From: a virus
Lineage: Duplodnaviria; Caudoviricetes
Direction: 5' to 3' (one strand)
Virus record (IMG/VR): IMGVR_UViG_3300027974_000031
Location: 1 to 64,000 of that record
Length of the DNA stretch: 64,000 bases
Position 1 is the stretch's first letter. Each line of letters begins with the position of its first letter. Of this stretch, positions 1-64,000 are shown piece after piece. Both the position numbers and the translations under genes were made by a program. The notes below the pieces were generated by a model. That model did no database searches. It saw only the letters and a list, made by a program, of their open reading frames with translations, and was not told where the DNA came from.

Positions 1-144
1 CAGGTAACATTCCGCTTAGAGTTCCGAGTCACAAATGGTTCAACTGCGGGCAACATTACATTGCAATGTGCAACAGTTACTAGTAACGTAGCTACAATTT
101 ACGCAGGCACACGAATGACCTACACTAAAGCAACATCAGTATAA
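1..144 (+). CDS. 3' end of a gene (partial), probably fibre/virion protein C-terminus
   Basis: Frame 1 is open from the window edge to TAA at 142-144 (QVTFRLEFRVTNGSTAGNITLQCATVTSNVATIYAGTRMTYTKATSV); beta-rich, structural context. Confidence 0.6.
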   Translation, partial: QVTFRLEFRVTNGSTAGNITLQCATVTSNVATIYAGTRMTYTKATSV

Positions 145-153
145 ATAAAAAAT

Positions 154-498
154 ATGCAAATAAAAATAACAACAACATTAAATATATCAGAAGAAAATAA
201 ACCATTGATACCTCTAGTAAGCAACGATATTGGATACGAGCAATGGAGACTAACAACTATAAATGATGCCAGAGAAAAAGCTCGCACAGATAATGTAGAG
301 TTTAATGCTGATATTTTAGATGTATCATCAAATGCATTTATCAAAGCATTTTTATCTCTTGACTATACACAAAGATTAAAGAATATCATAACACCTGTGG
401 TTAATAAGTATTATGGAATTGTAATGCAAACTCAAGCCAATGCAGTTAAAAATCAACTTGATGCTGCATTAACAACACAAGTAGAAATTATAGAATAA
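154..498 (+). CDS. hypothetical late protein
   Basis: 114-aa ORF preceded by TATAAATA-N6-ATG. Confidence 0.75.
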   Translation: MQIKITTTLNISEENKPLIPLVSNDIGYEQWRLTTINDAREKARTDNVEFNADILDVSSNAFIKAFLSLDYTQRLKNIITPVVNKYYGIVMQTQANAVKNQLDAALTTQVEIIE

Positions 499-601
499 TA
501 AATTAATCTTTTTATCCTGCTAAATTATTTAAATCTTTTAATTTTTCTTCATATTTTTTAAATTATTTTTACTAAATTAATATAACAGGTAAATATATAT
601 A

Positions 602-1380
602 ATGAATACACTGTCACAAATCTTAACACAACAATACGCAAATCAAGGTATTCAAGATTTAGAAATTTTTTATGATTCTTACTTTTTCAATTTAAAAATA
701 AAAAATAATTTAGAATATTAGAATATAATAACGTTATTTTAATTGAAAAACTAGGTTTTGACTATAGTTCAGTTAGTATAAATAGATTAAAAAGCGGAAT
801 AACAGTAAATTTTGGTGACTCGGAAGAATCAACTCCTTTTTATTCTAAAGGAAATTGCTTTATAAAAAGTATTTTAATAGAAGGTAAAAAACAAGTTTTA
901 ATAGTTGGTTTAAAAAAGATGATTAATGGAAACACTATTCCAATAATTTATCTATATGATATAAACAAACATTCAGTTGAAAGTATTTTTCCAAAACAAA
1001 GTGATATAAATAATTTTAATTCTTTTAGTAATTATACTTTTAAAAATAATAATCTTCCAATTGTAAATTTAGTAAATGATAAATTATACATGATTTATCA
1101 AACAGAACAAGGTTCATTTAATTATATAAATTCTTTAATCTTTAAATTAAACAATGATTCTTGTAAATTAATACATTATGAAATAGTAAAGTATTTAAAT
1201 GTGTTTAATATTCATTTTACAAATGTTAATGAATCTTTTTTAAATTATAAATTAGATAATTATAACGGAATTTTAAGAAGAACAAATATAGATTCTCCTA
1301 TTTTGAACCAAATCTTCTTAGATGACAACAATTCATTCTTAACTCTTGATAATTCAGAAATTTTAGGAATTGATTTATAA
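602..1380 (+). pseudogene. late gene frameshifted by an 8-bp tandem duplication (or an assembly error)
   Basis: TAAATA-N6-ATG at 602. TTAGAATA occurs twice (710-717, 718-725); removing one copy joins MNTLSQ...NNLEY in frame to the frame of the 919..1380 ORF, which is already open from 721. Confidence 0.7.
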
Positions 1381-1392
1381 ATACATAAATAT

Positions 1393-2226
1393 ATGGCAAC
1401 AGTTAATTTTTCAGATCTTCAAGCATCTTCAAATGCGACTACTAATAGTCAAGTTTTAGTAAGACTAGATAATAGTCTTTCTGGTATAGATGGATTTAGT
1501 CGAGTATCCGTTTTTAATTTTGGAAAAAGTTTAAATGTTAATTCTACTGTTGCATCAAATTCTGCTACAAACTGGAATTATCAAGGAACAGATATTAAAT
1601 CTTTAACAAGTAACTGGCAAAATACATATACCAATTTTTCAGCACAATCTGCTAATAATTTAAGTGTTTATACCACTGTAAATGCTAATAGTGCTACAAA
1701 TTGGAATTATCAAGGAAATGATATTAAATCTTTAACAGGTAATTGGCAAAATACATATTCTACAGTTAGTTCTTATTCTGCAACATGGAATAGTGGTGGT
1801 GGATATTCTACCACATTTCTTAGCGGTGGAACTACAAATCAGATTTTCACAAAAAATAACAATTCTGATTATAATGGTTCGTGGAAAAATAAAAGAATTT
1901 CATACACTCTACCAACATTAACTGCTACAGGTGTAATTAATTGTAATGCATTATCGGCTGATCAATTTGTTGTAAGTATTAGTGGTATTTCTGTAAGTGC
2001 TACATTTGCCGCACCTACAGATCCATATGATGCGCAGCTTATAATGTGGAATGTTCGGTACAGGACCAATATTGCGAGTGTTTCCTTATCATCTAATTTT
2101 AGATTACCTACCACAACTCTGAATTGGTCCATTTCAGCAAATACTATGGATATATTTGCTGCAAAATATAATTCACTTGATGTAAAATGGGATGTGGTTA
2201 GTTTTGCACCAGGGTATACAATATAA
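1393..2226 (+). CDS. fibre-like virion protein with a duplicated 42-aa unit
   Basis: Two copies of NSATNWNYQG(T/N)DIKSLT(S/G)NWQNTY; S/T/N-rich; GGTTNQIFTKNNNSDYNGSW fibre-type motif. Confidence 0.65.
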   Translation: MATVNFSDLQASSNATTNSQVLVRLDNSLSGIDGFSRVSVFNFGKSLNVNSTVASNSATNWNYQGTDIKSLTSNWQNTYTNFSAQSANNLSVYTTVNANSATNWNYQGNDIKSLTGNWQNTYSTVSSYSATWNSGGGYSTTFLSGGTTNQIFTKNNNSDYNGSWKNKRISYTLPTLTATGVINCNALSADQFVVSISGISVSATFAAPTDPYDAQLIMWNVRYRTNIASVSLSSNFRLPTTTLNWSISANTMDIFAAKYNSLDVKWDVVSFAPGYTI

Positions 2227-2232
2227 CAATTT

Positions 2233-2703
2233 ATGGATTACTATTTTTCTAATAATGGATCAGATGATGAATTTTGGAATAATGCGGACAACTGGTGGAC
2301 TGATTCTCAACTTACTATTCCACTCAACAGTGTGCCATCTCCTGTCGCGGGTGATAATGTGTTTTTACAAAGTGCTCTAAGTTATGCATATCCACTTTCC
2401 ATCAACTTTAATATAATTAATAACAGCACATTTACTAATGATGGTGGTTACACTGTTATTAATAATGGTACATTTACTAATAATAGTGGTAAAACATTTA
2501 AGAATAGTGGTAGCGGTAGCACATTTATTAATAATGGCACATTTAGTATTAAAGGAAATGCTTTTTTTATAAATTCCCCGTTATCAGTATTCAAGAATTA
2601 TGGAACTTTTATATATGGTGATATATATACAACAAAATTTAGAGGATCGGTTTTTCCACAGGTTCCATCATCTGCCGCATTTGGAACAGCAATATTATTT
2701 TAA
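2233..2703 (+). CDS. hypothetical beta-helix-like protein
   Basis: 156 aa with repeated (I)NNGTFTN motifs. Confidence 0.6.
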   Translation: MDYYFSNNGSDDEFWNNADNWWTDSQLTIPLNSVPSPVAGDNVFLQSALSYAYPLSINFNIINNSTFTNDGGYTVINNGTFTNNSGKTFKNSGSGSTFINNGTFSIKGNAFFINSPLSVFKNYGTFIYGDIYTTKFRGSVFPQVPSSAAFGTAILF

Positions 2704-2849
2704 TTATAGCTAAATTAAATAATTTGTATGATTAACCTATCATCTGATTATAATAAAAATATTCGTATCTATTATGTCTAGAATACAACTTCTAGAAGAT
2801 AGTAAACTATATGTATTTAATTTGAATAAACCCGACATAAATATAGATA

Positions 2850-5618
2850 ATGACAACAGTTCTTTCATCTTTATCTGCTTTATATCCTTTCTCATCTGTA
2901 TACAAACCAGATAATTTAAATTTTATAAATTTTGAAAGAGGTTTAAACATACCACTATCAACAGTTTCAACATCTAACATATTGTTAAATTTTGAAGCAT
3001 TTAGTAATAAATTTAAAAATATAAGTTTTTCTAAAGATTATTATTGTTTTTTAACAGACTTTTCTAATCTCTCATCTTATTTTGATTCATTAACACAATT
3101 TTCTGCAATTTCATGTGGATACGACATGAAAGAATTTTTAACAAAATATGATTGGGTAAAAAATAATTTCTCACAAAGCACAACAGGGTATAATCAGACT
3201 CAATTTTTAGGAATTGTAGATAAAAGTTTAAATTTTAATATTCTTCCACTTAAAACAAAATATTCTATTAACAATGATCTTTATTCTGATACAGAAAATT
3301 ATAGAGAATATCAAAAAATTTATGATGTTGCTGATTCTCTTTTTTTACAATTTAAAACTGATAAAATTCCTTTTACATTAGAACCAGACAAATATTCATT
3401 GTTATTCAATTCTTATAATGTAACAAGTTGTTATATTAATAATGCAGAGTTTATTAATAACGGTGCTGTTGGTGGAAATTGTCCTTTGAATTCTGATGTT
3501 ATATTCTTTGAACAAAATGAGTATGGCAGTTACACTAATAATGGAACAGAAAACATAAACAGTGTAAACAACGGAACACTTCTGTGTTTATGGCTTTCGT
3601 CACAAACAGTTGAGCCAAGTTCAAATAAAATTTGGGCAGAAAGATGGTATGATCCAAACACTGTTTCAGAAGGTGATGCTTTCATTTCACAAAAAAATAC
3701 ACTTTCTTCAAGTTTTACATATATTGTAGACATTCCATCAAACAAAATTCTTTCGGAAAAAGAAAAATTAACTTATCTAAGATATGGGCCAAAAAGAAAT
3801 GAAACTTTCTTAAACAGTTTTTCTGATGATTTACAAATTTATTTTAAAAATTGGGACAGTAAATTTGTTTCAGAAGTTAATAATATTTCGGGTTATATTG
3901 TAGGAGATTATCCTCTTGCATCTGACACTCTAATGCTAAATGGAGTTATTCATGCACACATTCCACCAGAAGATGATCTTTATATCGAAAATGACCTTAC
4001 AGTAAGTTTGTGGACATATGCAAGCGATTGGACTACTAATAACGATTCGCAATTATTTGGTAATTTTTATAACGAAAGTGGATATGGAATTTTCTATAAC
4101 ACAGGAACAACGAATAATCTAATTTCTATTCCTACAAGTTCAAATAATCTTTATGCTTTAAACTATAAAGGATATAAAGTTTTCGAAAAAGATTTAAAAC
4201 AAGATTTAGGATTGTCCGCAATATCTATAAATTACATAAAAACAGATTTATTCGGTAATCGGTGGCTATATGATAGCTATAACAATAATTTATATAAAAT
4301 TGAAAATGACGATTTGGCAGTTCTTACAATTAATCTTCCTAGTAATTCTGATATAACAAAAATGGAATGTGATTCTAATAATAATCTTTATTTCTTAGAT
4401 AACTATTCAAAGAGTATTTCTTCTGTAAATTCTTTTGGAAATTTTATTTCAAGTTATTCTATAGCATCATATCAAGATATTTTTGACATTGATTTAAACA
4501 ATAACATTGTTGCAGATTGTGGGGAATTTTTATCTTTTAACAGTCTTAATCAGCCAATTAAAATGATTGGACCAACACTTTATGTTAATGGTGATAGAGT
4601 TCTTCACTTAACAGATAAACCACAAGCTTTAAGAATTGATTCATATGATAATATTTGGATTTTATTCAAAAATGAAATTATAAAAACTGATCCAAAAGGA
4701 AAAGTTTTGATTGAAAAATCTTTAAAACTTTCATTTACTGACACTGATGCTGAAATGTGTTTTGTTAAAAATTATTCTAATAATAAAGAAATAATTCAGT
4801 TATGGATTGTATTTAATAAAGGACAACAAATTATTATATTAGATTCTAATGGTGAAATAGTTAAAAGAATTGATTTAATAAATCTTTTTGTTGGTCGTTT
4901 ATGTCAAAATTTTATGTTAAATGTTACAGGTGATTTTACTGGTTTTGATTCAAAGAGAAAATATGAAAGAGTAAATTCTAAACCTATAACTATAAAAAAT
5001 CCTGCATTTTCTATTAGAGCAGAATTGGTTTGCGGTAATAATCGCCAACTTCTTAGAATGGACAGTCCTGCAATTTATGCAAAAGGTTGGAATCATTTAG
5101 CATTTTCAATTAAAAATAAAAAAGATTCTACAGTTGCTAATTTTTATATAAACGGAAGATTAATTAATTCTCAAAGTTTTGCTAAAAACTATAAAATTGA
5201 TTATAAATATCGTTCATCGCCGTTTATTATCGGAGGAATAAGCGGAAAACTTGGTGCTAAAAATATTGAAAAGGCTATTATCAGAAATGGTTACTTTTTT
5301 GGTGAGGTAGATGAGATTAGAGTTTATAAAAAAGCTTTAAATGATTTTCAAATCTTAAATCTTTATTTAAATGCGCATTATAATAAATGGGAACCGCTTT
5401 CTTTTTACATAAAAACGCCAGAAATAACTATGATGGAAGAAATTGATACTTTTCACATTAATCGCTACAAAGGATTTAAATCAAATTATTTTAATATTAA
5501 AATTAAAAACTTTACAAATAATTCCAAGTTAAAAACTTTGATAGAAAATTATATTCGTGATAATATATCATCATTTACCCCTGCAAATACACAATTAAAC
5601 AAAGTAATATTTGAATAA
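2850..5618 (+). CDS. large virion protein with LamG/concanavalin-like and beta-propeller-like regions
   Basis: GWNHLAF...FYINGRL...FIIGG...FFGEVDEIRVYKKALNDFQILNLY is a LamG signature; late promoter upstream. Confidence 0.7.
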   Translation: MTTVLSSLSALYPFSSVYKPDNLNFINFERGLNIPLSTVSTSNILLNFEAFSNKFKNISFSKDYYCFLTDFSNLSSYFDSLTQFSAISCGYDMKEFLTKYDWVKNNFSQSTTGYNQTQFLGIVDKSLNFNILPLKTKYSINNDLYSDTENYREYQKIYDVADSLFLQFKTDKIPFTLEPDKYSLLFNSYNVTSCYINNAEFINNGAVGGNCPLNSDVIFFEQNEYGSYTNNGTENINSVNNGTLLCLWLSSQTVEPSSNKIWAERWYDPNTVSEGDAFISQKNTLSSSFTYIVDIPSNKILSEKEKLTYLRYGPKRNETFLNSFSDDLQIYFKNWDSKFVSEVNNISGYIVGDYPLASDTLMLNGVIHAHIPPEDDLYIENDLTVSLWTYASDWTTNNDSQLFGNFYNESGYGIFYNTGTTNNLISIPTSSNNLYALNYKGYKVFEKDLKQDLGLSAISINYIKTDLFGNRWLYDSYNNNLYKIENDDLAVLTINLPSNSDITKMECDSNNNLYFLDNYSKSISSVNSFGNFISSYSIASYQDIFDIDLNNNIVADCGEFLSFNSLNQPIKMIGPTLYVNGDRVLHLTDKPQALRIDSYDNIWILFKNEIIKTDPKGKVLIEKSLKLSFTDTDAEMCFVKNYSNNKEIIQLWIVFNKGQQIIILDSNGEIVKRIDLINLFVGRLCQNFMLNVTGDFTGFDSKRKYERVNSKPITIKNPAFSIRAELVCGNNRQLLRMDSPAIYAKGWNHLAFSIKNKKDSTVANFYINGRLINSQSFAKNYKIDYKYRSSPFIIGGISGKLGAKNIEKAIIRNGYFFGEVDEIRVYKKALNDFQILNLYLNAHYNKWEPLSFYIKTPEITMMEEIDTFHINRYKGFKSNYFNIKIKNFTNNSKLKTLIENYIRDNISSFTPANTQLNKVIFE

Positions 5619-5644
5619 AATACTTAAAGACATAAGTAATTTTT

Positions 5645-7888
5645 ATGAATCCAACAGATCGTTTATTAAAATCATTACCTCATATCAGAAACTTGTTCGG
5701 TGATGATGAATTTCAAAAAGTAAATACCCGATACGAATTATTTGATAACTCTTCAATATCAAAGGATAAAAGAGTTCAAAGACTTTCTGTTACAAATGCA
5801 TTTGATTATGACTTAGATCAAATGAATGGTGGTTCTCGTATATCAAACATGTATTATCATCAGTTGATGTATAATTCTACATCAGATGATAAAAAAAGAC
5901 GAACAGATGATTATCGTTCAATGGCAAATTACCCAGAAGTTGAGCGTGCATTAACTGAAATTGTAAACGAATTTTTTGAAAAAGATGACAAAGGAAGAGT
6001 TGCAAAGTTTAATTTGTCAGGAGATTATAACGAAGAAGTAAAAACTCTTATCCAAGATGAATTTTTTAGATTTATTGAAATTTTTAAATTAGATGAAAAA
6101 GGTTCCAGATTTATTCGCGATTGGTTGATTGAAGGTGAATTATTTTTTGAAAATATTGTTTCTGTGAAAAAACCAGAGTTAGGAGTTATTGGTGTTACAA
6201 GAATATCAGCAGATCGTTGTGATCCTCTTTACTATGATTTAGATAATGAACTAATTGATTGCTTTTTATTAAGAGCTAAATCTCCTGACATGTATCCTTT
6301 TCAATGGGGTAAGTTTACTGCACAAGCATCATATGGCACAAATCATCAACATCAGTTATTGTTTATGAATGATAAACAAATAACTTATATATCAAATGAT
6401 CAATGGAGTGATGGTAAAAAGTTTAAACTTCCTGTGTTACATTATGCACATCGTCCATACCGTCAATTATCACTAATCGAAGATGCTACAGTTATATACA
6501 TGCTTGTTCGTGCTCCAGAACGTCTTGTTTTTACAGTTGATGTTGGTAATATGCAGCCAAGCAAAGCTGAACAATACATGAAACGTCTCATGGGCCAATT
6601 CTGGAGTAAAAAAACAATTGCCAGAGACGGTAGAGTTGAAAACGTTTATGATCCACAAGGAATGCTAGAAAACTACTGGTTTCCTGTTCGCGAAGGTGGA
6701 AAAGCAAGTGATGTTAAATCTATTGGTGGTGGTAAGTCAAGTCCTGACAACCTTGAAATCTTAAATTATTTCGTTCAAAAGCTTTACCAGAGTCTTAAAG
6801 TTCCTCTTTCTCGTTTAAATTCAGAAGCAGCTTTTGCTGATGGTGAAAGTATTACCAGAGAAGAATTAGCATTTGCAGAATACATTATTAATATTCAAAA
6901 ATTATGGGCAGCAGCACTTAAAAAGTCGTTTATTGTTCACCTAAAACTCAAAGGTAAGAAAATACTAGAATCTGCTAAAAAATTAAATATTGATAAAATC
7001 ATGATTCGTGGTGGTAACTTACCTCAAAATAGTTTTCAAGTTTCTCAAGTTTTTAAAGATTCATTTACTAATAAGTGCTGGGATAATTATGATTTATTAT
7101 CAGAAGAAGTTCTAAATACTTTACAAGTTCTTCGTGAAAATATAAATTCTCAAAAAGAAAATTTATTGAACGAAATAAATGTTATTGAAGAATCATTATC
7201 TAACATTAATGAAGGAATTATTCTTGAATCAGAAGAATTTAACAAAAGTGTACTACAAAAATCACTAGAAGGAATTTATGAAGAACTACAATATGTAAAT
7301 GAACAAGAAACAGATTTAGATGAAGTAAACGCTGATATGCTTTCTTGGTGGGAACAATATGATTTAAGAGAAGAAGACATAATGGTTAATTTTGTTGCAC
7401 CAAGTCAATTTTTTGCTCTTCGTGAACAACAACTTTTTAATATAAAGTACGAGAATTTTAATAATATGAGTCAGAATGATTTCGTGTCTAATACTCTTGC
7501 ATTAAAAATGTATCTAGGATGGACTGATAGAGAAATCTTAACAAACTTGGATATGCTTCGTAAAGATGCTGCATTCCGTTGGGAACTTGCTCAGATTGAA
7601 CAAAATGGTCCAGACTTCCGCGAAAAAGCTCTTGAAGAAATTCAAGGAACTGCTATGGCAGGCGGTGAAGGCGGTGATATTGGCCTTGGTGGATTAGGCG
7701 GAGGCGGAGGCGGTGGAGGTCCATCACCTCTTCCAAGTCCATCAGGTAGTGGTGGCGGAGGAGGCGGAGGTGGTAAAAGTGAGTCTTTACCAGATTTCGG
7801 AACACCTCCTCCACCAGGAGCAGAGGGCGGACCACCAGAAGCAGGTGAAGCACAAGCTGAAAATGAAGAGCCTTCACCTGAAGCATAA
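5645..7888 (+). CDS. portal protein, T4 gp20-like
   Basis: YRSMANYPEVERALTEIVNE, QLSLIEDATVIYMLVRAPERLVFTVDVGNM, MLENYWFPVREGG, KLYQSLKVPLSRL, ITREELAF match gp20-family motifs; Gly/Pro/Glu-rich tail. Confidence 0.95.
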   Translation: MNPTDRLLKSLPHIRNLFGDDEFQKVNTRYELFDNSSISKDKRVQRLSVTNAFDYDLDQMNGGSRISNMYYHQLMYNSTSDDKKRRTDDYRSMANYPEVERALTEIVNEFFEKDDKGRVAKFNLSGDYNEEVKTLIQDEFFRFIEIFKLDEKGSRFIRDWLIEGELFFENIVSVKKPELGVIGVTRISADRCDPLYYDLDNELIDCFLLRAKSPDMYPFQWGKFTAQASYGTNHQHQLLFMNDKQITYISNDQWSDGKKFKLPVLHYAHRPYRQLSLIEDATVIYMLVRAPERLVFTVDVGNMQPSKAEQYMKRLMGQFWSKKTIARDGRVENVYDPQGMLENYWFPVREGGKASDVKSIGGGKSSPDNLEILNYFVQKLYQSLKVPLSRLNSEAAFADGESITREELAFAEYIINIQKLWAAALKKSFIVHLKLKGKKILESAKKLNIDKIMIRGGNLPQNSFQVSQVFKDSFTNKCWDNYDLLSEEVLNTLQVLRENINSQKENLLNEINVIEESLSNINEGIILESEEFNKSVLQKSLEGIYEELQYVNEQETDLDEVNADMLSWWEQYDLREEDIMVNFVAPSQFFALREQQLFNIKYENFNNMSQNDFVSNTLALKMYLGWTDREILTNLDMLRKDAAFRWELAQIEQNGPDFREKALEEIQGTAMAGGEGGDIGLGGLGGGGGGGGPSPLPSPSGSGGGGGGGGKSESLPDFGTPPPPGAEGGPPEAGEAQAENEEPSPEA

Positions 7889-7906
7889 AAATATAAGTAG
7901 ATTTAT

Positions 7907-9826
7907 ATGAATAACGTAGCTCCAGAAGGTTTTGGGTCAACATACCTAAACAGTAGAATAGAAAATTACGCAGACCTAGTTTATCGCACAAAGTCTTTGT
8001 TAGGATGGCCTTCTGCGCCCGTAGAAATTACTGATGAACAGTGGGGTCATATTATTGATAAAGCTGTTGAAGATTTTACAGAATTTGAAGGAAATCGCGA
8101 AGAAGAATATCTTGTTTTTTGTTCAAATTCTTATAAAAGAAATTGCGGTGTAAAACTTGATGATTTATTAAATGTTGGTTGTAACGAACAATATTGTTAT
8201 ACAACAACAGTTGTAGAAGAAGTTACTTCAACATATAAAAGTTGCAACCTTCTTGGAACTTCAACCGCATATCTTTCAACAGATCCATTCAGTTATCCCA
8301 CACAATACAACTATCTTAATCCGAACTCACTTCCTTTTTCTGGATTAAGTGGTCAGAATTTTTATATTTATTTTGATCCTGAAAATCCTTGGGATGCAAC
8401 AGGAATTTGTGGTGCAAATTGTGTAACAATTAATCCTTTAAATTCTCGCTGGTATCTTCTTTCTAGCAATCCTAGCTTATCAGCAACAAGATTTAATTTC
8501 ATAACAAATCCTATATTATCAGCAGTTCTTTCAGCAGTATCTTATAATGTAGAACAATACGGTTTTACAAATGTGCCAATGTCTGCACTTGGTAGTTCTG
8601 TTTCTGCAATTCCAATCAAATATTATCCACTATCATCATTTTATGGAGTAGATAAAGTAAATGGTCCAGCAGTTTCTGCATGTATTAATATAGGAATGGG
8701 CAAAGGTTTTGTTTATCCTAATTGCGATTTAACAAAAATAAGATCTTGTGCTGCATTAACAGCACAGTATGGAATTTCACCAAGTGTTACTGCAAGTTGG
8801 CCTAATTCTTCATTGGATTTTTCATCTGCAACTCATTTAAAATTATTTGGTGTTCCATCATGCACAAATGATGGTTCTATTCCATTAGACTCTAATGATG
8901 GTATTCTTGGAACATTTACTCTTTGTAATACAGCATTTTCAACAAATGGTCCAATGTCTCTTCGTAAAGTTCAATTCTTTAACGACTATAAACCACCTCT
9001 TGAAATATTGTATGAACAAAACTGCAATTGGACTAACAACGGTTTTACATTCTCTTATTACAATTCTGCATATTCTGATTGTGTTCGTCACACGCCAGCA
9101 AAGGTTCCTGTTGATGTAACATTCGCAAATTGCACAACAATCACAGAGATTGGAACAGTTTCTTCTGTTTTAAGCAGCAATTATGATGCTTTTATAAATC
9201 GTAAAAGAAAAGTTTTAGGTGTGTTTAATGCTGATACTTCATCTCAAGGCGGATATTTTGGCGGTGGAGGAGACTTACTTTTCAACTTTGACTATGCGCT
9301 TCTTGCAAATACTTTTGGATATGATTTAATGGGAAATCGAAATGTTCTTGGTAAACAAGGATATGACTTATTAACATATCATATGGCACGTTCTTTTGTT
9401 GAACATTCTAAAAAGATTTTAAGATATGTTTCTTATCAATTCAACCCAAAAACACAATATTTGAAGCTTATGCCTGAACCAGCAGCAGCTAATAATCTTT
9501 CTAATTCTACATGTCCTTCTGCAACATGTTGTAGCAATGGTATTATGAATCCAATGTCAACACAATGTTATATTGTTGGTGTTTATCTTGAACCACCTGT
9601 GGAACAAATCTTAAGTTCATACTTTATCAAAGAATATGTTCTTGCACTTTCAATGATTACTCTTGGTCGTATTCGTAACACTTATGGTGGAGTTACACTC
9701 TATGGTGGTGCAACACTTACTGGACAAGATTTATTAGCTAAAGGTGAAGAAAAAGCTAAAGAACTTCTTGCAGAACTTCGCGATCAGTTAAGATATTCGG
9801 CTCCGCCCATGTTTAGTATTGGCTGA
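7907..9826 (+). CDS. neck protein, T4 gp13-like, with a large Cys-rich insertion
   Basis: N-terminal LLGWPSAPVEITDEQW..IIDKAVE and C-terminal FIKEYVLAL..ITLGRIR..YGGVTLYGGATLTG...PPMFSIG. Confidence 0.85.
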   Translation: MNNVAPEGFGSTYLNSRIENYADLVYRTKSLLGWPSAPVEITDEQWGHIIDKAVEDFTEFEGNREEEYLVFCSNSYKRNCGVKLDDLLNVGCNEQYCYTTTVVEEVTSTYKSCNLLGTSTAYLSTDPFSYPTQYNYLNPNSLPFSGLSGQNFYIYFDPENPWDATGICGANCVTINPLNSRWYLLSSNPSLSATRFNFITNPILSAVLSAVSYNVEQYGFTNVPMSALGSSVSAIPIKYYPLSSFYGVDKVNGPAVSACINIGMGKGFVYPNCDLTKIRSCAALTAQYGISPSVTASWPNSSLDFSSATHLKLFGVPSCTNDGSIPLDSNDGILGTFTLCNTAFSTNGPMSLRKVQFFNDYKPPLEILYEQNCNWTNNGFTFSYYNSAYSDCVRHTPAKVPVDVTFANCTTITEIGTVSSVLSSNYDAFINRKRKVLGVFNADTSSQGGYFGGGGDLLFNFDYALLANTFGYDLMGNRNVLGKQGYDLLTYHMARSFVEHSKKILRYVSYQFNPKTQYLKLMPEPAAANNLSNSTCPSATCCSNGIMNPMSTQCYIVGVYLEPPVEQILSSYFIKEYVLALSMITLGRIRNTYGGVTLYGGATLTGQDLLAKGEEKAKELLAELRDQLRYSAPPMFSIG

Positions 9827-9873
9827 GTCATTATGCACTTGCTATGTTCTTTTTAGGTATGTAAGTATTTAAA

Positions 9874-10953
9874 ATGAATAATTATAAACTCTGCCCTCAA
9901 GGAAGAATATTAAAAGAAGATCATATCGAGACTATCATTACTTTATATAATGAAGGATTATCATTACCTAAAATAGCCAAGAGATTAAACATGAAAAGAT
10001 TTCAACCTATTGCTCAATTTTTAGATTTTAATGGCATTCGAACTATAGATAATAGAAATACTTATTTTGATAATAGACGTATAAGTGATAAACTTGACAA
10101 ATCTCTTATCTTGAAATTAATAAATGAAAAAAAGACCAGAAAAGAAATGGCTGTTATATGTGACACAACAGAATCTAATATTAAAAGATTCTTAAAAAGA
10201 AATAACATACGAATCGTAAAATTTGAAACAATTAATTATCGAAATGATTTAATACAACATAAAGAGGACATAATAAATTTCTATGAGAAATGTAAGCGTT
10301 TACAGAAAGTTTCAAAAAAATACCAGTGTACTCCAAATGCGCTTAGAGATTTTTTTCGAAGTATAAATTATAACTACAAAACCAATAATAATATAGATTT
10401 GACAAATCATTTAAAAGATATTAAAAATTTTTATTATAACGAAGATAAAAATTTATTAGAAATAGGACATATCTATAATTGCTCGTCTGTTAAAATTAAA
10501 TATTTTTTACTATCTAATAATTGTGTACTAAAAGATAAAAAAGATGTTTTAAAAAAGTTACGTATGTCAGAAAGTTTTCAAAGAAAATGCTTATCAGGAT
10601 TAGGTAAAAATAAAGAATATATCTTACCATCGGGAACCATAATAAAATTAAGAGGATATGAACCGAATTTTTTAAATTTTATTTTTAATAATAATCTATT
10701 AAAAGAAGATGATGTTATTTTTTATCCACAGAGAATTCTTTATGAATATAATAACAAAGAACATTATTATTATCCTGATTTCTTCATACCTAAATATAAT
10801 TTAATAGTTGAAACAAAATCTTCTTGGATAATGAAAAAACAAGGAATTGAGAAAACTCTTCAAAAAGAAAAATATACTATGAACCAAGGATTTCAATTTT
10901 TACTAATAATAGATAATAACTTTGAAAAAATAAAAGATATACTATCTAAATAA
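9874..10953 (+). CDS. free-standing PD-(D/E)XK endonuclease with N-terminal HTH repeats (putative homing endonuclease)
   Basis: RGYEP...YYPDFFIPKYNLIVETKS nuclease motif; several HTH-like units (LYNEGLSLPKIAKRL). Confidence 0.75.
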   Translation: MNNYKLCPQGRILKEDHIETIITLYNEGLSLPKIAKRLNMKRFQPIAQFLDFNGIRTIDNRNTYFDNRRISDKLDKSLILKLINEKKTRKEMAVICDTTESNIKRFLKRNNIRIVKFETINYRNDLIQHKEDIINFYEKCKRLQKVSKKYQCTPNALRDFFRSINYNYKTNNNIDLTNHLKDIKNFYYNEDKNLLEIGHIYNCSSVKIKYFLLSNNCVLKDKKDVLKKLRMSESFQRKCLSGLGKNKEYILPSGTIIKLRGYEPNFLNFIFNNNLLKEDDVIFYPQRILYEYNNKEHYYYPDFFIPKYNLIVETKSSWIMKKQGIEKTLQKEKYTMNQGFQFLLIIDNNFEKIKDILSK

Positions 10954-10961
10954 ATAAATTT

Positions 10962-11390
10962 ATGACTAAAAACTTTGATTTATTTGTAGAAAAATTAATA
11001 AATTCTTTCGAAGAATTACCTAGTACACGTCCGTATGGTTTCTGGATTAGTCCAAAAGGAAAAATATATAGTGTTATTACAATGGATCATGTAGGAGAAG
11101 GAAAAAATATAGTAAATTATTTTGAGCCAGAATTAAAAGAAGAATTTGAAAAATATCCTTATATATCAGAATTTTTAATAAAACAGGGAGTTCATGTATC
11201 AGATTTTTTAATAAAAAAAGGATTTTTAAGAACTGTTTTTATGGAAGATGAGATGCTTATAGATAACTATTACTATGATGTTGAGAAAAAAAAGAATATT
11301 AAACAGCCGCCTACCAATAAAGCTAAAAAAACTGCACAAGACATAGCTATATTCTATAACACAAAACCTGTTTTTACACAGATGGATTAA
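10962..11390 (+). CDS. hypothetical protein with CTS-like leader
   Basis: MTKNFDLFVEKLINSFEE; GFWISPKG...H motif; ATAAATA-N5-ATG. Confidence 0.75.
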   Translation: MTKNFDLFVEKLINSFEELPSTRPYGFWISPKGKIYSVITMDHVGEGKNIVNYFEPELKEEFEKYPYISEFLIKQGVHVSDFLIKKGFLRTVFMEDEMLIDNYYYDVEKKKNIKQPPTNKAKKTAQDIAIFYNTKPVFTQMD

Positions 11391-11429
11391 TATTAAAATA
11401 TTAATGTTAAAATATTGATAAATAAATAT

Positions 11430-11735
11430 ATGACTGAAAAATTTGATACTTTTGTAGAAAGCTTGCTTTTAGAACGTTATAAACGTTGCAAAGCATCAAC
11501 TCTTCCTGAACTTTCAGACAATCCTCGATATATTTTTTCTAAATGTGCTCCAAACCCATATACTTCTGGATTTAAAAGAATTTATTACTTAAGAAGAGGT
11601 GAACCACTTTCACTTAAAAAGTGTAAAACAAATCCTCGCGTAGGAACAGCTCGTTATGAAGAATGTCGTTTGGCTAAACTTGCATACATGAAAAGAATGG
11701 AAAGAAATAAAGCAATAGCTGAGAAACCAGATTAA
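11430..11735 (+). CDS. small basic Cys-containing protein with CTS-like leader
   Basis: Likely start at 11430 (MTEKFDTFVESLLLE), downstream of ATAAATA. Confidence 0.7.
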   Translation: MTEKFDTFVESLLLERYKRCKASTLPELSDNPRYIFSKCAPNPYTSGFKRIYYLRRGEPLSLKKCKTNPRVGTARYEECRLAKLAYMKRMERNKAIAEKPD

Positions 11736-11739
11736 GTTT

Positions 11740-12930
11740 ATGACAAGAAACTTTGACCAATTTTGTTCTAAATTTTTATTTGAATCTTCACGAAACAGTT
11801 GGAATCCTGAGCGATTTATGCGTGTTGTTCCGAGAGATTTATTTAATGAAGCAAAAATACTCTCAATGGTTAGTAAATTTGCCAAAGACGTTAATCAGGG
11901 TAAAATGCCAGGAGGATTTATCGGTAAACTTAATAAAAAATGGACCGTAGCATTATCGGAAGGTGGAGCACTTTATATTTCGGGATTTAATTTAACATAT
12001 AAAGGTCAAAAAGCAGATTTAACAATGAATTACAATGCTGGAAAAGAACATCGTTTTCCGTTACAAATAACTGTAGAAAATATGGATTTGTATAGTGCCA
12101 GTATTTATGACGAAAATGGAGAACTTGAGTCTGATATGAAACAATTTGAAGAAGCACCTGGTCCCGGTAAAATTGATATACCAGATTGGTCATCAACTAT
12201 TGAAGAATTGAAAAGACTCGGTAAAATTGGTTTAAATGACAATTCAGGTCTTATGCCAAAAGATGACTCAAGAGGCTTTGCAGATAGTTTCAGTAATGGT
12301 AAAATTAACAATATAAAGGTAAACAAGAATATCACTGAAAACTTTGATCAGTTTTGTTCTAGATTTTTATATGAATCTGTTAGTGATGACGAATATCTAA
12401 TGGCTGTTGATGCTGACGATATGGAAACGGCGCAAAAGATGGTGGATGAGGCGGCGCAGCGGGCAGGATATAGTGCAGAAGGATTCCACGGAACGCACAG
12501 AGATTTCACGGTATTTAATCGGCGGTTTGCATTAAAGGATCGCATCGGATTGAAACTAGATACCGTTGGCTCATGGTTCACAGATTCTTCCAATGTCGCC
12601 AAGCTTCTCTATGGGCCAAAGGTGATGCGCAGCTATCTGTCCTTGCGGAAGCCGCTTGTGTTTGACGGCATTGGAGGATTGCAGAACCTCAGGGATGAGG
12701 TGAGTGAAGCGCATGGTGATGTCGAAACATTCAGGGAATGGGCCAAGTCTAAGGGCTATGATGGCGTGGAGATTTCCGGCGACTTCGTTGATGGTGAACT
12801 TCAAACGATCAGGATTGTTTTCGACCCCAATCAAATCAAATCCGCCGATCCCGTCACCCGCGACGATCATGGCAATATCATTCCACTTTCACAAAGATTT
12901 GATTCTTCAAAAGACGATATTAGATATTAA
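11740..12930 (+). CDS. two-module fusion; C-terminal ADP-ribosyltransferase-fold domain (ART-PolyVal-like)
   Basis: Leader MTRNFDQFCSKFLFES and a second internal copy ITENFDQFCSRFLYES; C-terminal GFHGT..GSWFT..A..YG..SYL..GYDGV..VFDPNQIKS. Confidence 0.75.
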   Translation: MTRNFDQFCSKFLFESSRNSWNPERFMRVVPRDLFNEAKILSMVSKFAKDVNQGKMPGGFIGKLNKKWTVALSEGGALYISGFNLTYKGQKADLTMNYNAGKEHRFPLQITVENMDLYSASIYDENGELESDMKQFEEAPGPGKIDIPDWSSTIEELKRLGKIGLNDNSGLMPKDDSRGFADSFSNGKINNIKVNKNITENFDQFCSRFLYESVSDDEYLMAVDADDMETAQKMVDEAAQRAGYSAEGFHGTHRDFTVFNRRFALKDRIGLKLDTVGSWFTDSSNVAKLLYGPKVMRSYLSLRKPLVFDGIGGLQNLRDEVSEAHGDVETFREWAKSKGYDGVEISGDFVDGELQTIRIVFDPNQIKSADPVTRDDHGNIIPLSQRFDSSKDDIRY

Positions 12931-12986
12931 AAATAAATACCTTTATGACAAGAAACTTTGACCAATTTTGTAATTATATTCTAGAA
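12871..12986 (+). repeat. direct repeat copy 1 (ART 3' end + late promoter + leader)
   Basis: Near-identical to 13442..13557, sharing AATATCATTCCACTTTCA and AGATTTGATTCTTCAAAAGACGATATTAGATATTAAA. Confidence 0.9.
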
Positions 12987-13409
12987 AATAATATATCATT
13001 ACTGAAATTGGCTGAAAAAGATCAAGCGGGTAGAAATAAACTAGCACAATATTATAATAATCCAAAACTATCACAATTAACTTGGCAACAAAAATTAGAA
13101 CTTTTTAAAAAAGATAATAATATTCCATTAGAACAGGACGAAATATTTCCAAGTTTAACAAAATATGTTAAAAAAATAGTTAATAAACTAGATTTTGAAA
13201 ATTTAACCGACACAGATTGGAAGAATTTATTTCTTTTAGTGCAACACGCCGATGATGATATAAATTTTCAAAAACAAATGCTTCCGCAATTTTATAAAAA
13301 GTATGGTGAAAAGGGATACAAAACACCATATAAATATCTATATGATCGAATATCTTGCAACGAAAACGGAACACAGAAATATAATACACAAGATCTATGT
13401 GGACAATAA
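12945..13409 (+). CDS. DUF6624-like protein with CTS-like leader
   Basis: MTRNFDQFCNYILE; LLVQHAD..FQK...YLYDRI....QKYNTQ motif recalled from DUF6624. Confidence 0.65.
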   Translation: MTRNFDQFCNYILENNISLLKLAEKDQAGRNKLAQYYNNPKLSQLTWQQKLELFKKDNNIPLEQDEIFPSLTKYVKKIVNKLDFENLTDTDWKNLFLLVQHADDDINFQKQMLPQFYKKYGEKGYKTPYKYLYDRISCNENGTQKYNTQDLCGQ

Positions 13410-13441
13410 ACCTCGCTCATCATCAACCCCCCAACAATAGC

Positions 13442-13557
13442 GGAAATATCATTCCACTTTCAAGTAGATTTGATTCTTCAAAAGACGATATTAGATATTA
13501 AAGATAAATAACTTTATGACTGAAAATTTTGATCAATTTTGTAATTATGTTTTAGAA
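13442..13557 (+). repeat. direct repeat copy 2
   Basis: Encodes orphan peptide GNIIPLSSRFDSSKDDIRY*, a relic of the ART C-terminus. Confidence 0.9.
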
Positions 13558-13926
13558 GCTTGTTGGAAAGGCTATAAAAAAGTTGGAATGAAAAAGAAAG
13601 GAAAAAAACAAGTTCCTAATTGTGTTCCAGAAGAAACTGTTGAAGAAAAATCAACACCTGCATGGCAAAGAAAAGAAGGTAAAAATCCTTCTGGTGGTTT
13701 GAATAAAAAAGGTGTAGCTTCTTATAGAAAGGCAAATCCGGGTTCTAAACTTAAAACAGCAGTTACTACAAAACCTTCTAAACTTAAAAAAGGAAGCAAA
13801 GCTGCAAAACGCAGAAAGTCATTTTGCAGTCGTATGAAAGGTTTAAAAAAGAAACTCACATCAGCTAAGACTGCCCGTGATCCAGATAGCAGAGTAAATA
13901 AAAGTTTACGTAAGTGGAATTGTTAG
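13516..13926 (+). CDS. highly basic protein (DUF6321-like, T4-like phages) with CTS-like leader
   Basis: MTENFDQFCNYVLE; CWKGYKKVGMKKKGKKQVPNCVP; AWQRKEGKNPSGGLN...RRKSFCSRM...SLRKWNC. Confidence 0.75.
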   Translation: MTENFDQFCNYVLEACWKGYKKVGMKKKGKKQVPNCVPEETVEEKSTPAWQRKEGKNPSGGLNKKGVASYRKANPGSKLKTAVTTKPSKLKKGSKAAKRRKSFCSRMKGLKKKLTSAKTARDPDSRVNKSLRKWNC

Positions 13927-14570
13927 TTCGTAACTTCTACAACACTTCCATAATATCCTAAAATAGGATTTTCCATTGAGGAGTCAATGGATTTATGTGG
14001 AAATATTGTACATTTTACATGTTTAACATTATTAGTGACTTGGTTTTTCATATTAAATTCCGATTCAAAAGGAATATTACTCTGAATAGAATGTCTCCAT
14101 AAACTCCATACGTGCTCGCGGTCATCTTCGCTTATACAAATAAACCAACCGTTCATTTTTAACTGTTCAAGATCAAGTCCAGTGAAATTTATAAATGCTT
14201 TATTAGCCCATACTAAATTTCCAGATTTATCAAATTCTACCATACATGCTGTTAAGAAGTTTGATGCCATAAGTTTGCTACGTAATTCTGCTAAACGTGT
14301 ATTATCGTCAATACGAAGAATGCGATCCATAATAGACTTGCCACTATTTTTAGAAAATTCTTTACTAAGAGATTGAATTACAGGAAGAATTTCTTCGTGT
14401 ATAATTTTGTTATTAAACATTGTACTGTCTTCTATATTATCAATCTTTTTATAGATTTTCGTTATGGGTGATATAATCATTCTCCAACCACCATAAAGAA
14501 AACCTCCAATACCAATTAAGTAAGATGCAAATTCTAAAATTTTATTAATACCCTCTAATTCAAATGACAT
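13923..14570 (-). CDS. membrane-anchored PAS-domain protein
   Basis: Likely start 14570 after ATAAATA-N5; TM segment (FASYLIGIGGFLYGGW); PAS motif FDKSGNLVWANKAFINFTGL...GWF..ISEDDRE.V...W. Confidence 0.7.
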   Translation of the reverse strand: MSFELEGINKILEFASYLIGIGGFLYGGWRMIISPITKIYKKIDNIEDSTMFNNKIIHEEILPVIQSLSKEFSKNSGKSIMDRILRIDDNTRLAELRSKLMASNFLTACMVEFDKSGNLVWANKAFINFTGLDLEQLKMNGWFICISEDDREHVWSLWRHSIQSNIPFESEFNMKNQVTNNVKHVKCTIFPHKSIDSSMENPILGYYGSVVEVTN

Positions 14571-14592
14571 AATACTATTTATTATAGCTTTA

Positions 14593-17500
14593 TTATATCC
14601 CTGAAAATGGATCAAATAATGATACACTAATATTAACGTAAGATGAGATTAATGAACTAAGTGCAGTACTTATATTCTCGACTTTATTATTTTGATATTT
14701 AATAAAAACAGTATTATAAGAACTTGGAACAGATGAGTATGTTAAACCTTTGTCATTAACAACAAAATAGTTGTTTCCATAAACATCAGTTTTCCAATTC
14801 CAAATATCACCAGTTAAAGAAAGTTGAGAAGAGTACCAGTCATTTGAACAGTTTATATTATACTGATTACGATAATTTTTAAATATAACACTACTGTCCC
14901 ATTCTCCTGTTTGATAGTTCCATGGACTAAATTTTAAAGGAATTTGGTAAAGACCATAATAGTCTTTTCCGAATTTTTCATTTTCATTTATGTATGGAAT
15001 AAAAGTTTGTTTGCCTTCTGATAAAATCTTTCCTTGATTTTTACCTAAAGAAAAATCTGTAATATATTCAGAATTACTAATCTTTTTACCATAAGGCGGA
15101 TCAAAGTAATTATCTTTTCTATACACATTTATTCCTGAATTACTTGGAACAAATGCAGTTTCATTATCAAAAGTTTCATAACGATTCATTCCAATCCTTT
15201 TAGGAGAATAAAAATTAATTTCATTTACTGTTTTTAAGTTTGTTGTATTTTCTTGAACTACAAAGTTGGAACCATTTTGATTTAATAAATTTCTCCATGG
15301 TGTTTCAGGAGTTACATAAGAACCAGTAACAATTGGAACAATCATAGATTTCTCACCATTGGTAATATCATGTAAAGTTACATTTGCAGTAAAATTATTT
15401 TTAGCATAGTAGTTTATAAAGGCTGGAATACCACTTAGTTCTGTGTTAAAAACTATTGTAGAATCTAATGAGGTTGCTGTTAATCCAGTTTTTGTAGGAC
15501 TGCAAAAATGTTCACAACCACATTTTCTTAAAGAATCACAATCTGAAAAACATCTTGTTTGTTGAATGTAACAATTTGTTATTTCACTGTTAAGATAAGT
15601 TAAAACATCACTTTCAACACAACTGTCAAAAATTATTTCGTTCCATTTACGAACAGGAGATGAAACAGAAAAAGTAAACGTATCTTCCCAAATGAAACAT
15701 TGTGTTTGACAATTTCCGAATTTATATTCTATTACATCTTTATCAGATAATAATATTCTTGAAGCTTCTGGTTGTGTGATTTGAAGATAATCGTAAATTA
15801 TCTTAAATTCATTACCGTCTACAGATGTTTTTCTTGAAGATGATTCTGAGTCAAAATTCGCAATTCCCCAATAATTTTTTGTTGTGTTTATTGGTATTTT
15901 TATTAAGAAATTCACAGAGGGAACTGCATTAGAAAATTGAATAAAAGAAATGTTCGGATCATCACCAATGATTGATACATAATTTCCGCTTGTAGAAGTT
16001 ACTTCTACTCCATTGTATAAAAATCTTCTTTTACTTTCAGAAACAGTTTCTTTATGAGTGTATGTTAAAAAGTCACCAAAAAAGAGAGTCATATCAGAAA
16101 CGACTCCATCATCAATCCAAACACCATTTTCGTCTTTAACTGCTTTATACCACTGAGGAATATAAGATTGTTTTACACAATCTTCAATTGCTATGGTTCC
16201 GTTATTATATTTTTGATTTATGATAAAAAAAGGAGAATCGTAATCACAACTATTGACATCAGAACGATAATAAAAATATGATTTTCCTTTTTCTAAAATG
16301 AAATCTTCTCCTGTTTGTGCTTTCCAAACACCACTGCTCCAACCAATATCCTTTTCAACTAAATTGGATGGAAAGAATTTAGCAGAATCTTTGCTTGAAA
16401 TGTAATTTTTACCATCAGAACCAAGCCAATTTTTAGGGTTAAAAATTGACGGGTATCCAGTTTCTTTAACAATAAAGTCTGGAATAGTGTTATAATAGTT
16501 TAATAATGTTTTATCATGTCCAAAAGGAGAATATTGAATTGCTTGGCAAGAACATTTTTTCCATTTCTCAAAAACATCACGATTTTGTTCATTTAAGAAA
16601 TTAGTATCAACTATAGAAACAGAAAAATTTTCTCGTTTATAAGGACATGTGTCATCATGTTGAAATCCTGTAAATCCACGAACATTATTAATGTTTATAT
16701 CATCACCAGTCCATGTGAAACGCGATAATTTTCCACCATCACATTTGAATGATAAGCCTACTTGAGTACCACCGCTTAAAAATTCCCAATCTGTATAATA
16801 TACAGTTTGATCTGGTCTGCAACCACAAATATCAGTTTCAAATCGTGAGTAATACTTTAAAGGAACTGCTTTTAACCATGCACCTTCAACTTCATCGTTA
16901 CAAATATTTGTGTTACGAACAATAAAGTCTGATTCTTTAACTGTAGTGCCTGCTACTGCTCCACAGAATGCGTCAGAAACGCTTATAGATGATAAAGGTA
17001 TAGAATCACCTTGCTGATATAAGAAGAACAGTTCTGATGCATCGCTGTAGCGTTGAAGTGGATAATATATTTTGTTCTCACCAACTGTAATTGGAATTTG
17101 AGTTTGACGAAAATCGTATAACCAAGCAACTTGTAAATCTCCACTATAAATTTGTTTATTATTTGATTCAGCACTAACGTAAACTTTATCAGCATTAGAA
17201 AATTTGTTGCTTGCAAAACCGCTTTTTCCGAGATTTGTCTCTTGAAGATAAATTGGTTGAATTGTTGATATAGAAGAAAATGAACTCCAATAAGTTTTAC
17301 TAATGTTACTTTCAGTTTCTGTAAAGTCTTCTTCGGAAGGGAAAAATTTTTTATCAGATGGTATAGTGTCATTTAGTCCTGGACCACTCCATTCACCACC
17401 AAATGCTGATGTTCCAAAAAAAGGATATGGGAATTTGAATGTTTTACCATCAATTATTGTAGCAGACATACTACCTGATACAGTTACAAATGTGGTATCT

Positions 17501-18519
17501 TGTAACCATGCACCTTTTGTTTCTAAATTTCCTACATTTACAAAAATAAGATCAGAAACATCCATTGAACTACCACCAACAGCACCAGTCCAATCAACAT
17601 CTTCAATAGCAACATCTTTATAAATTCCTTCTGGAATATCAAAAACAGTTCTTCCGCTAAACCAGTAGAAAAAGTTATTTCCTTCTGCTAATGGAATGGT
17701 TAAATCTTTATAATCCTCTACATAATAACCACCAGAAAGATAAGATACATTAGTTGATAAATATATATCATATGCTTGTTGTAAAAGACTATCTACTGTT
17801 TCATTAGAAGGATCACATAGATAATTATTTTCTAAAGGATCAGCTTTTGCAGATGTTGATGTTGTGAACAAACTAAAACAAAGATCATTAAATGTACATG
17901 TGAATGGATTAATACTATTGGTTTCAATAAAATAATCTTTTGTATCATATAGTTCTTCAATCTCAATAGAGAAATCATTTTTAATTGATGATAACTCTGG
18001 CGATTGACTTATAAGAGGATTTTCATTAACAAAATTAGTTCTTTGATTTTTAGAAAACTTAGAAACAAGATTAGAATAAAGAATTTTCTCTAAACCATCA
18101 TATGAGCCGACGAGATTATATTCTAATTTTTTGTCTTTTAATTCTTGACGCTTTTTATTATAAAAAAGTGCAATGTCTTTAAGTTTTCTTGCATATGCGG
18201 GAATAGCAATACTTAAATCTGTACTAGATGTTACATCAATATTTTTATATCTCTCAAATTCCTCATCATTCTCGAATATAATTGAGAGTTTTTTAATTAA
18301 ATCAATATAATCATTTTTCAATTTGTTCGCTTTTACTTCATTAACTTTTTCTGTATTTTTATAAAAAGTTTGAAGATAATTTCGGTATTGAATTTCTGCC
18401 TCTGAAAACGCAATTCCTACATGACGAGAGTTCCATTCTATGAATGACATTGGAACACTCTGATTTTCAGGAGAAATATTGCGAGGTTCAGATATATTAT
18501 TTAAAATGATTGAAGGCAT
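14593..18519 (-). CDS. large Cys-rich putative virion protein
   Basis: 1308-aa ORF, late promoter TAAATA-N5-ATG, structural context. Confidence 0.7.
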   Translation of the reverse strand: MPSIILNNISEPRNISPENQSVPMSFIEWNSRHVGIAFSEAEIQYRNYLQTFYKNTEKVNEVKANKLKNDYIDLIKKLSIIFENDEEFERYKNIDVTSSTDLSIAIPAYARKLKDIALFYNKKRQELKDKKLEYNLVGSYDGLEKILYSNLVSKFSKNQRTNFVNENPLISQSPELSSIKNDFSIEIEELYDTKDYFIETNSINPFTCTFNDLCFSLFTTSTSAKADPLENNYLCDPSNETVDSLLQQAYDIYLSTNVSYLSGGYYVEDYKDLTIPLAEGNNFFYWFSGRTVFDIPEGIYKDVAIEDVDWTGAVGGSSMDVSDLIFVNVGNLETKGAWLQDTTFVTVSGSMSATIIDGKTFKFPYPFFGTSAFGGEWSGPGLNDTIPSDKKFFPSEEDFTETESNISKTYWSSFSSISTIQPIYLQETNLGKSGFASNKFSNADKVYVSAESNNKQIYSGDLQVAWLYDFRQTQIPITVGENKIYYPLQRYSDASELFFLYQQGDSIPLSSISVSDAFCGAVAGTTVKESDFIVRNTNICNDEVEGAWLKAVPLKYYSRFETDICGCRPDQTVYYTDWEFLSGGTQVGLSFKCDGGKLSRFTWTGDDININNVRGFTGFQHDDTCPYKRENFSVSIVDTNFLNEQNRDVFEKWKKCSCQAIQYSPFGHDKTLLNYYNTIPDFIVKETGYPSIFNPKNWLGSDGKNYISSKDSAKFFPSNLVEKDIGWSSGVWKAQTGEDFILEKGKSYFYYRSDVNSCDYDSPFFIINQKYNNGTIAIEDCVKQSYIPQWYKAVKDENGVWIDDGVVSDMTLFFGDFLTYTHKETVSESKRRFLYNGVEVTSTSGNYVSIIGDDPNISFIQFSNAVPSVNFLIKIPINTTKNYWGIANFDSESSSRKTSVDGNEFKIIYDYLQITQPEASRILLSDKDVIEYKFGNCQTQCFIWEDTFTFSVSSPVRKWNEIIFDSCVESDVLTYLNSEITNCYIQQTRCFSDCDSLRKCGCEHFCSPTKTGLTATSLDSTIVFNTELSGIPAFINYYAKNNFTANVTLHDITNGEKSMIVPIVTGSYVTPETPWRNLLNQNGSNFVVQENTTNLKTVNEINFYSPKRIGMNRYETFDNETAFVPSNSGINVYRKDNYFDPPYGKKISNSEYITDFSLGKNQGKILSEGKQTFIPYINENEKFGKDYYGLYQIPLKFSPWNYQTGEWDSSVIFKNYRNQYNINCSNDWYSSQLSLTGDIWNWKTDVYGNNYFVVNDKGLTYSSVPSSYNTVFIKYQNNKVENISTALSSLISSYVNISVSLFDPFSGI

Positions 18520-18531
18520 TTTAATATTTAC

Positions 18532-20958
18532 CTATATAATTTTAGAATAAAAGAAATCTCTAAAGGAATAATTTTTTTTTATTTTATTTTTTATTATTTT
18601 AGTATTAATTGGTAATTTGATAAAATACTTTTTGGCATAATTAGAAATTACAAGATTTTCTACATTAAATGCATCTATATCTTCGCTTTTTTCTAAATTT
18701 GGAAGAGAAAGTGAAGTTGCATAAGTTGCATATATAACTCCGCTTTTTTCTAAATTTGGAAAAGAAAGTGAAGTTGTATAAGTTGCACTTATATTTCCGC
18801 TTTCTTTTAAATTTGGAAAAGAAAGTGAAGTTGCATTAGGTGCATATATATCTCCGCTTTTTTCTAAATTTGGAAGAGAAAGTGAAGTTGCATTAGATGC
18901 ACTTATATCTCCGCTTTTTTCTAAATTTGGAAGAGAAAGTGAAGTTGTATAAGTTGCACTTATATTTCCGCTTTCTTTTAAATTTGGAAAAGAAAGTGAA
19001 GTTGCATTAGATGCATATATATCTCCGCTTTTTTCTAAATTTGGATTTCCGCTTTTTTCTAAATTTGAAAGAGAAAGTGAAGTTGCAATAGGTGCACTTA
19101 TATTTCCGCTTTTTTCTAAATTTGAAAGAGAAAGTGAGGTTGCAATAGGTGCACTTATATTTCCGCTTTCTTTTAAATTTGGAAGAGAAAGTGAAGTTGC
19201 ATTAGATGCACTTATATCTCCGCTTTTTTCTAAATTTGGAAGAGAAAGTGAAGTTGCATAAGCTACATCTATACCTCCGCTTTTTTCTAAATTTGGAAGA
19301 GAAAGTGAAGTTGCATTAGGTGCACTTATATCTCTGCTTTTTTCTAAATTTGGAAGAGAAAGTGAAGTTGCACTAGATGCATATATAACTCCGCTTTCTT
19401 TTAAATTTGGAAGAGAAAGTGAAGTTGCATAAACTGCATATATATCTCCGCTTTTTTCTAAATTTGAAAGAGAAAGTGAAGTTGTATAAGTTGCACTTAT
19501 AACTCCGCTTTCTTTTAAATTTGGAAGAGAAAGTGAAGTTGCATTAGATGCATCTATATCTCCGCTTTCTTTTAAATTTGGAAGAGAAAGTGAAGTTGCA
19601 TTAGATGCATCTATATCTCCGCTTTTTTCTAAATTTGAAAGAGAAAGTGAAGTTGCAATAGGTGCACTTATATTTCCGCTTTCTTTTAAATTTGGAAGAG
19701 AAAGTGGGTATTTATAATTCCAATAAATATCTGATAAATTTTTATGCTTTTGTAAATTATATAAAAGACTAAATATTTCTCTATATTTTGCACTTTTTTG
19801 TATAAATAATTCTTTTAAATCTTTATTTTCACTGATTATATAATATTCATCCAAAGTAAATTTTTCTTCATCATCTAAATCGCTTCGTTCTTCTAATTTT
19901 CTTATAACATTAATTTCTCGTTTTTTCCAATAACGATTTTTAATGATTGGAAATTTTTCTAATAAATCATGTGGGAGATCGTTTTCTTTTTCTGATAATG
20001 TTTTAAGAACTGCTTTTAGTTCTTTTTCAGATAATTTATATAAATCATCATTTATAACATTTTTGATAGAAGCAAAAAGAATCATATCATCTATATTTTG
20101 TAATTCTAATATAGAATTTTTAAAATATATCTTTTCATAAATTTGTTTTTCACGTCCTTCAATCGGAACAGGAACAAATACATTTTGATTAAATGCTTCT
20201 GATAAACTTGGATATGTAGAAATAATTTTATTTTTTGTTGATTTAATATCAGTGTTATCTTTGACATTATTATAAGAATATTTTGTAACTCCATTATCAT
20301 CATATGCATCTACAAGTATATATCGGTTTTCAGATTTTAACCATACAAAATAAGTTGTTAATGATTTTTCCCATCTATAAAAATTATAATAATAAAATGA
20401 ACTAGAACCTGAAATACATAAATCTGAACCTTTTCCATAATTTTTACAATTGTTTTCACTAGAAACAGGATCACCTGTATTTGCTAAAACTACTATTACT
20501 TTATCATCTTCATAAACTTTATTCGGATCGTCGCTTGAACCAGCTTTTATTTTAGATTCATCTCCTTTCATTTCAGAGTGAACTTTTTCTGAAAAATCTA
20601 TATAACTAGAAGAAGATTGTAATATTTTATTATTAGTTAAAGACTGATATTTAATATAATTTGTATAATCATCGTCTATAACGTTTGTCGGAATATTAGG
20701 ATCATAAAGTCGAACAAGTTCTTTTAAATCACTAAGATTTTTATCTTTAGGATTATTATTTTTAACTATATTTTCTAAAGAAGAAATTATCGGATTCCAT
20801 TTATCTCTTAACTGATTTATACTATCAATATTCTCTGGTTTATTTTTATTTTTAAATACTTGAAAACCTAATTCTTTTTGTATAATATTGTTAAATATTT
20901 CTGCTTTTGTAGAATTTGCATCCTCTGTTAATAGATTATAAAAACTTTTAAAATTCAT
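18532..20958 (-). CDS. leucine-rich-repeat (22-aa) protein with CTS-like leader
   Basis: MNFKSFYNLLTE; about 16 repeats of TSLSLPNL(K/E)(E/K)SGxIxAxxA. Confidence 0.85.
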   Translation of the reverse strand: MNFKSFYNLLTEDANSTKAEIFNNIIQKELGFQVFKNKNKPENIDSINQLRDKWNPIISSLENIVKNNNPKDKNLSDLKELVRLYDPNIPTNVIDDDYTNYIKYQSLTNNKILQSSSSYIDFSEKVHSEMKGDESKIKAGSSDDPNKVYEDDKVIVVLANTGDPVSSENNCKNYGKGSDLCISGSSSFYYYNFYRWEKSLTTYFVWLKSENRYILVDAYDDNGVTKYSYNNVKDNTDIKSTKNKIISTYPSLSEAFNQNVFVPVPIEGREKQIYEKIYFKNSILELQNIDDMILFASIKNVINDDLYKLSEKELKAVLKTLSEKENDLPHDLLEKFPIIKNRYWKKREINVIRKLEERSDLDDEEKFTLDEYYIISENKDLKELFIQKSAKYREIFSLLYNLQKHKNLSDIYWNYKYPLSLPNLKESGNISAPIATSLSLSNLEKSGDIDASNATSLSLPNLKESGDIDASNATSLSLPNLKESGVISATYTTSLSLSNLEKSGDIYAVYATSLSLPNLKESGVIYASSATSLSLPNLEKSRDISAPNATSLSLPNLEKSGGIDVAYATSLSLPNLEKSGDISASNATSLSLPNLKESGNISAPIATSLSLSNLEKSGNISAPIATSLSLSNLEKSGNPNLEKSGDIYASNATSLSFPNLKESGNISATYTTSLSLPNLEKSGDISASNATSLSLPNLEKSGDIYAPNATSLSFPNLKESGNISATYTTSLSFPNLEKSGVIYATYATSLSLPNLEKSEDIDAFNVENLVISNYAKKYFIKLPINTKIIKNKIKKNYSFRDFFYSKII
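18640..19706 (-). repeat. 66-bp tandem coding repeat (LRR units)
   Basis: Recurring + strand core CCGCTT(T/C)TTT..AAATTTG..AGAGAAAGTGAAGTTG with 66-bp period; one truncated unit near 19021-19050. Confidence 0.95.
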
Positions 20959-20966
20959 AAAACTAT

Positions 20967-22718
20967 TTACCCAATAGTTATTCTATCCACAAAGTTTTTA
21001 TTGTTTAAGAAAGGAAATTGGAAATTTTCTAGCTTTATTGCTGTAGGAGTTTGAGAAACTGTTACATCAAAATAAACAGGATTCCAATTAACCATTTTAA
21101 TTCCTTCTAAAAGAATATTTGATATTTTGTTACGAGTATAAATCTGACTAACTCCATCAATATTTAAAAGATCTGCATTTAATTGCTGTATATTAATCGT
21201 TCCGCCTAAAAAGTTCTTCTCTACTGAAAAATAATCAACAATAACAGATTGTATATCACTTTTAATACTAGAATCACTACGGCGATTATTCTGTTTTTTA
21301 ATTACATATATTTCTGAGTTATTAATGTCCGTTTTTGTAATAGCGTTTTCTGTTTGAATGTAAATGTCAAATGCGATATATACAGGATCAGAAACAATAG
21401 TTTCAGAAGTTAAAACTTGCTCGTCTCTTATTGTATCAATAATAAGAGTTTTTTGAGATGGTGTTAAGTATGAAAGTGTTGATTTAATAGTTTTTGGAAC
21501 GCCAAAAATATAAACATTATTAAATGCGCAGGAATCAGAAAAATTAACTTGATTAAACAATGCACGACTCTCATATTGCGGTTTTGTTAAACCTATATTG
21601 TAATAATATTTTAAATACGAATCAAGATACTCACTATTATTCATCACTTTAACGTCTTGAACAATATTAGAAAAATTGCTTTTTACAAAAGTTTCATATG
21701 CTTTTTTAGTTGAAACATTAAATTGTGAACGGAAAACTCCTGGTGCATTTTTTCTAATAGATAAAATACTTTCTGGTTCAGTAAAATATGTACTTGAAAA
21801 TTTATTACTAAAGCTCAAATATTGTATTTGGCTGTTTGTCAGGTAAGTTTTATTTTCTTGATTTAAAATAGTTTGCAAATTATTAGAAACTAATTGAATC
21901 ATTTTACGTCCAACTAATCCGCCACTTCCTATTTCTCCGTTACTGCCATTTGATACAAGATAGTATATTAAAACACGATTACTAGTTGTTAGTTGTTTAC
22001 CGTTAATGTTATCACCGAATTTTATCTCATATCTTTTGTTTTCATTGAAACGTAATTCATAAACTTTATCTTCTGAATTATTCAAGTAAAGAGATTGAGT
22101 TTTATCCCATTTTTCCCAAACATTGTCAGTCTGAACATAAACATCAATTGTAAAATTATCAACAAAAAGAGTATCATCTACAGTTAAGTGAACAATTTCG
22201 TTTGGAGTTCCAGCAGGAGTAAAAACCGGAAATTCCGTAAAAGTTCCTTGATATAAGGATGCATCACTATCTATACCGTTTATTTTTTCAAGAGTTCCAT
22301 TTTTTGTTTTTGTAAAAGATAAATCATCACTTAAGCTATAGTTAATTCCGCCAATAGTAATATTAGAATATCTAGGAATATTATAAAAACCTGCATTTAA
22401 ATTGTTTGCAGACATTGAGAATGAAACACTTGCAGTTTGATAACCAACTGGATTATAGTTAAGTTCTTTAACAATTCTGTTTATATTTTCGTAAACAGTT
22501 GTTTCTGAGAATTGACCATTTACAGAGTTTTGGTTAAGATAATAAAGAAGCAATGAAAAGCTCATAGCAATCGAATCATTGATTGCTGCTAAGTTAGAAC
22601 CTTCGTAGTTTTGATCTGTAAAAATTCCAGTTTGATCTAATCTATCTTTTATTTTTTCTTTGATAGTTAAACCGTCAAATGCTACATATGCGTCTTTTGG
22701 TACTGGAAAATCGTTCAT
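20967..22718 (-). CDS. baseplate wedge subunit, T4 gp6-like
   Basis: AFDGLTIKEKIK...FTDQNYEGSNL, ELNYNP, YEIKFGDNINGKQL, YYLVSNGSNG, ESILSIRKNAP. Confidence 0.9.
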   Translation of the reverse strand: MNDFPVPKDAYVAFDGLTIKEKIKDRLDQTGIFTDQNYEGSNLAAINDSIAMSFSLLLYYLNQNSVNGQFSETTVYENINRIVKELNYNPVGYQTASVSFSMSANNLNAGFYNIPRYSNITIGGINYSLSDDLSFTKTKNGTLEKINGIDSDASLYQGTFTEFPVFTPAGTPNEIVHLTVDDTLFVDNFTIDVYVQTDNVWEKWDKTQSLYLNNSEDKVYELRFNENKRYEIKFGDNINGKQLTTSNRVLIYYLVSNGSNGEIGSGGLVGRKMIQLVSNNLQTILNQENKTYLTNSQIQYLSFSNKFSSTYFTEPESILSIRKNAPGVFRSQFNVSTKKAYETFVKSNFSNIVQDVKVMNNSEYLDSYLKYYYNIGLTKPQYESRALFNQVNFSDSCAFNNVYIFGVPKTIKSTLSYLTPSQKTLIIDTIRDEQVLTSETIVSDPVYIAFDIYIQTENAITKTDINNSEIYVIKKQNNRRSDSSIKSDIQSVIVDYFSVEKNFLGGTINIQQLNADLLNIDGVSQIYTRNKISNILLEGIKMVNWNPVYFDVTVSQTPTAIKLENFQFPFLNNKNFVDRITIG

Positions 22719-22726
22719 AATATTAT

Positions 22727-24634
22727 TTAGTTGTTACGATAGCTTTCTTTAGCACTTTCTAAATCAAACGTATAGTTATTATGAGCGGAATCAGTATCAA
22801 ATTCGCTATAATCTTCTTTAAATGTATCTAAAAGAGTATCTTTTAAAATATCTAATATTTCATCATTTGAATTAAATGTAATAATATTTTTTAAATCTTC
22901 TATATCTACAGGAACTGAAAAAATAAAATCATCTGGATATTTTCCGCTAATAATTAAAAAATTATCTTTTATATGATCTAATAAATCCGAATATATTTTA
23001 TTTTCAATACCACTTCGAATTCCATCTTGATATGCATAAACTACATATTCATACATTCTTTCTATATCATAATCTATATCCTTTAAATCTATTTCTTCAT
23101 TCAATGCACTTAAAAAACTATATGGTTGTTCATTAGAATAAGCACCACTTTCTAAAAGATCATTTATAATTTGTATAATTTCCGTATTACTTTCATCAGA
23201 AAAATCTATATTACTTTTTATTTCTTTAACCACATTATTTAGATCATATCGTGATAGCATAATTTCATTTCCTTGATCTTCACTAACATCAGTATCATAT
23301 ACACTTATATCACTTCCGTAGTCTACTGTACGTAAATACGAGGATATTCCATCATCATCAAATTCTTCTTTTACATCATTTAAATCTCCAATAAGAATTC
23401 CCATTTCAGGTCTTTTTTCTGAAAATGTCAAAATATCTAATATTTGATCAGCAAAATATTCTAATTGTTCATACATTTCATTATCTTGGAAGAAATCAAA
23501 TGTTAATTGATTTCGATCTTGTAAATTTTCTTTTGATATTAAAATTTCAAAAATATTTTCTTTAACAGTATTTTTAAAATCTTGTATTTCTTTTGGAATT
23601 TTAACTTCTAATTTTCTATTTTTTCTTTCTTCATTAATCCATTCCCAGACTTGGTACTGATCTAAGTTTTCTTCTTTTGTTAAATCTAATAAACCTTGTT
23701 CCATTTCAACGGGATCAAACCTTTGTCCTTCGAGTTCACCTCTTATTTCTTCTACTTTATCACCTCTCATTCTCACAGCCATTAGTGCAGTTGGTTTTTT
23801 ATTTTTAATGTCTAGTAATAGATAAAAAGAACCATCTCCACTTAAATATGTATTTGCCATTGTTTTTCCACTTATACACCATATATTACAAGAAAGACCC
23901 ATAAGAGTTTCTACGTTTGAGTCAAAATTTTTAGGATCTTCTCTCTTACCTGGTATTTTAATCCATATCAAATCTCCTGTTGGTATACGTTTAAATCTTT
24001 CTACATTTGACAATTGTTCACTTAATGTTAATTCGTATATTTTTGTTAAACTTCTTAAATCATAAGGATTACTTTCTATAGATTTTAAAAAGTTTCTAAC
24101 AGCAGACCAGATATAAGGTTTTGGTGTTTTTTTCTTAGACGAATCTGTACTATCAAATATAGGTTTAAGTGTAAGATATTTTTGTACTGGATTTTTTAAA
24201 TTTTCATTTATTCTACTCCACCAAATCCACAAAACTGAATCTTTATCTTTATTAATAATATCTGTTATATATTCTTTAATAGCATCATCACCTTTTTCTT
24301 TTCTTATTCTTATTATATTCTCATAATGTTCAGGATGAGCTTGTCTTACAAGATTAACCTCTTTATCTACATCTATATTATCTCCAGAATACAAAACAGT
24401 TTTTGGATGATTTTTATCTCTTAATCTTTTAAGAATATTTGGCAATAAATTTTTAGATATTTCATTTTCTATATCTTCTGATGTTTTAATATCTTTCCAT
24501 TCTATTTCATCTCCATAACGTAAAATAAATTGAATCATAAAAGGATCATCAATTTTGTATTTTCGTATTTTATCTTTTGGTGATATACCTTCTAAAAAAA
24601 GGCTATAAAAGGTTTTAAATCTTAGTGTTTTCAT
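22727..24634 (-). CDS. hypothetical protein with CTS-like leader and acidic C-terminus
   Basis: MKTLRFKTFYSLFLE; WCISG...YL..G.FY...AVRM....EEIRG core. Confidence 0.75.
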   Translation of the reverse strand: MKTLRFKTFYSLFLEGISPKDKIRKYKIDDPFMIQFILRYGDEIEWKDIKTSEDIENEISKNLLPNILKRLRDKNHPKTVLYSGDNIDVDKEVNLVRQAHPEHYENIIRIRKEKGDDAIKEYITDIINKDKDSVLWIWWSRINENLKNPVQKYLTLKPIFDSTDSSKKKTPKPYIWSAVRNFLKSIESNPYDLRSLTKIYELTLSEQLSNVERFKRIPTGDLIWIKIPGKREDPKNFDSNVETLMGLSCNIWCISGKTMANTYLSGDGSFYLLLDIKNKKPTALMAVRMRGDKVEEIRGELEGQRFDPVEMEQGLLDLTKEENLDQYQVWEWINEERKNRKLEVKIPKEIQDFKNTVKENIFEILISKENLQDRNQLTFDFFQDNEMYEQLEYFADQILDILTFSEKRPEMGILIGDLNDVKEEFDDDGISSYLRTVDYGSDISVYDTDVSEDQGNEIMLSRYDLNNVVKEIKSNIDFSDESNTEIIQIINDLLESGAYSNEQPYSFLSALNEEIDLKDIDYDIERMYEYVVYAYQDGIRSGIENKIYSDLLDHIKDNFLIISGKYPDDFIFSVPVDIEDLKNIITFNSNDEILDILKDTLLDTFKEDYSEFDTDSAHNNYTFDLESAKESYRNN

Positions 24635-24647
24635 ATTATTATTTAAT

Positions 24648-25115
24648 TTACAGTTTATTTATAACTTTATCTGAATTCCAAATCACAATTTCGGACAGTT
24701 CTCCTTTATGATAATAAAAAATACAATCATAACCTTGTTTTATTGCGCGAGAACTTATTTCTTTTCCTAAGTATCCACTTTTTTCTTCTACTTTTTCAAC
24801 TAAATTTTCGGCTTTTTCTCTAGGCAACCCTAATATTTCTAAAGCTTGTATACATGGATGAATTCGCATATCATATAAAGAATGTATTTTTAATGGATTT
24901 TTAACATTTAAATATGCTTCAGAAATATTAGAACCTGGTTCACTTGCATATCTTAAAGCAATTTCTTTTTTAGGAGTAAAATATGCACCTGTTCCTAATG
25001 CACCTCTATCCATTTTTATAGGAGAGATTCCGTCCCATTTACCGCCATGATAAAAGGGACCGTAACCTTCACTCTCGTTTTCTAAAAAAAGATTATAAAA
25101 ATCCTTAAAATTCAT
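24648..25115 (-). CDS. ADP-ribosyltransferase-fold protein (ART-PolyVal-like) with CTS-like leader
   Basis: MNFKDFYNLFLE; FYHGG..LGTGAYFT....A..YA...AYLNVKNPL...GYDCI...EIVIW. Confidence 0.75.
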   Translation of the reverse strand: MNFKDFYNLFLENESEGYGPFYHGGKWDGISPIKMDRGALGTGAYFTPKKEIALRYASEPGSNISEAYLNVKNPLKIHSLYDMRIHPCIQALEILGLPREKAENLVEKVEEKSGYLGKEISSRAIKQGYDCIFYYHKGELSEIVIWNSDKVINKL

Positions 25116-25634
25116 TTAGTTATTTCCGCCGTTTGTTCTTGTTCCTTTTGGTTGTTTTCCTTTATTATACTCATTGTCTAAATTTTTAGTTTTTACAATG
25201 TTATTTTTCTGAACAATATCAGGATCAATTGGTTGTTGCATTACATACATTGGCTCAACAGTCATTGATAAAATACTTGTAGGAACAGTGATAGGAGCAT
25301 AATAAAGACCAGGAACTTTATGAGAAACAAGATCAGCTTCTTCGAAATTATTTGGTGCGGTTTCTGACATAAATGCAGATGTAGGCTTTACAATCTTAAG
25401 TGCAGATACATAAAGAACAGTTTTATTTTTAGACATAAGAATTAATTGATTATAGAAAGGTTCGCCTCTTTTCATAATTATTTCTTTTTTAATATCAGGA
25501 TTTTTAATTGCTTTAGGACAAATAACTACAAAACTGCCACCACGAATGGATGTTGGATTGTAGTGTTCTAATACAGGTTGAAAAATATTTTCTGGATTGT
25601 ATTTTTCTAAAAGCTTTTGGGTTTTACTATTCAT
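25116..25634 (-). CDS. hypothetical late protein
   Basis: 172-aa ORF divergent from the gp25-like gene, TAAATA upstream. Confidence 0.7.
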   Translation of the reverse strand: MNSKTQKLLEKYNPENIFQPVLEHYNPTSIRGGSFVVICPKAIKNPDIKKEIIMKRGEPFYNQLILMSKNKTVLYVSALKIVKPTSAFMSETAPNNFEEADLVSHKVPGLYYAPITVPTSILSMTVEPMYVMQQPIDPDIVQKNNIVKTKNLDNEYNKGKQPKGTRTNGGNN

Positions 25635-25675
25635 AATTATATTTACTTATTTTTCTTGCATGATAAATAGATTTT

Positions 25676-26143
25676 ATGATTAATATTACAAATCTTAGCA
25701 GTAAAAATTCTGGAAGAAATTATATTTTCTCCGACTTAAACTTACAATTTTTACAAAAACAAGTTTCAGGTAATAAAAAAAATAATGATGTATCTCCTGG
25801 AATTGATATAGTAGTAGATTATGATCGTGAAGCAATTGAAAATTCAATTTATAATATTCTTTTTCAAAAACGTTATCTTACTGAAATGGATGTTAATCTT
25901 AAAGCGTATATAGGCCAACCTATATCTGAATTTCGTGCAATTGCTATTGGTGAAACAATTGAAAGAGCATTATTTTTATACGAAAATAGAGTATCTCTTG
26001 AAAAACTTTATATTTACCCTAACACAGATCAATCAACTTATTTTATTTCAATGATTGTGCGATTTATAAATTTTAATAATTCCTCAGTTAAATTAAATGC
26101 ATCTCTTACACAAAACGGAGCTTTCACATTTATAAATAAATAA
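25676..26143 (+). CDS. baseplate wedge protein, gp25-like
   Basis: YIFSDLNL...DREAIENSIYNILF...IERALFLYENRV. Confidence 0.75.
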   Translation: MINITNLSSKNSGRNYIFSDLNLQFLQKQVSGNKKNNDVSPGIDIVVDYDREAIENSIYNILFQKRYLTEMDVNLKAYIGQPISEFRAIAIGETIERALFLYENRVSLEKLYIYPNTDQSTYFISMIVRFINFNNSSVKLNASLTQNGAFTFINK

Positions 26144-26145
26144 AA

Positions 26146-28020
26146 ATGATTTCAATCACTCCAACATTAGGAATTAAAAACTCTACGATTTTCTCTTTCG
26201 TAATATCTCCAACAGCAGAAGATGCTTTTATAAATTGGGGTGATGGTACATTTGACTACGGTTCTTCTGTAACACACACATATTCCTCAATTGGTCTTTA
26301 TAATGTGTATGGAGGTTCTTGCAGTGAAACATCAACATTTTCATTAAGTGTTTATAATGGAGAATTTTTTACTGATAAAATTTATGTTCAACGAAATGCA
26401 GTTTCTTCAATTGTTTCTTGTCCTTTTTCTTTTACAATAAATTTATCATCTTCAAAAGAAAAGAGTACTGTTATTCTTTATGCAAGCGGAAGTCAATCAG
26501 CACCTTATAGTAATAATAGAAATTTTTGGAGTCATTTAAATCCTGAGTGGGAATTTCGATATAATAATGAACCAATATCAGAAATAGAAATTATCGGATC
26601 TCCTGTTTATTCTGGAAATAATATTCTTGGTTACACTGCAAGTTCCTCTATAGAATTTTTAGATGATATGCCAGGAAATCCCCTTCTTTTCTTTACTGTT
26701 TTAAAAACAGAAAGTGATATTCCAATAAATTCAAGAGTTTATTCTGCATTTTCACACTCTATATGCGCTATTGCTCCTGATAAATTGTTTATAACATCAG
26801 ATGGAATTAATCCATTAAATGAGATTCAATGGGCAGATAAAAACATTCCATATATTATAAGTGTTGGTAGTTCAGTAAATTCTTGTACAAATATTTTACA
26901 TTATCTTTCTGGTAATATTACTGCAATAAACTTTACAGGAGATTGTGTAGGATTAGAAAGTAGTCAATTCAAGTACAATGTAACAACTATTAATCTTAAA
27001 GATTCTAACTGTTTTCCAACAGGAGGTTATATTCTTTCTTCATTCTACTATCCTAGTTCTGCACTTCCACCAATAACAATAACTAATAATTTGGATTCTT
27101 GTAATAATAATTATGATAAATTAGAATTTTATAAAACACGATATACCCCACAAGGTGTTACACTTTCTGCAAATGGAACATTTTCTTATAAAAACAACAC
27201 TTATAATTTAAGTGGAATATCAAATAAGTTTGATATTTTAGCATTTGAAAATCGTCATGCCTTTTATAGAAAAGGTGAAGATTATAATGTTTATGAGATT
27301 TTAAAAACTGCATTACCTTTTGATATAGGCGCATATCCAAACTTTAACTCTTACCTATCGGCTATTGCAGGAGAAGGTGATTCTCTTGGAGTAGCATATG
27401 ATAAAATAGATAATTTCTCAAAAGATCATTCTGATATAGACATTTGCACTTATGATGCTTTAATTAATAAAGCTGACATGTTTGATTCTAAAATAGATGA
27501 TTTCGGTCTTCAGATGCCTGAAGAATTAAAAAGAATTTTTAATTTTTCTACAATTCCTCTTCAAAAATTAATAGGAACTCGTTGTGTATGTAATACAAAT
27601 TTTGTTGCTTGCAATGGATGTATTGGTAAAAATATATGTTCTATTTGTAATTTTGATAAAAGAAGTAATCTAGGTTCACAAATATTATTAACTGATTATA
27701 TAACTGCTGGTGAAACAGTTCTTTACAAAGAAATTGGTGGAGAACTTTATAATTTTTACACTGTTCAAAATCAAAGTTCAAATGTTTATCAACTTAAAAC
27801 TCTTTCAGCAGAACCATTTTATAGTAATAATTTAAATAATTATTGTTTTTTCAAATGGGAGAAAACTCCCCAGAATAATCCTGTTCAAAGTGTTGTGAAT
27901 TATAAAGACTCTAGAAATATGTTAAATCCTTCATTATCAACAAACGAAGATTGGTATGCAGATAATGGAATAGTTGAAGAGATGTTTAATTATATTTTAA
28001 CTAAAAATCTTTTAAACTAA
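26146..28020 (+). CDS. Cys-rich virion protein with N-terminal PKD-like domain
   Basis: FINWGDG....VTHTYSSIGLYNV PKD motif; CVC..CNGC...CSIC cluster. Confidence 0.65.
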   Translation: MISITPTLGIKNSTIFSFVISPTAEDAFINWGDGTFDYGSSVTHTYSSIGLYNVYGGSCSETSTFSLSVYNGEFFTDKIYVQRNAVSSIVSCPFSFTINLSSSKEKSTVILYASGSQSAPYSNNRNFWSHLNPEWEFRYNNEPISEIEIIGSPVYSGNNILGYTASSSIEFLDDMPGNPLLFFTVLKTESDIPINSRVYSAFSHSICAIAPDKLFITSDGINPLNEIQWADKNIPYIISVGSSVNSCTNILHYLSGNITAINFTGDCVGLESSQFKYNVTTINLKDSNCFPTGGYILSSFYYPSSALPPITITNNLDSCNNNYDKLEFYKTRYTPQGVTLSANGTFSYKNNTYNLSGISNKFDILAFENRHAFYRKGEDYNVYEILKTALPFDIGAYPNFNSYLSAIAGEGDSLGVAYDKIDNFSKDHSDIDICTYDALINKADMFDSKIDDFGLQMPEELKRIFNFSTIPLQKLIGTRCVCNTNFVACNGCIGKNICSICNFDKRSNLGSQILLTDYITAGETVLYKEIGGELYNFYTVQNQSSNVYQLKTLSAEPFYSNNLNNYCFFKWEKTPQNNPVQSVVNYKDSRNMLNPSLSTNEDWYADNGIVEEMFNYILTKNLLN

Positions 28021-28114
28021 TAAATTCTTATTTCTCTAATATGGAAAATTATTTAAATAGTTATATGGAAAGCCTTTTAGATGATGCTGTTGGTAAAGTG
28101 TTTATTATGTAAAC

Positions 28115-28531
28115 TTATTTTCCATCATTATGTACTTTATTATTTATAACATCTATTAATTTACTTTTAAAATCATTAAATGTAAACTGAAAACCTCCAT
28201 AACCTCTATATCTTTTTTCTAGTTCATATATAGTTTTTTGATAAGCATATGTTGGAAAAATTCTCTTACCAGGAGGAAAATTAAATGACGAGATTTCATC
28301 TTGTACTATCTTTTTTAAACGTTCTACGTGTATAGGGTCATTTAAATCTGCATATTTTCTAGAATCTTTAAACTCTTTCCGTATATTATTTAATATTGCT
28401 GGATTTTTTGCATTGCGTTTTATACCGGAAATAATTTTTTCATGTTCATCGTCTTCATATGGGTCGTTTGGATCACGAAAACTTTCCATAATCATATTAT
28501 ATAACTTTTCGAATTTACTATTAAATCTCAT
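28115..28531 (-). CDS. hypothetical protein with CTS-like leader
   Basis: MRFNSKFEKLYNMIME; ATAAATA upstream. Confidence 0.7.
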   Translation of the reverse strand: MRFNSKFEKLYNMIMESFRDPNDPYEDDEHEKIISGIKRNAKNPAILNNIRKEFKDSRKYADLNDPIHVERLKKIVQDEISSFNFPPGKRIFPTYAYQKTIYELEKRYRGYGGFQFTFNDFKSKLIDVINNKVHNDGK

Positions 28532-28597
28532 AAATTATATTTATCTATTTTAAATTTTTTTAAAAAAATAGTTGTAAACTAATCTATAAGTAAGTTT

Positions 28598-29440
28598 ATG
28601 ACTTTTAAAGATTTTTTAAACTATTTTTTATTACATGAAGATTCTATCGAAAACATAGAATTAAAAGGTGATTGGGATTCTAGTAAACAATATGGTTGGA
28701 ACAAGGTTGACACAGGAATATTAAAATCACCAAAAGGTTTAGAAAGAATAAAAACTAAATGGAAAATAAATCAACCTGTTGATATTTATTTAGTAAAAGA
28801 TAAAAATGCTCGTAAATTTGTTGAATTAGGTAAAGTATCATTTGATTTTATAAGAGATGAAATGGGTTTAGATATACTCCCAGATAGCGATCATATAACA
28901 ATTATTTATACACAAAATACAGGAGCAGAAAAAATTCCTGCTACACCTTGGACTCTTGCACACCGTTTTGGACATGCATTAGCAAGAGTAAACGGGATGG
29001 GAAGAAGTAATGATCAGTATAAATATATTGAAGAAGTTGTTGATCGTTTGTTTCAAACTATTGCTGATGAAGTTTATAGAACAAATATTCTAAAAAGAGG
29101 ATTTGTGTCACAAACAAATAGTAAAATTCGTAAAGAATTAGGTCATGCACTTGGAACATTTAAAAGCGCAAGAGATCGTCGTTTACGTGCAGACTTTGAA
29201 TTTGTAAATGAAATTATTGCTCAGTATATTATTACTGGTAAGGTAAAACTTAATCATGATTTTCCAAGAGTTTTACCTCTTCGTTATGCTTGGGGGCAAC
29301 CTTCTGGAATGTGGAGAAAACCACTTTCAGAAAAAGACAAAGCAGACTTAGATATTTACCTTTCTAACATAGAAAGGGAATTAGAATATAATATAGACGA
29401 TGCTTTAAATGCGGTAATAGGTGATATTTTTGTAATGTAA
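28598..29440 (+). CDS. hypothetical protein with CTS-like leader and zincin-like HxxxH
   Basis: MTFKDFLNYFLLHE; WTLAHRFGHAL. Confidence 0.7.
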   Translation: MTFKDFLNYFLLHEDSIENIELKGDWDSSKQYGWNKVDTGILKSPKGLERIKTKWKINQPVDIYLVKDKNARKFVELGKVSFDFIRDEMGLDILPDSDHITIIYTQNTGAEKIPATPWTLAHRFGHALARVNGMGRSNDQYKYIEEVVDRLFQTIADEVYRTNILKRGFVSQTNSKIRKELGHALGTFKSARDRRLRADFEFVNEIIAQYIITGKVKLNHDFPRVLPLRYAWGQPSGMWRKPLSEKDKADLDIYLSNIERELEYNIDDALNAVIGDIFVM

Positions 29441-29457
29441 TATTTATAAGTATTTCT

Positions 29458-30207
29458 ATGACTCCTAAATTTAACTTATACGTAGAAAACCTATTAAGAG
29501 ATGTTTTAATCGAAAGTGTTTCATTTTTTGTTGATAGTGAAAGCACTCCGAATCATGTGTATGAAGTAGCATCTCGTATTCTCTATTCACCAGAATTGAG
29601 TAAATTTTTTAATGGTTTAATTAAGAGAAAAAAAATATCTCAAGAAGAATATAAATATTTTTTAGATAATAAAAGTTTCAATTTCATAACACTTGATGGT
29701 TATGCTACTGATGAAAAAAAAGGAAATATTAATTTATATACAAGAGCAGTTCCTTCTCAAATTATTGCTGATTTAGTTTCTTTTATAAAATATTACATAG
29801 TTGAATTTAATGCAGAATTAACAGGAGAACCTTATCAAGAAAAATCAAAATCAAGAGATTCAGATGTTATTCGATTTCCAATAAAAATGAAAGAGGAAGT
29901 TGAGAATCCTCCTGAATTAAATCTTGCAAATGCAACTGCCCGTGCATTAATCATTGATATATTAAATTATCCTGATGAAACATTAGAAACTTATGAATCG
30001 CTTAATGCAAGAGAATTATTGATGAGAATAGAAACTATTGAAGATAATGATTATATCTTAGATAAAGGCGTAAGACCAGAAGATATAAATGGTAATAAAA
30101 TTGATATTGGATTGAGTAAAGAAAGAATAAAAACACTACTAGATGCTCTTAAAAATTTAACAGAGTATGCTATTCAAAATCACTATACATACATCAATTT
30201 ATCATAA
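29458..30207 (+). CDS. hypothetical protein with CTS-like leader
   Basis: MTPKFNLYVENLLRDVLIE; TATAAGTA-N5-ATG. Confidence 0.7.
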   Translation: MTPKFNLYVENLLRDVLIESVSFFVDSESTPNHVYEVASRILYSPELSKFFNGLIKRKKISQEEYKYFLDNKSFNFITLDGYATDEKKGNINLYTRAVPSQIIADLVSFIKYYIVEFNAELTGEPYQEKSKSRDSDVIRFPIKMKEEVENPPELNLANATARALIIDILNYPDETLETYESLNARELLMRIETIEDNDYILDKGVRPEDINGNKIDIGLSKERIKTLLDALKNLTEYAIQNHYTYINLS

Positions 30208-30215
30208 ATACTTTT

Positions 30216-30707
30216 ATGAATTTTAAAAAATTTTATAAATTAATAATAGAATCTGTTGAAGATGAAATAATTTCTCAAAAAGGAGAATATCATTTAAGCA
30301 GTGGTACAAATTCCATGTTTTTCGGAAACGCTGGTGCAGGTGTATTAATATATTGTACACAAACAAAACGTTTTCTTTTAGGATTACGATCAAGACTTGT
30401 TAATGAACCTGGAACATGGGGAACTTTTGGTGGTAAAATAGATAATGATGCTGATCCTAAATCTGCTGCACGTCGTGAATTAGAAGAAGAAACAGGTTAT
30501 GACGGAAACATTGATTTACAACTATTTGACATTTTTCAAAGCGGAAATTTTAAATTTTATAATTTTTTAGGAAAAGTAGAAGAAGAATTTAAACCAAGAT
30601 TAGATTGGGAAAACTCAGATGCACAATGGTTTTCTCTAGACGAGTTTCCAAGAAATTTACACTTTGGTACAAAAAGATTATTAGAAAAATTAAAAGAAAT
30701 TATATGA
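30216..30707 (+). CDS. Nudix hydrolase with CTS-like leader
   Basis: Nudix box GGKIDNDADPKSAARRELEEETG; MNFKKFYKLIIE. Confidence 0.92.
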   Translation: MNFKKFYKLIIESVEDEIISQKGEYHLSSGTNSMFFGNAGAGVLIYCTQTKRFLLGLRSRLVNEPGTWGTFGGKIDNDADPKSAARRELEEETGYDGNIDLQLFDIFQSGNFKFYNFLGKVEEEFKPRLDWENSDAQWFSLDEFPRNLHFGTKRLLEKLKEII

Positions 30708-31411
30708 ACTTAAGCTTTAAAAAATTTTTCTTATTAAAAGAAGATCCTGACACTGCAAATTTTCGCATAAGAAGTAATAATTATTATGCAAATTATGCAG
30801 AACAAGAATATAATCCAATTACATTTAATGTATATAATAAAAATTTTTTAGTTTATTCATATACTAAATTTAATTATCATAATTCTATTAGTAGAAAACT
30901 TATTGGTAGAATATTTGATCCCGTTTCGTATTACGAAACCCATCGACCATATTCTGAATATATTAATTTTAAAGAAAATTTTTTAAAAAATGATTTTTAT
31001 TCTTCTTATTTTTCTTTTGTTAAGAATGAAACAATAAACAGAATAAAAAAAGACTTAGAAGAAGAAAATATATTTTTTATAGGAGATTTAAACAGATCTA
31101 TTATACGTTCATTAGAAAAAATTCATACAGTTGAAAAATTTACAGATTCTACATTTTTTACTGTCCGACCAGAAAATACACCAGACTTTATTCTTGGTAG
31201 AATGTTTTCAATGCCTATAAAAGAATTTCAAGACGAAACTAATGAATCTCTTATTCCATGTTTTTCCACATGGAACAGATTAAAAGATTTAACCTCAGAA
31301 GCGGCAGAAATGATGTTAAAGTTACCACCAATTTATGATCTAGATCCAAATAAATCTATTATTGAAAATCGAGGTCTTGAATCAAAAATGCTACGTTCTT
31401 TTATTAAATAA
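30704..31411 (+). CDS. hypothetical protein with CTS-like leader
   Basis: Likely start 30704 (ATGA overlap with the Nudix stop): MNLSFKKFFLLKE. Confidence 0.7.
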   Translation: MNLSFKKFFLLKEDPDTANFRIRSNNYYANYAEQEYNPITFNVYNKNFLVYSYTKFNYHNSISRKLIGRIFDPVSYYETHRPYSEYINFKENFLKNDFYSSYFSFVKNETINRIKKDLEEENIFFIGDLNRSIIRSLEKIHTVEKFTDSTFFTVRPENTPDFILGRMFSMPIKEFQDETNESLIPCFSTWNRLKDLTSEAAEMMLKLPPIYDLDPNKSIIENRGLESKMLRSFIK

Positions 31412-31417
31412 AGTTAT

Positions 31418-32317
31418 ATGAATTTTAAACAGTTTTATAAATTATACCTTGAGAGTTTAAGTGATTGGAGTGGAGAATGGGTTCACTACACAAACATTCC
31501 ATATCTTTCGTTTAATCCAAAAGCAAAGCACTCTGATCCAACAGGTATTTATTTTTTTCCAAAAGAATTTAATCCTCCTAGTTCATATAGTTCTAAAAAG
31601 TATAAATTTTCTGCTAAATTAAAGCCTGATGCAAAAGTATTAGATTTTTCTAAAATAACAAGAGAAGAAATGACTCGTTTAGCAGATTTAGCAGGAATTG
31701 AAAGATTTGTTGAAATAGATGACTTGTATTATTCTATTAGAAATGTTTTTAATATGACTAAGAAAACGAATAAAAAACCCGGTTCATTTAATCGCTTTTT
31801 TGTTAATGCTGGATATGATGCTATTTTTGATGACATAGATGTTGTTTATGGAAAAAATGAAAAACAACTTATTGTATTAAATCAAAAGTGTTTAGATGAT
31901 GTGGACATGATTATAAACACATATCCAATATACGACGAAATGGTTTTCTCATCCGAAGAGATTATTAAAAGATTAACTCCTTACTCTGATAGTGTAGAAA
32001 GTTCTAAAATAAAAAAAGAAAAAGAAGATGAAATTATAAATGATAAACAAAAATTAGTTCCTACTTATGCTCTTAAAAAATATATGACTTTTAGAAAAGG
32101 TGAAAATTATGTTACGATTTTAGCAAAAAATAATAACAATAGTAAAAAAACTAATGAAATTAGTTTTTCAATTATTTCAGATAATAATAATAATAATACA
32201 GATATTGATAGTGGTGCCAGTTACAATTACTCTAAAAGACAATGGAATTTTAATTCTATTTCAAAAATCGTTAAAGATGCTGTTTCTATTCTTACAGGAG
32301 AAGACGACAGAATATAA
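31418..32317 (+). CDS. putative ADP-ribosyltransferase-fold protein with CTS-like leader
   Basis: MNFKQFYKLYLE; WVHYT...PTGIYFFP...AGYDAIFD...EKQLIVLN. Confidence 0.6.
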   Translation: MNFKQFYKLYLESLSDWSGEWVHYTNIPYLSFNPKAKHSDPTGIYFFPKEFNPPSSYSSKKYKFSAKLKPDAKVLDFSKITREEMTRLADLAGIERFVEIDDLYYSIRNVFNMTKKTNKKPGSFNRFFVNAGYDAIFDDIDVVYGKNEKQLIVLNQKCLDDVDMIINTYPIYDEMVFSSEEIIKRLTPYSDSVESSKIKKEKEDEIINDKQKLVPTYALKKYMTFRKGENYVTILAKNNNNSKKTNEISFSIISDNNNNNTDIDSGASYNYSKRQWNFNSISKIVKDAVSILTGEDDRI

Positions 32318-32325
32318 GTAAGTTT

Positions 32326-35028
32326 ATGACATTTAAAGAAGTTTATAGCATTTTATTAGAAAAAGATTTCAGAAGCAAGATATTAGCTCTTGGAATGCCT
32401 CAAGATGTGGCAGATTACCTACACGGAATGAATGACAAATATTCATTTTGGTTTGCAGATCAAATAAACAAAATGCCTGAATATCAAGCAGCAAGAAATA
32501 AAGAAATGTTTGTTCATTCTTTACAAACTGAAATGCAAGGCATTCTTGATTGGATAAGAGGAGGTGTTCAAAACCTTTCACTAAAAGATTATGACTGGAA
32601 CACTGCAATAGCATCTGCTGATGAATATCATAAAAAATTAACAGTAACAAATTCTGAAAGAGAAACCAACACTATATTAAAAGAATATCCTAATGGTTTT
32701 TATTGGGTAGATTTAGAAAGTCAGTTAGATTCTTGTGAAGCTAGTGCAATGGGACACTGTGGAAGAACAAGCAAAGGTGATACACTTTATTCATTAAGAA
32801 AGTATAATATTATAGAAGATAACATTGAAAGTTCTATAACAATAGCAGTTTCACCTGATAAAGGAATTTGGTTTCAATGTAAGGGAAGAAATAATTCAAA
32901 GCCTAAAAAAGAATATTACTCTTACATTGCAGATATACTTGTTTCTAAAAATATATTAACATTTAAAACAGAACACGATTCTAAGAATGATTTTAAATCA
33001 AAAGATTTGATAGAGTATATAGAAGAAAATCCAAACGTTTTTCCAAACAAAGACGAACTTCTTGAAAAGATTAATGAAGACTCTATATCTGAAAGAGATT
33101 TTGAAAAAATATTAGATAGTTATAAAGAAGATTTTTCTATTTATAGTATTAATAATTTTTATGATAGTGTTGACGATAACAGTAATAATATTTATTTTCA
33201 TTATGATTTTCGTTTAACAATTAATAAAAGCGAAACAAACCTTCCTATAGATTGCTTAACCTTAAATTATAATAGTAAAGGTATAAAAGCATTAAATGAC
33301 TCTTTAGATGTTTACATAATTGATGTAAGTGTTGAAGGTGATGAAGACAAAGTAACTATAAGTGGCATCATTGAAGATACTGATAGTTTATTTAGTTTAG
33401 ATGAAATTGGTTTGCGTAGTTTTGAACGTCAATGTGAATATTACAAAGAGTTAAATGAAAAATTTGATAAAGAAGAATTTTTAAAAGAAAAATTAGAAAA
33501 AATACTTTATCTTGATGATTGTATAGAAATAAAACGCGATTCTTTTGAAAAAGATGTAAAAAAAGAATTAGGAAATTTTTATGAGTCAAATGTTAATGAA
33601 AAAACTTTAAATTTAACAGTTCATATTAAAACTCCTAACGATTTGTTTAAAACTCCTGTAATAGAAAAATTTTCTTATAATTCTATATTAAATCATGCTG
33701 ATAGTACTGTACCTACTGAAAAAGATTTTTTAGAATCTTTAGAATCTTTAGAAAATTATAAAGATGGTGTAACAAGATATGCGGATCTTTTAGCAATTAC
33801 TCTTTTTTGGCAAAGTGTTAAAAGAGATATATTAGTAGATTTTTCAAAACATATGAAAATAGGAATAAATATGATGTATGATGTTTTATCATTTCCAATT
33901 TCATTTAATTATGAATATGAAGATAGTGATGAAATTGATTATGAATATGAGTTTCGCTGCCTTGACATTTTAGAAAATAAATCAAAAGAAATTCAAAGAA
34001 GTTTACTTTCTTTTTATAATTCAGTTTTTGTTAAAATATTAAACAACAAAGAAGAACTAAATTTTAATGAAGAAAATTTAATATTTGAACCTTCAGTAAA
34101 CGATTGGGTTCATGTTACAATTAAAAAACCGTATGTTTATTTAGGAATTTTACCAAAAGACCAATTAACAACAACTGCTATTAAAAACCTAGCAGATAGT
34201 AAAGGTTTAACAGGAGAATACGAGGCTTTAGATGTTTCACAGTTAAAGAAATGGTTATATGATAATATGGGAAGTACGCCTATATTTCCTGGGTTTAGAG
34301 ATTTTTTTGAAAGCCGAAACCGAAAATCTTCTATTTTATTTAAAGAAGGTTTAATAAAAACATATCCTTTAGATTTAACAGTTAAAAAAATGAATGAAAA
34401 ATGGGAGGATTTTTTAATACAAAATTTTGAAATTGAAAAAAACTATTTTGTAGGAACTATTATAAAAACAAATAGATTTGACTTAGAAAAACTTAAAAAA
34501 GATGCTGAGTTTTTTGGTTATTTTTTAGGCAAAATTCATAAAAACCATACCCAATGGACAGTTACTTTTGCACCAAAATTTGCTGAAAAAGATGAACAGT
34601 CAATAAACAGTGTTTTATATCACTTTTGTCCAAACTCTGTTTTAAATAAAATAAAAAAGATTGGAATAACACCAAGAATAAGTACAAAAAAAGATTGGCC
34701 ACATCCAGGTGATCGTTCCTACTTATTAAAAATAAATTTAAATAATATAACTCTTTTCTCTATAGAAAGAATAAATTCTTTACTTGATTCTATTGCACGC
34801 GCATCAGATTCTACTTTAGCAAATTATTCTATTATAAAAATAAAAAATGATAATGACTTAATAAAATCGTTAAGAATTGATCCTTCTTTACCAGGAAATA
34901 GAGATTCAAAAGCGTATGGTGTTTATACAAATAAAAATATACCACCATCTCTTTTTGATAAAATTATGAGTATAGAGGAATTCCAAATATCTCTTTTTGA
35001 TGAAATTATGAGTGCTAATGAAGGATAA
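32326..35028 (+). CDS. large multidomain protein with CTS-like leader; C-terminal ART/KptA-like domain
   Basis: MTFKEVYSILLE; EASAMGHCG..LYSLR..QCKGRNNSKP N-domain; internal GFRDFFES; C-terminal LYH....IKKIGITPR..DP..YTNKNIPP. Confidence 0.65.
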   Translation: MTFKEVYSILLEKDFRSKILALGMPQDVADYLHGMNDKYSFWFADQINKMPEYQAARNKEMFVHSLQTEMQGILDWIRGGVQNLSLKDYDWNTAIASADEYHKKLTVTNSERETNTILKEYPNGFYWVDLESQLDSCEASAMGHCGRTSKGDTLYSLRKYNIIEDNIESSITIAVSPDKGIWFQCKGRNNSKPKKEYYSYIADILVSKNILTFKTEHDSKNDFKSKDLIEYIEENPNVFPNKDELLEKINEDSISERDFEKILDSYKEDFSIYSINNFYDSVDDNSNNIYFHYDFRLTINKSETNLPIDCLTLNYNSKGIKALNDSLDVYIIDVSVEGDEDKVTISGIIEDTDSLFSLDEIGLRSFERQCEYYKELNEKFDKEEFLKEKLEKILYLDDCIEIKRDSFEKDVKKELGNFYESNVNEKTLNLTVHIKTPNDLFKTPVIEKFSYNSILNHADSTVPTEKDFLESLESLENYKDGVTRYADLLAITLFWQSVKRDILVDFSKHMKIGINMMYDVLSFPISFNYEYEDSDEIDYEYEFRCLDILENKSKEIQRSLLSFYNSVFVKILNNKEELNFNEENLIFEPSVNDWVHVTIKKPYVYLGILPKDQLTTTAIKNLADSKGLTGEYEALDVSQLKKWLYDNMGSTPIFPGFRDFFESRNRKSSILFKEGLIKTYPLDLTVKKMNEKWEDFLIQNFEIEKNYFVGTIIKTNRFDLEKLKKDAEFFGYFLGKIHKNHTQWTVTFAPKFAEKDEQSINSVLYHFCPNSVLNKIKKIGITPRISTKKDWPHPGDRSYLLKINLNNITLFSIERINSLLDSIARASDSTLANYSIIKIKNDNDLIKSLRIDPSLPGNRDSKAYGVYTNKNIPPSLFDKIMSIEEFQISLFDEIMSANEG

Positions 35029-35036
35029 ATACTTTT

Positions 35037-36149
35037 ATGAACTTTAAAGAATATTTTAGATTATATACAGAAGGCGCATCATCAATATTATTTCATCATA
35101 CATATATTAGAAATTTAATCAAAATATTAGATACAAATAAATTTAAATTAACATTTTCTTTATCAGGAAAGCCAGATCGTGCAAACTTAAAAGATCATGC
35201 ATTTTATATGAGTTTTTCACGTATTCGTTGGAGTGGATATAATCACGATTCAGGTGTTGGTTCTGTTATAATTCAAGTAGATGGTTCTAAACTTAATCAA
35301 AGATACAAAGTTGAACCGATTGATTATTGGAAATATGGTTTTGAAACTAAACTTAAAAGTGCAATTGCTGATGAACAAGAAGACCGATTAATGTATAATA
35401 AATCTTCAATCTCTGCAAGTCCTTATATTCAAAATATATCTATATTAATAAATGAAGAATTACTACCATATGCTTCTTATATATCTGGTAAGTGCGAAGA
35501 ATTAAATATTCCGTGTTATGTTTATAATGACTTTCGTGCATTTAAACTTGGAGACAAAAGAAAAATTATTTCTATAGACCAATCTATAGAACTTCCAATT
35601 GAAGAAGAATATCCACTTTCAGAATATAGATTGAAAAGTTTACGTGGTATTAAAAAGATTATTACTAATCCATATTTGGAAAACGACGAAGATTTAGAAA
35701 AAGTTTATAAAATGCTTAGTTATTCTGATTGGAAACATTCATTAAGTACAGATTTTCACAATATAAAAAATGATTTAAATCCAGAAGTTCGTGAAATTCT
35801 TGAATGGGTAGCACGTATGGAAAAAAGAAAAGGCAAAACAATTTTTGAATTAGTTAAAGATGCTGGTGATAAAAGATTTAAAAGAGACAGAATAAACATG
35901 GATATACAATCGTTAAGTGGATTAATTCAGTTTATAAAAGAAGGTTCTGCACCAGGATGGGCTTCTCTAAAAAGAGAATATATCTCATCTTACATTCGCA
36001 GTTCCGAATTTTCTGATGTAGAAAAAGTTTTAAAAAAAGCAAATGAACTTTCAAAGAGTGCTCTTTCTAATGATGATTCTTCTTGGTATAAGATAGCAGA
36101 TTTATTAGAAAATGCTGTAGAGATGTTAAAAGAGAAATTACCAAAGTAA
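35037..36149 (+). CDS. putative ART-fold (H-S-E) protein with CTS-like leader
   Basis: MNFKEYFRLYTE; LFHHT...YMSFSR...EQEDR. Confidence 0.55.
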   Translation: MNFKEYFRLYTEGASSILFHHTYIRNLIKILDTNKFKLTFSLSGKPDRANLKDHAFYMSFSRIRWSGYNHDSGVGSVIIQVDGSKLNQRYKVEPIDYWKYGFETKLKSAIADEQEDRLMYNKSSISASPYIQNISILINEELLPYASYISGKCEELNIPCYVYNDFRAFKLGDKRKIISIDQSIELPIEEEYPLSEYRLKSLRGIKKIITNPYLENDEDLEKVYKMLSYSDWKHSLSTDFHNIKNDLNPEVREILEWVARMEKRKGKTIFELVKDAGDKRFKRDRINMDIQSLSGLIQFIKEGSAPGWASLKREYISSYIRSSEFSDVEKVLKKANELSKSALSNDDSSWYKIADLLENAVEMLKEKLPK

Positions 36150-36454
36150 TTATATGATTTATTTTTTATTATAATTTGTTTTTGTTTTTGTTTTCTTTTC
36201 GCCAGCACTCTAATATACACAAAAAGAAAACACTCTGCAACTATTAATTAAACAAAATCTTAAAAAATAAAAAAGCCCTACGGATATACATTTTCCTGTT
36301 TTTCTAGTAAAAAAAATTTTTGAAAAGCCCTTTCTTAAAAACATAGAAAGAAAAAAAGAATTCCCACAGATAAAGGAAACATAAATGACTTTTATAAAAA
36401 ATAAAATTTAGACGGATGTCGGATTATTCGGAAAGAGTCTCGCATTTGCGCCGT

Positions 36455-36475
36455 CCCTAGGTATTTTACCTAGGG
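36455..36475. repeat. short palindrome/hairpin
   Basis: CCCTAGGTA-TTT-TACCTAGGG. Confidence 0.8.
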
Positions 36476-36592
36476 CGCTTTCTTAGTCAATTTTCTACGA
36501 CTCTGCTTTTCTTAGGGGATTTTCTTACAGATTTTTTTTAAAATCTATTAGGATTTTCTTTTAGACTTCTTAGAGATTACTCTTACAGTTCT

Positions 36593-36653
36593 TTAGGCAA
36601 AGAGTGTAGGAGTGTTTAGATCTTTTCTATACTATCCTACACTCTTTGCCTAA
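36593..36653. repeat. perfect 19-bp inverted repeat
   Basis: TTAGGCAAAGAGTGTAGGA (36593-36611) / TCCTACACTCTTTGCCTAA (36635-36653). Confidence 0.9.
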
Positions 36654-36755
36654 CACTCTCTACCTATCACAGTGTAGTAATCTACTCTAGTCTAGAGCAA
36701 GCAAAAGGCGTAACCAATTATCTCTAATTGATTACGCCCTGCTTAATCTATCTAA

Positions 36756-36971
36756 CTAGATCACCTTCCACTCTCCGCTATTATGTAGGCGGAGAGTTAC
36801 CTTTGCACCGTTAGTAAAGGTAACGAAAGCAATGCCTTCGTTCCCATACTTAACACTAGCTAATCCATCTAGAATTCCTTCCAGGGTTGTCATGGGGTTC
36901 AAGAAGAACCCATGAGGGAGAAGAATCTTAAATGAGTTAGTCAGCACTCTCTGTAGCAATTCAGGTAGCAT
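36756..36971 (-). CDS. small hypothetical early protein
   Basis: 71-aa ORF followed by a hairpin at about 36706-36740. Confidence 0.55.
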   Translation of the reverse strand: MLPELLQRVLTNSFKILLPHGFFLNPMTTLEGILDGLASVKYGNEGIAFVTFTNGAKVTLRLHNSGEWKVI

Positions 36972-37024
36972 AAATAAAAAAAGAATAAAAAAAGAAAAGA
37001 AAAAAGGATTATAAAAAAACTAAC

Positions 37025-37061
37025 TCATCCCCGCTATCTTTTTAAGAGATAGCGGGGATGA
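37025..37061 (-). terminator. intrinsic terminator
   Basis: TCATCCCCGCTATCT...AGATAGCGGGGATGA hairpin just downstream of the DUF932 gene, followed by a T-run on the minus strand. Confidence 0.75.
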
Positions 37062-37073
37062 TAAGGAAAAGAA

Positions 37074-38162
37074 TTACGATGCCATCATCATAGATTCTTT
37101 GTCGCGGAAAAGCTTTTCTCCGCGCTCCAAACTGTCAGAGAATGATTCCTCATTCATCATAAGACTTAGGAACTGTTCCTTGTGCTCGGCAGCGGCTCCG
37201 AATGTAGCCGTTGACCAGCGTTTAGCTTTAGTGGCCTTTTCACCACCAGCACCGTTGCCAGAAGTGAAATACTCGGTGAACCCGTTGAAGAGATCAGCGC
37301 GAGTTTTACCACTGTTTCCTTTTCCACTAACAGACAGGTCACGAATCTCAATCGCACGGTTATACGTGCGAGTTGAAATCTCATCAGCCTCAGGACCATT
37401 AAGGAACGCTGCTGACAAGTAAGCCGCTTGTGATGGGGACTCCATCGGAAGCGTTTCTAGATAGGACATTGCATCCATAATCTTTTGCCTACCGTTCACT
37501 ACGGTGTTTAAGTAAGTAGCCAGATTATCAATCTGGATACCTGCGTTCTTTGTGTGAGAAACGCGCACTGTTACCGCACCACCTTCATAAGCTGCGCACC
37601 ACCCGAAGGTATTCGCGCAGACTACTCGCTGCATCCAATCTTTTGCCACTAGATTAAGTGAACCATCGTGAGATGTGAGGAAGTTTAACACTGCCTCGAA
37701 TTTATCTCCTTTAGCCGTCCTCAACTCATTGCCTTCCAGTTCCACAGAAACGTAGAACTTTTTGCAGTTATCGAGTGAACCAGCGGTGACAATCTTGCAC
37801 CCTAGCCCCTCAATGCTTTTCTTCACGCATTCCCAAACTTCCCTATTCGAGATAACTCGATAAGAGTCCTTTGGCGTGTGAAGTGGCGTAAACCGCCTAA
37901 GCCCTACTGGCAAATCCTCGCGTTCCCGTAGGTCTGCGAGAACCGTCTTGAACCCTTCAACCCTGATCGTTTCCATGACTGGAGCACCAGAGCTGTCGTA
38001 CACTCCTGTTTCGATTGACACACTTGGCTCTCCCTCGATAAAGGGGAAGAGTAAGGGCTTCATGGTTTCATCGTTGATTGATTCAACAACGTTAGCCAAT
38101 CCGTGCCATTCTTTTCCATAGACGGAAAAGGTGACGTCAATGTCTTCGATTTGATGGCTCAT
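37074..38162 (-). CDS. DUF932 (phage/plasmid-like, TIGR03299-type) protein
   Basis: MSHQIE...WHGL, YRVISN, TAGSL, LTSHDGS, RVVCANT, HT, LFNGFTEY motifs; markedly GC-richer than the late region. Confidence 0.85.
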   Translation of the reverse strand: MSHQIEDIDVTFSVYGKEWHGLANVVESINDETMKPLLFPFIEGEPSVSIETGVYDSSGAPVMETIRVEGFKTVLADLREREDLPVGLRRFTPLHTPKDSYRVISNREVWECVKKSIEGLGCKIVTAGSLDNCKKFYVSVELEGNELRTAKGDKFEAVLNFLTSHDGSLNLVAKDWMQRVVCANTFGWCAAYEGGAVTVRVSHTKNAGIQIDNLATYLNTVVNGRQKIMDAMSYLETLPMESPSQAAYLSAAFLNGPEADEISTRTYNRAIEIRDLSVSGKGNSGKTRADLFNGFTEYFTSGNGAGGEKATKAKRWSTATFGAAAEHKEQFLSLMMNEESFSDSLERGEKLFRDKESMMMAS

Positions 38163-38410
38163 ATACTTCTATTCTATTTTATTTGTTTTGTTGCACTCTT
38201 CCCTTTTAAACAGGCTTAGAACTGTCGCAAAATGCGGCAAGGTTGGTGCAAAGGATTTCAAAGAACTGTGGCTGTAGTGCCCTTCCCGCGTTTTGTAGGA
38301 AGACTGTTTTCATTTAGCACCGCTTGGCGCTTCGTGAAGACAACGGAACTCTAATCAGATTTATTCCATTGTAAACTCTTTTTTTCTTTTTTCTTTTTTC
38401 GCTCATTTTA

Positions 38411-38440
38411 GCTCTGGATGGCTCTGGATGGCTCTGGAAC
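38411..38440. repeat. 10-bp tandem repeat between divergent promoters
   Basis: GCTCTGGATG GCTCTGGATG GCTCTGGAAC. Confidence 0.85.
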
Positions 38441-38467
38441 GGAATGCTTCTCGTGCTGAAATACATC

Positions 38468-38495
38468 TTGCGTAAACCTAACGATGGGTTATTCT
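38468..38495 (+). promoter_or_regulatory. sigma70-type promoter (leaderless)
   Basis: TTGCGT-N16-TATTCT-N6-ATG(38502). Confidence 0.6.
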
Positions 38496-38501
38496 CTGCT
38501 C

Positions 38502-38828
38502 ATGAAAGCAATTACGTTTTCCAAAACTGGTGCTGCCCTCGGCAGCGTGTCATCCGAATCCGAATCCTTTTCCAAGGATGTCCCAATCTCGCCAGCCGTC
38601 GCTGCCGCGCTGGCAGCAGCCAAAGGGGTCATCACCCTTCGACAAGGTGGACATGAACTGGGCGCTGCCCTCCTCACTCAAGGGTGGGGATACAGCGGAG
38701 GCCCAGGCATCGCCGCCGTGCTCGTCATCGGCGATGATGAGCAGGAGCACCTGGCATCAGTTGCTAGGGCCGTTAAAGATGCGCGGCAGCGCGGAAGATT
38801 CAACCGCACAATCGCGACCGTGGGATAA
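38502..38828 (+). CDS. GC-rich hypothetical protein (108 aa)
   Basis: MKAITFSKTG...; own promoter and terminator; GC-ending codons, roughly 60% GC by eye. Confidence 0.7.
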   Translation: MKAITFSKTGAALGSVSSESESFSKDVPISPAVAAALAAAKGVITLRQGGHELGAALLTQGWGYSGGPGIAAVLVIGDDEQEHLASVARAVKDARQRGRFNRTIATVG

Positions 38829-38853
38829 CCACGGCGAACAAAGCATCGCAGCC

Positions 38854-38898
38854 AACCCCGCCGCGCTCGACACGGAGCGCGGCGGGGTTTTCTTTTTT
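38854..38898 (+). terminator. intrinsic terminator
   Basis: AACCCCGCCGCGCTC-GACACG-GAGCGCGGCGGGGTT followed by TTCTTTTTT. Confidence 0.9.
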
Positions 38899-39492
38899 AT
38901 TTAGATTTAAATTGACTACCTCCTGCTATAGTGTAATATCAGTCACAGGTAGTGAGTCTCGACTGCCTCCGGTGATAAGGAACACAATCAGGACGAACAG
39001 GATGTCAAATTCCGAGGGTAGGGGACCAGCACCTGAACACAAACTAGGGGTTTTTCTTAGTATTTTTTCCTAAGTTTCTTAGGCATTTTTTCCTAAGTTT
39101 TTTAATCAATTTTCTTAAGTTTTTTAGTATTTTTTCTTAAAATCGTTTCTTAAGCGATTGGTTGGAGGTGGGGAATATGGTGGGAGATTTTCTTAAGCGA
39201 TCCGATTGCTTTTATTAGGAAGTTTTCTTAAAATCTTTTTTATAGGTTCACTTAGAATTTTCTGGCTACTAGGGAATTTCCGTAGTTCAGTGGAGTTTTT
39301 CTGATTAGAATTTACTTTTAATCTATTTTATATTTTTATATTTTTATAAACAGATTTATTAGATTTATTTTTAATCTGACTTATACTTTTGTGACTTATT
39401 TAATCTATTTCAACCTGATTAAATAGGTCATTTTAGTATAGGTTTTACCAGATAAAGAAGAGGCGGTGAGCGACATGAGAATTTCATAAGGT

Positions 39493-39520
39493 ATAATAAG
39501 CTATAATAGAAGATTGTCAA
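39493..39520 (-). promoter_or_regulatory. sigma70-type promoter directly downstream of phased T-tracts
   Basis: Minus strand TTGACA-N16-TATTAT. Confidence 0.55.
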
Positions 39521-39528
39521 AGGAATAT

Positions 39529-39641
39529 AAAAAAAGAATAAAAAAAGAATAAAAAAAGAATAAAAAAAGAATAAAAAAAGAATAAAAAAGAATAAAAAAA
39601 GAATAAAAAAGAATAAAAAAGAATAAAAAAGAATAAAAAAA
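39529..39641. repeat. phased A-tract array (GAAT-A6/7)
   Basis: GAAT starts at 39536, 39547, 39558, 39569, 39580, 39590, 39601, 39611, 39621, 39631 (10-11 bp spacing). Confidence 0.95.
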
Positions 39642-39793
39642 GATTGAAAAGTTCCTGGATTTTGTCGAATTAAAAAGAAAAAAAAGAATAGATTTAGCGG
39701 GCGGATATAAAAAAGAAAAGAATAAAAATTTGTGGGGAGGGCTGACCCTATACGCAATCAAAAAATCAGCCCTTTTTAATAATTAATTATTGT

Positions 39794-39970
39794 ATGGAAA
39801 CGACTAGAAAATGTCGTAAATGTGAAATAGAAAAACCATTAGATTTATTCAGAAAAATGAAAACTAATAGAGATGGAATTGCATTAGTTTGTAAGAAATG
39901 CACTAATAAACAATGTAGAAATTTAAGAAATGCTAAAGACGTGCAGGTAATGCCCTTGTATCAAAAGTAA
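39794..39970 (+). CDS. 58-aa CxxC..CxxC zinc-finger protein (resembles the N-terminus of HNH endonucleases)
   Basis: METTRKCRKCEIEKPLDLF...DG....CKKC; below the ORF-track cutoff. Confidence 0.6.
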   Translation: METTRKCRKCEIEKPLDLFRKMKTNRDGIALVCKKCTNKQCRNLRNAKDVQVMPLYQK

Positions 39971-39971
39971 A

Positions 39972-40003
39972 AAGGGCTAGTAGCTTTTACACTACTAGCC
40001 CTT
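39972..40003. terminator. bidirectional terminator
   Basis: AAGGGCTAGTAG-CTTTTACA-CTACTAGCCCTT between convergent genes. Confidence 0.8.
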
Positions 40004-40006
40004 AGT

Positions 40007-40819
40007 TTATGCAGGAGAACTAGGAAAAGGAATTACATTTTTGGGTAAATCTTTTTTAGTTTTCTCTACTTTCTTGCGAACTGGTTGTCGAACTGGTTGT
40101 TTCTTTTTAACACCCTGAGTAGAGGGATTTGAAAGATTAACTTGTAATTCGTCTAGCAATTCTTTTAAACTCTTTTCTTTTCCTAGATCAGCCAGATAAA
40201 CTAGCCAGAAACCCAGGATGTTAGCAAGAGTTAAGAAAATCCCTACCATTATCTTCATGAAAAACTTAGGATCAAGATTGAATTCAGTTGCTAATGCTTC
40301 CAATTCAGTTTTTTCTAAGCTTTTTTCCTGATTGCTCTCAGTGCGGCTTTCCATCGTTTCCAGCTTTTCTGTCAGAGTGTTAATTTCTGCTTTCAATGCT
40401 GAACTTTTGGGACCGTATCCGCTTGCGGTTTCGCTTTCAAGCGTTTTTAGCAATATCGCTTTTTCAGCTTGTAATGCGGTTTTTTGAGCGTCTAATTCCG
40501 TTAGGTTAGTCTGAGCCAGTTGAACGGCTTCGACCTTTTTAGACGCCTCTTTCAATAAGAACGAATACTGGCCAATAAGAGAAACAGGAATAGTAACAAC
40601 CAGCAACAAAGCAGTTATTTTATTTTGTTTTCCCTTAGTGCTGGCCAAACTGTGAATCAAGAACAAAATCGCGATTTCTACCGAAACGGCAGTAATCGTG
40701 ATTATAACGTTTCGCAACGTCTCATTCCATGCGCCTGTTTCTTTGTAAAGGTGAAAACTTCCGATTGCACCGAAACACAATACAGGAACGCTAATAGCGT
40801 ATCCAAGGATTTTCTTCAT
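40007..40819 (-). CDS. multi-pass membrane protein with a coiled coil
   Basis: Three N-terminal hydrophobic helices, heptad region, C-terminal TM segment. Confidence 0.75.
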   Translation of the reverse strand: MKKILGYAISVPVLCFGAIGSFHLYKETGAWNETLRNVIITITAVSVEIAILFLIHSLASTKGKQNKITALLLVVTIPVSLIGQYSFLLKEASKKVEAVQLAQTNLTELDAQKTALQAEKAILLKTLESETASGYGPKSSALKAEINTLTEKLETMESRTESNQEKSLEKTELEALATEFNLDPKFFMKIMVGIFLTLANILGFWLVYLADLGKEKSLKELLDELQVNLSNPSTQGVKKKQPVRQPVRKKVEKTKKDLPKNVIPFPSSPA

Positions 40820-40992
40820 AGATTTTAATGAACATTTCTTTTGAAGATTTTCTTCAAAAGGTGCTTTTTTTGAGCACGGGACAAGATGCCACTTTTCTAT
40901 GATTTGTCAAACTGAAAAATGATTTTTATTTTCCGGTTAAACGAAAAAGGGGAAATAAGACATTTAATTCTTTCTTCCCCCTTTTTTATCTT

Positions 40993-41547
40993 TTAATCAA
41001 TTTCAATGGTATCGCCGTTGATTCGCATAACTTGCATTGCGCCCTTGTCTAGTGCAAACTCCCGAAATTTGCTAATTGGCAAGTCTTTTTTAATCTGATT
41101 TTTCAAGATTGTTATAGGCTTGCTTTTCACTTCTTTCTTGGGAGTTCCCTCTACAATGATTTTTTTGCTTTGAACCAATCCAAAGATTTGAATTGAATCA
41201 TCATGGTTAATGCTTACACCGTTGCCAAGAGGAGTCATGAGTCCCTTGCGGGTATAATCATCGCTTTGAGTGCCGTTTTTATGAGCAAGGAGCGACTTTT
41301 GAAGACTGTTCATCACTTCATTAGCAGCAAGAAGCAATGACTCGTTAGAAAACTCTTTTAGATCCATTTTTGTTTGCAATTCCTGAATGGATTTTTCAAG
41401 AAGAGAAATGTATTTGAATCCAAGATTCAAGGTGTAACGAGCGATTGAATTGTCGCTTTTACTTTTGTATGTAAAAGAGGCAAACCCTGGACCTGCATTT
41501 AGCAGGTTTTTAAGAATTGCAACTGAATTGTTTGGTGTGGTTGTCAT
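40993..41547 (-). CDS. hypothetical early protein
   Basis: 184-aa ORF with TTGCAC-N16-TAAAGT upstream and a terminator at about 40945-40988. Confidence 0.75.
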   Translation of the reverse strand: MTTTPNNSVAILKNLLNAGPGFASFTYKSKSDNSIARYTLNLGFKYISLLEKSIQELQTKMDLKEFSNESLLLAANEVMNSLQKSLLAHKNGTQSDDYTRKGLMTPLGNGVSINHDDSIQIFGLVQSKKIIVEGTPKKEVKSKPITILKNQIKKDLPISKFREFALDKGAMQVMRINGDTIEID

Positions 41548-41615
41548 AGTGTATTGTGTGAGGTGAGATTCTACTTTAAAAGAGAAAAAGAGATGTGCAA
41601 GAGGTTTTTTATTTT

Positions 41616-42293
41616 TTACTTGTTGTTTGCAACCATTGTTGCTTTGTTTTTTCCGTTACCATGGGCACGAAAGCCTACAATAACGCTTCTGTTTGACTTT
41701 TGGCAAAGCAAGCAATTGCTGCAATTGCTTTTTTCGTTTCTTTGAGCAGGACAAACAACAACCTTGTTTCCGTTTGGTGTAAATACGGAGTCAGGTGAAT
41801 CTTTAGGTAATACTACAACAACTGGAATTCCTTTTTGTTTGAATTTATCTGCCTCTTTAAGATTGTCTGCACTGGCATTAATTACAAAACCATCAGCGAT
41901 TGCTTTTTTAATTCCATCTAGATTCTTTTTGTTTAATGGCTTATGAGTATAAGTCCATGCAATTAGTTTACGCTTTTTAACAACTTTTGAAAGCAAAGAA
42001 AGCTTTTCTAAATCAATCTTTTCGTTTATACCGGGTAAATCACCGGCTTGTGAATATCGAAACTTCCAGCCAACGGGTAAAGACTCGACATCTGAAATAA
42101 ATCCATTCCAATCTTTTCCACGTTCACCATTGCTAACGGCGTTCCAGTGTATTGAAAGGGGGCCACCGTTAGCATAACAACCATTAGCCTTTAGTGGGCA
42201 GGAATCAGGACAAGTCTTTTTATCAGAGGTAGAAACTGCAACGCCAAAACCCATTTTAGAGTTAGATGACATAGGAGTGAGATGAAAGTTCAT
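41616..42293 (-). CDS. Cys-rich gp88-like protein (possible Fe-S/metal binding)
   Basis: SNSKMG...TCPDSCPL...CYA, FRYSQAGDL, WTYTH, VCPAQ....CSNCLLC, GFRAHG. Confidence 0.65.
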   Translation of the reverse strand: MNFHLTPMSSNSKMGFGVAVSTSDKKTCPDSCPLKANGCYANGGPLSIHWNAVSNGERGKDWNGFISDVESLPVGWKFRYSQAGDLPGINEKIDLEKLSLLSKVVKKRKLIAWTYTHKPLNKKNLDGIKKAIADGFVINASADNLKEADKFKQKGIPVVVVLPKDSPDSVFTPNGNKVVVCPAQRNEKSNCSNCLLCQKSNRSVIVGFRAHGNGKNKATMVANNK

Positions 42294-42439
42294 TTTTGAG
42301 CGGTTAGTTTGGTTGGTGAATAAATGACTTTAACCGAAAAGAGAAAAGGTGCAAGCGGTTTTTTATTTTCTTTCTTTGTATAAAGAAAGAAAGAAAGGGA
42401 AAGATTATTTATTTTCTTTCCCTTTCTTTTTGTTTTGTT

Positions 42440-42670
42440 TTATTCTCCCCAATGAACGCCCATGCTTTTCAAAGTGTCAAAAACTGCGCGGCTTGAGTGA
42501 TGAGAAGGCAAACGAGTTCCAGTTTCTTCAAAAACCATTTCGTTTTCTTCTTCTTCTGCATCATCGCCAATTAGTTTGGAAACAACTTTTTCAAAACCGA
42601 ACTTGCGAGCAATAGTTACAAGTTCAGTGTTTTCGTTCAGGTCTGCGTCTAGTGTGGTGTCGGTTCTCAT
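42440..42670 (-). CDS. small hypothetical protein
   Basis: 76-aa ORF with TTGCAC-type promoter upstream and a hairpin terminator downstream. Confidence 0.65.
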   Translation of the reverse strand: MRTDTTLDADLNENTELVTIARKFGFEKVVSKLIGDDAEEEENEMVFEETGTRLPSHHSSRAVFDTLKSMGVHWGE

Positions 42671-42775
42671 AGCGACGAAACAATAAAGAGAATTTATGTA
42701 AGTGCAAGCAGTTTATTAAATTAAAAAGGGGAAAGAAAACCTATTCAGATTTTCCTTCCCCCTTTTACCTTTACA

Positions 42776-43780
42776 CTAACCGTTTTCTTTTTCGTTTAGA
42801 ATCCAGTGTGAAATGGCTGGTTGACCACGACCACTAGAAGCTTCACGAACTGCGGTTAAAACCCCTTCTTCTGTAAGATTTCTAAGCAAAGAGAGAATAC
42901 CGCTTTTTGCCATGCCAGAAACTTCAAAAGTTGAATTTTCGACATCATCGCGATGAACAATATTATTACAATCAATAATATTGTTCAAAAGACATTCACG
43001 TTGAAAAGCTTTACGCTCTGCAACCTTGCCGTCGTTTGCGTCTCCTGTCTCATTGCCAGTGCTTTTTGCAAGTTCAAAAGGACAATCTAAGTCCCATGAA
43101 CCATTAAAAGGAAAGGCGCGAGAAACGGGTGAACCTTCGCGATTTTTATCACAATGAAACTCAACAACTTTACAACCTTCGTAACCATCGCCATCAGGAA
43201 CCATTCGCATTGTATAAGCAACATCTACAAGATGAAGAAGTTCATTGCGACCACCACGATTACCTTTTTTATCAGTGTGATTTAAAAGAATAAAAGTAAT
43301 GTTGTATTTTGCCGCAAAGTCTGCAATCTTGCCAACCTTTGCTTTTGTATCAAGTGCTTTTTTAGTTCCATTGTCAATTGGAAACGAAAGCATAGGAAAG
43401 GAATCAATTACAACCACATTAAGATTGTTTTCGATTATTTTTCGTTCAATAGCTGGCCAATAATTTTCAGAATCAGCCAACATATTGTCAGAAAAATCAA
43501 TTCCCATTGTTTTTCCCATTACAGCAAGCGCCATAACAGATTGTTCTCCTGTGAAATGTCCATAACGAACATCTGAATCAACTTTACTCATTGCTTTTCC
43601 AACAGTGAGACATAAACGAGTTTTGCCTGTGCCGCTTTGTGCGGAAAGCAAAATCAGTTTAGATGCTCTTGCCCCATAAACACCGCCGCAATTGCCAAGC
43701 AATTCATCGAATGCTTGATAACCCGTAGGTATAGCTGAATTCCAATTTGAAGGTAGAGTAACAGAGGATAGTGACTGCAT
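42776..43780 (-). CDS. RadA/Sms-like RecA-family ATPase with C-terminal winged helix
   Basis: IPTGYQAFDELLG, Walker A AQSGTGKT, TGEQS, Walker B VVIDS, HLVD, KNREG. Confidence 0.8.
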   Translation of the reverse strand: MQSLSSVTLPSNWNSAIPTGYQAFDELLGNCGGVYGARASKLILLSAQSGTGKTRLCLTVGKAMSKVDSDVRYGHFTGEQSVMALAVMGKTMGIDFSDNMLADSENYWPAIERKIIENNLNVVVIDSFPMLSFPIDNGTKKALDTKAKVGKIADFAAKYNITFILLNHTDKKGNRGGRNELLHLVDVAYTMRMVPDGDGYEGCKVVEFHCDKNREGSPVSRAFPFNGSWDLDCPFELAKSTGNETGDANDGKVAERKAFQRECLLNNIIDCNNIVHRDDVENSTFEVSGMAKSGILSLLRNLTEEGVLTAVREASSGRGQPAISHWILNEKENG

Positions 43781-43874
43781 ATAGTTTGTTTTGGTTTTAC
43801 TAACATCATTACTTTAAACGAAAAAAGAGAAAGCACAAGCACTTTCTCTTTTTTTTATTTTTTAATTCTTTCTT

Positions 43875-44450
43875 TTAATCTTTAATACGAATGTTTTTTA
43901 CATCTAATCCAAGTTTATCTGCAATCTGTTCTAAAGTTAATTCAATAACCTTTGGTCGGTTATCAATGATAGTTCCTTTTGAATTTTCGGAATAGATTTT
44001 ATCTCCATTCAAGTTATACTCCCGCTTAATCCAATATCCATCTGTGTTTTCATAATAGATTTCTTTTCCATTCAAGTTATACTCCCGCTTATTCCAAAAT
44101 CCATCTGAGTTTTCATAATAGATTTCATTACCATTCAAGTCATATCCATGCTTATTCCAAAATCCATCTGAGTTTTCATAATAAATTTGTTTACCATTCA
44201 AGTTATACTCACACTTATTCCAATATCTATTTGAGTTTTCAGAATAGATTTGATTACCATTCTGGTCATACTCACGCTTAATCCAATATCCATCTGAATA
44301 TTCACAATAGATTTCTTTTCCATTCTGATCATACTCACGCTTAATCCAATATCCATCTGAGTTTTCAGAATAGATTAATTTATTATTCTTATCTTTGATA
44401 AAGAATGGGAAATCTTTTACCTTTAAAAATTGTGCTATTGTTTCTTTCAT
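43875..44450 (-). CDS. 21-aa-repeat paralogue, array 1 (191 aa)
   Basis: MKETIAQ..K..DFPF cap + (IYxExSxGxWxKxEYxxNGxx)n + IDNRPK.IELTL..IADKLG cap. Confidence 0.9.
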   Translation of the reverse strand: MKETIAQFLKVKDFPFFIKDKNNKLIYSENSDGYWIKREYDQNGKEIYCEYSDGYWIKREYDQNGNQIYSENSNRYWNKCEYNLNGKQIYYENSDGFWNKHGYDLNGNEIYYENSDGFWNKREYNLNGKEIYYENTDGYWIKREYNLNGDKIYSENSKGTIIDNRPKVIELTLEQIADKLGLDVKNIRIKD

Positions 44451-44462
44451 AATTTTATTTTT

Positions 44463-44912
44463 TTAATCTTTAATACGAAAGTTTTTTACATTCAATCCTA
44501 GTTTATCTGCGACTTCCTGTAATGTCAATTCGATAATTTTTGGTCGGTTATCAATGATAGTTCCTTTTGAATTTTCAAAATAGATTTCATTACCATTCAA
44601 GTCATACTCATGCTTAATCCAATATCCATCTGAATATTCACAATAAATTTGTTTACCATTCAAGTTATACTCACGCTTATTACAAAGTCCATCTGAGTTT
44701 TCATAATAGATTTCTTTTCCATTCAAATTATACTCACACTTATTCCAAAATCCATTTGAGTTTTCAGAATAGATTTGATTACCATTCTGATCATACTCAC
44801 GCTTAATCCAATATCCATCTGAGGTTTCAGAATAGATTTCTTTATTATCTTTATTTTTAATAAAGAATGGAAAATCTTTTACTTTTAATAGTTGTGCAAT
44901 TGTTTCTTTCAT
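44463..44912 (-). CDS. 21-aa-repeat paralogue, array 1 (149 aa)
   Basis: Same caps and repeat consensus. Confidence 0.9.
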   Translation of the reverse strand: MKETIAQLLKVKDFPFFIKNKDNKEIYSETSDGYWIKREYDQNGNQIYSENSNGFWNKCEYNLNGKEIYYENSDGLCNKREYNLNGKQIYCEYSDGYWIKHEYDLNGNEIYFENSKGTIIDNRPKIIELTLQEVADKLGLNVKNFRIKD

Positions 44913-44924
44913 AATTTTATTTTT

Positions 44925-45437
44925 TTAATCTTTAATACGAATGTTTTCTACATTCAATCCTAATTTATCTGCGACTTCCTGTAATGTCAATTCAATAATT
45001 TTTGGTCGGTTATCCATGATAGTTCCATCTGAGTTTTCATAATAGATTTGATTACCATTCTGGTCATACTCACACTTATTCCAATATCCATTTGAATCTT
45101 CAAAATAGATTTCATTACCATTCAAGTTATACTCACACTTATTCCAATATCCATTTGAATCTTCAAAATAGATTTGATTACCATTCTGGTCATACTCACG
45201 CTTATTCCAAAATCCATTTGAGGTTTCAGAATAGATTAAATTACTATTCTGGTCATATTCATGCTTGAACCAAAGTCCATCTGAATCTTCATAATAGATT
45301 TGATTACCATTCTGATCATACTCACACTTATACCAAAATCCATCTGAATATTCACAATAGATTTCATCTTCATCTTTATTTTTAATAAAGAATGGAAAAT
45401 CTGTTATCTTTAAAAATTGTGCTATTGTTTCTTTCAT
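44925..45437 (-). CDS. 21-aa-repeat paralogue, array 1 (170 aa)
   Basis: Same caps and repeat consensus. Confidence 0.9.
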   Translation of the reverse strand: MKETIAQFLKITDFPFFIKNKDEDEIYCEYSDGFWYKCEYDQNGNQIYYEDSDGLWFKHEYDQNSNLIYSETSNGFWNKREYDQNGNQIYFEDSNGYWNKCEYNLNGNEIYFEDSNGYWNKCEYDQNGNQIYYENSDGTIMDNRPKIIELTLQEVADKLGLNVENIRIKD

Positions 45438-45450
45438 AATTTTATTTTTT

Positions 45451-45963
45451 TTAATCTTTAATACGAATATTTTCTACATTCAATCCTAGTTTAGCTGCAA
45501 TCTGTTCTAAAGTTAATTCAATTACCTTTGGTCGGTTATCAATGATAATTCCATCTGAGTTTTCAGAATAGATTTCATTACCATTCTGATCATACTCACG
45601 CTTAGACCAACGTCCATCTGAATTTTCAAAATAGATTATGTTACCATTCTGGTCATACTCCCACTTAATCCAATATCCATCTGAATCTTCAGAATAGATT
45701 TCATTACCATTCTGGTCATACTCAGTCTTAAACCAATATCCATCTGAATCTTCACGATAGATTTGTTTACCATTCAAGTTATACTCACACTTATACCAAA
45801 ATCCATCTGAATCTTCACAATAGATTTCTTCTCCATTCAAGTTATACTCACACTTATACCAAAATCCATCTGAGTTCTCATAATAGATTTCATCTTCATC
45901 TTTACTTTTAATACAGAATGGAAAATCTGTTACCTTTAAAAATTGTGCTATTGTTTCTTTCAT
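45451..45963 (-). CDS. 21-aa-repeat paralogue, array 1 (170 aa)
   Basis: Same caps and repeat consensus. Confidence 0.9.
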   Translation of the reverse strand: MKETIAQFLKVTDFPFCIKSKDEDEIYYENSDGFWYKCEYNLNGEEIYCEDSDGFWYKCEYNLNGKQIYREDSDGYWFKTEYDQNGNEIYSEDSDGYWIKWEYDQNGNIIYFENSDGRWSKREYDQNGNEIYSENSDGIIIDNRPKVIELTLEQIAAKLGLNVENIRIKD

Positions 45964-45976
45964 AAAAAGATTTCTT

Positions 45977-46363
45977 TTAATCTTTGATACGAATGTTCTT
46001 TACATTCAGTCCTAATTTATCTGCAATCTGTTCTAAAGTTAATTCAATTACCTTTGGTCGGTTATCAATGATAGTTCCTTCTGAGTTTTCAGAATAGATT
46101 TCATTACCATTCTGGTCATATTCATGCTTATACCAAAATCCATCTGAATATTCACAATAGATTTCTTTACCATTCTGGTCATATTCACGCTTAATCCAAT
46201 ATCTATCTGAATCTTCACAATAAATTTGTTTACCATTCAAGTTATACTCACGCTTAATCCAGTATCCATTTGAATCTTCATGATAGATTTCTTTATTATT
46301 CTTATTTTTAATAAGGAATGGAAAATCTTTTACTTTTAATAGTTGTGCAATTGTTTCTTTCAT
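45977..46363 (-). CDS. 21-aa-repeat paralogue, array 1 (128 aa)
   Basis: Same caps and repeat consensus. Confidence 0.9.
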   Translation of the reverse strand: MKETIAQLLKVKDFPFLIKNKNNKEIYHEDSNGYWIKREYNLNGKQIYCEDSDRYWIKREYDQNGKEIYCEYSDGFWYKHEYDQNGNEIYSENSEGTIIDNRPKVIELTLEQIADKLGLNVKNIRIKD

Positions 46364-46392
46364 AATTTTATTTTTTTAATCTTTGATCGTCT

Positions 46393-46587
46393 TTATATTA
46401 ACTCAATCTTGGTTTCTGTCAAGTCTTTTCTATCTTGATTCTTCAATCGGGATTTAGCGAGCTTTCTAGCCCACTTTCTAAATTCCTGGATATTCTTAAT
46501 TTTTCGGCAGCAAGAACAGCCATATTTCAGTTCTTTCGTGCCCCCGTTCAGACATTCCTGCTTTTGAAGTTTTCTAAATTCGTCCAT
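46393..46587 (-). CDS. small basic protein with CxCC motif
   Basis: 64 aa, GCSCCRK...RKWARKLAKSRLK. Confidence 0.6.
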   Translation of the reverse strand: MDEFRKLQKQECLNGGTKELKYGCSCCRKIKNIQEFRKWARKLAKSRLKNQDRKDLTETKIELI

Positions 46588-46617
46588 GGCTAATTGTAGC
46601 TCTGATTAGTCTATTAG

Positions 46618-47343
46618 TCAAGCAGACAAATAATTTTTATTTGAATCAGTCAAACCTGAATGAATATTAATTTGCTGTCCATCACTATAACCTTTGTCTG
46701 CAACCAATGCATTATAATTATTAACTGATTTTCCGGTTTTATAAACAACATCTGGAAAAAACTTGTTAATAGCTTGTTTAAGCATTTCAGACGAATTCAC
46801 CAGCATTAGGCTATAATTAGCCTGCAAGTCGCTTGCTATAGTGCTTTCCGTTGCTTCCTGCATATCCTTTAGCTTCTTAGATAGACCTTGCCACAGTCCA
46901 CAAAAATAGCTTTCCCTAGCAGTTTTAACCGTAACTTGTGGATTGTTTTCATAAAATTTATACCAAAGATTGAAAAAAGTATTTGTAAGATATTCATTCA
47001 AAAACTTGGCAAATTCGATTTTGTCTTTTTTTCCAACAAAATAAATTTTGCGTCCAATCGAACGATTACCGCCAGTAATAATTTCAACTTCAAAATATTT
47101 CTTAATAATATTAGAAACAAATCGTTGAGTAATTGGCAACCTTGCTTTGTTCGTTTCCATTTCTTCCTTTTCAATTTGATCAGAAGAATAATTGGAAGAA
47201 ACCCTAGACAATTCGATATTGTGTAGAGTAGCCAGTTCAATAGCCTTTTCCATGGCAGCACTAGCTTCATGTTCGTTCGATGAACCGCTAAGGGCAATCA
47301 ATTTTTCCAACTTAACAAGGATTTTTTCGTTCGGATTGTTCAT
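46618..47343 (-). CDS. DUF2786-domain protein
   Basis: KILVKLEKLIALSGSSNEHEASAAMEKAIEL...HNI N-terminal motif. Confidence 0.8.
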   Translation of the reverse strand: MNNPNEKILVKLEKLIALSGSSNEHEASAAMEKAIELATLHNIELSRVSSNYSSDQIEKEEMETNKARLPITQRFVSNIIKKYFEVEIITGGNRSIGRKIYFVGKKDKIEFAKFLNEYLTNTFFNLWYKFYENNPQVTVKTARESYFCGLWQGLSKKLKDMQEATESTIASDLQANYSLMLVNSSEMLKQAINKFFPDVVYKTGKSVNNYNALVADKGYSDGQQINIHSGLTDSNKNYLSA

Positions 47344-47580
47344 GACTTATATTACTAGAATTCAGCTATTTGTCAATCAATTACTTCATTACGCTCCAAT
47401 ATCTAAAATTTCTTCGCCTTCACGTTGTCCGATAGAATAATTAACGGGCCGAATTGCAATATATCGCATAGAAGAATCATCAGGAATTTCAATCATGATA
47501 GTATCCAGAAGTTCTCCATCTTCGCTAGTCACAGAGATTCGTATTGCACGTAGTTCTTTCATAATACACCTTACTCCGTT

Positions 47581-47850
47581 TTATTCTTCTGTCAACATTT
47601 TATCTTGCCTTTTAATCGTGTCCCAAGGATTTGCAAAAGAATCAAAATATCCCTGTTCGCGCAATTCATCTAGTTCTTCGTCCCTCCAAACAATTTTTAG
47701 TGGTGGGCAACCATAATGACTAAGCATAAAGGAAAAAATACTTTGATTTTCTTCATCCGTAACATATGCTGCCGTAGTCTTAGGATCATTCACTAACACA
47801 ACCTTGCACTCTCCACATTTTTCACAAACTGCATGATACCATGTTTTCAT
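47581..47850 (-). CDS. hypothetical protein (CxxC, H-x-x-C)
   Basis: 89-aa ORF co-oriented with the early genes. Confidence 0.65.
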   Translation of the reverse strand: MKTWYHAVCEKCGECKVVLVNDPKTTAAYVTDEENQSIFSFMLSHYGCPPLKIVWRDEELDELREQGYFDSFANPWDTIKRQDKMLTEE

Positions 47851-48260
47851 ATTATTTTATTGTTTTATTGTTTTAAACGCTTCTTCTTCCGTATAACCGA
47901 ATCCATTATTTGTATCATTAATCAATATTCCGGTTTCTCCATATTGATATGATACCATATAAAAATCAGAGTTGGGCATACGCAACACCTACTTATAAAT
48001 CTTTTGTTTCTTTTCCATGTTCTAATTTACATCAATAACAGTTATTCGTCAAACACTTATTTTATTTTTTTATCCGTCTCTCTGCCCCTGTATTCACCAG
48101 TTTTGAAATTATATATTTTGTTACATTAACAATATATCAAATTTGAGAAAATATGAGGCTTCTTTCATATCATGTTAATAACCGTTCTTTTACTCATATT
48201 TGAGTTATTTCGCACGCCCGACAAAAATTTAATACAAATTGTTCTTTATTCATATAAAGA

Positions 48261-48446
48261 TTACGTAATACTTGCTTTATTCTGTCTGTGCCATTCTTGA
48301 ACCTCTTCTAAATTTACGGGCATATACGGACAATAAATCACTGATTTCGGACTTCCATCATCATATCTTTCTATAATTGGTTCATAACCTTCTTCGGTAG
48401 TTCGGAGGTCTATGAATCTTAATTTTGGAGGTTCTTCTTTATTCAT
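48261..48446 (-). CDS. small hypothetical protein
   Basis: 61-aa ORF co-oriented with neighbours. Confidence 0.5.
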   Translation of the reverse strand: MNKEEPPKLRFIDLRTTEEGYEPIIERYDDGSPKSVIYCPYMPVNLEEVQEWHRQNKASIT

Positions 48447-48473
48447 CTTATTGTATCATGAATTAGACTCTAA

Positions 48474-48887
48474 TCAAGCGAAACTTACGACTCCGACTAA
48501 ACAATCAGGTTTTTCACACGGTTCATAACGTGTAAAATCGTCTGACAATTTAAACCATGTTTCCCCATCTGATTCATGCCAATAATGCCCTTCAATAATA
48601 TTTGCCCCATGTTTTTCAATCAAAAGATAGGTATAATATCCAAGTTCTTGAATATATTCACAATTATTTTCGATTGTTTCAACCGCCAGTTCTTTAGACA
48701 AAAAATAACCCCGATTGGACGGCTTGTTAAGCATGTTTCGCAATCGTTTTTCCTGCACTTCGGGAGGCAAGACAAACCTAGATTTATCTACCATATGTCG
48801 ATACTGCTCTTCTAGTTCAAGGTTTTCAATCTGTCCCCGAATATAATTAGAGCTAAATCCAACGATTACCCAAATAAAATCATTCAT
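48474..48887 (-). CDS. hypothetical protein
   Basis: 137-aa ORF. Confidence 0.7.
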   Translation of the reverse strand: MNDFIWVIVGFSSNYIRGQIENLELEEQYRHMVDKSRFVLPPEVQEKRLRNMLNKPSNRGYFLSKELAVETIENNCEYIQELGYYTYLLIEKHGANIIEGHYWHESDGETWFKLSDDFTRYEPCEKPDCLVGVVSFA

Positions 48888-48893
48888 AAAATA

Positions 48894-49145
48894 TTAATTA
48901 TTTTTAACCAAACTAACACCTTTTTCAGGTAGGTCAATTGTTACTTTATTATTTTCTGCCCATTCTTTAAAATCTTCTGCCATGTATTGAAGTAGCTTTT
49001 CAAATTCGACAGGTTCTTCCAAAGATTCATTAACACGAAAAAGTATAAAAACGCGCTTCATTACGTTTACCGCAGAAATCGCTACATCTTTCTTGATTTC
49101 TTTTTCAAAATCATCAATCGCGGTTCCGATAACATGTTTATTCAT
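48894..49145 (-). CDS. hypothetical protein
   Basis: 83-aa ORF. Confidence 0.65.
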   Translation of the reverse strand: MNKHVIGTAIDDFEKEIKKDVAISAVNVMKRVFILFRVNESLEEPVEFEKLLQYMAEDFKEWAENNKVTIDLPEKGVSLVKNN

Positions 49146-49210
49146 AAGTTATTCTAAAAATGTGATTAGTTTGATAATTTTATTATTTTTATTTAAATAT
49201 TTTCTGTCAA

Positions 49211-49423
49211 CTACCTTTTCATTTTATTCCAGTCTCCAGCACAAATAGAATGTAAGAAGCACCAAAAATATGGTTTAAGATACCATTTAGAATACATATG
49301 GTTCTTCCATTCTTCCCGTGTTCGGCCATCGTTAGGATCATTCACCAATAGAAACGGAATTCCGCACAAAAGAAGGGAAGGAATAAACAAACAAAAAGCC
49401 AGAATACGAATTAAGATTTTCAT
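49211..49423 (-). CDS. small membrane protein
   Basis: N-terminal hydrophobic helix; TTGACA-N16-TATAAT-N5-ATG upstream. Confidence 0.7.
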   Translation of the reverse strand: MKILIRILAFCLFIPSLLLCGIPFLLVNDPNDGRTREEWKNHMYSKWYLKPYFWCFLHSICAGDWNKMKR

Positions 49424-49577
49424 GCTTTATTATACATCAAGGTTAATCGTTGTCAATGACTTTATGTTTATCCACCAGTTTAAATTTCTTTTGACTCATA
49501 ATTTCCCTAACTTGTTCCAAAGAAATAGGAGTGTAATTGTGGCAGTATCCAGTGCTTTAGTCAATTCGATTTTTAAC

Positions 49578-50366
49578 CTAATTTGTAAATTCAAGTTTTT
49601 TGTTGATAAGTTTTGGAAAACAGAAGTTCCAGACTGGAGCCGCTTGTTTCAAATATTTTACAAAATCGGCAAGTTCTTCTGGCTTGGAAGAATTAAAAGA
49701 CCAACTCATATCATCACACCCAAAAATATATACATGGTCATCATATACCCAAACACGCATATATGCTTCGTCACCAACAATTACTGGTTGTCCTGCATAA
49801 CGATCCGATTTAATCCAAAACTGTTCAACCACCCTTTCAGAATTTCTATTATAATATTCAGGATCATCTGTCAGGATTTCAGCATAGCAATTAATATCGA
49901 CTAAAACGGATTTGCGGGCCTTCTTACTCAATTTTCCATCATAGTTTTTGAAAAATTCATCTTGTCGTTTCATCATATCAAATGAACGTCCAGCACTTTC
50001 AAAAGAATCCTTTTTAGTCTGATTGAAACCAGTTTTCAACAAACTATCAGAAATATATTCTAGCCAACTAATCATTTGTTCGGTTGTTTCGGGAACAGGA
50101 ATTCTAAAAACATCATAAACATAGCTGAATAAATTATCAAAATAGAATTTGTCTTCTGCTGGTGTAATATCGAGTTTATTATTCTTACGACGATTTAGAA
50201 GTTCCATAATGATAGGAAAATCACAGTTATTATCCTGAATAAACTTCGCAATATCTTCGGGTGTCTGATATAGCGGAGGAAAATGGATAAAGTCGTTCGA
50301 TATATCGACTTTAGATAAGTCAATTTCACCGTCAGGAAGTTTTGGAAGATCGTTTTTCAGTTTCAT
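49578..50366 (-). CDS. hypothetical protein
   Basis: ORF; start probably at MKLKNDLPK rather than the TTG at 50435. Confidence 0.65.
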   Translation of the reverse strand: MKLKNDLPKLPDGEIDLSKVDISNDFIHFPPLYQTPEDIAKFIQDNNCDFPIIMELLNRRKNNKLDITPAEDKFYFDNLFSYVYDVFRIPVPETTEQMISWLEYISDSLLKTGFNQTKKDSFESAGRSFDMMKRQDEFFKNYDGKLSKKARKSVLVDINCYAEILTDDPEYYNRNSERVVEQFWIKSDRYAGQPVIVGDEAYMRVWVYDDHVYIFGCDDMSWSFNSSKPEELADFVKYLKQAAPVWNFCFPKLINKKLEFTN

Positions 50367-50376
50367 ATTACATTTT

Positions 50377-50580
50377 TTATTTTCTGTCACCAACAATTCC
50401 AATCCGTTTGCACCTATGTTTATTTGCCTTGGCAACCAATTCTTCTTCCTCGTTAAGGTCTGCCAAGGCTTTCCAATAAGCAGGATTCTTTTCTACTTCT
50501 TTAAAATATTTGGCAAATGGGTCATCTTCGGTAGAAAAATTAGTCTTAGCTAATTGCTGTATTGCGTCATTCCAATTCAT
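50377..50580 (-). CDS. small hypothetical protein
   Basis: 67-aa ORF. Confidence 0.6.
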   Translation of the reverse strand: MNWNDAIQQLAKTNFSTEDDPFAKYFKEVEKNPAYWKALADLNEEEELVAKANKHRCKRIGIVGDRK

Positions 50581-50584
50581 ATAA

Positions 50585-50824
50585 TTATTTCTTCGTTGGT
50601 GTTAAAAAGCATTCGTCCATTGCACATATATTAATGGTCTTCCCGTCAAGATTTAATACACCTCTATAATATGTCCTATTTCTACCTAAATCTTCTGTCA
50701 TACTTTCATCAACCACAAATTTGCAGCCATTCTGGTGTGTTTTATAATTTTCATCGTAATAATAAACAATTTCTCCATGTTTATATTTTGCGCGGGGATT
50801 ATCTTTTTGATATTTCATATTCAT
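50585..50824 (-). CDS. small hypothetical protein
   Basis: 79-aa ORF, TTGACT-N16-TATTAT upstream. Confidence 0.65.
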   Translation of the reverse strand: MNMKYQKDNPRAKYKHGEIVYYYDENYKTHQNGCKFVVDESMTEDLGRNRTYYRGVLNLDGKTINICAMDECFLTPTKK

Positions 50825-50885
50825 ATAATACCATTTTAGATCACAAAGTCAACATTTGATGTTGGGTTAGTATAAAAAAATAATT

Positions 50886-51269
50886 TTATTTTGTTTTTAG
50901 ATCTTCTAGTTCTTTTTGGTTAATGGTATAGGCTTTGATGGTTTCGTGGTTTAGTGAGTGAGCTTTTGCTAGTCTATGTACACCGTCAGCTATAAAGAGG
51001 CCGTCTGGGTATTTGACGATGATGATTGGGTATTTGAGGTCAGTTTGGTTGGCTCTTTCGATAAATTCTGGATGACCGGGTAGTTCTGATCCTTCTTCGT
51101 GTGGAGATGGTTCTAGGTTATGAAGAAGTTTAGAGATTGGTATTTCTTTTATTTTCTTATTTTTTTCTGCGTAGTTGACTATTCGTGGTACGGAGTAGGT
51201 GCCGTTGTTATCGGAGAAGGTTTGGTCTTCCATTCTGTAGGATTCAAAGAATTGTTTGAAGGTGATCAT
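50886..51269 (-). CDS. ParB/Srx-like domain protein with CTS-like leader
   Basis: DLKYPIII...IADGVHRLAKA; MITFKQFFES; TAAATA upstream. Confidence 0.75.
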   Translation of the reverse strand: MITFKQFFESYRMEDQTFSDNNGTYSVPRIVNYAEKNKKIKEIPISKLLHNLEPSPHEEGSELPGHPEFIERANQTDLKYPIIIVKYPDGLFIADGVHRLAKAHSLNHETIKAYTINQKELEDLKTK

Positions 51270-51423
51270 GATTTATTTAGTGGTTTTTTTATTTTTTAAG
51301 GTCTTGTTACAGGTCGAATATTTTTTGATAGTCATTTGGTTCCACTAGGTTTGATTCTAGTTCGTTTTGCATACAACACCATAATACAGGCTTTTTAAAT
51401 AAGTGCAACTTTATTATTTTTAT

Positions 51424-52134
51424 TTAAATAAAATCTTTTGCAGGAACATTCATATTGATCAGGATTTTTTCCACCCCTTTTGCAAAATAATTCAGATAAA
51501 AATCAGCATCATTAGTAGCATTAGCAGCACTAGCAGCATAAGAAGCAGCATAAGCAGCATTAGCAGCATTAGCAGCATAAGAAGCAGCATAAGCAGCATT
51601 AGCAGCATTATCAGCAGCATAAGCAACATTAGCAGTATAAGCAGCATAAGCAGTATAAGAAGCATTAGCAGCATAAGAAGCAGAAACAGCATTAGCAGCA
51701 TAAGCATTTTTTGCATTTGCTAATGTTTTTGCACCAACTAAATCATTTTTTAATTTTGGAGTAAACCAAAAATAATTTTGTTTTGATAGAAAATATGGAA
51801 GAAAATCCGTGCAGGTAAACATCGCCAGTTTTTCTAAAAATTCTTTTCGATCAAAGTTATCATCTGTTCCCAATTGGAGAATTGCCAGATTTCGCATTCC
51901 TCTCGACCGTGCAAAATCGGAACTCCAACTTGAATCATTTAGACGAATCTTCAACGCTCGGATAGCACTATCTACACATTTTGGATCATCTGAATGATCC
52001 AATCCGAGTGAATAGCATATTGCGGCTTCAACGCACATCTGGCCAGGAATCGGGTTTCCTAGCCCATGTGATAGACCATGTGACAGTGTTTCGTCAATTT
52101 TGGCGACCAATTCTTTTGTTATTTCGATGTTCAT
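51424..52134 (-). CDS. hypothetical protein with Ala-rich (AAYAA/AANAA) low-complexity tract
   Basis: GQMCVEAA...DDPKCV...RLND N-domain; TTGACA-N17-TATACT-N6-ATG. Confidence 0.8.
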   Translation of the reverse strand: MNIEITKELVAKIDETLSHGLSHGLGNPIPGQMCVEAAICYSLGLDHSDDPKCVDSAIRALKIRLNDSSWSSDFARSRGMRNLAILQLGTDDNFDRKEFLEKLAMFTCTDFLPYFLSKQNYFWFTPKLKNDLVGAKTLANAKNAYAANAVSASYAANASYTAYAAYTANVAYAADNAANAAYAASYAANAANAAYAASYAASAANATNDADFYLNYFAKGVEKILINMNVPAKDFI

Positions 52135-52140
52135 ATGTTT

Positions 52141-52169
52141 AGTATATTCTTAAATTGTCAGTTTGTCAA
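52141..52169 (-). promoter_or_regulatory. sigma70-type early promoter, leaderless (representative of many)
   Basis: TTGACA AACTGACAATTTAAGAA TATACT AAACAT ATG. Confidence 0.8.
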
Positions 52170-52222
52170 CTATTCTTCTGGATTATCACAACCAATAATC
52201 TCCACTCGCGAATCATCAAAAT

Positions 52223-52300
52223 TGGCACACCGGGAGGGATTCAAACCCCCATAAAATCTTCTTAGAAGGAAGACGCCTAATTCATTCGAGCCACCGGTGC
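52223..52300 (-). tRNA. tRNA-Arg(UCU)
   Basis: GCACCGG..CCGGTGT acceptor stem, anticodon arm TCTTC-CTTCTAA-GAAGA, T arm GGGGG-TTTGAAT-CCCTC, encoded CCA. Confidence 0.9.
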
Positions 52301-52323
52301 ATTAATAGAAATTTGTTACTCGT

Positions 52324-52527
52324 CTAGTCGTTTTTGAGTGCTAGGGCAAGATATAACAGGATAAAACCGGTTTCAAACTTACCATTCCACTGTTCAATCG
52401 GTGCATGATCTACAAACTTTCCGATAATTCCAAAAGCAAAGGATAATCCAGCACCAAAAAATAAAGTAGGTCTATCAACTTTCATAACTAAATATAATCT
52501 ATTTCTATGTTTATCAGATTCAAACAA
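52324..52527 (-). CDS. small membrane protein
   Basis: 67 aa with two hydrophobic segments; start uncertain. Confidence 0.5.
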   Translation of the reverse strand: MFESDKHRNRLYLVMKVDRPTLFFGAGLSFAFGIIGKFVDHAPIEQWNGKFETGFILLYLALALKND

Positions 52528-52536
52528 TTTGATTAT

Positions 52537-52869
52537 TTAGATAAACAGCTTTTGCAAGTCTGCCAATGCTTTAGACTGCTTATTCCAGAAGCTAATTGTA
52601 TCAATATAAAAATCTATATCATTTAATTGCGCATCTGTTAAATTCATTTTTTCGGATTGAATATCATCTGGAGTGATAAGTTCATCAATTTGAATTATTA
52701 GCTTTTTGATTTTTTCTTCTATGTGAAGACTTTTATTCCAACTAAGATTCTTGCATCTTGCTTGATAAAGTTTTTGACTTAGTTTTGCGATTTTCTTATA
52801 TTTAAGAACTAGCAAGGCTTGTTCGTTTTTAGTTAGAGTGTAATAAAGATTTTGAAGATAGATGAACAT
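52537..52869 (-). CDS. hypothetical protein
   Basis: Likely start MFIYL after TTGACA-N16-TACATT-N5. Confidence 0.6.
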   Translation of the reverse strand: MFIYLQNLYYTLTKNEQALLVLKYKKIAKLSQKLYQARCKNLSWNKSLHIEEKIKKLIIQIDELITPDDIQSEKMNLTDAQLNDIDFYIDTISFWNKQSKALADLQKLFI

Positions 52870-52902
52870 ATTAGAATGTAGGTTAGAAATGGGGTTTGTC
52901 AA

Positions 52903-53136
52903 CTAACTATTAATTTCGTTCAGAATGTCATTTTGAGTATTCTGGTCAAATGGACTTCCTCTATTAGGAATAGCGAACCATCCCTGATAGTTTCCGTTAT
53001 TAATAGAAATACAAGAATTTTGTTTCCTATTAATCTCCACATATGCGCCACCATATTTTCTGGAAATACGGTTCCAGCGATTTGCTTCTTTTTTGGTAGG
53101 TTTATTTTTAGTTATGTTAAAGAAATATTGGCTCAT
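52903..53136 (-). CDS. hypothetical protein
   Basis: Likely start MSQYF; upstream region is a near-copy of the neighbouring promoter. Confidence 0.6.
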   Translation of the reverse strand: MSQYFFNITKNKPTKKEANRWNRISRKYGGAYVEINRKQNSCISINNGNYQGWFAIPNRGSPFDQNTQNDILNEINS

Positions 53137-53263
53137 GTTGTAATATAGGTTAGAAATTGGGGTTTTTGACAACTAATTATTTTATTATATTCATCTTTTG
53201 GTTCAACGATTTTATTCGTCTTAACATCCTAAACTACGTGAAAGTAGATGAATTTCTTAGGAC

Positions 53264-53571
53264 TGGTCTTTCGCCTGTGACTCGAACACAGATAAACGGT
53301 TTCTGGTTTGTGTTTATTTCTAAACTCCCTAGACTATATCATAATCCTATTACTAGGATTTCGGAGGCTATTGAGACTTATTGTTTTCTTACTCATTCCC
53401 TAGTCGTTGAACCTTCTTGTTACTTTTTAGAATTCACAAGCTCGGCTGCTGATTGCCTTCATCATTACATGTTCAGGTTTCCAGCAATTCTTCCGATTTT
53501 CGATTAACATTACTGTTAAAAGTCACTATTTTATAATGAAACCGCCCCTTTCACCTTTAAGGTAGCGAAAG
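53264..53571 (-). tRNA. tRNA with CAU anticodon (probably Ile2), split by a group I intron
   Basis: Exon 1 53571-53536 and exon 2 53302-53264 splice to CTTTCGC TA CCTT-AAAGGTGA-AAGG G GCGGT-TTCAT|AA-ACCGT TTAT CTGTG-TTCGAGT-CACAG GCGAAAG A CCA. Confidence 0.88.
53303..53535 (-). mobile_element. group I intron (233 nt) after anticodon position 36
   Basis: P AATTGCTGGAAA, Q AATCAGCAGCC, R GTTCAACGACTA, S ATGATATAGTCT; exon ends in U paired to G in P1 (TCAT/GTGA); intron ends in G. Confidence 0.9.
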
Positions 53572-53674
53572 ATTTTTCTACTAACAAAGAACGAGTTTAA
53601 TAACTTGGAAATCAATTCCGCTAACTCTTTAACTTAACATCTAAACAAACTTTGTCAACTAACTTTTTGAAATT

Positions 53675-53759
53675 TGGTGTGCTAGATAGGATTCGCACCT
53701 ATTCACCCGAAGGAACAGATTTACAGTCTGCCGCTACTCTCTAACTTAGCCGCTAACAC
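53675..53759 (-). tRNA. tRNA-Tyr(GUA)
   Basis: GTGTTAG..CTAGCAC acceptor stem, GCAGA-CTGTAAA-TCTGT, long variable arm, encoded CCA. Confidence 0.9.
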
Positions 53760-53771
53760 ATTTAAAATTTA

Positions 53772-53882
53772 GGAGAAGATCGAACTACCATCTTAATTCA
53801 GAATATAGTCTTTTGGTTTAATGATTGGCGATTATTCAAATCCTATCATATTTTAACGGCCCGTTACCTACCGCTTATCTCC
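53772..53882 (-). ncRNA. candidate small structured RNA in the tRNA cluster
   Basis: Ends can pair (GGAGA/TCTCC); internal hairpins; T-loop-like AGATGGTAGTTCGATCT; no ORF. Confidence 0.35.
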
Positions 53883-53943
53883 ATTTTATATTACTCTATC
53901 CAACAAATTAACCTAATATTTCTCAATAAAGTTTTTATTTAAT

Positions 53944-54405
53944 TGGTCCCCTTGACAGGCCACGATCCTGCACATTCTTACGAATATCAGATTTTAAGTC
54001 TGCATCACAACTACGGTTTTCACCGCCATAAACGTTTAATTTGTAATTACTTACATTTCAAGTTTTACCGTTTTGTTTGTGTGCTGGACTATGCTTTCAT
54101 CTTTTAGTTTATTTCTAAATTAGATGGGTGATTATAGTCTCTGCACGTCTCCTTATATTAACCTTATCTCCTAGTCTGGATAGTAACTGATAACATAAGG
54201 CTTTATTAATTACACCATACTAGATTTAACGTCATTTAAGATTTCGCTCAACGTTGGGAGTTTTAGAGTTTTACGGACTTTTACCGTCATTTATGCGCTC
54301 TTGCATACATCTAAAATTAACCGTTCATTGAATTTACACCATTTAGATATAGATTTCTCTATAAATGCACCGTTATAATGCGTCTGCCAATTCCGCCACA
54401 AGGGG
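53944..54405 (-). tRNA. tRNA-Leu(UAA), split by a group I intron in the anticodon stem
   Basis: Exon 1 54405-54378 CCCCTTGTGGCGGAATTGGCAGACGCAT; exon 2 54002-53944 CAGA-CTTAAAA-TCTGA, variable arm, GCAGG-ATCGTGG-CCTGT CAAGGGG A CCA. Confidence 0.88.
54003..54377 (-). mobile_element. group I intron (375 nt) between tRNA positions 27 and 28
   Basis: P AAATTCAATGAAC, Q AACGTTGAGCG, R GTGCAGAGACTA, S AAAGCATAGTCC; P1 GCAT/GTGC with U.G at the splice site; terminal G. Confidence 0.85.
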
Positions 54406-54471
54406 ATTAACACTAACAAAAATTTTGTCAAAGAACAGTTTAAATCAAACTTGGGAAAATCTTCCCTTTAA

Positions 54472-54696
54472 CTATCTTAACTTATCATCTTTTAGCTCTT
54501 TGTCAAACTCTTCTTCAACTTTAGTGACTCGTTCAGCTTCAATTTCCCAAAAATCCGAGTCTTGATCTTCGACAATTAGATTACCATTTTCGCGAATATC
54601 AGCAACTACTGCACAGAATCCGCCATAGGTCCAAGCATCACTTTCGTTAGGCTCAGGCATTAACACCGTATCAAGAACATTAAATTGTTTATTCAT
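54472..54696 (-). CDS. small acidic hypothetical protein
   Basis: 74 aa; TTGACA-N17-TAATAT-N5-ATG. Confidence 0.7.
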   Translation of the reverse strand: MNKQFNVLDTVLMPEPNESDAWTYGGFCAVVADIRENGNLIVEDQDSDFWEIEAERVTKVEEEFDKELKDDKLR

Positions 54697-54758
54697 ATTT
54701 TATATTACTCTATTTCTGTTGGTTTGTCAAATGTTTTGGATAATCCATAAAAAATTCA

Positions 54759-55397
54759 TTATATTTTCTTTTGGTAAAATTTGTGTCTAACTACAGTTTC
54801 TAAATTAGTTTTTTCAGCAATCATGGGCAACATCTGGTGTCTAACCCAATTTCTTTGATATTTTAAATCATTGTTTGTTGGATCAAATACCACCCATTTC
54901 ATTAAATCGTTTTTCTCTGCCCATTCTACCATCTGTTCTTTGGTTGTCAACAAAAAAGGATGATAAATCGTAAAATTGGGAAAAATAGTTTTTTCCTGAA
55001 TTGGTTTATATTCTGGACAACCCTTGAGGAAATTCATAAAAAATTGTTCTACACAATCTCCCAAATTATGAGCAGTCACATAATTAGTATGCCCTGTTTG
55101 TTCAGCCATATAGGCCAATCTCCATTGTCTGAAATCGTTTTCGGTCTGCTCACCTATAGATTGCTCTACCGACCTTGTAATAAATTGGAATGGTAAACTA
55201 TGCGCCGAACAAAAGTCTCTAACTGATTCTTCCATTTGTTTATTAGCAGGTTGCCAATTATGGTTAAAATGAAGAACCTTGATTTTTAATCTAGTTCTTT
55301 GGCTTAACCAGTGACATGAAGAAATAGAATCAACTCCTCCACTAACAAGGAAAGTATATTCTTTTTGCTTATCTAATAAATTATTAAAAATTTTCAT
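54759..55397 (-). CDS. tilS: tRNA(Ile)-lysidine synthetase (minimal PP-loop domain)
   Basis: VSGGVDS PP-loop, HFNH, R..R, TAHNLGD..E.F.MN..KG, HPFL, DPTN.D..Y.RNWVRH; likely start MKIFNN at 55397. Confidence 0.9.
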   Translation of the reverse strand: MKIFNNLLDKQKEYTFLVSGGVDSISSCHWLSQRTRLKIKVLHFNHNWQPANKQMEESVRDFCSAHSLPFQFITRSVEQSIGEQTENDFRQWRLAYMAEQTGHTNYVTAHNLGDCVEQFFMNFLKGCPEYKPIQEKTIFPNFTIYHPFLLTTKEQMVEWAEKNDLMKWVVFDPTNNDLKYQRNWVRHQMLPMIAEKTNLETVVRHKFYQKKI

Positions 55398-55499
55398 TTC
55401 TATTCTTGTTGTCAAGCAAATGTTGCTCAAATTCAGTTAACTCGCTGTCCGCAAGGTAGATAAAGGTCATGGCTCAATATACTTCGATTTTATAATCTG

Positions 55500-55898
55500 T
55501 CAATAGATAAAATGCGGAGTTTCAATCACTCCAAAATAAGTATTAAAATCAAAAATTCCTGATTTTGCACATTTCAAACACCATGCCAATTCTTTGTCCA
55601 GTTTAGGAATAATATATTGTTTCCTACGTTTACCGCGCAATTCTCCTACAGAATATCTTTGATTCTTTTCTGGATAATAAGAAATTTCGGTTTCAAAATT
55701 GGTAGAATTTGCCCACCGATCAAAAGTAGGTTTATATGCAAATTGAACAGCCCATTTTTTCTCTCCCGGTTCAATAAATTTAGGATCAATAACTTTTTCA
55801 AAAATGCGAATATGAAAATGGGTAGTTTTTCCACAACCATACTCAAGTTTGATATTGTGGCGGCGAAATTCATCCAAAATAGGGCGAGGTAGCTTCAT
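55500..55898 (-). CDS. hypothetical protein
   Basis: Likely start MKLPRP; flanked by 20-bp direct repeats. Confidence 0.65.
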   Translation of the reverse strand: MKLPRPILDEFRRHNIKLEYGCGKTTHFHIRIFEKVIDPKFIEPGEKKWAVQFAYKPTFDRWANSTNFETEISYYPEKNQRYSVGELRGKRRKQYIIPKLDKELAWCLKCAKSGIFDFNTYFGVIETPHFIY

Positions 55899-55917
55899 AA
55901 TACAATATACTTCAATT

Positions 55918-56127
55918 TTATACTTCGTCAAGAATATAATCAACGCCATCATCAATTGTTAATGGCCAGTAATATTCCATTTCGGTAATTGATTCATATT
56001 TCCAATTCATTTGACTACAAAAATCTTTTACAGTTTCAATAGATGGAGCATTAATCCATTTAACTAGATGGTCGGTTTCATCCGTATTAGGATCAAATCC
56101 TTCAAGTGTGACATCAAATGTTTTCAT
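55918..56127 (-). CDS. small acidic hypothetical protein
   Basis: 69 aa; flanked by 12-bp direct repeats. Confidence 0.65.
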   Translation of the reverse strand: MKTFDVTLEGFDPNTDETDHLVKWINAPSIETVKDFCSQMNWKYESITEMEYYWPLTIDDGVDYILDEV

Positions 56128-56408
56128 ACTTCGTCAATCTTCTTTTTGCTTATCCAACAAATTATTAAAAATTTTCATTTGTTTTATCTAAAGCTTGTCT
56201 AACTGCCATAATTAGACTATCTGGAGCATTTCGTAATTATTCATTCTTTAATGAATGACATTTTTCGCTCTGCCCTTGTATTCACTGAATTATTTTTTAT
56301 ATTTTTTATTACAATAAAAAATATAAAAAAGTAATGTAAAAAAATAAAATTTTAAAAAAATTACTTTTAGTTTTTGTTGAAGAATTTTATTTATTTTTAT
56401 TGCTTTTA

Positions 56409-56636
56409 TTATGTTATAAAAGCGTAAAATAACACAATTTCATCAAAAGTATAATCACGATTATTTGAAATGTCAACATATTTCGCCTCTGTTACGCGAG
56501 GATATAAAAAAGAATTCATTACATTTGTTATAATAAGAATTGTTCTTGTTTTGTTACATTCAAGAAAAATTGAATCATCTTCTTGAATGTCTCGCCAGAA
56601 AACGTCGGTTTTTCCATTGTTATTAAGAGGATTCAT
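56409..56636 (-). CDS. small hypothetical protein
   Basis: 75 aa; ATGA overlap with the upstream ORF. Confidence 0.55.
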   Translation of the reverse strand: MNPLNNNGKTDVFWRDIQEDDSIFLECNKTRTILIITNVMNSFLYPRVTEAKYVDISNNRDYTFDEIVLFYAFIT

Positions 56637-56785
56637 TCTTTTTCTTCTATTTCTTTATGTTTAGGATTTCGATTGTAATCTTTAACACTTTTATGCTTTT
56701 GAGGAGGTAAAGGAAGTTCTTTACGAATTTTCTTTTTTAAATCGCGATCACGAATAGTTCCAACTTTATGTACTTTCTTTTTCAT
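56633..56785 (-). CDS. 50-aa basic protein with ArfA-like C-terminal motif
   Basis: MKKKVHKVGTIRDRDLKKKIRKELPLPPQKHKSVKDYNRNPKHKEIEEKE; below the ORF-track cutoff. Confidence 0.55.
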   Translation of the reverse strand: MKKKVHKVGTIRDRDLKKKIRKELPLPPQKHKSVKDYNRNPKHKEIEEKE

Positions 56786-56812
56786 CTTCGTATGATAACA
56801 AATCAATTGGTT

Positions 56813-57169
56813 TTATTTATGAGTAATAAATTTATCTTCGATGGTAAACTTTTCGTCTTCCGTAGTTTCTAATGTGTATAGAAAAGAATAAAAAGGTTTT
56901 TGTTTTTCTTGCTCAATAGCATCTGCAAAAGTTTTTACAAAAACATTAACTTTTTTACAAGTACCTTTTATTACAAAACGAACAATTCCGCTTTTTCTCA
57001 ATTTTGCTCTTTCTTCTACATTACTTTTTAGAAGCGGCAGCAACGGCATTTCCAACTTATCAATTACACATTGAAACTTTGGCGACTTGCCTATTACAGG
57101 AATTTCTCTAAAAAGATAGTTTTGTGCAGCTTCTAGCTCTGTGATTGAACGTTCGGTATTAGTTTTCAT
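56813..57169 (-). CDS. hypothetical protein
   Basis: 118 aa with a TTGACA promoter upstream. Confidence 0.7.
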   Translation of the reverse strand: MKTNTERSITELEAAQNYLFREIPVIGKSPKFQCVIDKLEMPLLPLLKSNVEERAKLRKSGIVRFVIKGTCKKVNVFVKTFADAIEQEKQKPFYSFLYTLETTEDEKFTIEDKFITHK

Positions 57170-57562
57170 AAGAATATTATATTAGCGAGTTTATTGTTTG
57201 TGTCAACTATTTAATTTGATAATGCGATTTGAATGCGATTAAATTCTTGTGAAATATGATAAATTTGAGAATCATATTCGTCTAGCTTTCTGTCAAATTC
57301 TTTTAATGAATAATATCTTTCAAGAATAAGATTTTCTTTTTCTTTTTTCAAACGTAATAATTTTTCTTCCAAAGTTTCTTTCATTTTTTTGAATTAATTG
57401 TTTCTCAAAAAGGCTTTTCTCTTCATCTGTCATATCAAAAGTAATAAGAGAATGAATTGATTCGACGGCTCTTCCTTTTTTCATACTATGAATATATCTT
57501 TAAATTGTGATTTGTCAATAACAAAAATATACTATTATATAAAGTTATAAAATGAATATTTT

Positions 57563-58240
57563 TTAAGAAACAATAACGCCATTTGCAGTAAAAGAACGAT
57601 CAAGGTTCCAATCATTCTGAGAAATTGCAAAAAGCATATCTTTTGTTCGGTATTTAGTTTTTCTTAAAATCTGATTAGAATGATTTGCTAACCAAGAGTG
57701 ACGAATATTCAAATATTGTATAGTCCATTCTTTTTCATTTCCGCCTTTAGACGGAGTTTTTGCAGGAAAACGAGTTCTTAAAAAGTTTAAGATTCCTCCA
57801 GAATGAATAAAAGAATCATAAATTATAAGCATTGAAAGAGGTTGTGTAAAACCATTTTCTTTGAAAAATTCAAGTGCAGGATTCCAGTAATGTTCATCAA
57901 AAAAATCATCTTGTGCTTCTCTCATTACAGGGTCACTACCTGCTTCACGAAGCTCGTTTATAAGCTTTTCGTCATTAACTAGTGAGATTTTGCCAATCTT
58001 ATCTACATAAGGTTTAAAAAACTCACTATGTTTGCCATTTTTGTTAGAATAAGATTTAATTAATTTATTAAGATTTCCCCATTCAGTTGTTTGACTTTTG
58101 CCGTATGTTATTTGTTGTATTCCTTTTGGCCCATCGGAAAAAATTGTCACGTTACTGTAATCACCATCAGGTTTTCCAGTTTCAAAAACATTTAAAATGC
58201 TTTGTATTTTATCTTTCTTTTTAGTAATAGAATCACTCAT
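57563..58240 (-). CDS. chitosanase/GH46-like lysozyme-fold glycosidase, probable endolysin
   Basis: NVFETG...Y..V....DG....ITYGKSQTTE, DPVMREAQD.FFDE.YWNPA, IYDS.IHSG; TATAAATA-N5-ATG at 58240. Confidence 0.8.
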   Translation of the reverse strand: MSDSITKKKDKIQSILNVFETGKPDGDYSNVTIFSDGPKGIQQITYGKSQTTEWGNLNKLIKSYSNKNGKHSEFFKPYVDKIGKISLVNDEKLINELREAGSDPVMREAQDDFFDEHYWNPALEFFKENGFTQPLSMLIIYDSFIHSGGILNFLRTRFPAKTPSKGGNEKEWTIQYLNIRHSWLANHSNQILRKTKYRTKDMLFAISQNDWNLDRSFTANGVIVS

Positions 58241-58348
58241 AACTTTATTTATAAGTTTTTTAATTCTAGAAAAAAATAGTAACATAAAATTACTTATTTT
58301 AAAACATACATTAATATACCAAATATAAAGAATAAAACGAGAATAATT

Positions 58349-58936
58349 TTAACTAGAGAGTTGTTCGTAAAATGATATAATACTGTTACCTTTCTCATCA
58401 ACTCCTTTTTTATAGTGTTCAAAAGAAAGAATTTTTTTAGGCATTTTTTCAATTACGTTTTCTGTATAAATTGTTTTTAGAGGCCAATTTCTATATTTTT
58501 TCACATAATGATATGAATAAATATAAGCATTTGCTTCTAAAATATATTGTTTTAAATTAACATCTAAATTATGTTTTTTAATAAAATTTATAGAATTAAT
58601 TTCGCAATCTCTTTCTAATTCAATTGCTTTATTAAATGCTCTAGTTAGTTTATTTTTAGATGTTTCTTCTCCTTCTACCCAATTAAGAAATGGACATTTA
58701 TCTGCTTCACACTTTTTCCAAAACTTAGGATTATTTTTCCATTGAAGAAAATGATGGTATTCATGTATTAATATTTCAAATCCATTTATACTTTTATATG
58801 CACAAACAAGTTCTTTTTTATTAGAATCGAACCATCCGCCATAATTACCAACTTTTTCTTTTTGAATAATTTTTAAAGAAACATCATTTTCGATGCACTC
58901 AACAGCTACTTTTCCGATAAATTCATTTCGAGTCAT
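58349..58936 (-). CDS. zincin-like metallopeptidase-fold protein
   Basis: ILIHEYHHFLQW...LERDCE. Confidence 0.7.
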   Translation of the reverse strand: MTRNEFIGKVAVECIENDVSLKIIQKEKVGNYGGWFDSNKKELVCAYKSINGFEILIHEYHHFLQWKNNPKFWKKCEADKCPFLNWVEGEETSKNKLTRAFNKAIELERDCEINSINFIKKHNLDVNLKQYILEANAYIYSYHYVKKYRNWPLKTIYTENVIEKMPKKILSFEHYKKGVDEKGNSIISFYEQLSS

Positions 58937-58971
58937 GTTTTAACTTATCAGAAAAAACTTTAAAAGTTTTT

Positions 58972-59433
58972 TTAAACTTTGATATGAAGAATATTTACAT
59001 CCATTCCAAGTTTATCTGCAATTTCTTGTAAAGTCAACTCAATAATTTTTGGACGTTTATTAATGATAGTTCCTTTTGAGTTTTTATATGAGTTTTCAAA
59101 ATAAACTAATTTACCGTTACTATCATACTCATTCTTAACCCAATATTCATCTGAGTGTTCATAATATATTAAATTACCTTTATTATCATACTCACTCTTT
59201 GACCAAAATCCACTTGAATTTTCAAAATGAATTTCGTTACCATTCAAATCATACTCTTTTTTAAACCAATATCCATTTGAGTTCTCAAAATGGATTTCGT
59301 TACCGTTCTTGTCATACTCTTTTTTAAACCAATATCCATTTGATTTTTCAGAATAGATTTCTTTATTATCTGCATTTTTAATAAAGAATGGAAAATCTGT
59401 TACCTTTAAAAATTGTGCTATTGTTTCTTTCAT
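58972..59433 (-). CDS. 21-aa-repeat paralogue, array 2 (153 aa, most divergent)
   Basis: Same caps; 4-aa insertion near the C-terminal cap. Confidence 0.9.
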   Translation of the reverse strand: MKETIAQFLKVTDFPFFIKNADNKEIYSEKSNGYWFKKEYDKNGNEIHFENSNGYWFKKEYDLNGNEIHFENSSGFWSKSEYDNKGNLIYYEHSDEYWVKNEYDSNGKLVYFENSYKNSKGTIINKRPKIIELTLQEIADKLGMDVNILHIKV

Positions 59434-59446
59434 AAAAAGATTTCTT

Positions 59447-60148
59447 TTAATCTTTAATACGAATGTTTTCTACATCTAATCCTAGTTTATCTGCAATCTG
59501 TTCTAAAGTCAATTCAATAATTTTTGGTCGGTTATCAATGATAGTTCCTTTTGAGTTTTCATAATAGATTTTATTGCCATTCTGGTCATACTCCCGCTTA
59601 ATCCAATATCCATTTGAATCTTCAAAATAGATTTCTTTTCCATTCAAGTTATATTCACGCTTAGACCAACGTCCATTTGAATCTTCATAATAGATTTCTT
59701 TTCCATTCAAGTCATATTCACACTTATACCAAAATCTATCTGAGTTCTCATAATAGATTTGATTACCATTCAAGTTATACTCACGCTTAATCCAATATCC
59801 TTTTGAGTTTTCAGAATAGATTTTATTGCCATTCTGATCATGTTCACGTTTAGACCAATATCCATCTGAGGTTTCAGAATAGATTACATTACTATTCTGG
59901 TCATATTCACGCTTAGACCAACGTCCAACTGAGTTTTCATAATAGATTTCATTACCATTCAAGTCATATTCACACTTATACCAAAATCCATTTGAGTTTT
60001 CATAATAGATTACATTACCATTCAAGTTATACTCACACTTATACCAAAATCCATCTGAATCTTCACGATAGATTTCTTCTTCATCTTTATTTTTAATAAA
60101 GAATGGAAAATCTGTTACCTTTAAAAATTGTGCTATTGTTTCTTTCAT
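59447..60148 (-). CDS. 21-aa-repeat paralogue, array 2 (233 aa)
   Basis: Same caps and repeat consensus. Confidence 0.9.
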   Translation of the reverse strand: MKETIAQFLKVTDFPFFIKNKDEEEIYREDSDGFWYKCEYNLNGNVIYYENSNGFWYKCEYDLNGNEIYYENSVGRWSKREYDQNSNVIYSETSDGYWSKREHDQNGNKIYSENSKGYWIKREYNLNGNQIYYENSDRFWYKCEYDLNGKEIYYEDSNGRWSKREYNLNGKEIYFEDSNGYWIKREYDQNGNKIYYENSKGTIIDNRPKIIELTLEQIADKLGLDVENIRIKD

Positions 60149-60160
60149 AATTTTATTTTT

Positions 60161-60610
60161 TTAATCTTTAATACGAATATTTTCTACATTCAATCCTAGT
60201 TTATCTGCGACTTCCTGTAATGTCAATTCAATTACCTTTGGTCGGTTATCCATGATAGTTCCATTTGAATCTTCAAAATAGATTTCTTTTCCATTCAAGT
60301 TATATTCACGCTTAGACCAATATCCATTTGAATCTTCATAATAGATTTGATTACCATTCTGATCATACTCACACTTATTCCAAAATCCATTTGAGGTTTC
60401 AGAATAGATTAAATTACTATTCTTGTCATATTCATGCTTGAACCAACGTCCATTTGAATCTTCACGATAGATTTGATTACCATTCTGATCATACTCACAC
60501 TTATACCAAAATCCATTTGAATCTTCATGATAGATTTCTTTATTATTCTTATTTTTAATAAGGAATGGAAAATCTTTTACTTTTAATAGTTGTGCAATTG
60601 TTTCTTTCAT
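60161..60610 (-). CDS. 21-aa-repeat paralogue, array 2 (149 aa)
   Basis: Same caps and repeat consensus. Confidence 0.9.
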   Translation of the reverse strand: MKETIAQLLKVKDFPFLIKNKNNKEIYHEDSNGFWYKCEYDQNGNQIYREDSNGRWFKHEYDKNSNLIYSETSNGFWNKCEYDQNGNQIYYEDSNGYWSKREYNLNGKEIYFEDSNGTIMDNRPKVIELTLQEVADKLGLNVENIRIKD

Positions 60611-60622
60611 AATTTTATTTTT

Positions 60623-61072
60623 TTAATCTTTAATACGAATGTTTTCTACACTCAATCCTAATTTATCTGCAATCTCTTCTAAAGTCAATTCAATAATTTT
60701 TGGTCGGTTATCCATGATAATTCCTTTTGAATCTTCATGATAGATTTGTTTACCATTCTGATCATACTCACGCTTAAACCAATATCCTTTTGAATCTTCA
60801 TGATAGATTACTTTTCCATTCAAGTTATATTCACGCTTATACCAAAATCCATTTGAATCTTCAAAATAGATTTCTTTACCATTCAAGTTATACTCACACT
60901 TAATCCAAGATCCATCTGAATCTTCGAAATAGATTTGATTACCATTCTGATCATATTCATGCTTGAACCAATATCCATCTGAATCTTCAGAATAGATTTC
61001 TTTATTATTCTTATTTTTAATAAAGAATGGAAAATCTGTTACCTTTAAAAATTGTGCTATTGTTTCTTTCAT
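60623..61072 (-). CDS. 21-aa-repeat paralogue, array 2 (149 aa)
   Basis: Same caps and repeat consensus. Confidence 0.9.
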   Translation of the reverse strand: MKETIAQFLKVTDFPFFIKNKNNKEIYSEDSDGYWFKHEYDQNGNQIYFEDSDGSWIKCEYNLNGKEIYFEDSNGFWYKREYNLNGKVIYHEDSKGYWFKREYDQNGKQIYHEDSKGIIMDNRPKIIELTLEEIADKLGLSVENIRIKD

Positions 61073-61084
61073 AATTTTATTTTT

Positions 61085-61534
61085 TTAATCTTTAATACGA
61101 ATGTTTTCTACATTCATATCAAGTTTATCTGCAATCTCTTCTAAAGTCAACTCAATAACCTTTGGTCGGTTATCAATGATAGTTCCTTCTGAGTTTTCAT
61201 AATAAATTACGTTACTATTCTGGTCATGTTCACGTTTAGACCAATATCCATCTGAGTTTTCACGATAGATTAATTTTCCATTCTGGTCATATTCATTCTT
61301 ATTCCAATATCCTTTTGAATCTTCAAAATAGATTTCTTTACCATTCTGGTCATATTCACGCTTAATCCAGTATGCATCTGAGTTTTCATAATAGATTTCT
61401 TTTCCATTCAAATCATACTCTTTTTTAAACCAATATCCATTTGATTTTTCAGAATAGATTTCTTTGTTATTCTTTTCTTTGATAAGAAAAGGAAAATCTG
61501 TTATTTTTAAAAATTGCGCGATTGTTTCTTTCAT
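61085..61534 (-). CDS. 21-aa-repeat paralogue, array 2 (149 aa)
   Basis: Same caps and repeat consensus. Confidence 0.9.
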   Translation of the reverse strand: MKETIAQFLKITDFPFLIKEKNNKEIYSEKSNGYWFKKEYDLNGKEIYYENSDAYWIKREYDQNGKEIYFEDSKGYWNKNEYDQNGKLIYRENSDGYWSKREHDQNSNVIYYENSEGTIIDNRPKVIELTLEEIADKLDMNVENIRIKD

Positions 61535-61553
61535 AATAAAATTGCTTTTAATT

Positions 61554-61650
61554 TCCTATCGAATTCAACCCTAATGGCGTTCAATTCTGAACATTTCACC
61601 ACACCATATTTACTACGGACACTTTACCAATAGGGTTGAATTCGATAGGA
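61554..61650 (-). promoter_or_regulatory. structured leader (perfect 20-bp inverted repeat) upstream of array 2
   Basis: TCCTATCGAATTCAACCCTA (61554-61573) / TAGGGTTGAATTCGATAGGA (61631-61650); begins about 6 nt after TTGACA-N16-TAAAAT on the minus strand. Confidence 0.65.
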
Positions 61651-61743
61651 CTTTTTATTTTAACGTTTTCTAGAGATTTGTCAACGCCCATAGGTAGCAT
61701 AATGTCGGTAAATCCCGCTGCTTCTGCTAGTTTAATTGTTTTC

Positions 61744-61809
61744 TCTTCAATAGTCATACTTGTTCTTTACTATAGAGTTTATCCCACAATTTATCAACTA
61801 CTTTTAATG
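61744..61809. repeat. 66-bp direct repeat copy 1
   Basis: Identical to 62310..62375; contains TTGATA-N17-TATAGT and ATGACTATTGAAGA on the minus strand. Confidence 0.95.
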
Positions 61810-61827
61810 TATATGCTCTTAACATAG

Positions 61828-62298
61828 TTAGTATTCTTCGACAGAAATAATCTTAGCAAAAGGTGTTAGGTATTCCCAAACTTGCTCATTATAATGCGGT
61901 GTTCCGTTCCAGTAATTCGCAGCAGCCTCAATTACTTCAGGATCATCTATTTCTAACCCATCCGACATTAACACGGATATTTCAGAACTCCAATTAACAT
62001 CATGTCGCTCGACTTTACCTAAAGGTTCTACTACAAATAGATATTCTGTTCCACCGCCCGCTAACTCAACATCTTCGTCATTTCCACACATAAAAACACT
62101 ATTCTTATGTGATAGCATATCTTTTGGTCTATAATATTCCAAAACAGAATAAAAATAAGTATTTGACCAATTTTCTTCATAATTATCATTGGGTTTTAGT
62201 ATAGTTCCCACTGGAAGTTCAGTCATACTACCATGATAAAATCTTTTTGGTGCAGTGTTTTCGTTGATTATTTTGTTGTATAATTGATTAAAGGTCAT
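61828..62298 (-). CDS. Arr-like ADP-ribosyltransferase-fold protein with CTS-like leader
   Basis: FYHGSMTELPVGTILKP...VFM...YLFVVEPLG...WEYL; start MTFNQLYNKIINE after ATAAATA-N5. Confidence 0.7.
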   Translation of the reverse strand: MTFNQLYNKIINENTAPKRFYHGSMTELPVGTILKPNDNYEENWSNTYFYSVLEYYRPKDMLSHKNSVFMCGNDEDVELAGGGTEYLFVVEPLGKVERHDVNWSSEISVLMSDGLEIDDPEVIEAAANYWNGTPHYNEQVWEYLTPFAKIISVEEY

Positions 62299-62309
62299 AA
62301 TATTATTTA

Positions 62310-62375
62310 TCTTCAATAGTCATACTTGTTCTTTACTATAGAGTTTATCCCACAATTTATCAACTACTTTTAATG
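62310..62375. repeat. 66-bp direct repeat copy 2
   Basis: Identical to 61744..61809. Confidence 0.95.
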
Positions 62376-62633
62376 CATCACCTGCAATCTTACCAACGTT
62401 TTCTTCGCAAGATTCTTCAACAATATCTTTCAAAGCTTCATACATCACACCCTTTTTAACGATTGAGATAAATTCCTGGAGGCAACAAATCAATTTCAAA
62501 GATTCCCCAAGGGGTAGGCAATCCGAAAAATAGTGCAGAAAGAACTAAAATAGTTAAAATAAGTTGAAGACAACCAGAATTTATATTTTGAATATTATTT
62601 AACATAATTATTTAATTATTATTTAATGTGATT

Positions 62634-63572
62634 TTAATAAATGGGCGAATTTAATTCTTTTAAGCGGCGAAGCTCAAAAATTGCTAAATCTTTAAATTTA
62701 AGTTCTATGTCCCAAAAAACATTAGGATTATAATTATGAGGAACATTAGTTGGCATGTCACGATGCTTACGAGTAATAACACCATTTTCTATAATACCCT
62801 CGCTGTAATGGAACACAGGAGTATAGCTGCCCCATGTTGAATATGCAAGTTCAAATGCATCACGTTCGCTTAAGCCATCAGGGAGAATATAATGGTGTAA
62901 AGTGTCAAAAGTAATAGGAATACTATATTTTTCATGAAAATGTCTAACCAAATTACGCACACTCCATGTGCCGTTTTTATTGTCATTATTTTCAAAAACT
63001 AAACGCTTACGAACATTATCAGATAAACGGTCGTAGTTACGCATAACAGAAGATACAATGTCAGACGTATTACCGTCTTTACGCACATGAATGTTCATTG
63101 GTGCAGAGTAATCAAGAGGCAAACCCAGCAAATCAAAAATCTCGCCATGCTGATTTAGGTCACGAAAAGTGTTTTTGAGAATATTTTCGTCACTAGTAGA
63201 AAGTGAAATGTATTCACTTGGATGAGCAGAAATTTTTATTGGCTGAATTGCCAGTAAATTTTTGATACGAGAGCATACTTCTTGAATATCAGAAAAGTTA
63301 GGCAAATCACAAACCTGCATGTTTACACTGTCATGAGTAATGATAGGACAGAGTGAAGATGAAAGACGATAGCCAGAGATATTATTAAGCTGGCAAAACC
63401 GAATTGTTTTTTCGGTGTTTTTAAAGTTGTGTAAAATACGCGAACATAGTTCAGATAAAGCATCTTTGGGAGACTGTTTGTTGAACTGTGTAAGAGTCAT
63501 GGTTTTAAAGTTATTGCCGTTATCAGACAGTGTTTTACTGATACAGCACAGGTTCCAATTATTGAATTTCAT
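62634..63572 (-). CDS. uvsE: UV DNA damage endonuclease
   Basis: LCCIS, YRLSSSL.P, ISAHPSEY..L, MNIHV, RLVFENND, PITFDTLHH, STW...PVFHYSE, DIELKFKDLAI. Confidence 0.92.
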   Translation of the reverse strand: MKFNNWNLCCISKTLSDNGNNFKTMTLTQFNKQSPKDALSELCSRILHNFKNTEKTIRFCQLNNISGYRLSSSLCPIITHDSVNMQVCDLPNFSDIQEVCSRIKNLLAIQPIKISAHPSEYISLSTSDENILKNTFRDLNQHGEIFDLLGLPLDYSAPMNIHVRKDGNTSDIVSSVMRNYDRLSDNVRKRLVFENNDNKNGTWSVRNLVRHFHEKYSIPITFDTLHHYILPDGLSERDAFELAYSTWGSYTPVFHYSEGIIENGVITRKHRDMPTNVPHNYNPNVFWDIELKFKDLAIFELRRLKELNSPIY

Positions 63573-63786
63573 GTTGTTTAAGGAATTTAGTTTTAAAATA
63601 TTCTACTGTAAAGTAGTTCTCCACTTTATCATCTTCGTTATATGCTGTCAAGTAACCGTCACTATAATAAAATAGTGAATAATTTCCAGATAGTTTGGAA
63701 GAAGCACATTCTAAATAAACTTTTTCTTCTTTTTCAAAAGAAATAGCTTTGTACTTTGTAGTTTCTTTAATTTCAGTTATTTCCAT
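63559..63786 (-). CDS. small hypothetical protein
   Basis: 75-aa ORF overlapping the uvsE start. Confidence 0.6.
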   Translation of the reverse strand: MEITEIKETTKYKAISFEKEEKVYLECASSKLSGNYSLFYYSDGYLTAYNEDDKVENYFTVEYFKTKFLKQHEIQ

Positions 63787-63812
63787 TATTATTAATCTTA
63801 ACCAGTTTAAAA

Positions 63813-63998
63813 TTAAGTCAAATGATAAATGTATTGTTCTAAATCTCCCATATCAATTTCATCAGGCGAATCACCAGCAAAGAAAATTCCGCCGTGTTCA
63901 ATAGTAATCACATCCATTCCTTTTGATTTGAGACGTTTAGATACTTCATTTCTAAATTCTGTAGTCACAATGCAAGGGATGACCTTTACACCATTATA
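63813..63998 (-). CDS. 3' end of a gene (partial)
   Basis: Frame open from the window edge: YNGVKVIPCIV...QYIYHLT*. Confidence 0.55.
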   Translation of the reverse strand, partial: YNGVKVIPCIVTTEFRNEVSKRLKSKGMDVITIEHGGIFFAGDSPDEIDMGDLEQYIYHLT

Positions 63999-64000
63999 GA

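What the first reader, a model, noticed from the sequence alone, without database searches (positions are those of the whole stretch)
43875..61534. Two tandem arrays (5+5 genes) forming a combinatorial library of 21-aa-repeat proteins
Seen: ten paralogues at 43875-46363 and 58972-61534 share near-constant N- and C-terminal caps around a variable number of 63-bp units. Lengths are 128/149/170/191/233 aa, i.e. steps of 21 (one is 153). In the unit IY-x-E-x-S-x-G-x-W-x-K-x-EY(D/N)(Q/L)NG the framework is fixed and alternate residues vary, mostly among Y/F/S/C/H/R/I/N. That is the pattern expected for one exposed face of a beta-hairpin repeat sheet. Genes are mosaics: 60161..60610 shares its first 26 aa with 45977..46363, and WFKHEYD.NSNLIYSETSNGFWNK plus its C-cap with 44925..45437. 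Inference: a recombination-diversified family of cytoplasmic binders expressed early, for example anti-defence proteins. I do not recognise it as a described system, and no function is evident from sequence.
Basis: partly seen in the sequence, partly recalled or inferred. Interest (0 to 1): 0.85.

Follow-up and report, generated by a model that had tools for sequence, protein, structure and literature searches.

The report
Phage arrays of variable YD-repeat proteins
A large freshwater phage carries tandem arrays of small beta-hairpin repeat proteins, related to the Rhs/YD repeats of bacterial toxins, that keep a fixed scaffold and vary at alternate positions; this looks like a natural library of binding proteins whose targets are unknown.

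Summary
Ten intact paralogues on the minus strand (43875-46363 and 58972-61534) share caps around 3-8 full units of 63 bp. An eleventh, C-truncated copy lies just outside the window. Framework codons are almost invariant, synonymous sites included. Unit positions 3, 5, 7, 9, 11 and 13 vary at codon bases 1-2.

The repeats are YD (Rhs-type) beta-hairpins. The AlphaFold model has pLDDT 94.5, the best PDB matches are Rhs shells (Z up to 11.8), and a profile hits Tse5 at E 1e-4. The proteins are too short to form a shell, carry no toxin or Rhs core, and match no curated family model.

The family is large and almost wholly viral: 1481 hits, and IMG/VR arrays of up to 14 genes whose lengths step by 21 aa.

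A near-identical relative has flanking genes 98.4-99.0% identical in DNA, but a re-shuffled array at the same site (82-89% identical, different unit counts). Recombinational diversification is therefore supported. Positive selection is only suggested (pN/pS about 1.2 at the variable codons). Diversity-generating retroelement (DGR) mutagenesis is rejected.

My reading is an early-expressed cytoplasmic binder repertoire. Function, anti-defence included, is untested. Exact unit order in this short-read assembly is not independently verified.

The parts
45977..46363 (-). A5, first gene of array A, 128 aa, 3 full units
   Evidence: AlphaFold2 model pLDDT 94.5
45451..45963 (-). A4, 170 aa, 5 full units
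44925..45437 (-). A3, 170 aa, 5 full units
   Evidence: query
44463..44912 (-). A2, 149 aa, 4 full units
43875..44450 (-). A1, last gene of array A, 191 aa, 6 full units
61085..61534 (-). B5, first gene of array B, 149 aa, 4 full units
60623..61072 (-). B4, 149 aa, 4 full units
60161..60610 (-). B3, 149 aa, 4 full units; mosaic of A5-like 5' end and A3-like middle and C-cap
59447..60148 (-). B2, 233 aa, 8 full units
   Evidence: single-sequence AlphaFold2 model pLDDT 82.5, 18 strands
58972..59433 (-). B1, last gene of array B, 153 aa, 4 full units plus a 4-aa insertion in the half unit; most diverged copy
46395..46422 (-). sigma-70-like promoter motif TTGACA-16-TAATAT (10 of 12), 32 nt upstream of the A5 start codon
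   Evidence: consensus match only, the total count in the region is not above shuffles
43820..43855 (.). terminator-like palindromic hairpin (14 pairs) with A/T runs on both sides, 20 nt after the A1 stop codon
61657..61684 (-). sigma-70-like promoter motif TTGACA-16-TAAAAT (11 of 12), about 120 nt upstream of the B5 start
   Evidence: consensus match only

Best explanation
The arrays encode a virus-specific multigene family of small, acidic, cytoplasmic proteins. Each is a short open ribbon of YD (Rhs-type) beta-hairpins held between a fixed N-cap (a helix plus a strand) and a fixed C-cap (two short helices).

Within each 21-aa unit, one set of residues forms an invariant scaffold: I1, Y2, E4, S6, G8, W10, K12, E14, Y15, D16, N18 and G19. 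Six alternate positions are hypervariable. I infer that positions 3, 11 and 13 lie on one sheet face and positions 5, 7 and 9 lie in the adjoining hairpin loop. Together they would make a customisable binding stripe whose length is set by the unit number (3 to 8).

Diversity arises by homologous recombination among the 63-bp units, the conserved caps and the conserved 12-13-nt spacers. Unequal exchange adds or removes whole units and whole genes. Short-tract conversion shuffles cassettes between genes and between arrays. Point changes are retained at the variable codons.

The genes appear to be co-transcribed from host-type promoters in the non-structural, leftward-transcribed part of the genome. 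The most likely use is a repertoire of binders against variable host or competitor molecules, such as defence or takeover targets.

Shown: the anatomy, the fold class, the family spread, the site-specific variability, the mosaicism, and the fast turnover compared with flanking genes. Inferred: the face assignment, the timing of expression, binding as such, and the kind of target.
For: Anatomy and codon pattern:
- In 50 units TCA is used 50/50, TAT 48/50 and GGA 45/50. The variable codons change at bases 1-2.
- All 50 units are distinct, with 47 different combinations of the six hypervariable residues.

Fold:
- A5 model pLDDT 94.5 with 9 strands; B2 model with 18 strands.
- Foldseek best hits are RhsA and Tse5, rmsd 1.8 over 82 columns.
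- In the VIA-align 2 search the top 8 hits are all Rhs/Tc, Z 9.4-11.8.
- Profile against PDB sequences: Tse5 at E 1e-4 with the YD motif in register.

Family:
- 1481 hits at E <= 1e-3.
- 69 of 72 IMG/VR loci carry family ORFs, and 38 of those carry two or more. Arrays reach 14 genes and lengths step by 21 aa.
- The nearest ESM Atlas clusters are 98-100% viral.
- Only 8 hits in 185,579 cellular species, all in single-cell (SAG) or metagenome-assembled (MAG) genomes.
- The same conserved/variable periodicity holds in 433 units from 200 other ORFs.

Turnover:
- In relative L091 the flanking genes are 98.4-99.0% identical in DNA (pS 0.03-0.05). Array genes at matching positions are 82-89% identical. 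Gene lengths are 128/149/170/149/149 aa against 128/170/170/149/191 aa here.
- L092 has no array upstream of the same flanking gene.
- L094 has one family gene at a site that is empty here.

Recombination:
- Exact shared tracts reach 100 nt across arrays and 62 nt off register.
- The nearest unit lies in another gene at another ordinal position for 28 of 50 units, and in another array for 26 of 50.
- 57-62% of informative site pairs show all four gametes. The pairwise homoplasy (PHI) permutation test gives p < 0.0005 for the first 264 nt.

Selection:
- pN is 0.37 at the variable codons against 0.023 at the framework codons, with pS 0.31 and 0.25.

Expression context:
- All nine sigma-70-like sites scoring at least 11 of 12 lie on the minus strand between 49 and 62 kb. 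One motif sits just upstream of A5 and a hairpin just after A1.
- 16 of 17 TATAAATA motifs lie in the structural part and none lies beside the arrays.

Protein properties:
- No signal peptide or hydrophobic stretch is visible in the N-cap.
- pI is 4.2-5.6.
Against: - No binding, target or phenotype is known for any member. The only homologue in a cultured phage (Verrucomicrobia phage P8625, gp42) is annotated as hypothetical.
- pN/pS at the variable codons is only about 1.2. It is confounded by recombination and saturation, so relaxed constraint at exposed sites is not excluded.
- The PHI test is not significant for the seven 149-aa genes (p = 0.30).
- No gene partner is conserved next to the arrays.
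- PADLOC, PHROGs and Pfam give no functional lead.
- The count of promoter-like sites is not above shuffles (108 against 101.1 +/- 9.3).
- RNA-library contigs cover the array, but such libraries can hold DNA.
- The window is a short-read assembly. In the four runs laid, k-mer contigs break at the array edges, so unit order and number are not independently confirmed.
- A study of comparable fungal repeats found Illumina assemblies unreliable (PMC11761791, passages read).
Confidence: 0.55

Rival explanations
1. Diversity without purpose. The family is a recombination-prone, perhaps selfishly amplifying repeat-gene family. The 'variable' positions are simply the solvent-exposed, weakly constrained ones. 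The paralogues would be functionally redundant (a dosage effect) or nearly neutral.
For: pN/pS is only about 1.2 at the variable codons. Decay is visible: the eleventh copy is C-truncated and has a C-cap remnant upstream. Arrays are absent or placed elsewhere in relatives. No partner gene is conserved.
Against: 10 of 11 copies are intact. The variable positions use a restricted alphabet rich in Y/F/S/C/H/R/N/I rather than whatever mutation offers. The same periodic pattern holds across hundreds of diverged proteins. All 50 units differ, although recombination could homogenise them.
Confidence: 0.15
2. Glycan- or cell-surface-binding module. The Tyr/Trp-rich hairpin repeats would bind polysaccharide, like cell-wall-binding or glucan-binding repeats. 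They would act outside the cytoplasm, for example as virion decoration or adsorption aids.
For: There are weak matches to the glucan-binding repeat TIGR04035 (E 3.5e-5, 23.9 bits against a cutoff of 147.7) and to glucansucrase chains (E 3.3). The family is 9.5% Tyr.
Against: There is no signal peptide. The arrays lie outside the structural module and away from TATAAATA motifs. The matches are far below the cutoffs. The fold matches Rhs sheets much better.
Confidence: 0.12
3. DNA-binding or regulatory proteins. The C-cap (…LTLEEIADKLGLxVENIRIKD) would be a minimal helix-turn-helix and the repeat part a sensor or oligomerisation module.
For: Sigma70_r4 matches the C-cap in 7 of 10 paralogues (E 9.4e-4 to 0.29). 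The model shows two short helices there.
Against: Every score is below the Pfam cutoff (best 19.1 against 24.1 bits). The protein ends right after the second helix. The PDB profile search gave no helix-turn-helix protein. Some relatives replace or lack this cap (P0002, P0124 and P0131).
Confidence: 0.05
4. Assembly artefact. The arrays, or their unit order and number, would be chimeras made by short-read assembly of repeats from mixed strains.
For: k-mer contigs of four runs stop at 43943-43946 and 46355 and cover the inside only as pieces of about 80-160 nt. Fungal highly conserved repeats are mis-assembled from Illumina data (PMC11761791).
Against: An independently assembled relative has five genes at the same site. 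Arrays recur in dozens of IMG/VR contigs. The longest exact repeat between copies is 100 nt, shorter than usual reads; that comparison is my inference. All ORFs are intact and in register.
Confidence: 0.05
5. Targeted hypermutation by a diversity-generating retroelement (DGR).
For: The variable codons are mostly NNT, and the residue set resembles what AAY codons can yield.
Against: A-rich framework codons are almost invariant: GAA 47/50, AAG 45/50 and AAT 47/50. Adenine-specific mutagenesis would not spare them. No reverse transcriptase is found in the 75-kb record, though the record is only 29% complete. Variation is spread over 11 genes and 50 units rather than one variable region with a template.
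Confidence: 0.01

Closest known systems
Rhs / YD-repeat proteins (T6SS Rhs effectors RhsA, Tse5, Tse15; TcB/TcC; teneurins; Pfam PF05593, PF25023)
   Same: The same roughly 21-residue beta-hairpin repeat with the (Y/F)-D-x-x-G turn. The fold superposes on the shell wall: Z 11.8, rmsd 2.0 over 87 residues, and rmsd 1.8 over 82 columns. Profile homology to Tse5 is E 1e-4. More distant viral clusters carry PF05593 and PF25023.
   Different: These proteins have 3-8 units against the dozens in an Rhs protein, so no closed cocoon can form. There is no Rhs core, autoprotease or toxin tip and no secretion-system link. They have their own caps. Curated models are not reached. They occur as tandem multi-gene arrays in phages.
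Repeats with high internal conservation in fungal NLR sensors (HET-E/HET-D WD40 repeats)
   Same: Units are highly alike and kept so by concerted evolution. A few hypervariable sites per unit lie on the predicted interaction surface. Unit gain, loss and shuffling occur by unequal and inter-paralogue recombination (PMC11761791, abstract and passages read). Here units are on average 80.7% identical in DNA, six sites are hypervariable and unit number changes.
   Different: The fold differs (WD40 propeller). In fungi the repeats are the sensor part of a large NLR protein of a eukaryotic host's immune system. Here they are free-standing small proteins of a virus.
Repeat-protein binder repertoires (lamprey VLR leucine-rich repeats; designed ankyrin-repeat libraries) - recalled, not tested here
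   Same: A fixed capped scaffold, randomised surface positions and a variable number of modules.
   Different: Different folds. VLRs are assembled somatically; here diversity is germline, between paralogues and strains.
Single-layer beta-sheet proteins (OspA central sheet; TCP domain of CPAP/SAS-4)
   Same: An open hairpin ribbon with no hydrophobic core. Structural matches: OspA mutants at E 3e-4 and TCP domains at Z 4.7-4.9. The PDB title of 4by2 shows a TCP sheet bound to a proline-rich motif.
   Different: No sequence relation, and the Z values are weak.
Verrucomicrobia phage P8625 gp42 (YP_009221585.1)
   Same: The only homologue in a cultured phage among 50,697 phage records: 44.8% identity over residues 1-96, 152 aa, in the replication/recombination gene region. 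It scores E 6.6e-58 against the family profile.
   Different: Single copy, a marine phage with a 32.9-kb genome, annotated as hypothetical.

Membership tests
Rhs/YD-repeat proteins | Curated repeat models reached (Pfam PF05593 RHS_repeat; NCBIfam TIGR01643 YD_repeat_2x) | tested here: not met
   No RHS_repeat hit at E <= 1 in 10 of 10 paralogues. TIGR01643 scores 14.0 bits against a cutoff of 15.8 in 1 of 4 window paralogues scanned. RHS_core scores 18-25 bits against a cutoff of 2000.
Rhs/YD-repeat proteins | Beta-hairpin repeat fold of the Rhs shell wall | tested here: met
   In the VIA-align 2 search the top 8 hits are all Rhs/Tc chains, Z 9.4-11.8. Foldseek gives RhsA at E 1.4e-5 and rmsd 1.8 over 82 columns.
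Rhs/YD-repeat proteins | Detectable sequence homology of the repeat, with the YD motif in register | tested here: met
   The family profile hits Tse5 at E 1e-4, Tse15 at 1.3e-4 and RhsP at 1.8e-3 among 177,635 PDB sequences.
Rhs/YD-repeat proteins | Closed shell of many repeats with an Rhs core and an encapsulated C-terminal toxin | tested here: not met
   The proteins are 128-233 aa with 3-8 units and end in a 30-aa cap. No core or toxin domain is found.
Repeats with high internal conservation (as in fungal NLRs) | Units at least about 80% identical, with hypervariability confined to a few sites | tested here: met
   Mean unit DNA identity is 80.7%, range 65-98%. Framework pN is 0.023 against 0.37 at six codons.
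Repeats with high internal conservation (as in fungal NLRs) | Unit-number polymorphism and shuffling between close relatives | tested here: met
   Window against L091: 128/170/170/149/191 aa against 128/149/170/149/149 aa between flanks that are about 99% identical.
Repeats with high internal conservation (as in fungal NLRs) | Repeats form the sensor domain of an NLR (NACHT or NB-ARC) protein | tested here: not met
   These are stand-alone small proteins with no further domain.
Diversity-generating retroelement target | Adenine-specific variation against a template repeat, with a reverse transcriptase nearby | tested here: not met
   A-rich framework codons are invariant. No RVT_1 match in the 75-kb record, which is 29% complete.
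   None of these appears at E <= 1 in 10 of 10 paralogues. BFVD lists MORN proteins only at E >= 0.015.
   7 of 10 paralogues match positions 20-38 of the 50-position model at E 9.4e-4 to 0.29. The best score is 19.1 bits against a cutoff of 24.1.
Known anti-phage defence proteins (PADLOC) | Match to any PADLOC model | tested here: not met
   0 families at E <= 0.01 for the 3 paralogues scanned, and for 4 neighbouring proteins.

The most novel reading that the evidence does not exclude
Phages carry a germline repertoire of modular binders. It would be a viral counterpart of the repeat-based recognition repertoires of host immune systems (VLRs, highly conserved NLR repeats). Each capped YD-ribbon paralogue would neutralise or hijack a different variable host molecule, most plausibly defence proteins or their strain variants. 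Unit shuffling among arrays would let the phage population generate new specificities quickly. If so, one uncharacterised protein family would account for part of host-range evolution in many aquatic phages, and it would offer a new natural scaffold for binder engineering.
Probability: 0.25. Interest if true: 0.9.

Novelty: new variant of a known kind. Interest (0 to 1): 0.7.

Why it matters
If these are binders, this is a large, virus-restricted family of recognition proteins that has gone unnoticed. It has no curated model in the libraries searched, and its only cultured-phage member is annotated as hypothetical. Its evolutionary mode mirrors the repeat-based immune receptors of eukaryotes, but on the virus side of the conflict.

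It also shows that the Rhs/YD hairpin can exist as a short, capped, free-standing ribbon. That gives a minimal single-layer beta-sheet scaffold with a natural map of which positions tolerate change, which is useful for protein engineering.

Practically, such arrays are hot spots of strain-level variation and likely trouble spots for short-read assembly of environmental phage genomes.

Tried and rejected
- Self-association: a two-copy complex prediction of the 128-aa paralogue gave no verdict (score 0.00). It is no evidence either way.
- PF27963, precomputed on one homologue (P0028), is not in the local Pfam copy and appears in no paper. What it describes could not be learned.
- PHROGs gave only sub-threshold fragments.
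- Phage DNA search (blastn) of array A found no match.
- Close relatives in IMG/VR through flanking genes: none for the AAA_25 protein. One distant relative (46% identity, L090) was found for the gene at 58349-58936, and it has no family gene nearby.
- Conserved neighbours: clustering 2219 ORFs within 4 kb of family genes gave no family present in more than 9 loci.
- Pfam hits on the long relatives (DUF6602, LRR_RPS2 and others) had no stretch passing on its own. I take them as repeat noise.
- Read laying. No contig bridges the array in any of the 4 runs. Two joints in run X5 have sides of only 39 and 29 letters in repeated sequence, so I do not count them: one skips 399 nt (one gene plus spacer), the other has a net loss of 63 nt (one unit). 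RNA-library contigs over the array, with none over 46389-46700, are at most a weak hint of transcription.
- TATAAATA is a late-promoter motif recalled from T4. Its total count (17) is not above chance (14.45 +/- 4.16); only its distribution is suggestive.
- Literature: searches found no paper describing small phage YD-repeat gene arrays. Supplements were not consulted.

Full report
**Setting.**
The window is the first 64 kb of a 75,059-base IMG/VR virus record that CheckV rates 29% complete. It is a distant T4-like myovirus. The portal protein matches phrog_213 at E 1.5e-86 and there is a baseplate wedge protein. The best portal relatives among 50,697 phage records are cyanophages at about 31% identity. 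GC content is 25-40%. Runs holding the array are labelled freshwater or lake metagenomes; 18 runs from 11 studies are listed. Structural genes fill 1-36 kb. From about 37 kb onwards almost all genes run leftward and are of the replication/repair or unknown-function kind: DUF932, DUF7227, an AAA_25/DnaB-like ATPase, DUF2786/DUF7168, a GH46-like protein and UvdE.

- Ten minus-strand genes lie at the stated coordinates, with lengths 191/149/170/170/128 aa and 153/233/149/149/149 aa.
- Each gene has a 25-aa N-cap (MKETIAQ(F/L)LK..DFPF.IK....), 3-8 full 21-aa units, a half unit (IY.E.S.G then (T/I)I(I/M)DNRPK) and a C-cap (.IELTL(E/Q)(E/Q)(I/V)A.KLG..V.NIRIKD).
- The 153-aa gene carries a 4-aa insertion in the half unit.
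- Genes are 12-13 nt apart, and the spacer itself is conserved, mostly aaaaaataaaatt.
- An eleventh copy lies at 64179-64577 of the record, outside the window. Its C-cap is truncated and a C-cap remnant plus spacer lies upstream, so a third array is decaying.

**Codon-level pattern.**
- Among the 50 full units the framework codons are nearly invariant, synonymous sites included: TCA 50/50, TAT 48/50 at two positions, TGG 49/50, GGA 45/50 and ATC 45/50.
- Unit positions 3, 5, 7, 9, 11 and 13 take 5-8 residues each through changes at codon bases 1 and 2, with T mostly kept at base 3.
- Positions 16/17 switch between DQ and NL, and positions 20/21 among a few pairs.
- Nei-Gojobori counts over all unit pairs give pN 0.37 and pS 0.31 at the six hypervariable codons, against pN 0.023 and pS 0.25 in the framework.
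- All 50 units are different, with 47 distinct combinations of the six residues.
- Neighbouring variable positions are statistically linked (3-5, 9-11, 11-13, 16-17). Distant ones mostly are not. Short cassettes, not single sites, seem to be the exchanged elements.

**What the repeat is.**
- Pfam gives nothing above threshold. MORN, RHS_repeat and DUF2963 are all absent from the hits. PHROGs and PADLOC give nothing.
- NCBIfam gives only far sub-threshold matches to the Rhs core (E 3.2e-6, 25 bits against a cutoff of 2000) and to the YD repeat.
- I aligned the 128-aa paralogue with 72 of the 120 hits listed, chosen for a length of about 125-134 aa.
- With that alignment AlphaFold2 gives a confident model: pLDDT 94.5, with an N-terminal helix, nine strands in consecutive hairpins and a C-terminal helix.
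- The 233-aa paralogue folds from its single sequence into 18 strands (pLDDT 82.5; the N-cap is poorly modelled).
- Foldseek against the PDB puts Rhs effectors first: RhsA at E 1.4e-5 and Tse5, both with rmsd 1.8 over 82 columns. Teneurins, Tc toxins and the single-layer sheet of OspA follow.
- An exhaustive alignment against 48,161 chains gives Rhs/Tc chains as the top eight hits, Z 9.4-11.8.
- A profile of the alignment finds Tse5 (E 1e-4), Tse15 (E 1.3e-4) and RhsP (E 1.8e-3) by sequence, with the family's EYDxNG on the Rhs YDxxG.
- The units are therefore YD repeats. With 3-8 of them and no Rhs core or toxin, these proteins cannot be shells. They are short open ribbons with caps of their own.

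**Where the variable residues sit (inference).**
- DSSP puts unit positions 21-4 and 10-15 in strands, and positions 5-9 and 16-20 in turns.
- The one hairpin register that is consistent along the sheet puts Y2, E4, W10, K12 and E14 on one face. This would be a conserved aromatic and salt-bridge ladder.
- The same register puts I1, x3, x11, x13 and Y15 on the other face, with x5, x7 and x9 in the adjoining loop.
- The hypervariable residues would then form one stripe along one face and one edge.

**The family.**
- A word-indexed search gives 1481 proteins at E <= 1e-3 among 1710 candidates. Most are 105-170 aa and come from metagenomes.
- A full HMM scan of 1.84 billion cluster representatives gives 8213 at E <= 1e-3, 2726 at E <= 1e-10 and 310 at E <= 1e-30. 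The weaker ones include ordinary giant Rhs proteins.
- The nearest ESM Atlas clusters are 98-100% viral.
- In IMG/VR, 132 of 320 candidate stretches encode relatives, and 72 loci were kept. 69 of those 72 loci have family ORFs and 38 of the 69 have two or more. Runs reach 14 (L013), 10 (L049) and 9 (L017) tandem genes. Lengths cluster at about 84, 105, 126, 147 and 168 aa. Some loci overlap on one contig, so these counts are not independent.
- Among one genome each of 185,579 cellular species only 8 loci were found. All are in single-cell or metagenome-assembled genomes, most on short contigs.
- Among cultured phages only Verrucomicrobia phage P8625 has a copy, the hypothetical protein gp42.
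- The conserved/variable periodicity is the same in 433 units from 200 ORFs of other loci: entropy is below 0.7 bit at positions 1, 2, 4, 6, 8, 10, 12, 14 and 16, and above 2.1 bits at positions 3, 5, 7, 9, 11, 13, 17 and 21.
- Longer relatives exist. Some have another C-terminal domain (P0002). Others string several modules (a different N-module plus repeats) into one ORF of 631-947 aa (P0124 and P0131).
- No gene family is a regular neighbour of the arrays.

**Turnover.**
- The metagenome contig L091 carries the two genes flanking array A at 99.0% and 98.4% DNA identity (pS 0.034 and 0.053).
- Between them lie five family genes of 128/149/170/149/149 aa, where the window has 128/170/170/149/191 aa.
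- Equal-length genes at matching positions are only 82-89% identical in DNA. Their pS is 0.18-0.38, and pN at the variable codons is 0.21-0.42.
- Synonymous divergence four to ten times that of the flanks means segments were replaced, not just mutated.
- A more distant relative (L092, flanking gene 83% identical) has unrelated small ORFs instead of the array.
- Another relative (L094) has a single family gene between the homologues of 41616-42293 and 40993-41547, where the window has none.
- Within the genome, exact tracts are shared across arrays: A5/B3 share 100 nt, and B3/C1 share 81 nt.
- Between the window and L091, B2 and R3 share 81 nt, and A4 position 336 matches R4 position 147 over 62 nt off register.
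- The most similar unit lies in another gene at a different ordinal position for 28 of 50 units, and in another array for 26 of 50.
- 57-62% of informative site pairs show all four gametes.
- A PHI-type permutation test is significant for the first 264 nt of the 11 or 16 genes (0 of 2000 permutations). It is not significant for the seven 149-aa genes (p = 0.30), where incompatibility is saturated at all distances.

**Against DGR mutagenesis.**
A-rich framework codons (GAA, AAG, AAT) are invariant. No reverse transcriptase is found in the record, though the record is incomplete.

**Expression (weak).**
- All nine sigma-70-like sites scoring at least 11 of 12 in 42.6-62.5 kb are on the minus strand.
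- A TTGACA-16-TAATAT motif ends 32 nt before the first gene of array A. A 14-pair hairpin with T runs follows the last gene.
- The total number of promoter-like sites is no higher than in shuffles.
- 16 of 17 TATAAATA motifs lie in the structural part.
- Contigs from an RNA library cover the array, but this does not prove transcription.

**Assembly caveat.**
In the four runs laid, k-mer contigs end at the array borders and only short exact pieces lie inside. Work on comparable fungal repeats found short-read assemblies unreliable (PMC11761791, abstract and passages read). The existence of arrays is secure, because they were assembled independently many times. The exact order and number of units in this window is not.

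**Reading.**
The evidence best fits a germline repertoire of capped YD-ribbon binders that diversifies by unit and gene shuffling. Its nearest evolutionary analogue is the highly conserved repeats of fungal NLR sensors, here on the virus side. That they bind anything, when they are made and what they target remain untested. Anti-defence is the most natural guess, but only a guess.

No description of such phage arrays was found in the paper library.

Noticed in passing
outside the window: G000 64179-64640 (minus strand): An eleventh family gene (132 aa, 4 full units) ends early: its C-cap reads ...DNRTEIIENTLC and then stops. Upstream lie the last codons of another C-cap (…GVENIRIKD, stop) and the usual spacer. 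A third array therefore seems to be decaying.
   Followed up: partly
window 53675-53759 and 52223-52300 (minus strand): The phage carries tRNA-Tyr(GTA) and tRNA-Arg(TCT) genes between the two arrays. The repeat family is 9.5% Tyr against 5.1% in the other long ORFs, so the tRNA-Tyr might serve its translation.
   Followed up: no
window 61650-61627 and 61577-61554: A 24-nt inverted repeat (23 of 24 complementary, arms 49 nt apart) spans the end of the small ORF 61596-61757 and ends 20 nt before the first gene of array B. I read it directly. Its function is unknown; it could be a regulatory hairpin or a recombination site.
   Followed up: partly
window 61828-62316 (minus strand): The 162-aa ORF just upstream of array B has a sub-threshold match to rifampin ADP-ribosyltransferase (Arr-ms, E 0.002, 18.7 bits against a cutoff of 25). 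It may be an ADP-ribosyltransferase-like early protein.
   Followed up: no
window 49182-61684 (minus strand): Nine near-perfect sigma-70-type promoter motifs (at least 11 of 12, eight of them with an exact TTGACA) all point leftward. This suggests a block of early genes read by the host polymerase.
   Followed up: no
window 57563-58285 and 62634-63572 (minus strand): A GH46 (chitosanase-family) protein (E 3.5e-15) and a UvdE UV-damage endonuclease (E 4.2e-37) flank array B. Both are unusual cargo for a T4-like phage.
   Followed up: no
proteins P0124 (947 aa) and P0131 (631 aa): In some metagenome relatives, several modules are strung head to tail in one ORF. Each module has a different helical N-module of about 55 aa, 3-6 units, and the motif IIDNRNNINESEDK. 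They look like a polyprotein or a fused array.
   Followed up: no
locus L094 2468-2794: In a relative whose flanking DNA is about 82-84% identical, a single family gene sits between the homologues of window genes 41616-42293 and 40993-41547. The window has only a 68-nt gap there. Family genes therefore appear at different intergenic sites in related phages.
   Followed up: partly
window 43875-46363 and 58972-61534, other frames: The repeats also open ORFs of 52-62 aa in other frames and on the plus strand (for example 44198-44356, 46048-46236 and 45092-45268). These are by-products of the periodic sequence, not genes.
   Followed up: partly

Follow-up and report, generated by a model that had tools for sequence, protein, structure and literature searches.

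In the available text of PMC4033280, the introns of bacterial tRNA genes are described as lying beside the anticodon. The largest survey (Williams 2020 preprint, 10.1101/2020.01.27.920355) catalogues 5292 introns of bacterial tRNA genes, which fall into 21 settings, using methods that test eight anticodon-loop positions only. Its names Leu.3Ug, Arg.5Ug, Ile2.5Ug and fMet.2Ug agree with the statement, made in a preliminary description of the DNA treated here, that the classic sites lie in the anticodon loop. In tmRNA, group I introns occupy four T-loop subsites according to the accessible part of PMC11915505, and the 2014 review PMC3984707, in the portion available, assigns every phage group I intron known at that time to a protein gene. 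In a full-text literature search, with most subscription journals outside its scope, no published tRNA group I intron turned up at a site other than the anticodon loop.

The locus considered here lies in the window (the whole stretch of 64,000 nt that was analysed), which belongs to a 75-kb IMG/VR virus record whose completeness is put at 29%. The window encodes a portal protein (phrog_213, E 1.5e-86) and is thus derived from a tailed phage. On its minus strand, a tRNA-Leu(UAA) gene is split in the anticodon stem, and all elements of the preliminary description are present where it had placed them (Table 1). From sequence comparison it is quite probable that the insert between U27 and C28 is an ORF-less group I intron of the tRNA family, most likely self-splicing by two transesterifications. 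No ORF longer than 54 aa occurs in the insert on either strand. Just upstream of the tRNA-Leu gene, an ORF (54759-55430, minus strand) has a weak PHROG match to a QueC-like protein of the queuosine pathway (phrog_1550, E 5.7e-7). At 44463-45963 and 60161-61534 (minus strand), runs of neighbouring ORFs that differ little in length (149-170 aa) have the look of tandem paralogues. A promoter scan returned 8 sites, against 10.4 expected.

Anatomy of the split gene and its joined product

The 5′ exon comprises the 5′ strand of the acceptor stem, the D arm, A26 and U27, and ends in ...GACGCAU. The insert ends in ...GUGAUG, its last base being G54003. The 3′ exon carries the anticodon hairpin (28-42) with the loop CUUAAAA intact, followed by A43, the long variable arm, the T arm, the 3′ strand of the acceptor stem and CCA. 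The first anticodon base therefore comes 7 nt after the junction, which is outside the 7-nt anticodon loop. When the exons were joined in silico by coordinates, ARAGORN recognized the 87-nt product as tRNA-Leu(taa), with ...GACGCAU at the junction followed directly by CAGACUUAAAA. The product is a canonical class II tRNA-Leu with a long variable arm, a 7-nt loop CUUAAAA and a 5-bp anticodon stem from U27-A43 to A31-U39 (UCAGA/UCUGA), the first pair of which, U27-A43, is created by the ligation. The claim that the loop is intact and that joining the exons restores the stem is borne out by this valid product.

Table 1. Positions of the split tRNA genes of the window and of the predicted helices of the 27/28 insert
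Feature	Position	Strand	Remarks
Neighbouring tRNA(CAU) gene	53264..53571	-	split at the classical 36/37 loop site
Neighbouring group I intron, 233 nt	53303..53535	-	exon UCAU against guide GUGA; Rfam 79.4 bits
Whole split tRNA-Leu(UAA) gene	53944..54405	-	87 nt exon, 375 nt intron, encoded CCA
5′ exon, 28 nt	54378..54405	-	tRNA positions 1-27 and one extra D-loop base
Putative group I intron, 375 nt	54003..54377	-	between U27 and C28
3′ exon, 59 nt	53944..54002	-	C28 to A76; starts CAGACUUAAAAUCUGA, ends in encoded CCA
P1	54367..54381	-	exon G54381-U54378 with guide G54370-C54367 (GCAU/GUGC); loop 54376-54372
P2 hairpin	54348..54363	-	6 bp (54363-58 with 54353-48), GAAA loop
P3 5′ strand GGUG	54337..54340	-	pairs with CACC 54130-54127
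P4	54332-26 with 54253-47	-	7 bp; region 54247..54332, encloses P5
P5	G54322, G54321 with C54257, C54258	-	extended P5a/b/c three-way arm
P6	54241-38 with 54153-50	-	region 54150..54241; insertion of ~85 nt
P7	G54141 and 54139-35 with 54091-86	-	region 54086..54141; GACUA/UAGUC and a G-C pair, read from sequence
P8	54126-22 with 54102-098; inner 54119-15 with 54107-03	-	within P7, as is the P3 3′ strand
3′ domain	54003..54083	-	CACAC 54083-79, extra hairpin, P9, GUUGUG 54011-06, AU, terminal G54003
P9 hairpin	54025-21 with 54016-12	-	GAAA loop

Three rules served to place the junction: the U before the break had to pair with a G in a P1 adjoining P2, the intron had to end in G, and ARAGORN had to accept the joined product. 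Among about 850 combinations of a 5′ break after T with a 3′ break after G, 27/28 is the sole canonical tRNA-Leu junction under these rules. ARAGORN is permissive as a junction test and accepted several neighbouring joins of the same kind, so the choice was made by the P1, terminal-G and canonical-stem rules and not by ARAGORN alone. The position is also marked by uninterrupted genes: when the joined tRNA was compared with viral loci that contain an unsplit tRNA with the same or a nearly identical anticodon arm, 69 of 71 BLAST alignments spanning the junction were gapless, the best match (L094) being identical at 41 of 42 positions. A 5′ splice site shifted downstream by one base, so as to follow U54377 paired to G54371, would give an 88-nt product with an extra U between 27 and 28. 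Such a product is also accepted by ARAGORN, GCAUU/GGUGC can form 5 bp with two adjacent U.G pairs, and the introns of three relatives split at the same site (L435, L442 and L438) likewise start with U. However, in the 88-nt product the anticodon stem is bulged, the uninterrupted tRNA-Leu genes align gaplessly to the 87-nt join, and in a further relative (L254) the first intron position is C, so that U27 forms its only U.G pair. A shifted site is therefore considered highly improbable, and the junction is taken to be 27/28.

Some features of the tRNA itself are unusual. The T loop (T arm, window 53955-53971, minus strand) reads AUCGUGG, with A at 54 and U at 58, swapped from the usual U and A, and the acceptor stem opens with a C1-G72 pair; the function of this tRNA is thus not certain. 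The tRNA-Leu of a relative with its intron at 33/34 (L258) has the T loop AUCGUGA, with the same swap at 54 and 58.

The group I core and its family

The insert contains the core helices P3-P8, including P7, by which group I introns are generally recognized. P7 is the guanosine-binding helix. At the 5′ splice site, U54378 forms a wobble pair with G54370 in P1, which U54377.G54371 may lengthen, and the intron ends in G54003 (omega-G), two bases past the 3′ helix strand as in its relatives; both the terminal U of the 5′ exon paired to G and the terminal G had been noticed in the preliminary description. The 5′ partner of the strand that precedes the terminal G is ambiguous in the window, where the 3′ domain has an extra insert. 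P10, read from the sequence, amounts to at most one pair (C28 with G54371). In the row of the window in the model alignment described below, all model pairs are formed in P3 (4/4), P4 (7/7), P5 (2/2), P5a (3/3), P6 (4/4), P8 (5/5) and inner P8 (3/3), and 6 of 8 model positions are paired in P2. A minimum free energy fold (z -2.57) recovers P2, the P5 and P6 arms, P7/P8 and P9. The same fold proposed a 9-bp helix (54380-54372/54011-54003), which was dropped because by eye it is not conserved in L254 or L442. Placement in subgroup IC3 would follow the label that the literature gives to tRNA introns.

General-purpose finders do not report this gene. ARAGORN, run on the raw window, returned tRNA-Arg(tct) and tRNA-Tyr(gta) only and neither split tRNA gene, and Rfam at gathering scores returned one tRNA and the neighbouring intron only, the split tRNA-Leu and the 27/28 intron being absent. 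Since both ARAGORN and the Rfam tRNA model miss it, the split tRNA-Leu gene is invisible to standard finders, as had been anticipated. The intron mode of ARAGORN and the pipeline of the Williams preprint, with its eight loop positions, see loop introns only. Counts of phage tRNA genes are accordingly underestimates, both split tRNA genes of this window having escaped ARAGORN. The Rfam model RF00028 (Intron_gpI) aligned to the insert over 54389..54078 (model positions 1-253) with 26.2 bits (E 8.2e-4 for the 4 kb searched), short of the cut-off of 50, and this score taken alone does not establish membership.

A model of the family gave a higher score in the covariance-model check that had been proposed for the 375-nt insert and its group I core. 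A 17-nt core motif from the window retrieved 20 stretches from viral contigs, of which 14 are situated in tRNA genes, 5 in or beside protein genes, and 1 is fortuitous. From six short relatives (L258, L242, L257, L252, L259 and L260), with the window and L254 excluded, a model with a 46-pair structure (R1) was built. R1 matched the insert with 92.9 bits (E 2.9e-23 in the 64-kb window) over model positions 1-210; P3-P8 are paired, and P7, read from the sequence, is identical in the window and all six seed sequences. The true P9 and last strand of the window form a separate R1 hit of 17.4 bits, the extra insert having caused a misalignment of the 3′ end. The same model gives 110-152 bits for phage introns at the classical 34/35 site (L256, L251 and L261). 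The neighbouring 36/37 intron reaches 36.7 bits with R1, compared with the 92.9 bits of the 27/28 insert, so the two introns of the window are not close relatives. Over 100 sources R1 gave 29 matches. In an alignment of 26 distinct sequences (A3; 46 pairs, 1086 cells), 93.1% of cells are paired, compared with 63.0% after shuffling, and changes on both sides occur at 42 of 46 pairs; none of 500 shuffles reaches the observed values, and slid controls are 36-45% paired, although the fitting of the alignment to the model favours such pair counts. Homology and structure thus support the identification of the insert as a group I intron.

Close kin of the same core also occur elsewhere. Four loci (L246, L248, L255 and L241) have it in or beside protein-coding genes. 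In blastn searches of 50,697 GenBank phage records, the split gene of the window had no match, and the intron of L258 matched 68 records through its core alone (no more than 38% of the query). Among the L258 core matches listed, 13 of 15 lie under protein-coding genes (DNA polymerase, thymidylate synthase, HNH) and 2 under no annotated feature.

Recurrence of stem sites and evidence from other samples

The split tRNA genes of the family fall into four site classes. At the classical 34/35 site, introns were found in tRNA-Leu(UAA) (L256, L251, L261 and the second introns of L260 and L296), tRNA-Arg(UCU) (L259) and tRNAs with anticodon UAU (L260 and L296), and at 33/34 in tRNA-Leu (L242, L243, L257 and L258) and tRNA(CAU) (L247). 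Two tRNA-Leu genes are split at 25/26 (L252 and L271), and the window and L254 at 27/28. A metagenome scan with a pattern for the 3′ junction gave 16 loci, 8 of which R1 matches; it added L440 and L429 at 25/26, and L435, L442, L438 and a 3′ fragment (L432) at 27/28. Two pairs of loci (L444 and L254; L443 and L271) agree in the stretches compared and have matching R1 scores, and each pair was counted once. In all, 27/28 is represented by five complete genes, that of the window included, plus a partial one, and 25/26 by four. Thus the search of phage genomes for the same site, suggested in the preliminary description, yielded four further complete genes and one partial one. The tRNA bodies of these 27/28 relatives, including the fragment, differ from that of the window. 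The relatives were fetched by patterns derived from the family itself, so the census is biased and incomplete.

At each site the guide tracks the exon. For 27/28, the exon (C)GCAU is matched by the guide GUGC(G) in the window, L254 and L435, and CACAU by GUGUG in L442 and L438, a compensatory double change from G-C to A-U. The exon GACAU is matched by GUGUC at 25/26, and GACU by GGUC at 33/34. P1 involves residues 24-27 in the window and 23-27 in L435, L442 and L438. In relatives from each of the four site classes the terminal G stands two bases past a covarying strand (ACCAC/GUGGU, ACUAC/GUAGU, GUAAC/GUUAU), the partner of which sits just 3′ of P7. All 5′ exons at 27/28 and 25/26 end in CAU (the window, L254, L435, L442, L438, L252, L271, L440 and L429). 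This shared CAU, which also precedes the neighbouring 36/37 intron of tRNA(CAU), hints at the retargeting of a CAU-guided intron. Two other loci (L260:4665-5202 and L296:1259-1935) each have two adjacent split tRNA genes, for the UAU anticodon and Leu-UAA, both interrupted at 34/35. With two split genes side by side there as in the window, split tRNA genes cluster in these phages.

The insertion had been called an independent and unusual invasion. The location in the stem stands, and the site is not unique to the window; as to independence, the intron trees lack resolution and do not reject a clade of the window with L254, which has the same site (p-AU 0.435), so that one invasion of 27/28 is not separable from two. 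Scans of viral contigs for the anticodon arm (at least 119 and at least 120 stretches) gave no further split gene among the matches listed, which were uninterrupted tRNA genes and chance non-tRNA matches. The pattern GGTGTAAATTCANNGAA gave 84 stretches (68 unique) and no new tRNA intron; many lack the P7 strand, none gave a tRNA, and among the new loci R1 recognized L296 only. A scan of genome contigs with the 3′-junction pattern gave 87 stretches, and R1 matched none of the 80 loci listed, a result that, given the narrowness of the pattern, does not show absence from bacteria.

The stretch with the split gene occurs in freshwater and lake metagenomes. A contig of 7689 nt from one run (X1) covers the whole of it, though this run may be the source of the window. 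In a DNA run from another study (X3), a diverged contig spans the whole split gene with both junctions, with 9 substitutions and 11 gap letters; one of the changes, from A67 to G in the acceptor stem, keeps a wobble pair, U6.G67. Another relative in X3 has a 15-nt hairpin in place of 54150-54241 (the P6 insert) and a P5 arm reduced to 6 nt, replacements that fit the helix assignments. These contigs bear on the concern that the insert was joined to the tRNA gene by misassembly, which might be raised because the record is derived from a metagenome and only an estimated 29% complete. The X1 contig covers the whole stretch, the diverged X3 contig from a separate study crosses both junctions, and the same arrangement recurs in independent viral and metagenome contigs; the probability of a chimera is regarded as practically negligible.

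Contigs from two lake metatranscriptomes (X4 and X16), RNA libraries of two studies, cover the interior of the intron, one at 54108-54365 (depth 56.7) and one at 54070-54365 (depth 6.3), and one of the libraries also has a 233-nt contig on the neighbouring intron (53300-53532). None of these contigs joins the exons; they cover the intron interior only, and the lack of cover over exons and spacers is not evidence. Such libraries may hold DNA, and the ends of contigs are not ends of RNA. The contigs of both studies stop at 54365, 12 nt inside the 5′ end of the intron and directly after the guide, which is a weak hint at most.

An intron that no longer splices, or never could, within a passively carried tRNA-Leu pseudogene would agree with several of these observations: the RNA-library contigs give no direct evidence of splicing, P1 is short (4 exon pairs) and P10 weak, the Rfam score falls under the cut-off, and the T loop is odd. 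Set against this are the intact core helices, U.G wobble and terminal G, and exons that still form a perfect cloverleaf. Moreover, five complete genes with diverged exons and peripheral arms keep the site, with P1 maintained by compensatory change, and the change from A67 to G in the variant strain preserves the pair U6.G67. A dead relic is therefore judged improbable, and a splicing-competent intron remains the preferred interpretation.

Proposed splicing and comparison with known systems

By analogy with the family, from which the order of steps is taken, free guanosine would attack after U27, G54003 would then enter the guanosine site in P7, and the 3′-OH of U27 would attack the bond between G54003 and C28. 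The complete anticodon hairpin would ride on the 3′ exon. Because P1 uses the 3′ strand of the D stem together with residues 26 and 27, the D arm presumably cannot form while P1 exists. As no homing endonuclease is encoded, the intron probably descends together with its tRNA gene and does not owe its distribution to such an enzyme.

A bolder model, which is unlikely, would have one ORF-less family of group I introns in phage tRNA genes retargeted between four or more tRNA-Leu(UAA) sites (25/26, 27/28, 33/34 and 34/35), with little changed beyond the guide, perhaps by reverse splicing after ...CAU. At both non-loop sites P1 would sequester the 3′ strand of the D stem and leave the tRNA body unfoldable until splicing; as a switch, splicing might then determine when the phage tRNA appears in the course of infection, or protect it from host enzymes acting on tRNA. 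More generally, the locus suggests that an intron of the self-splicing type can live in a tRNA stem, with D-stem bases serving as the 5′ exon helix. Phage tRNA genes carry group I introns, in contrast to the protein genes to which the available portion of the 2014 review PMC3984707 confines those then known. With nearly identical ribozyme cores directed to several positions within a single small RNA, the relatives form a natural series, which could be useful for studying how guides are retargeted and for engineering trans-splicing or circularizing ribozymes.

The introns in archaeal tRNA genes at non-canonical positions resemble the present case in that stems and arms outside the anticodon loop are interrupted (PMC4033280, PMC4090602); they are removed by a splicing endonuclease acting on a bulge-helix-bulge, whereas the insert of the window has a complete group I core. 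The T-loop introns of tmRNA, as far as the accessible part of PMC11915505 describes them, likewise occupy a non-anticodon site in a tRNA-like domain and show the same mapping of U(-1) and terminal G as the window; they interrupt a loop of tmRNA in bacterial chromosomes, whereas the window has a stem of a tRNA interrupted in a phage.

Closer still are the introns of tRNA anticodon loops. In the Azoarcus tRNA-Ile(CAU) intron, CAU pairs with GUG. This 36/37 type (Ile2.5Ug), to which the intron of the neighbouring tRNA(CAU) gene belongs by its exon UCAU and guide GUGA, shares with the 27/28 intron a 5′ exon ending in CAU and a guide starting with GUG, but CAU is the anticodon in the former and residues 25-27 in the latter. 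The classical 34/35 intron of tRNA-Leu(UAA) has the same type of host gene, lacks an ORF and follows the same U.G and terminal-G rules; its core is of the same family as that of the window, judged with R1 on phage 34/35 introns. It lies in the loop with the guide GAG against the exon CUU, whereas the 27/28 intron lies in the stem with GUGC against GCAU, and only in the latter, whose host is a phage, does P1 consume the 3′ strand of the D stem.
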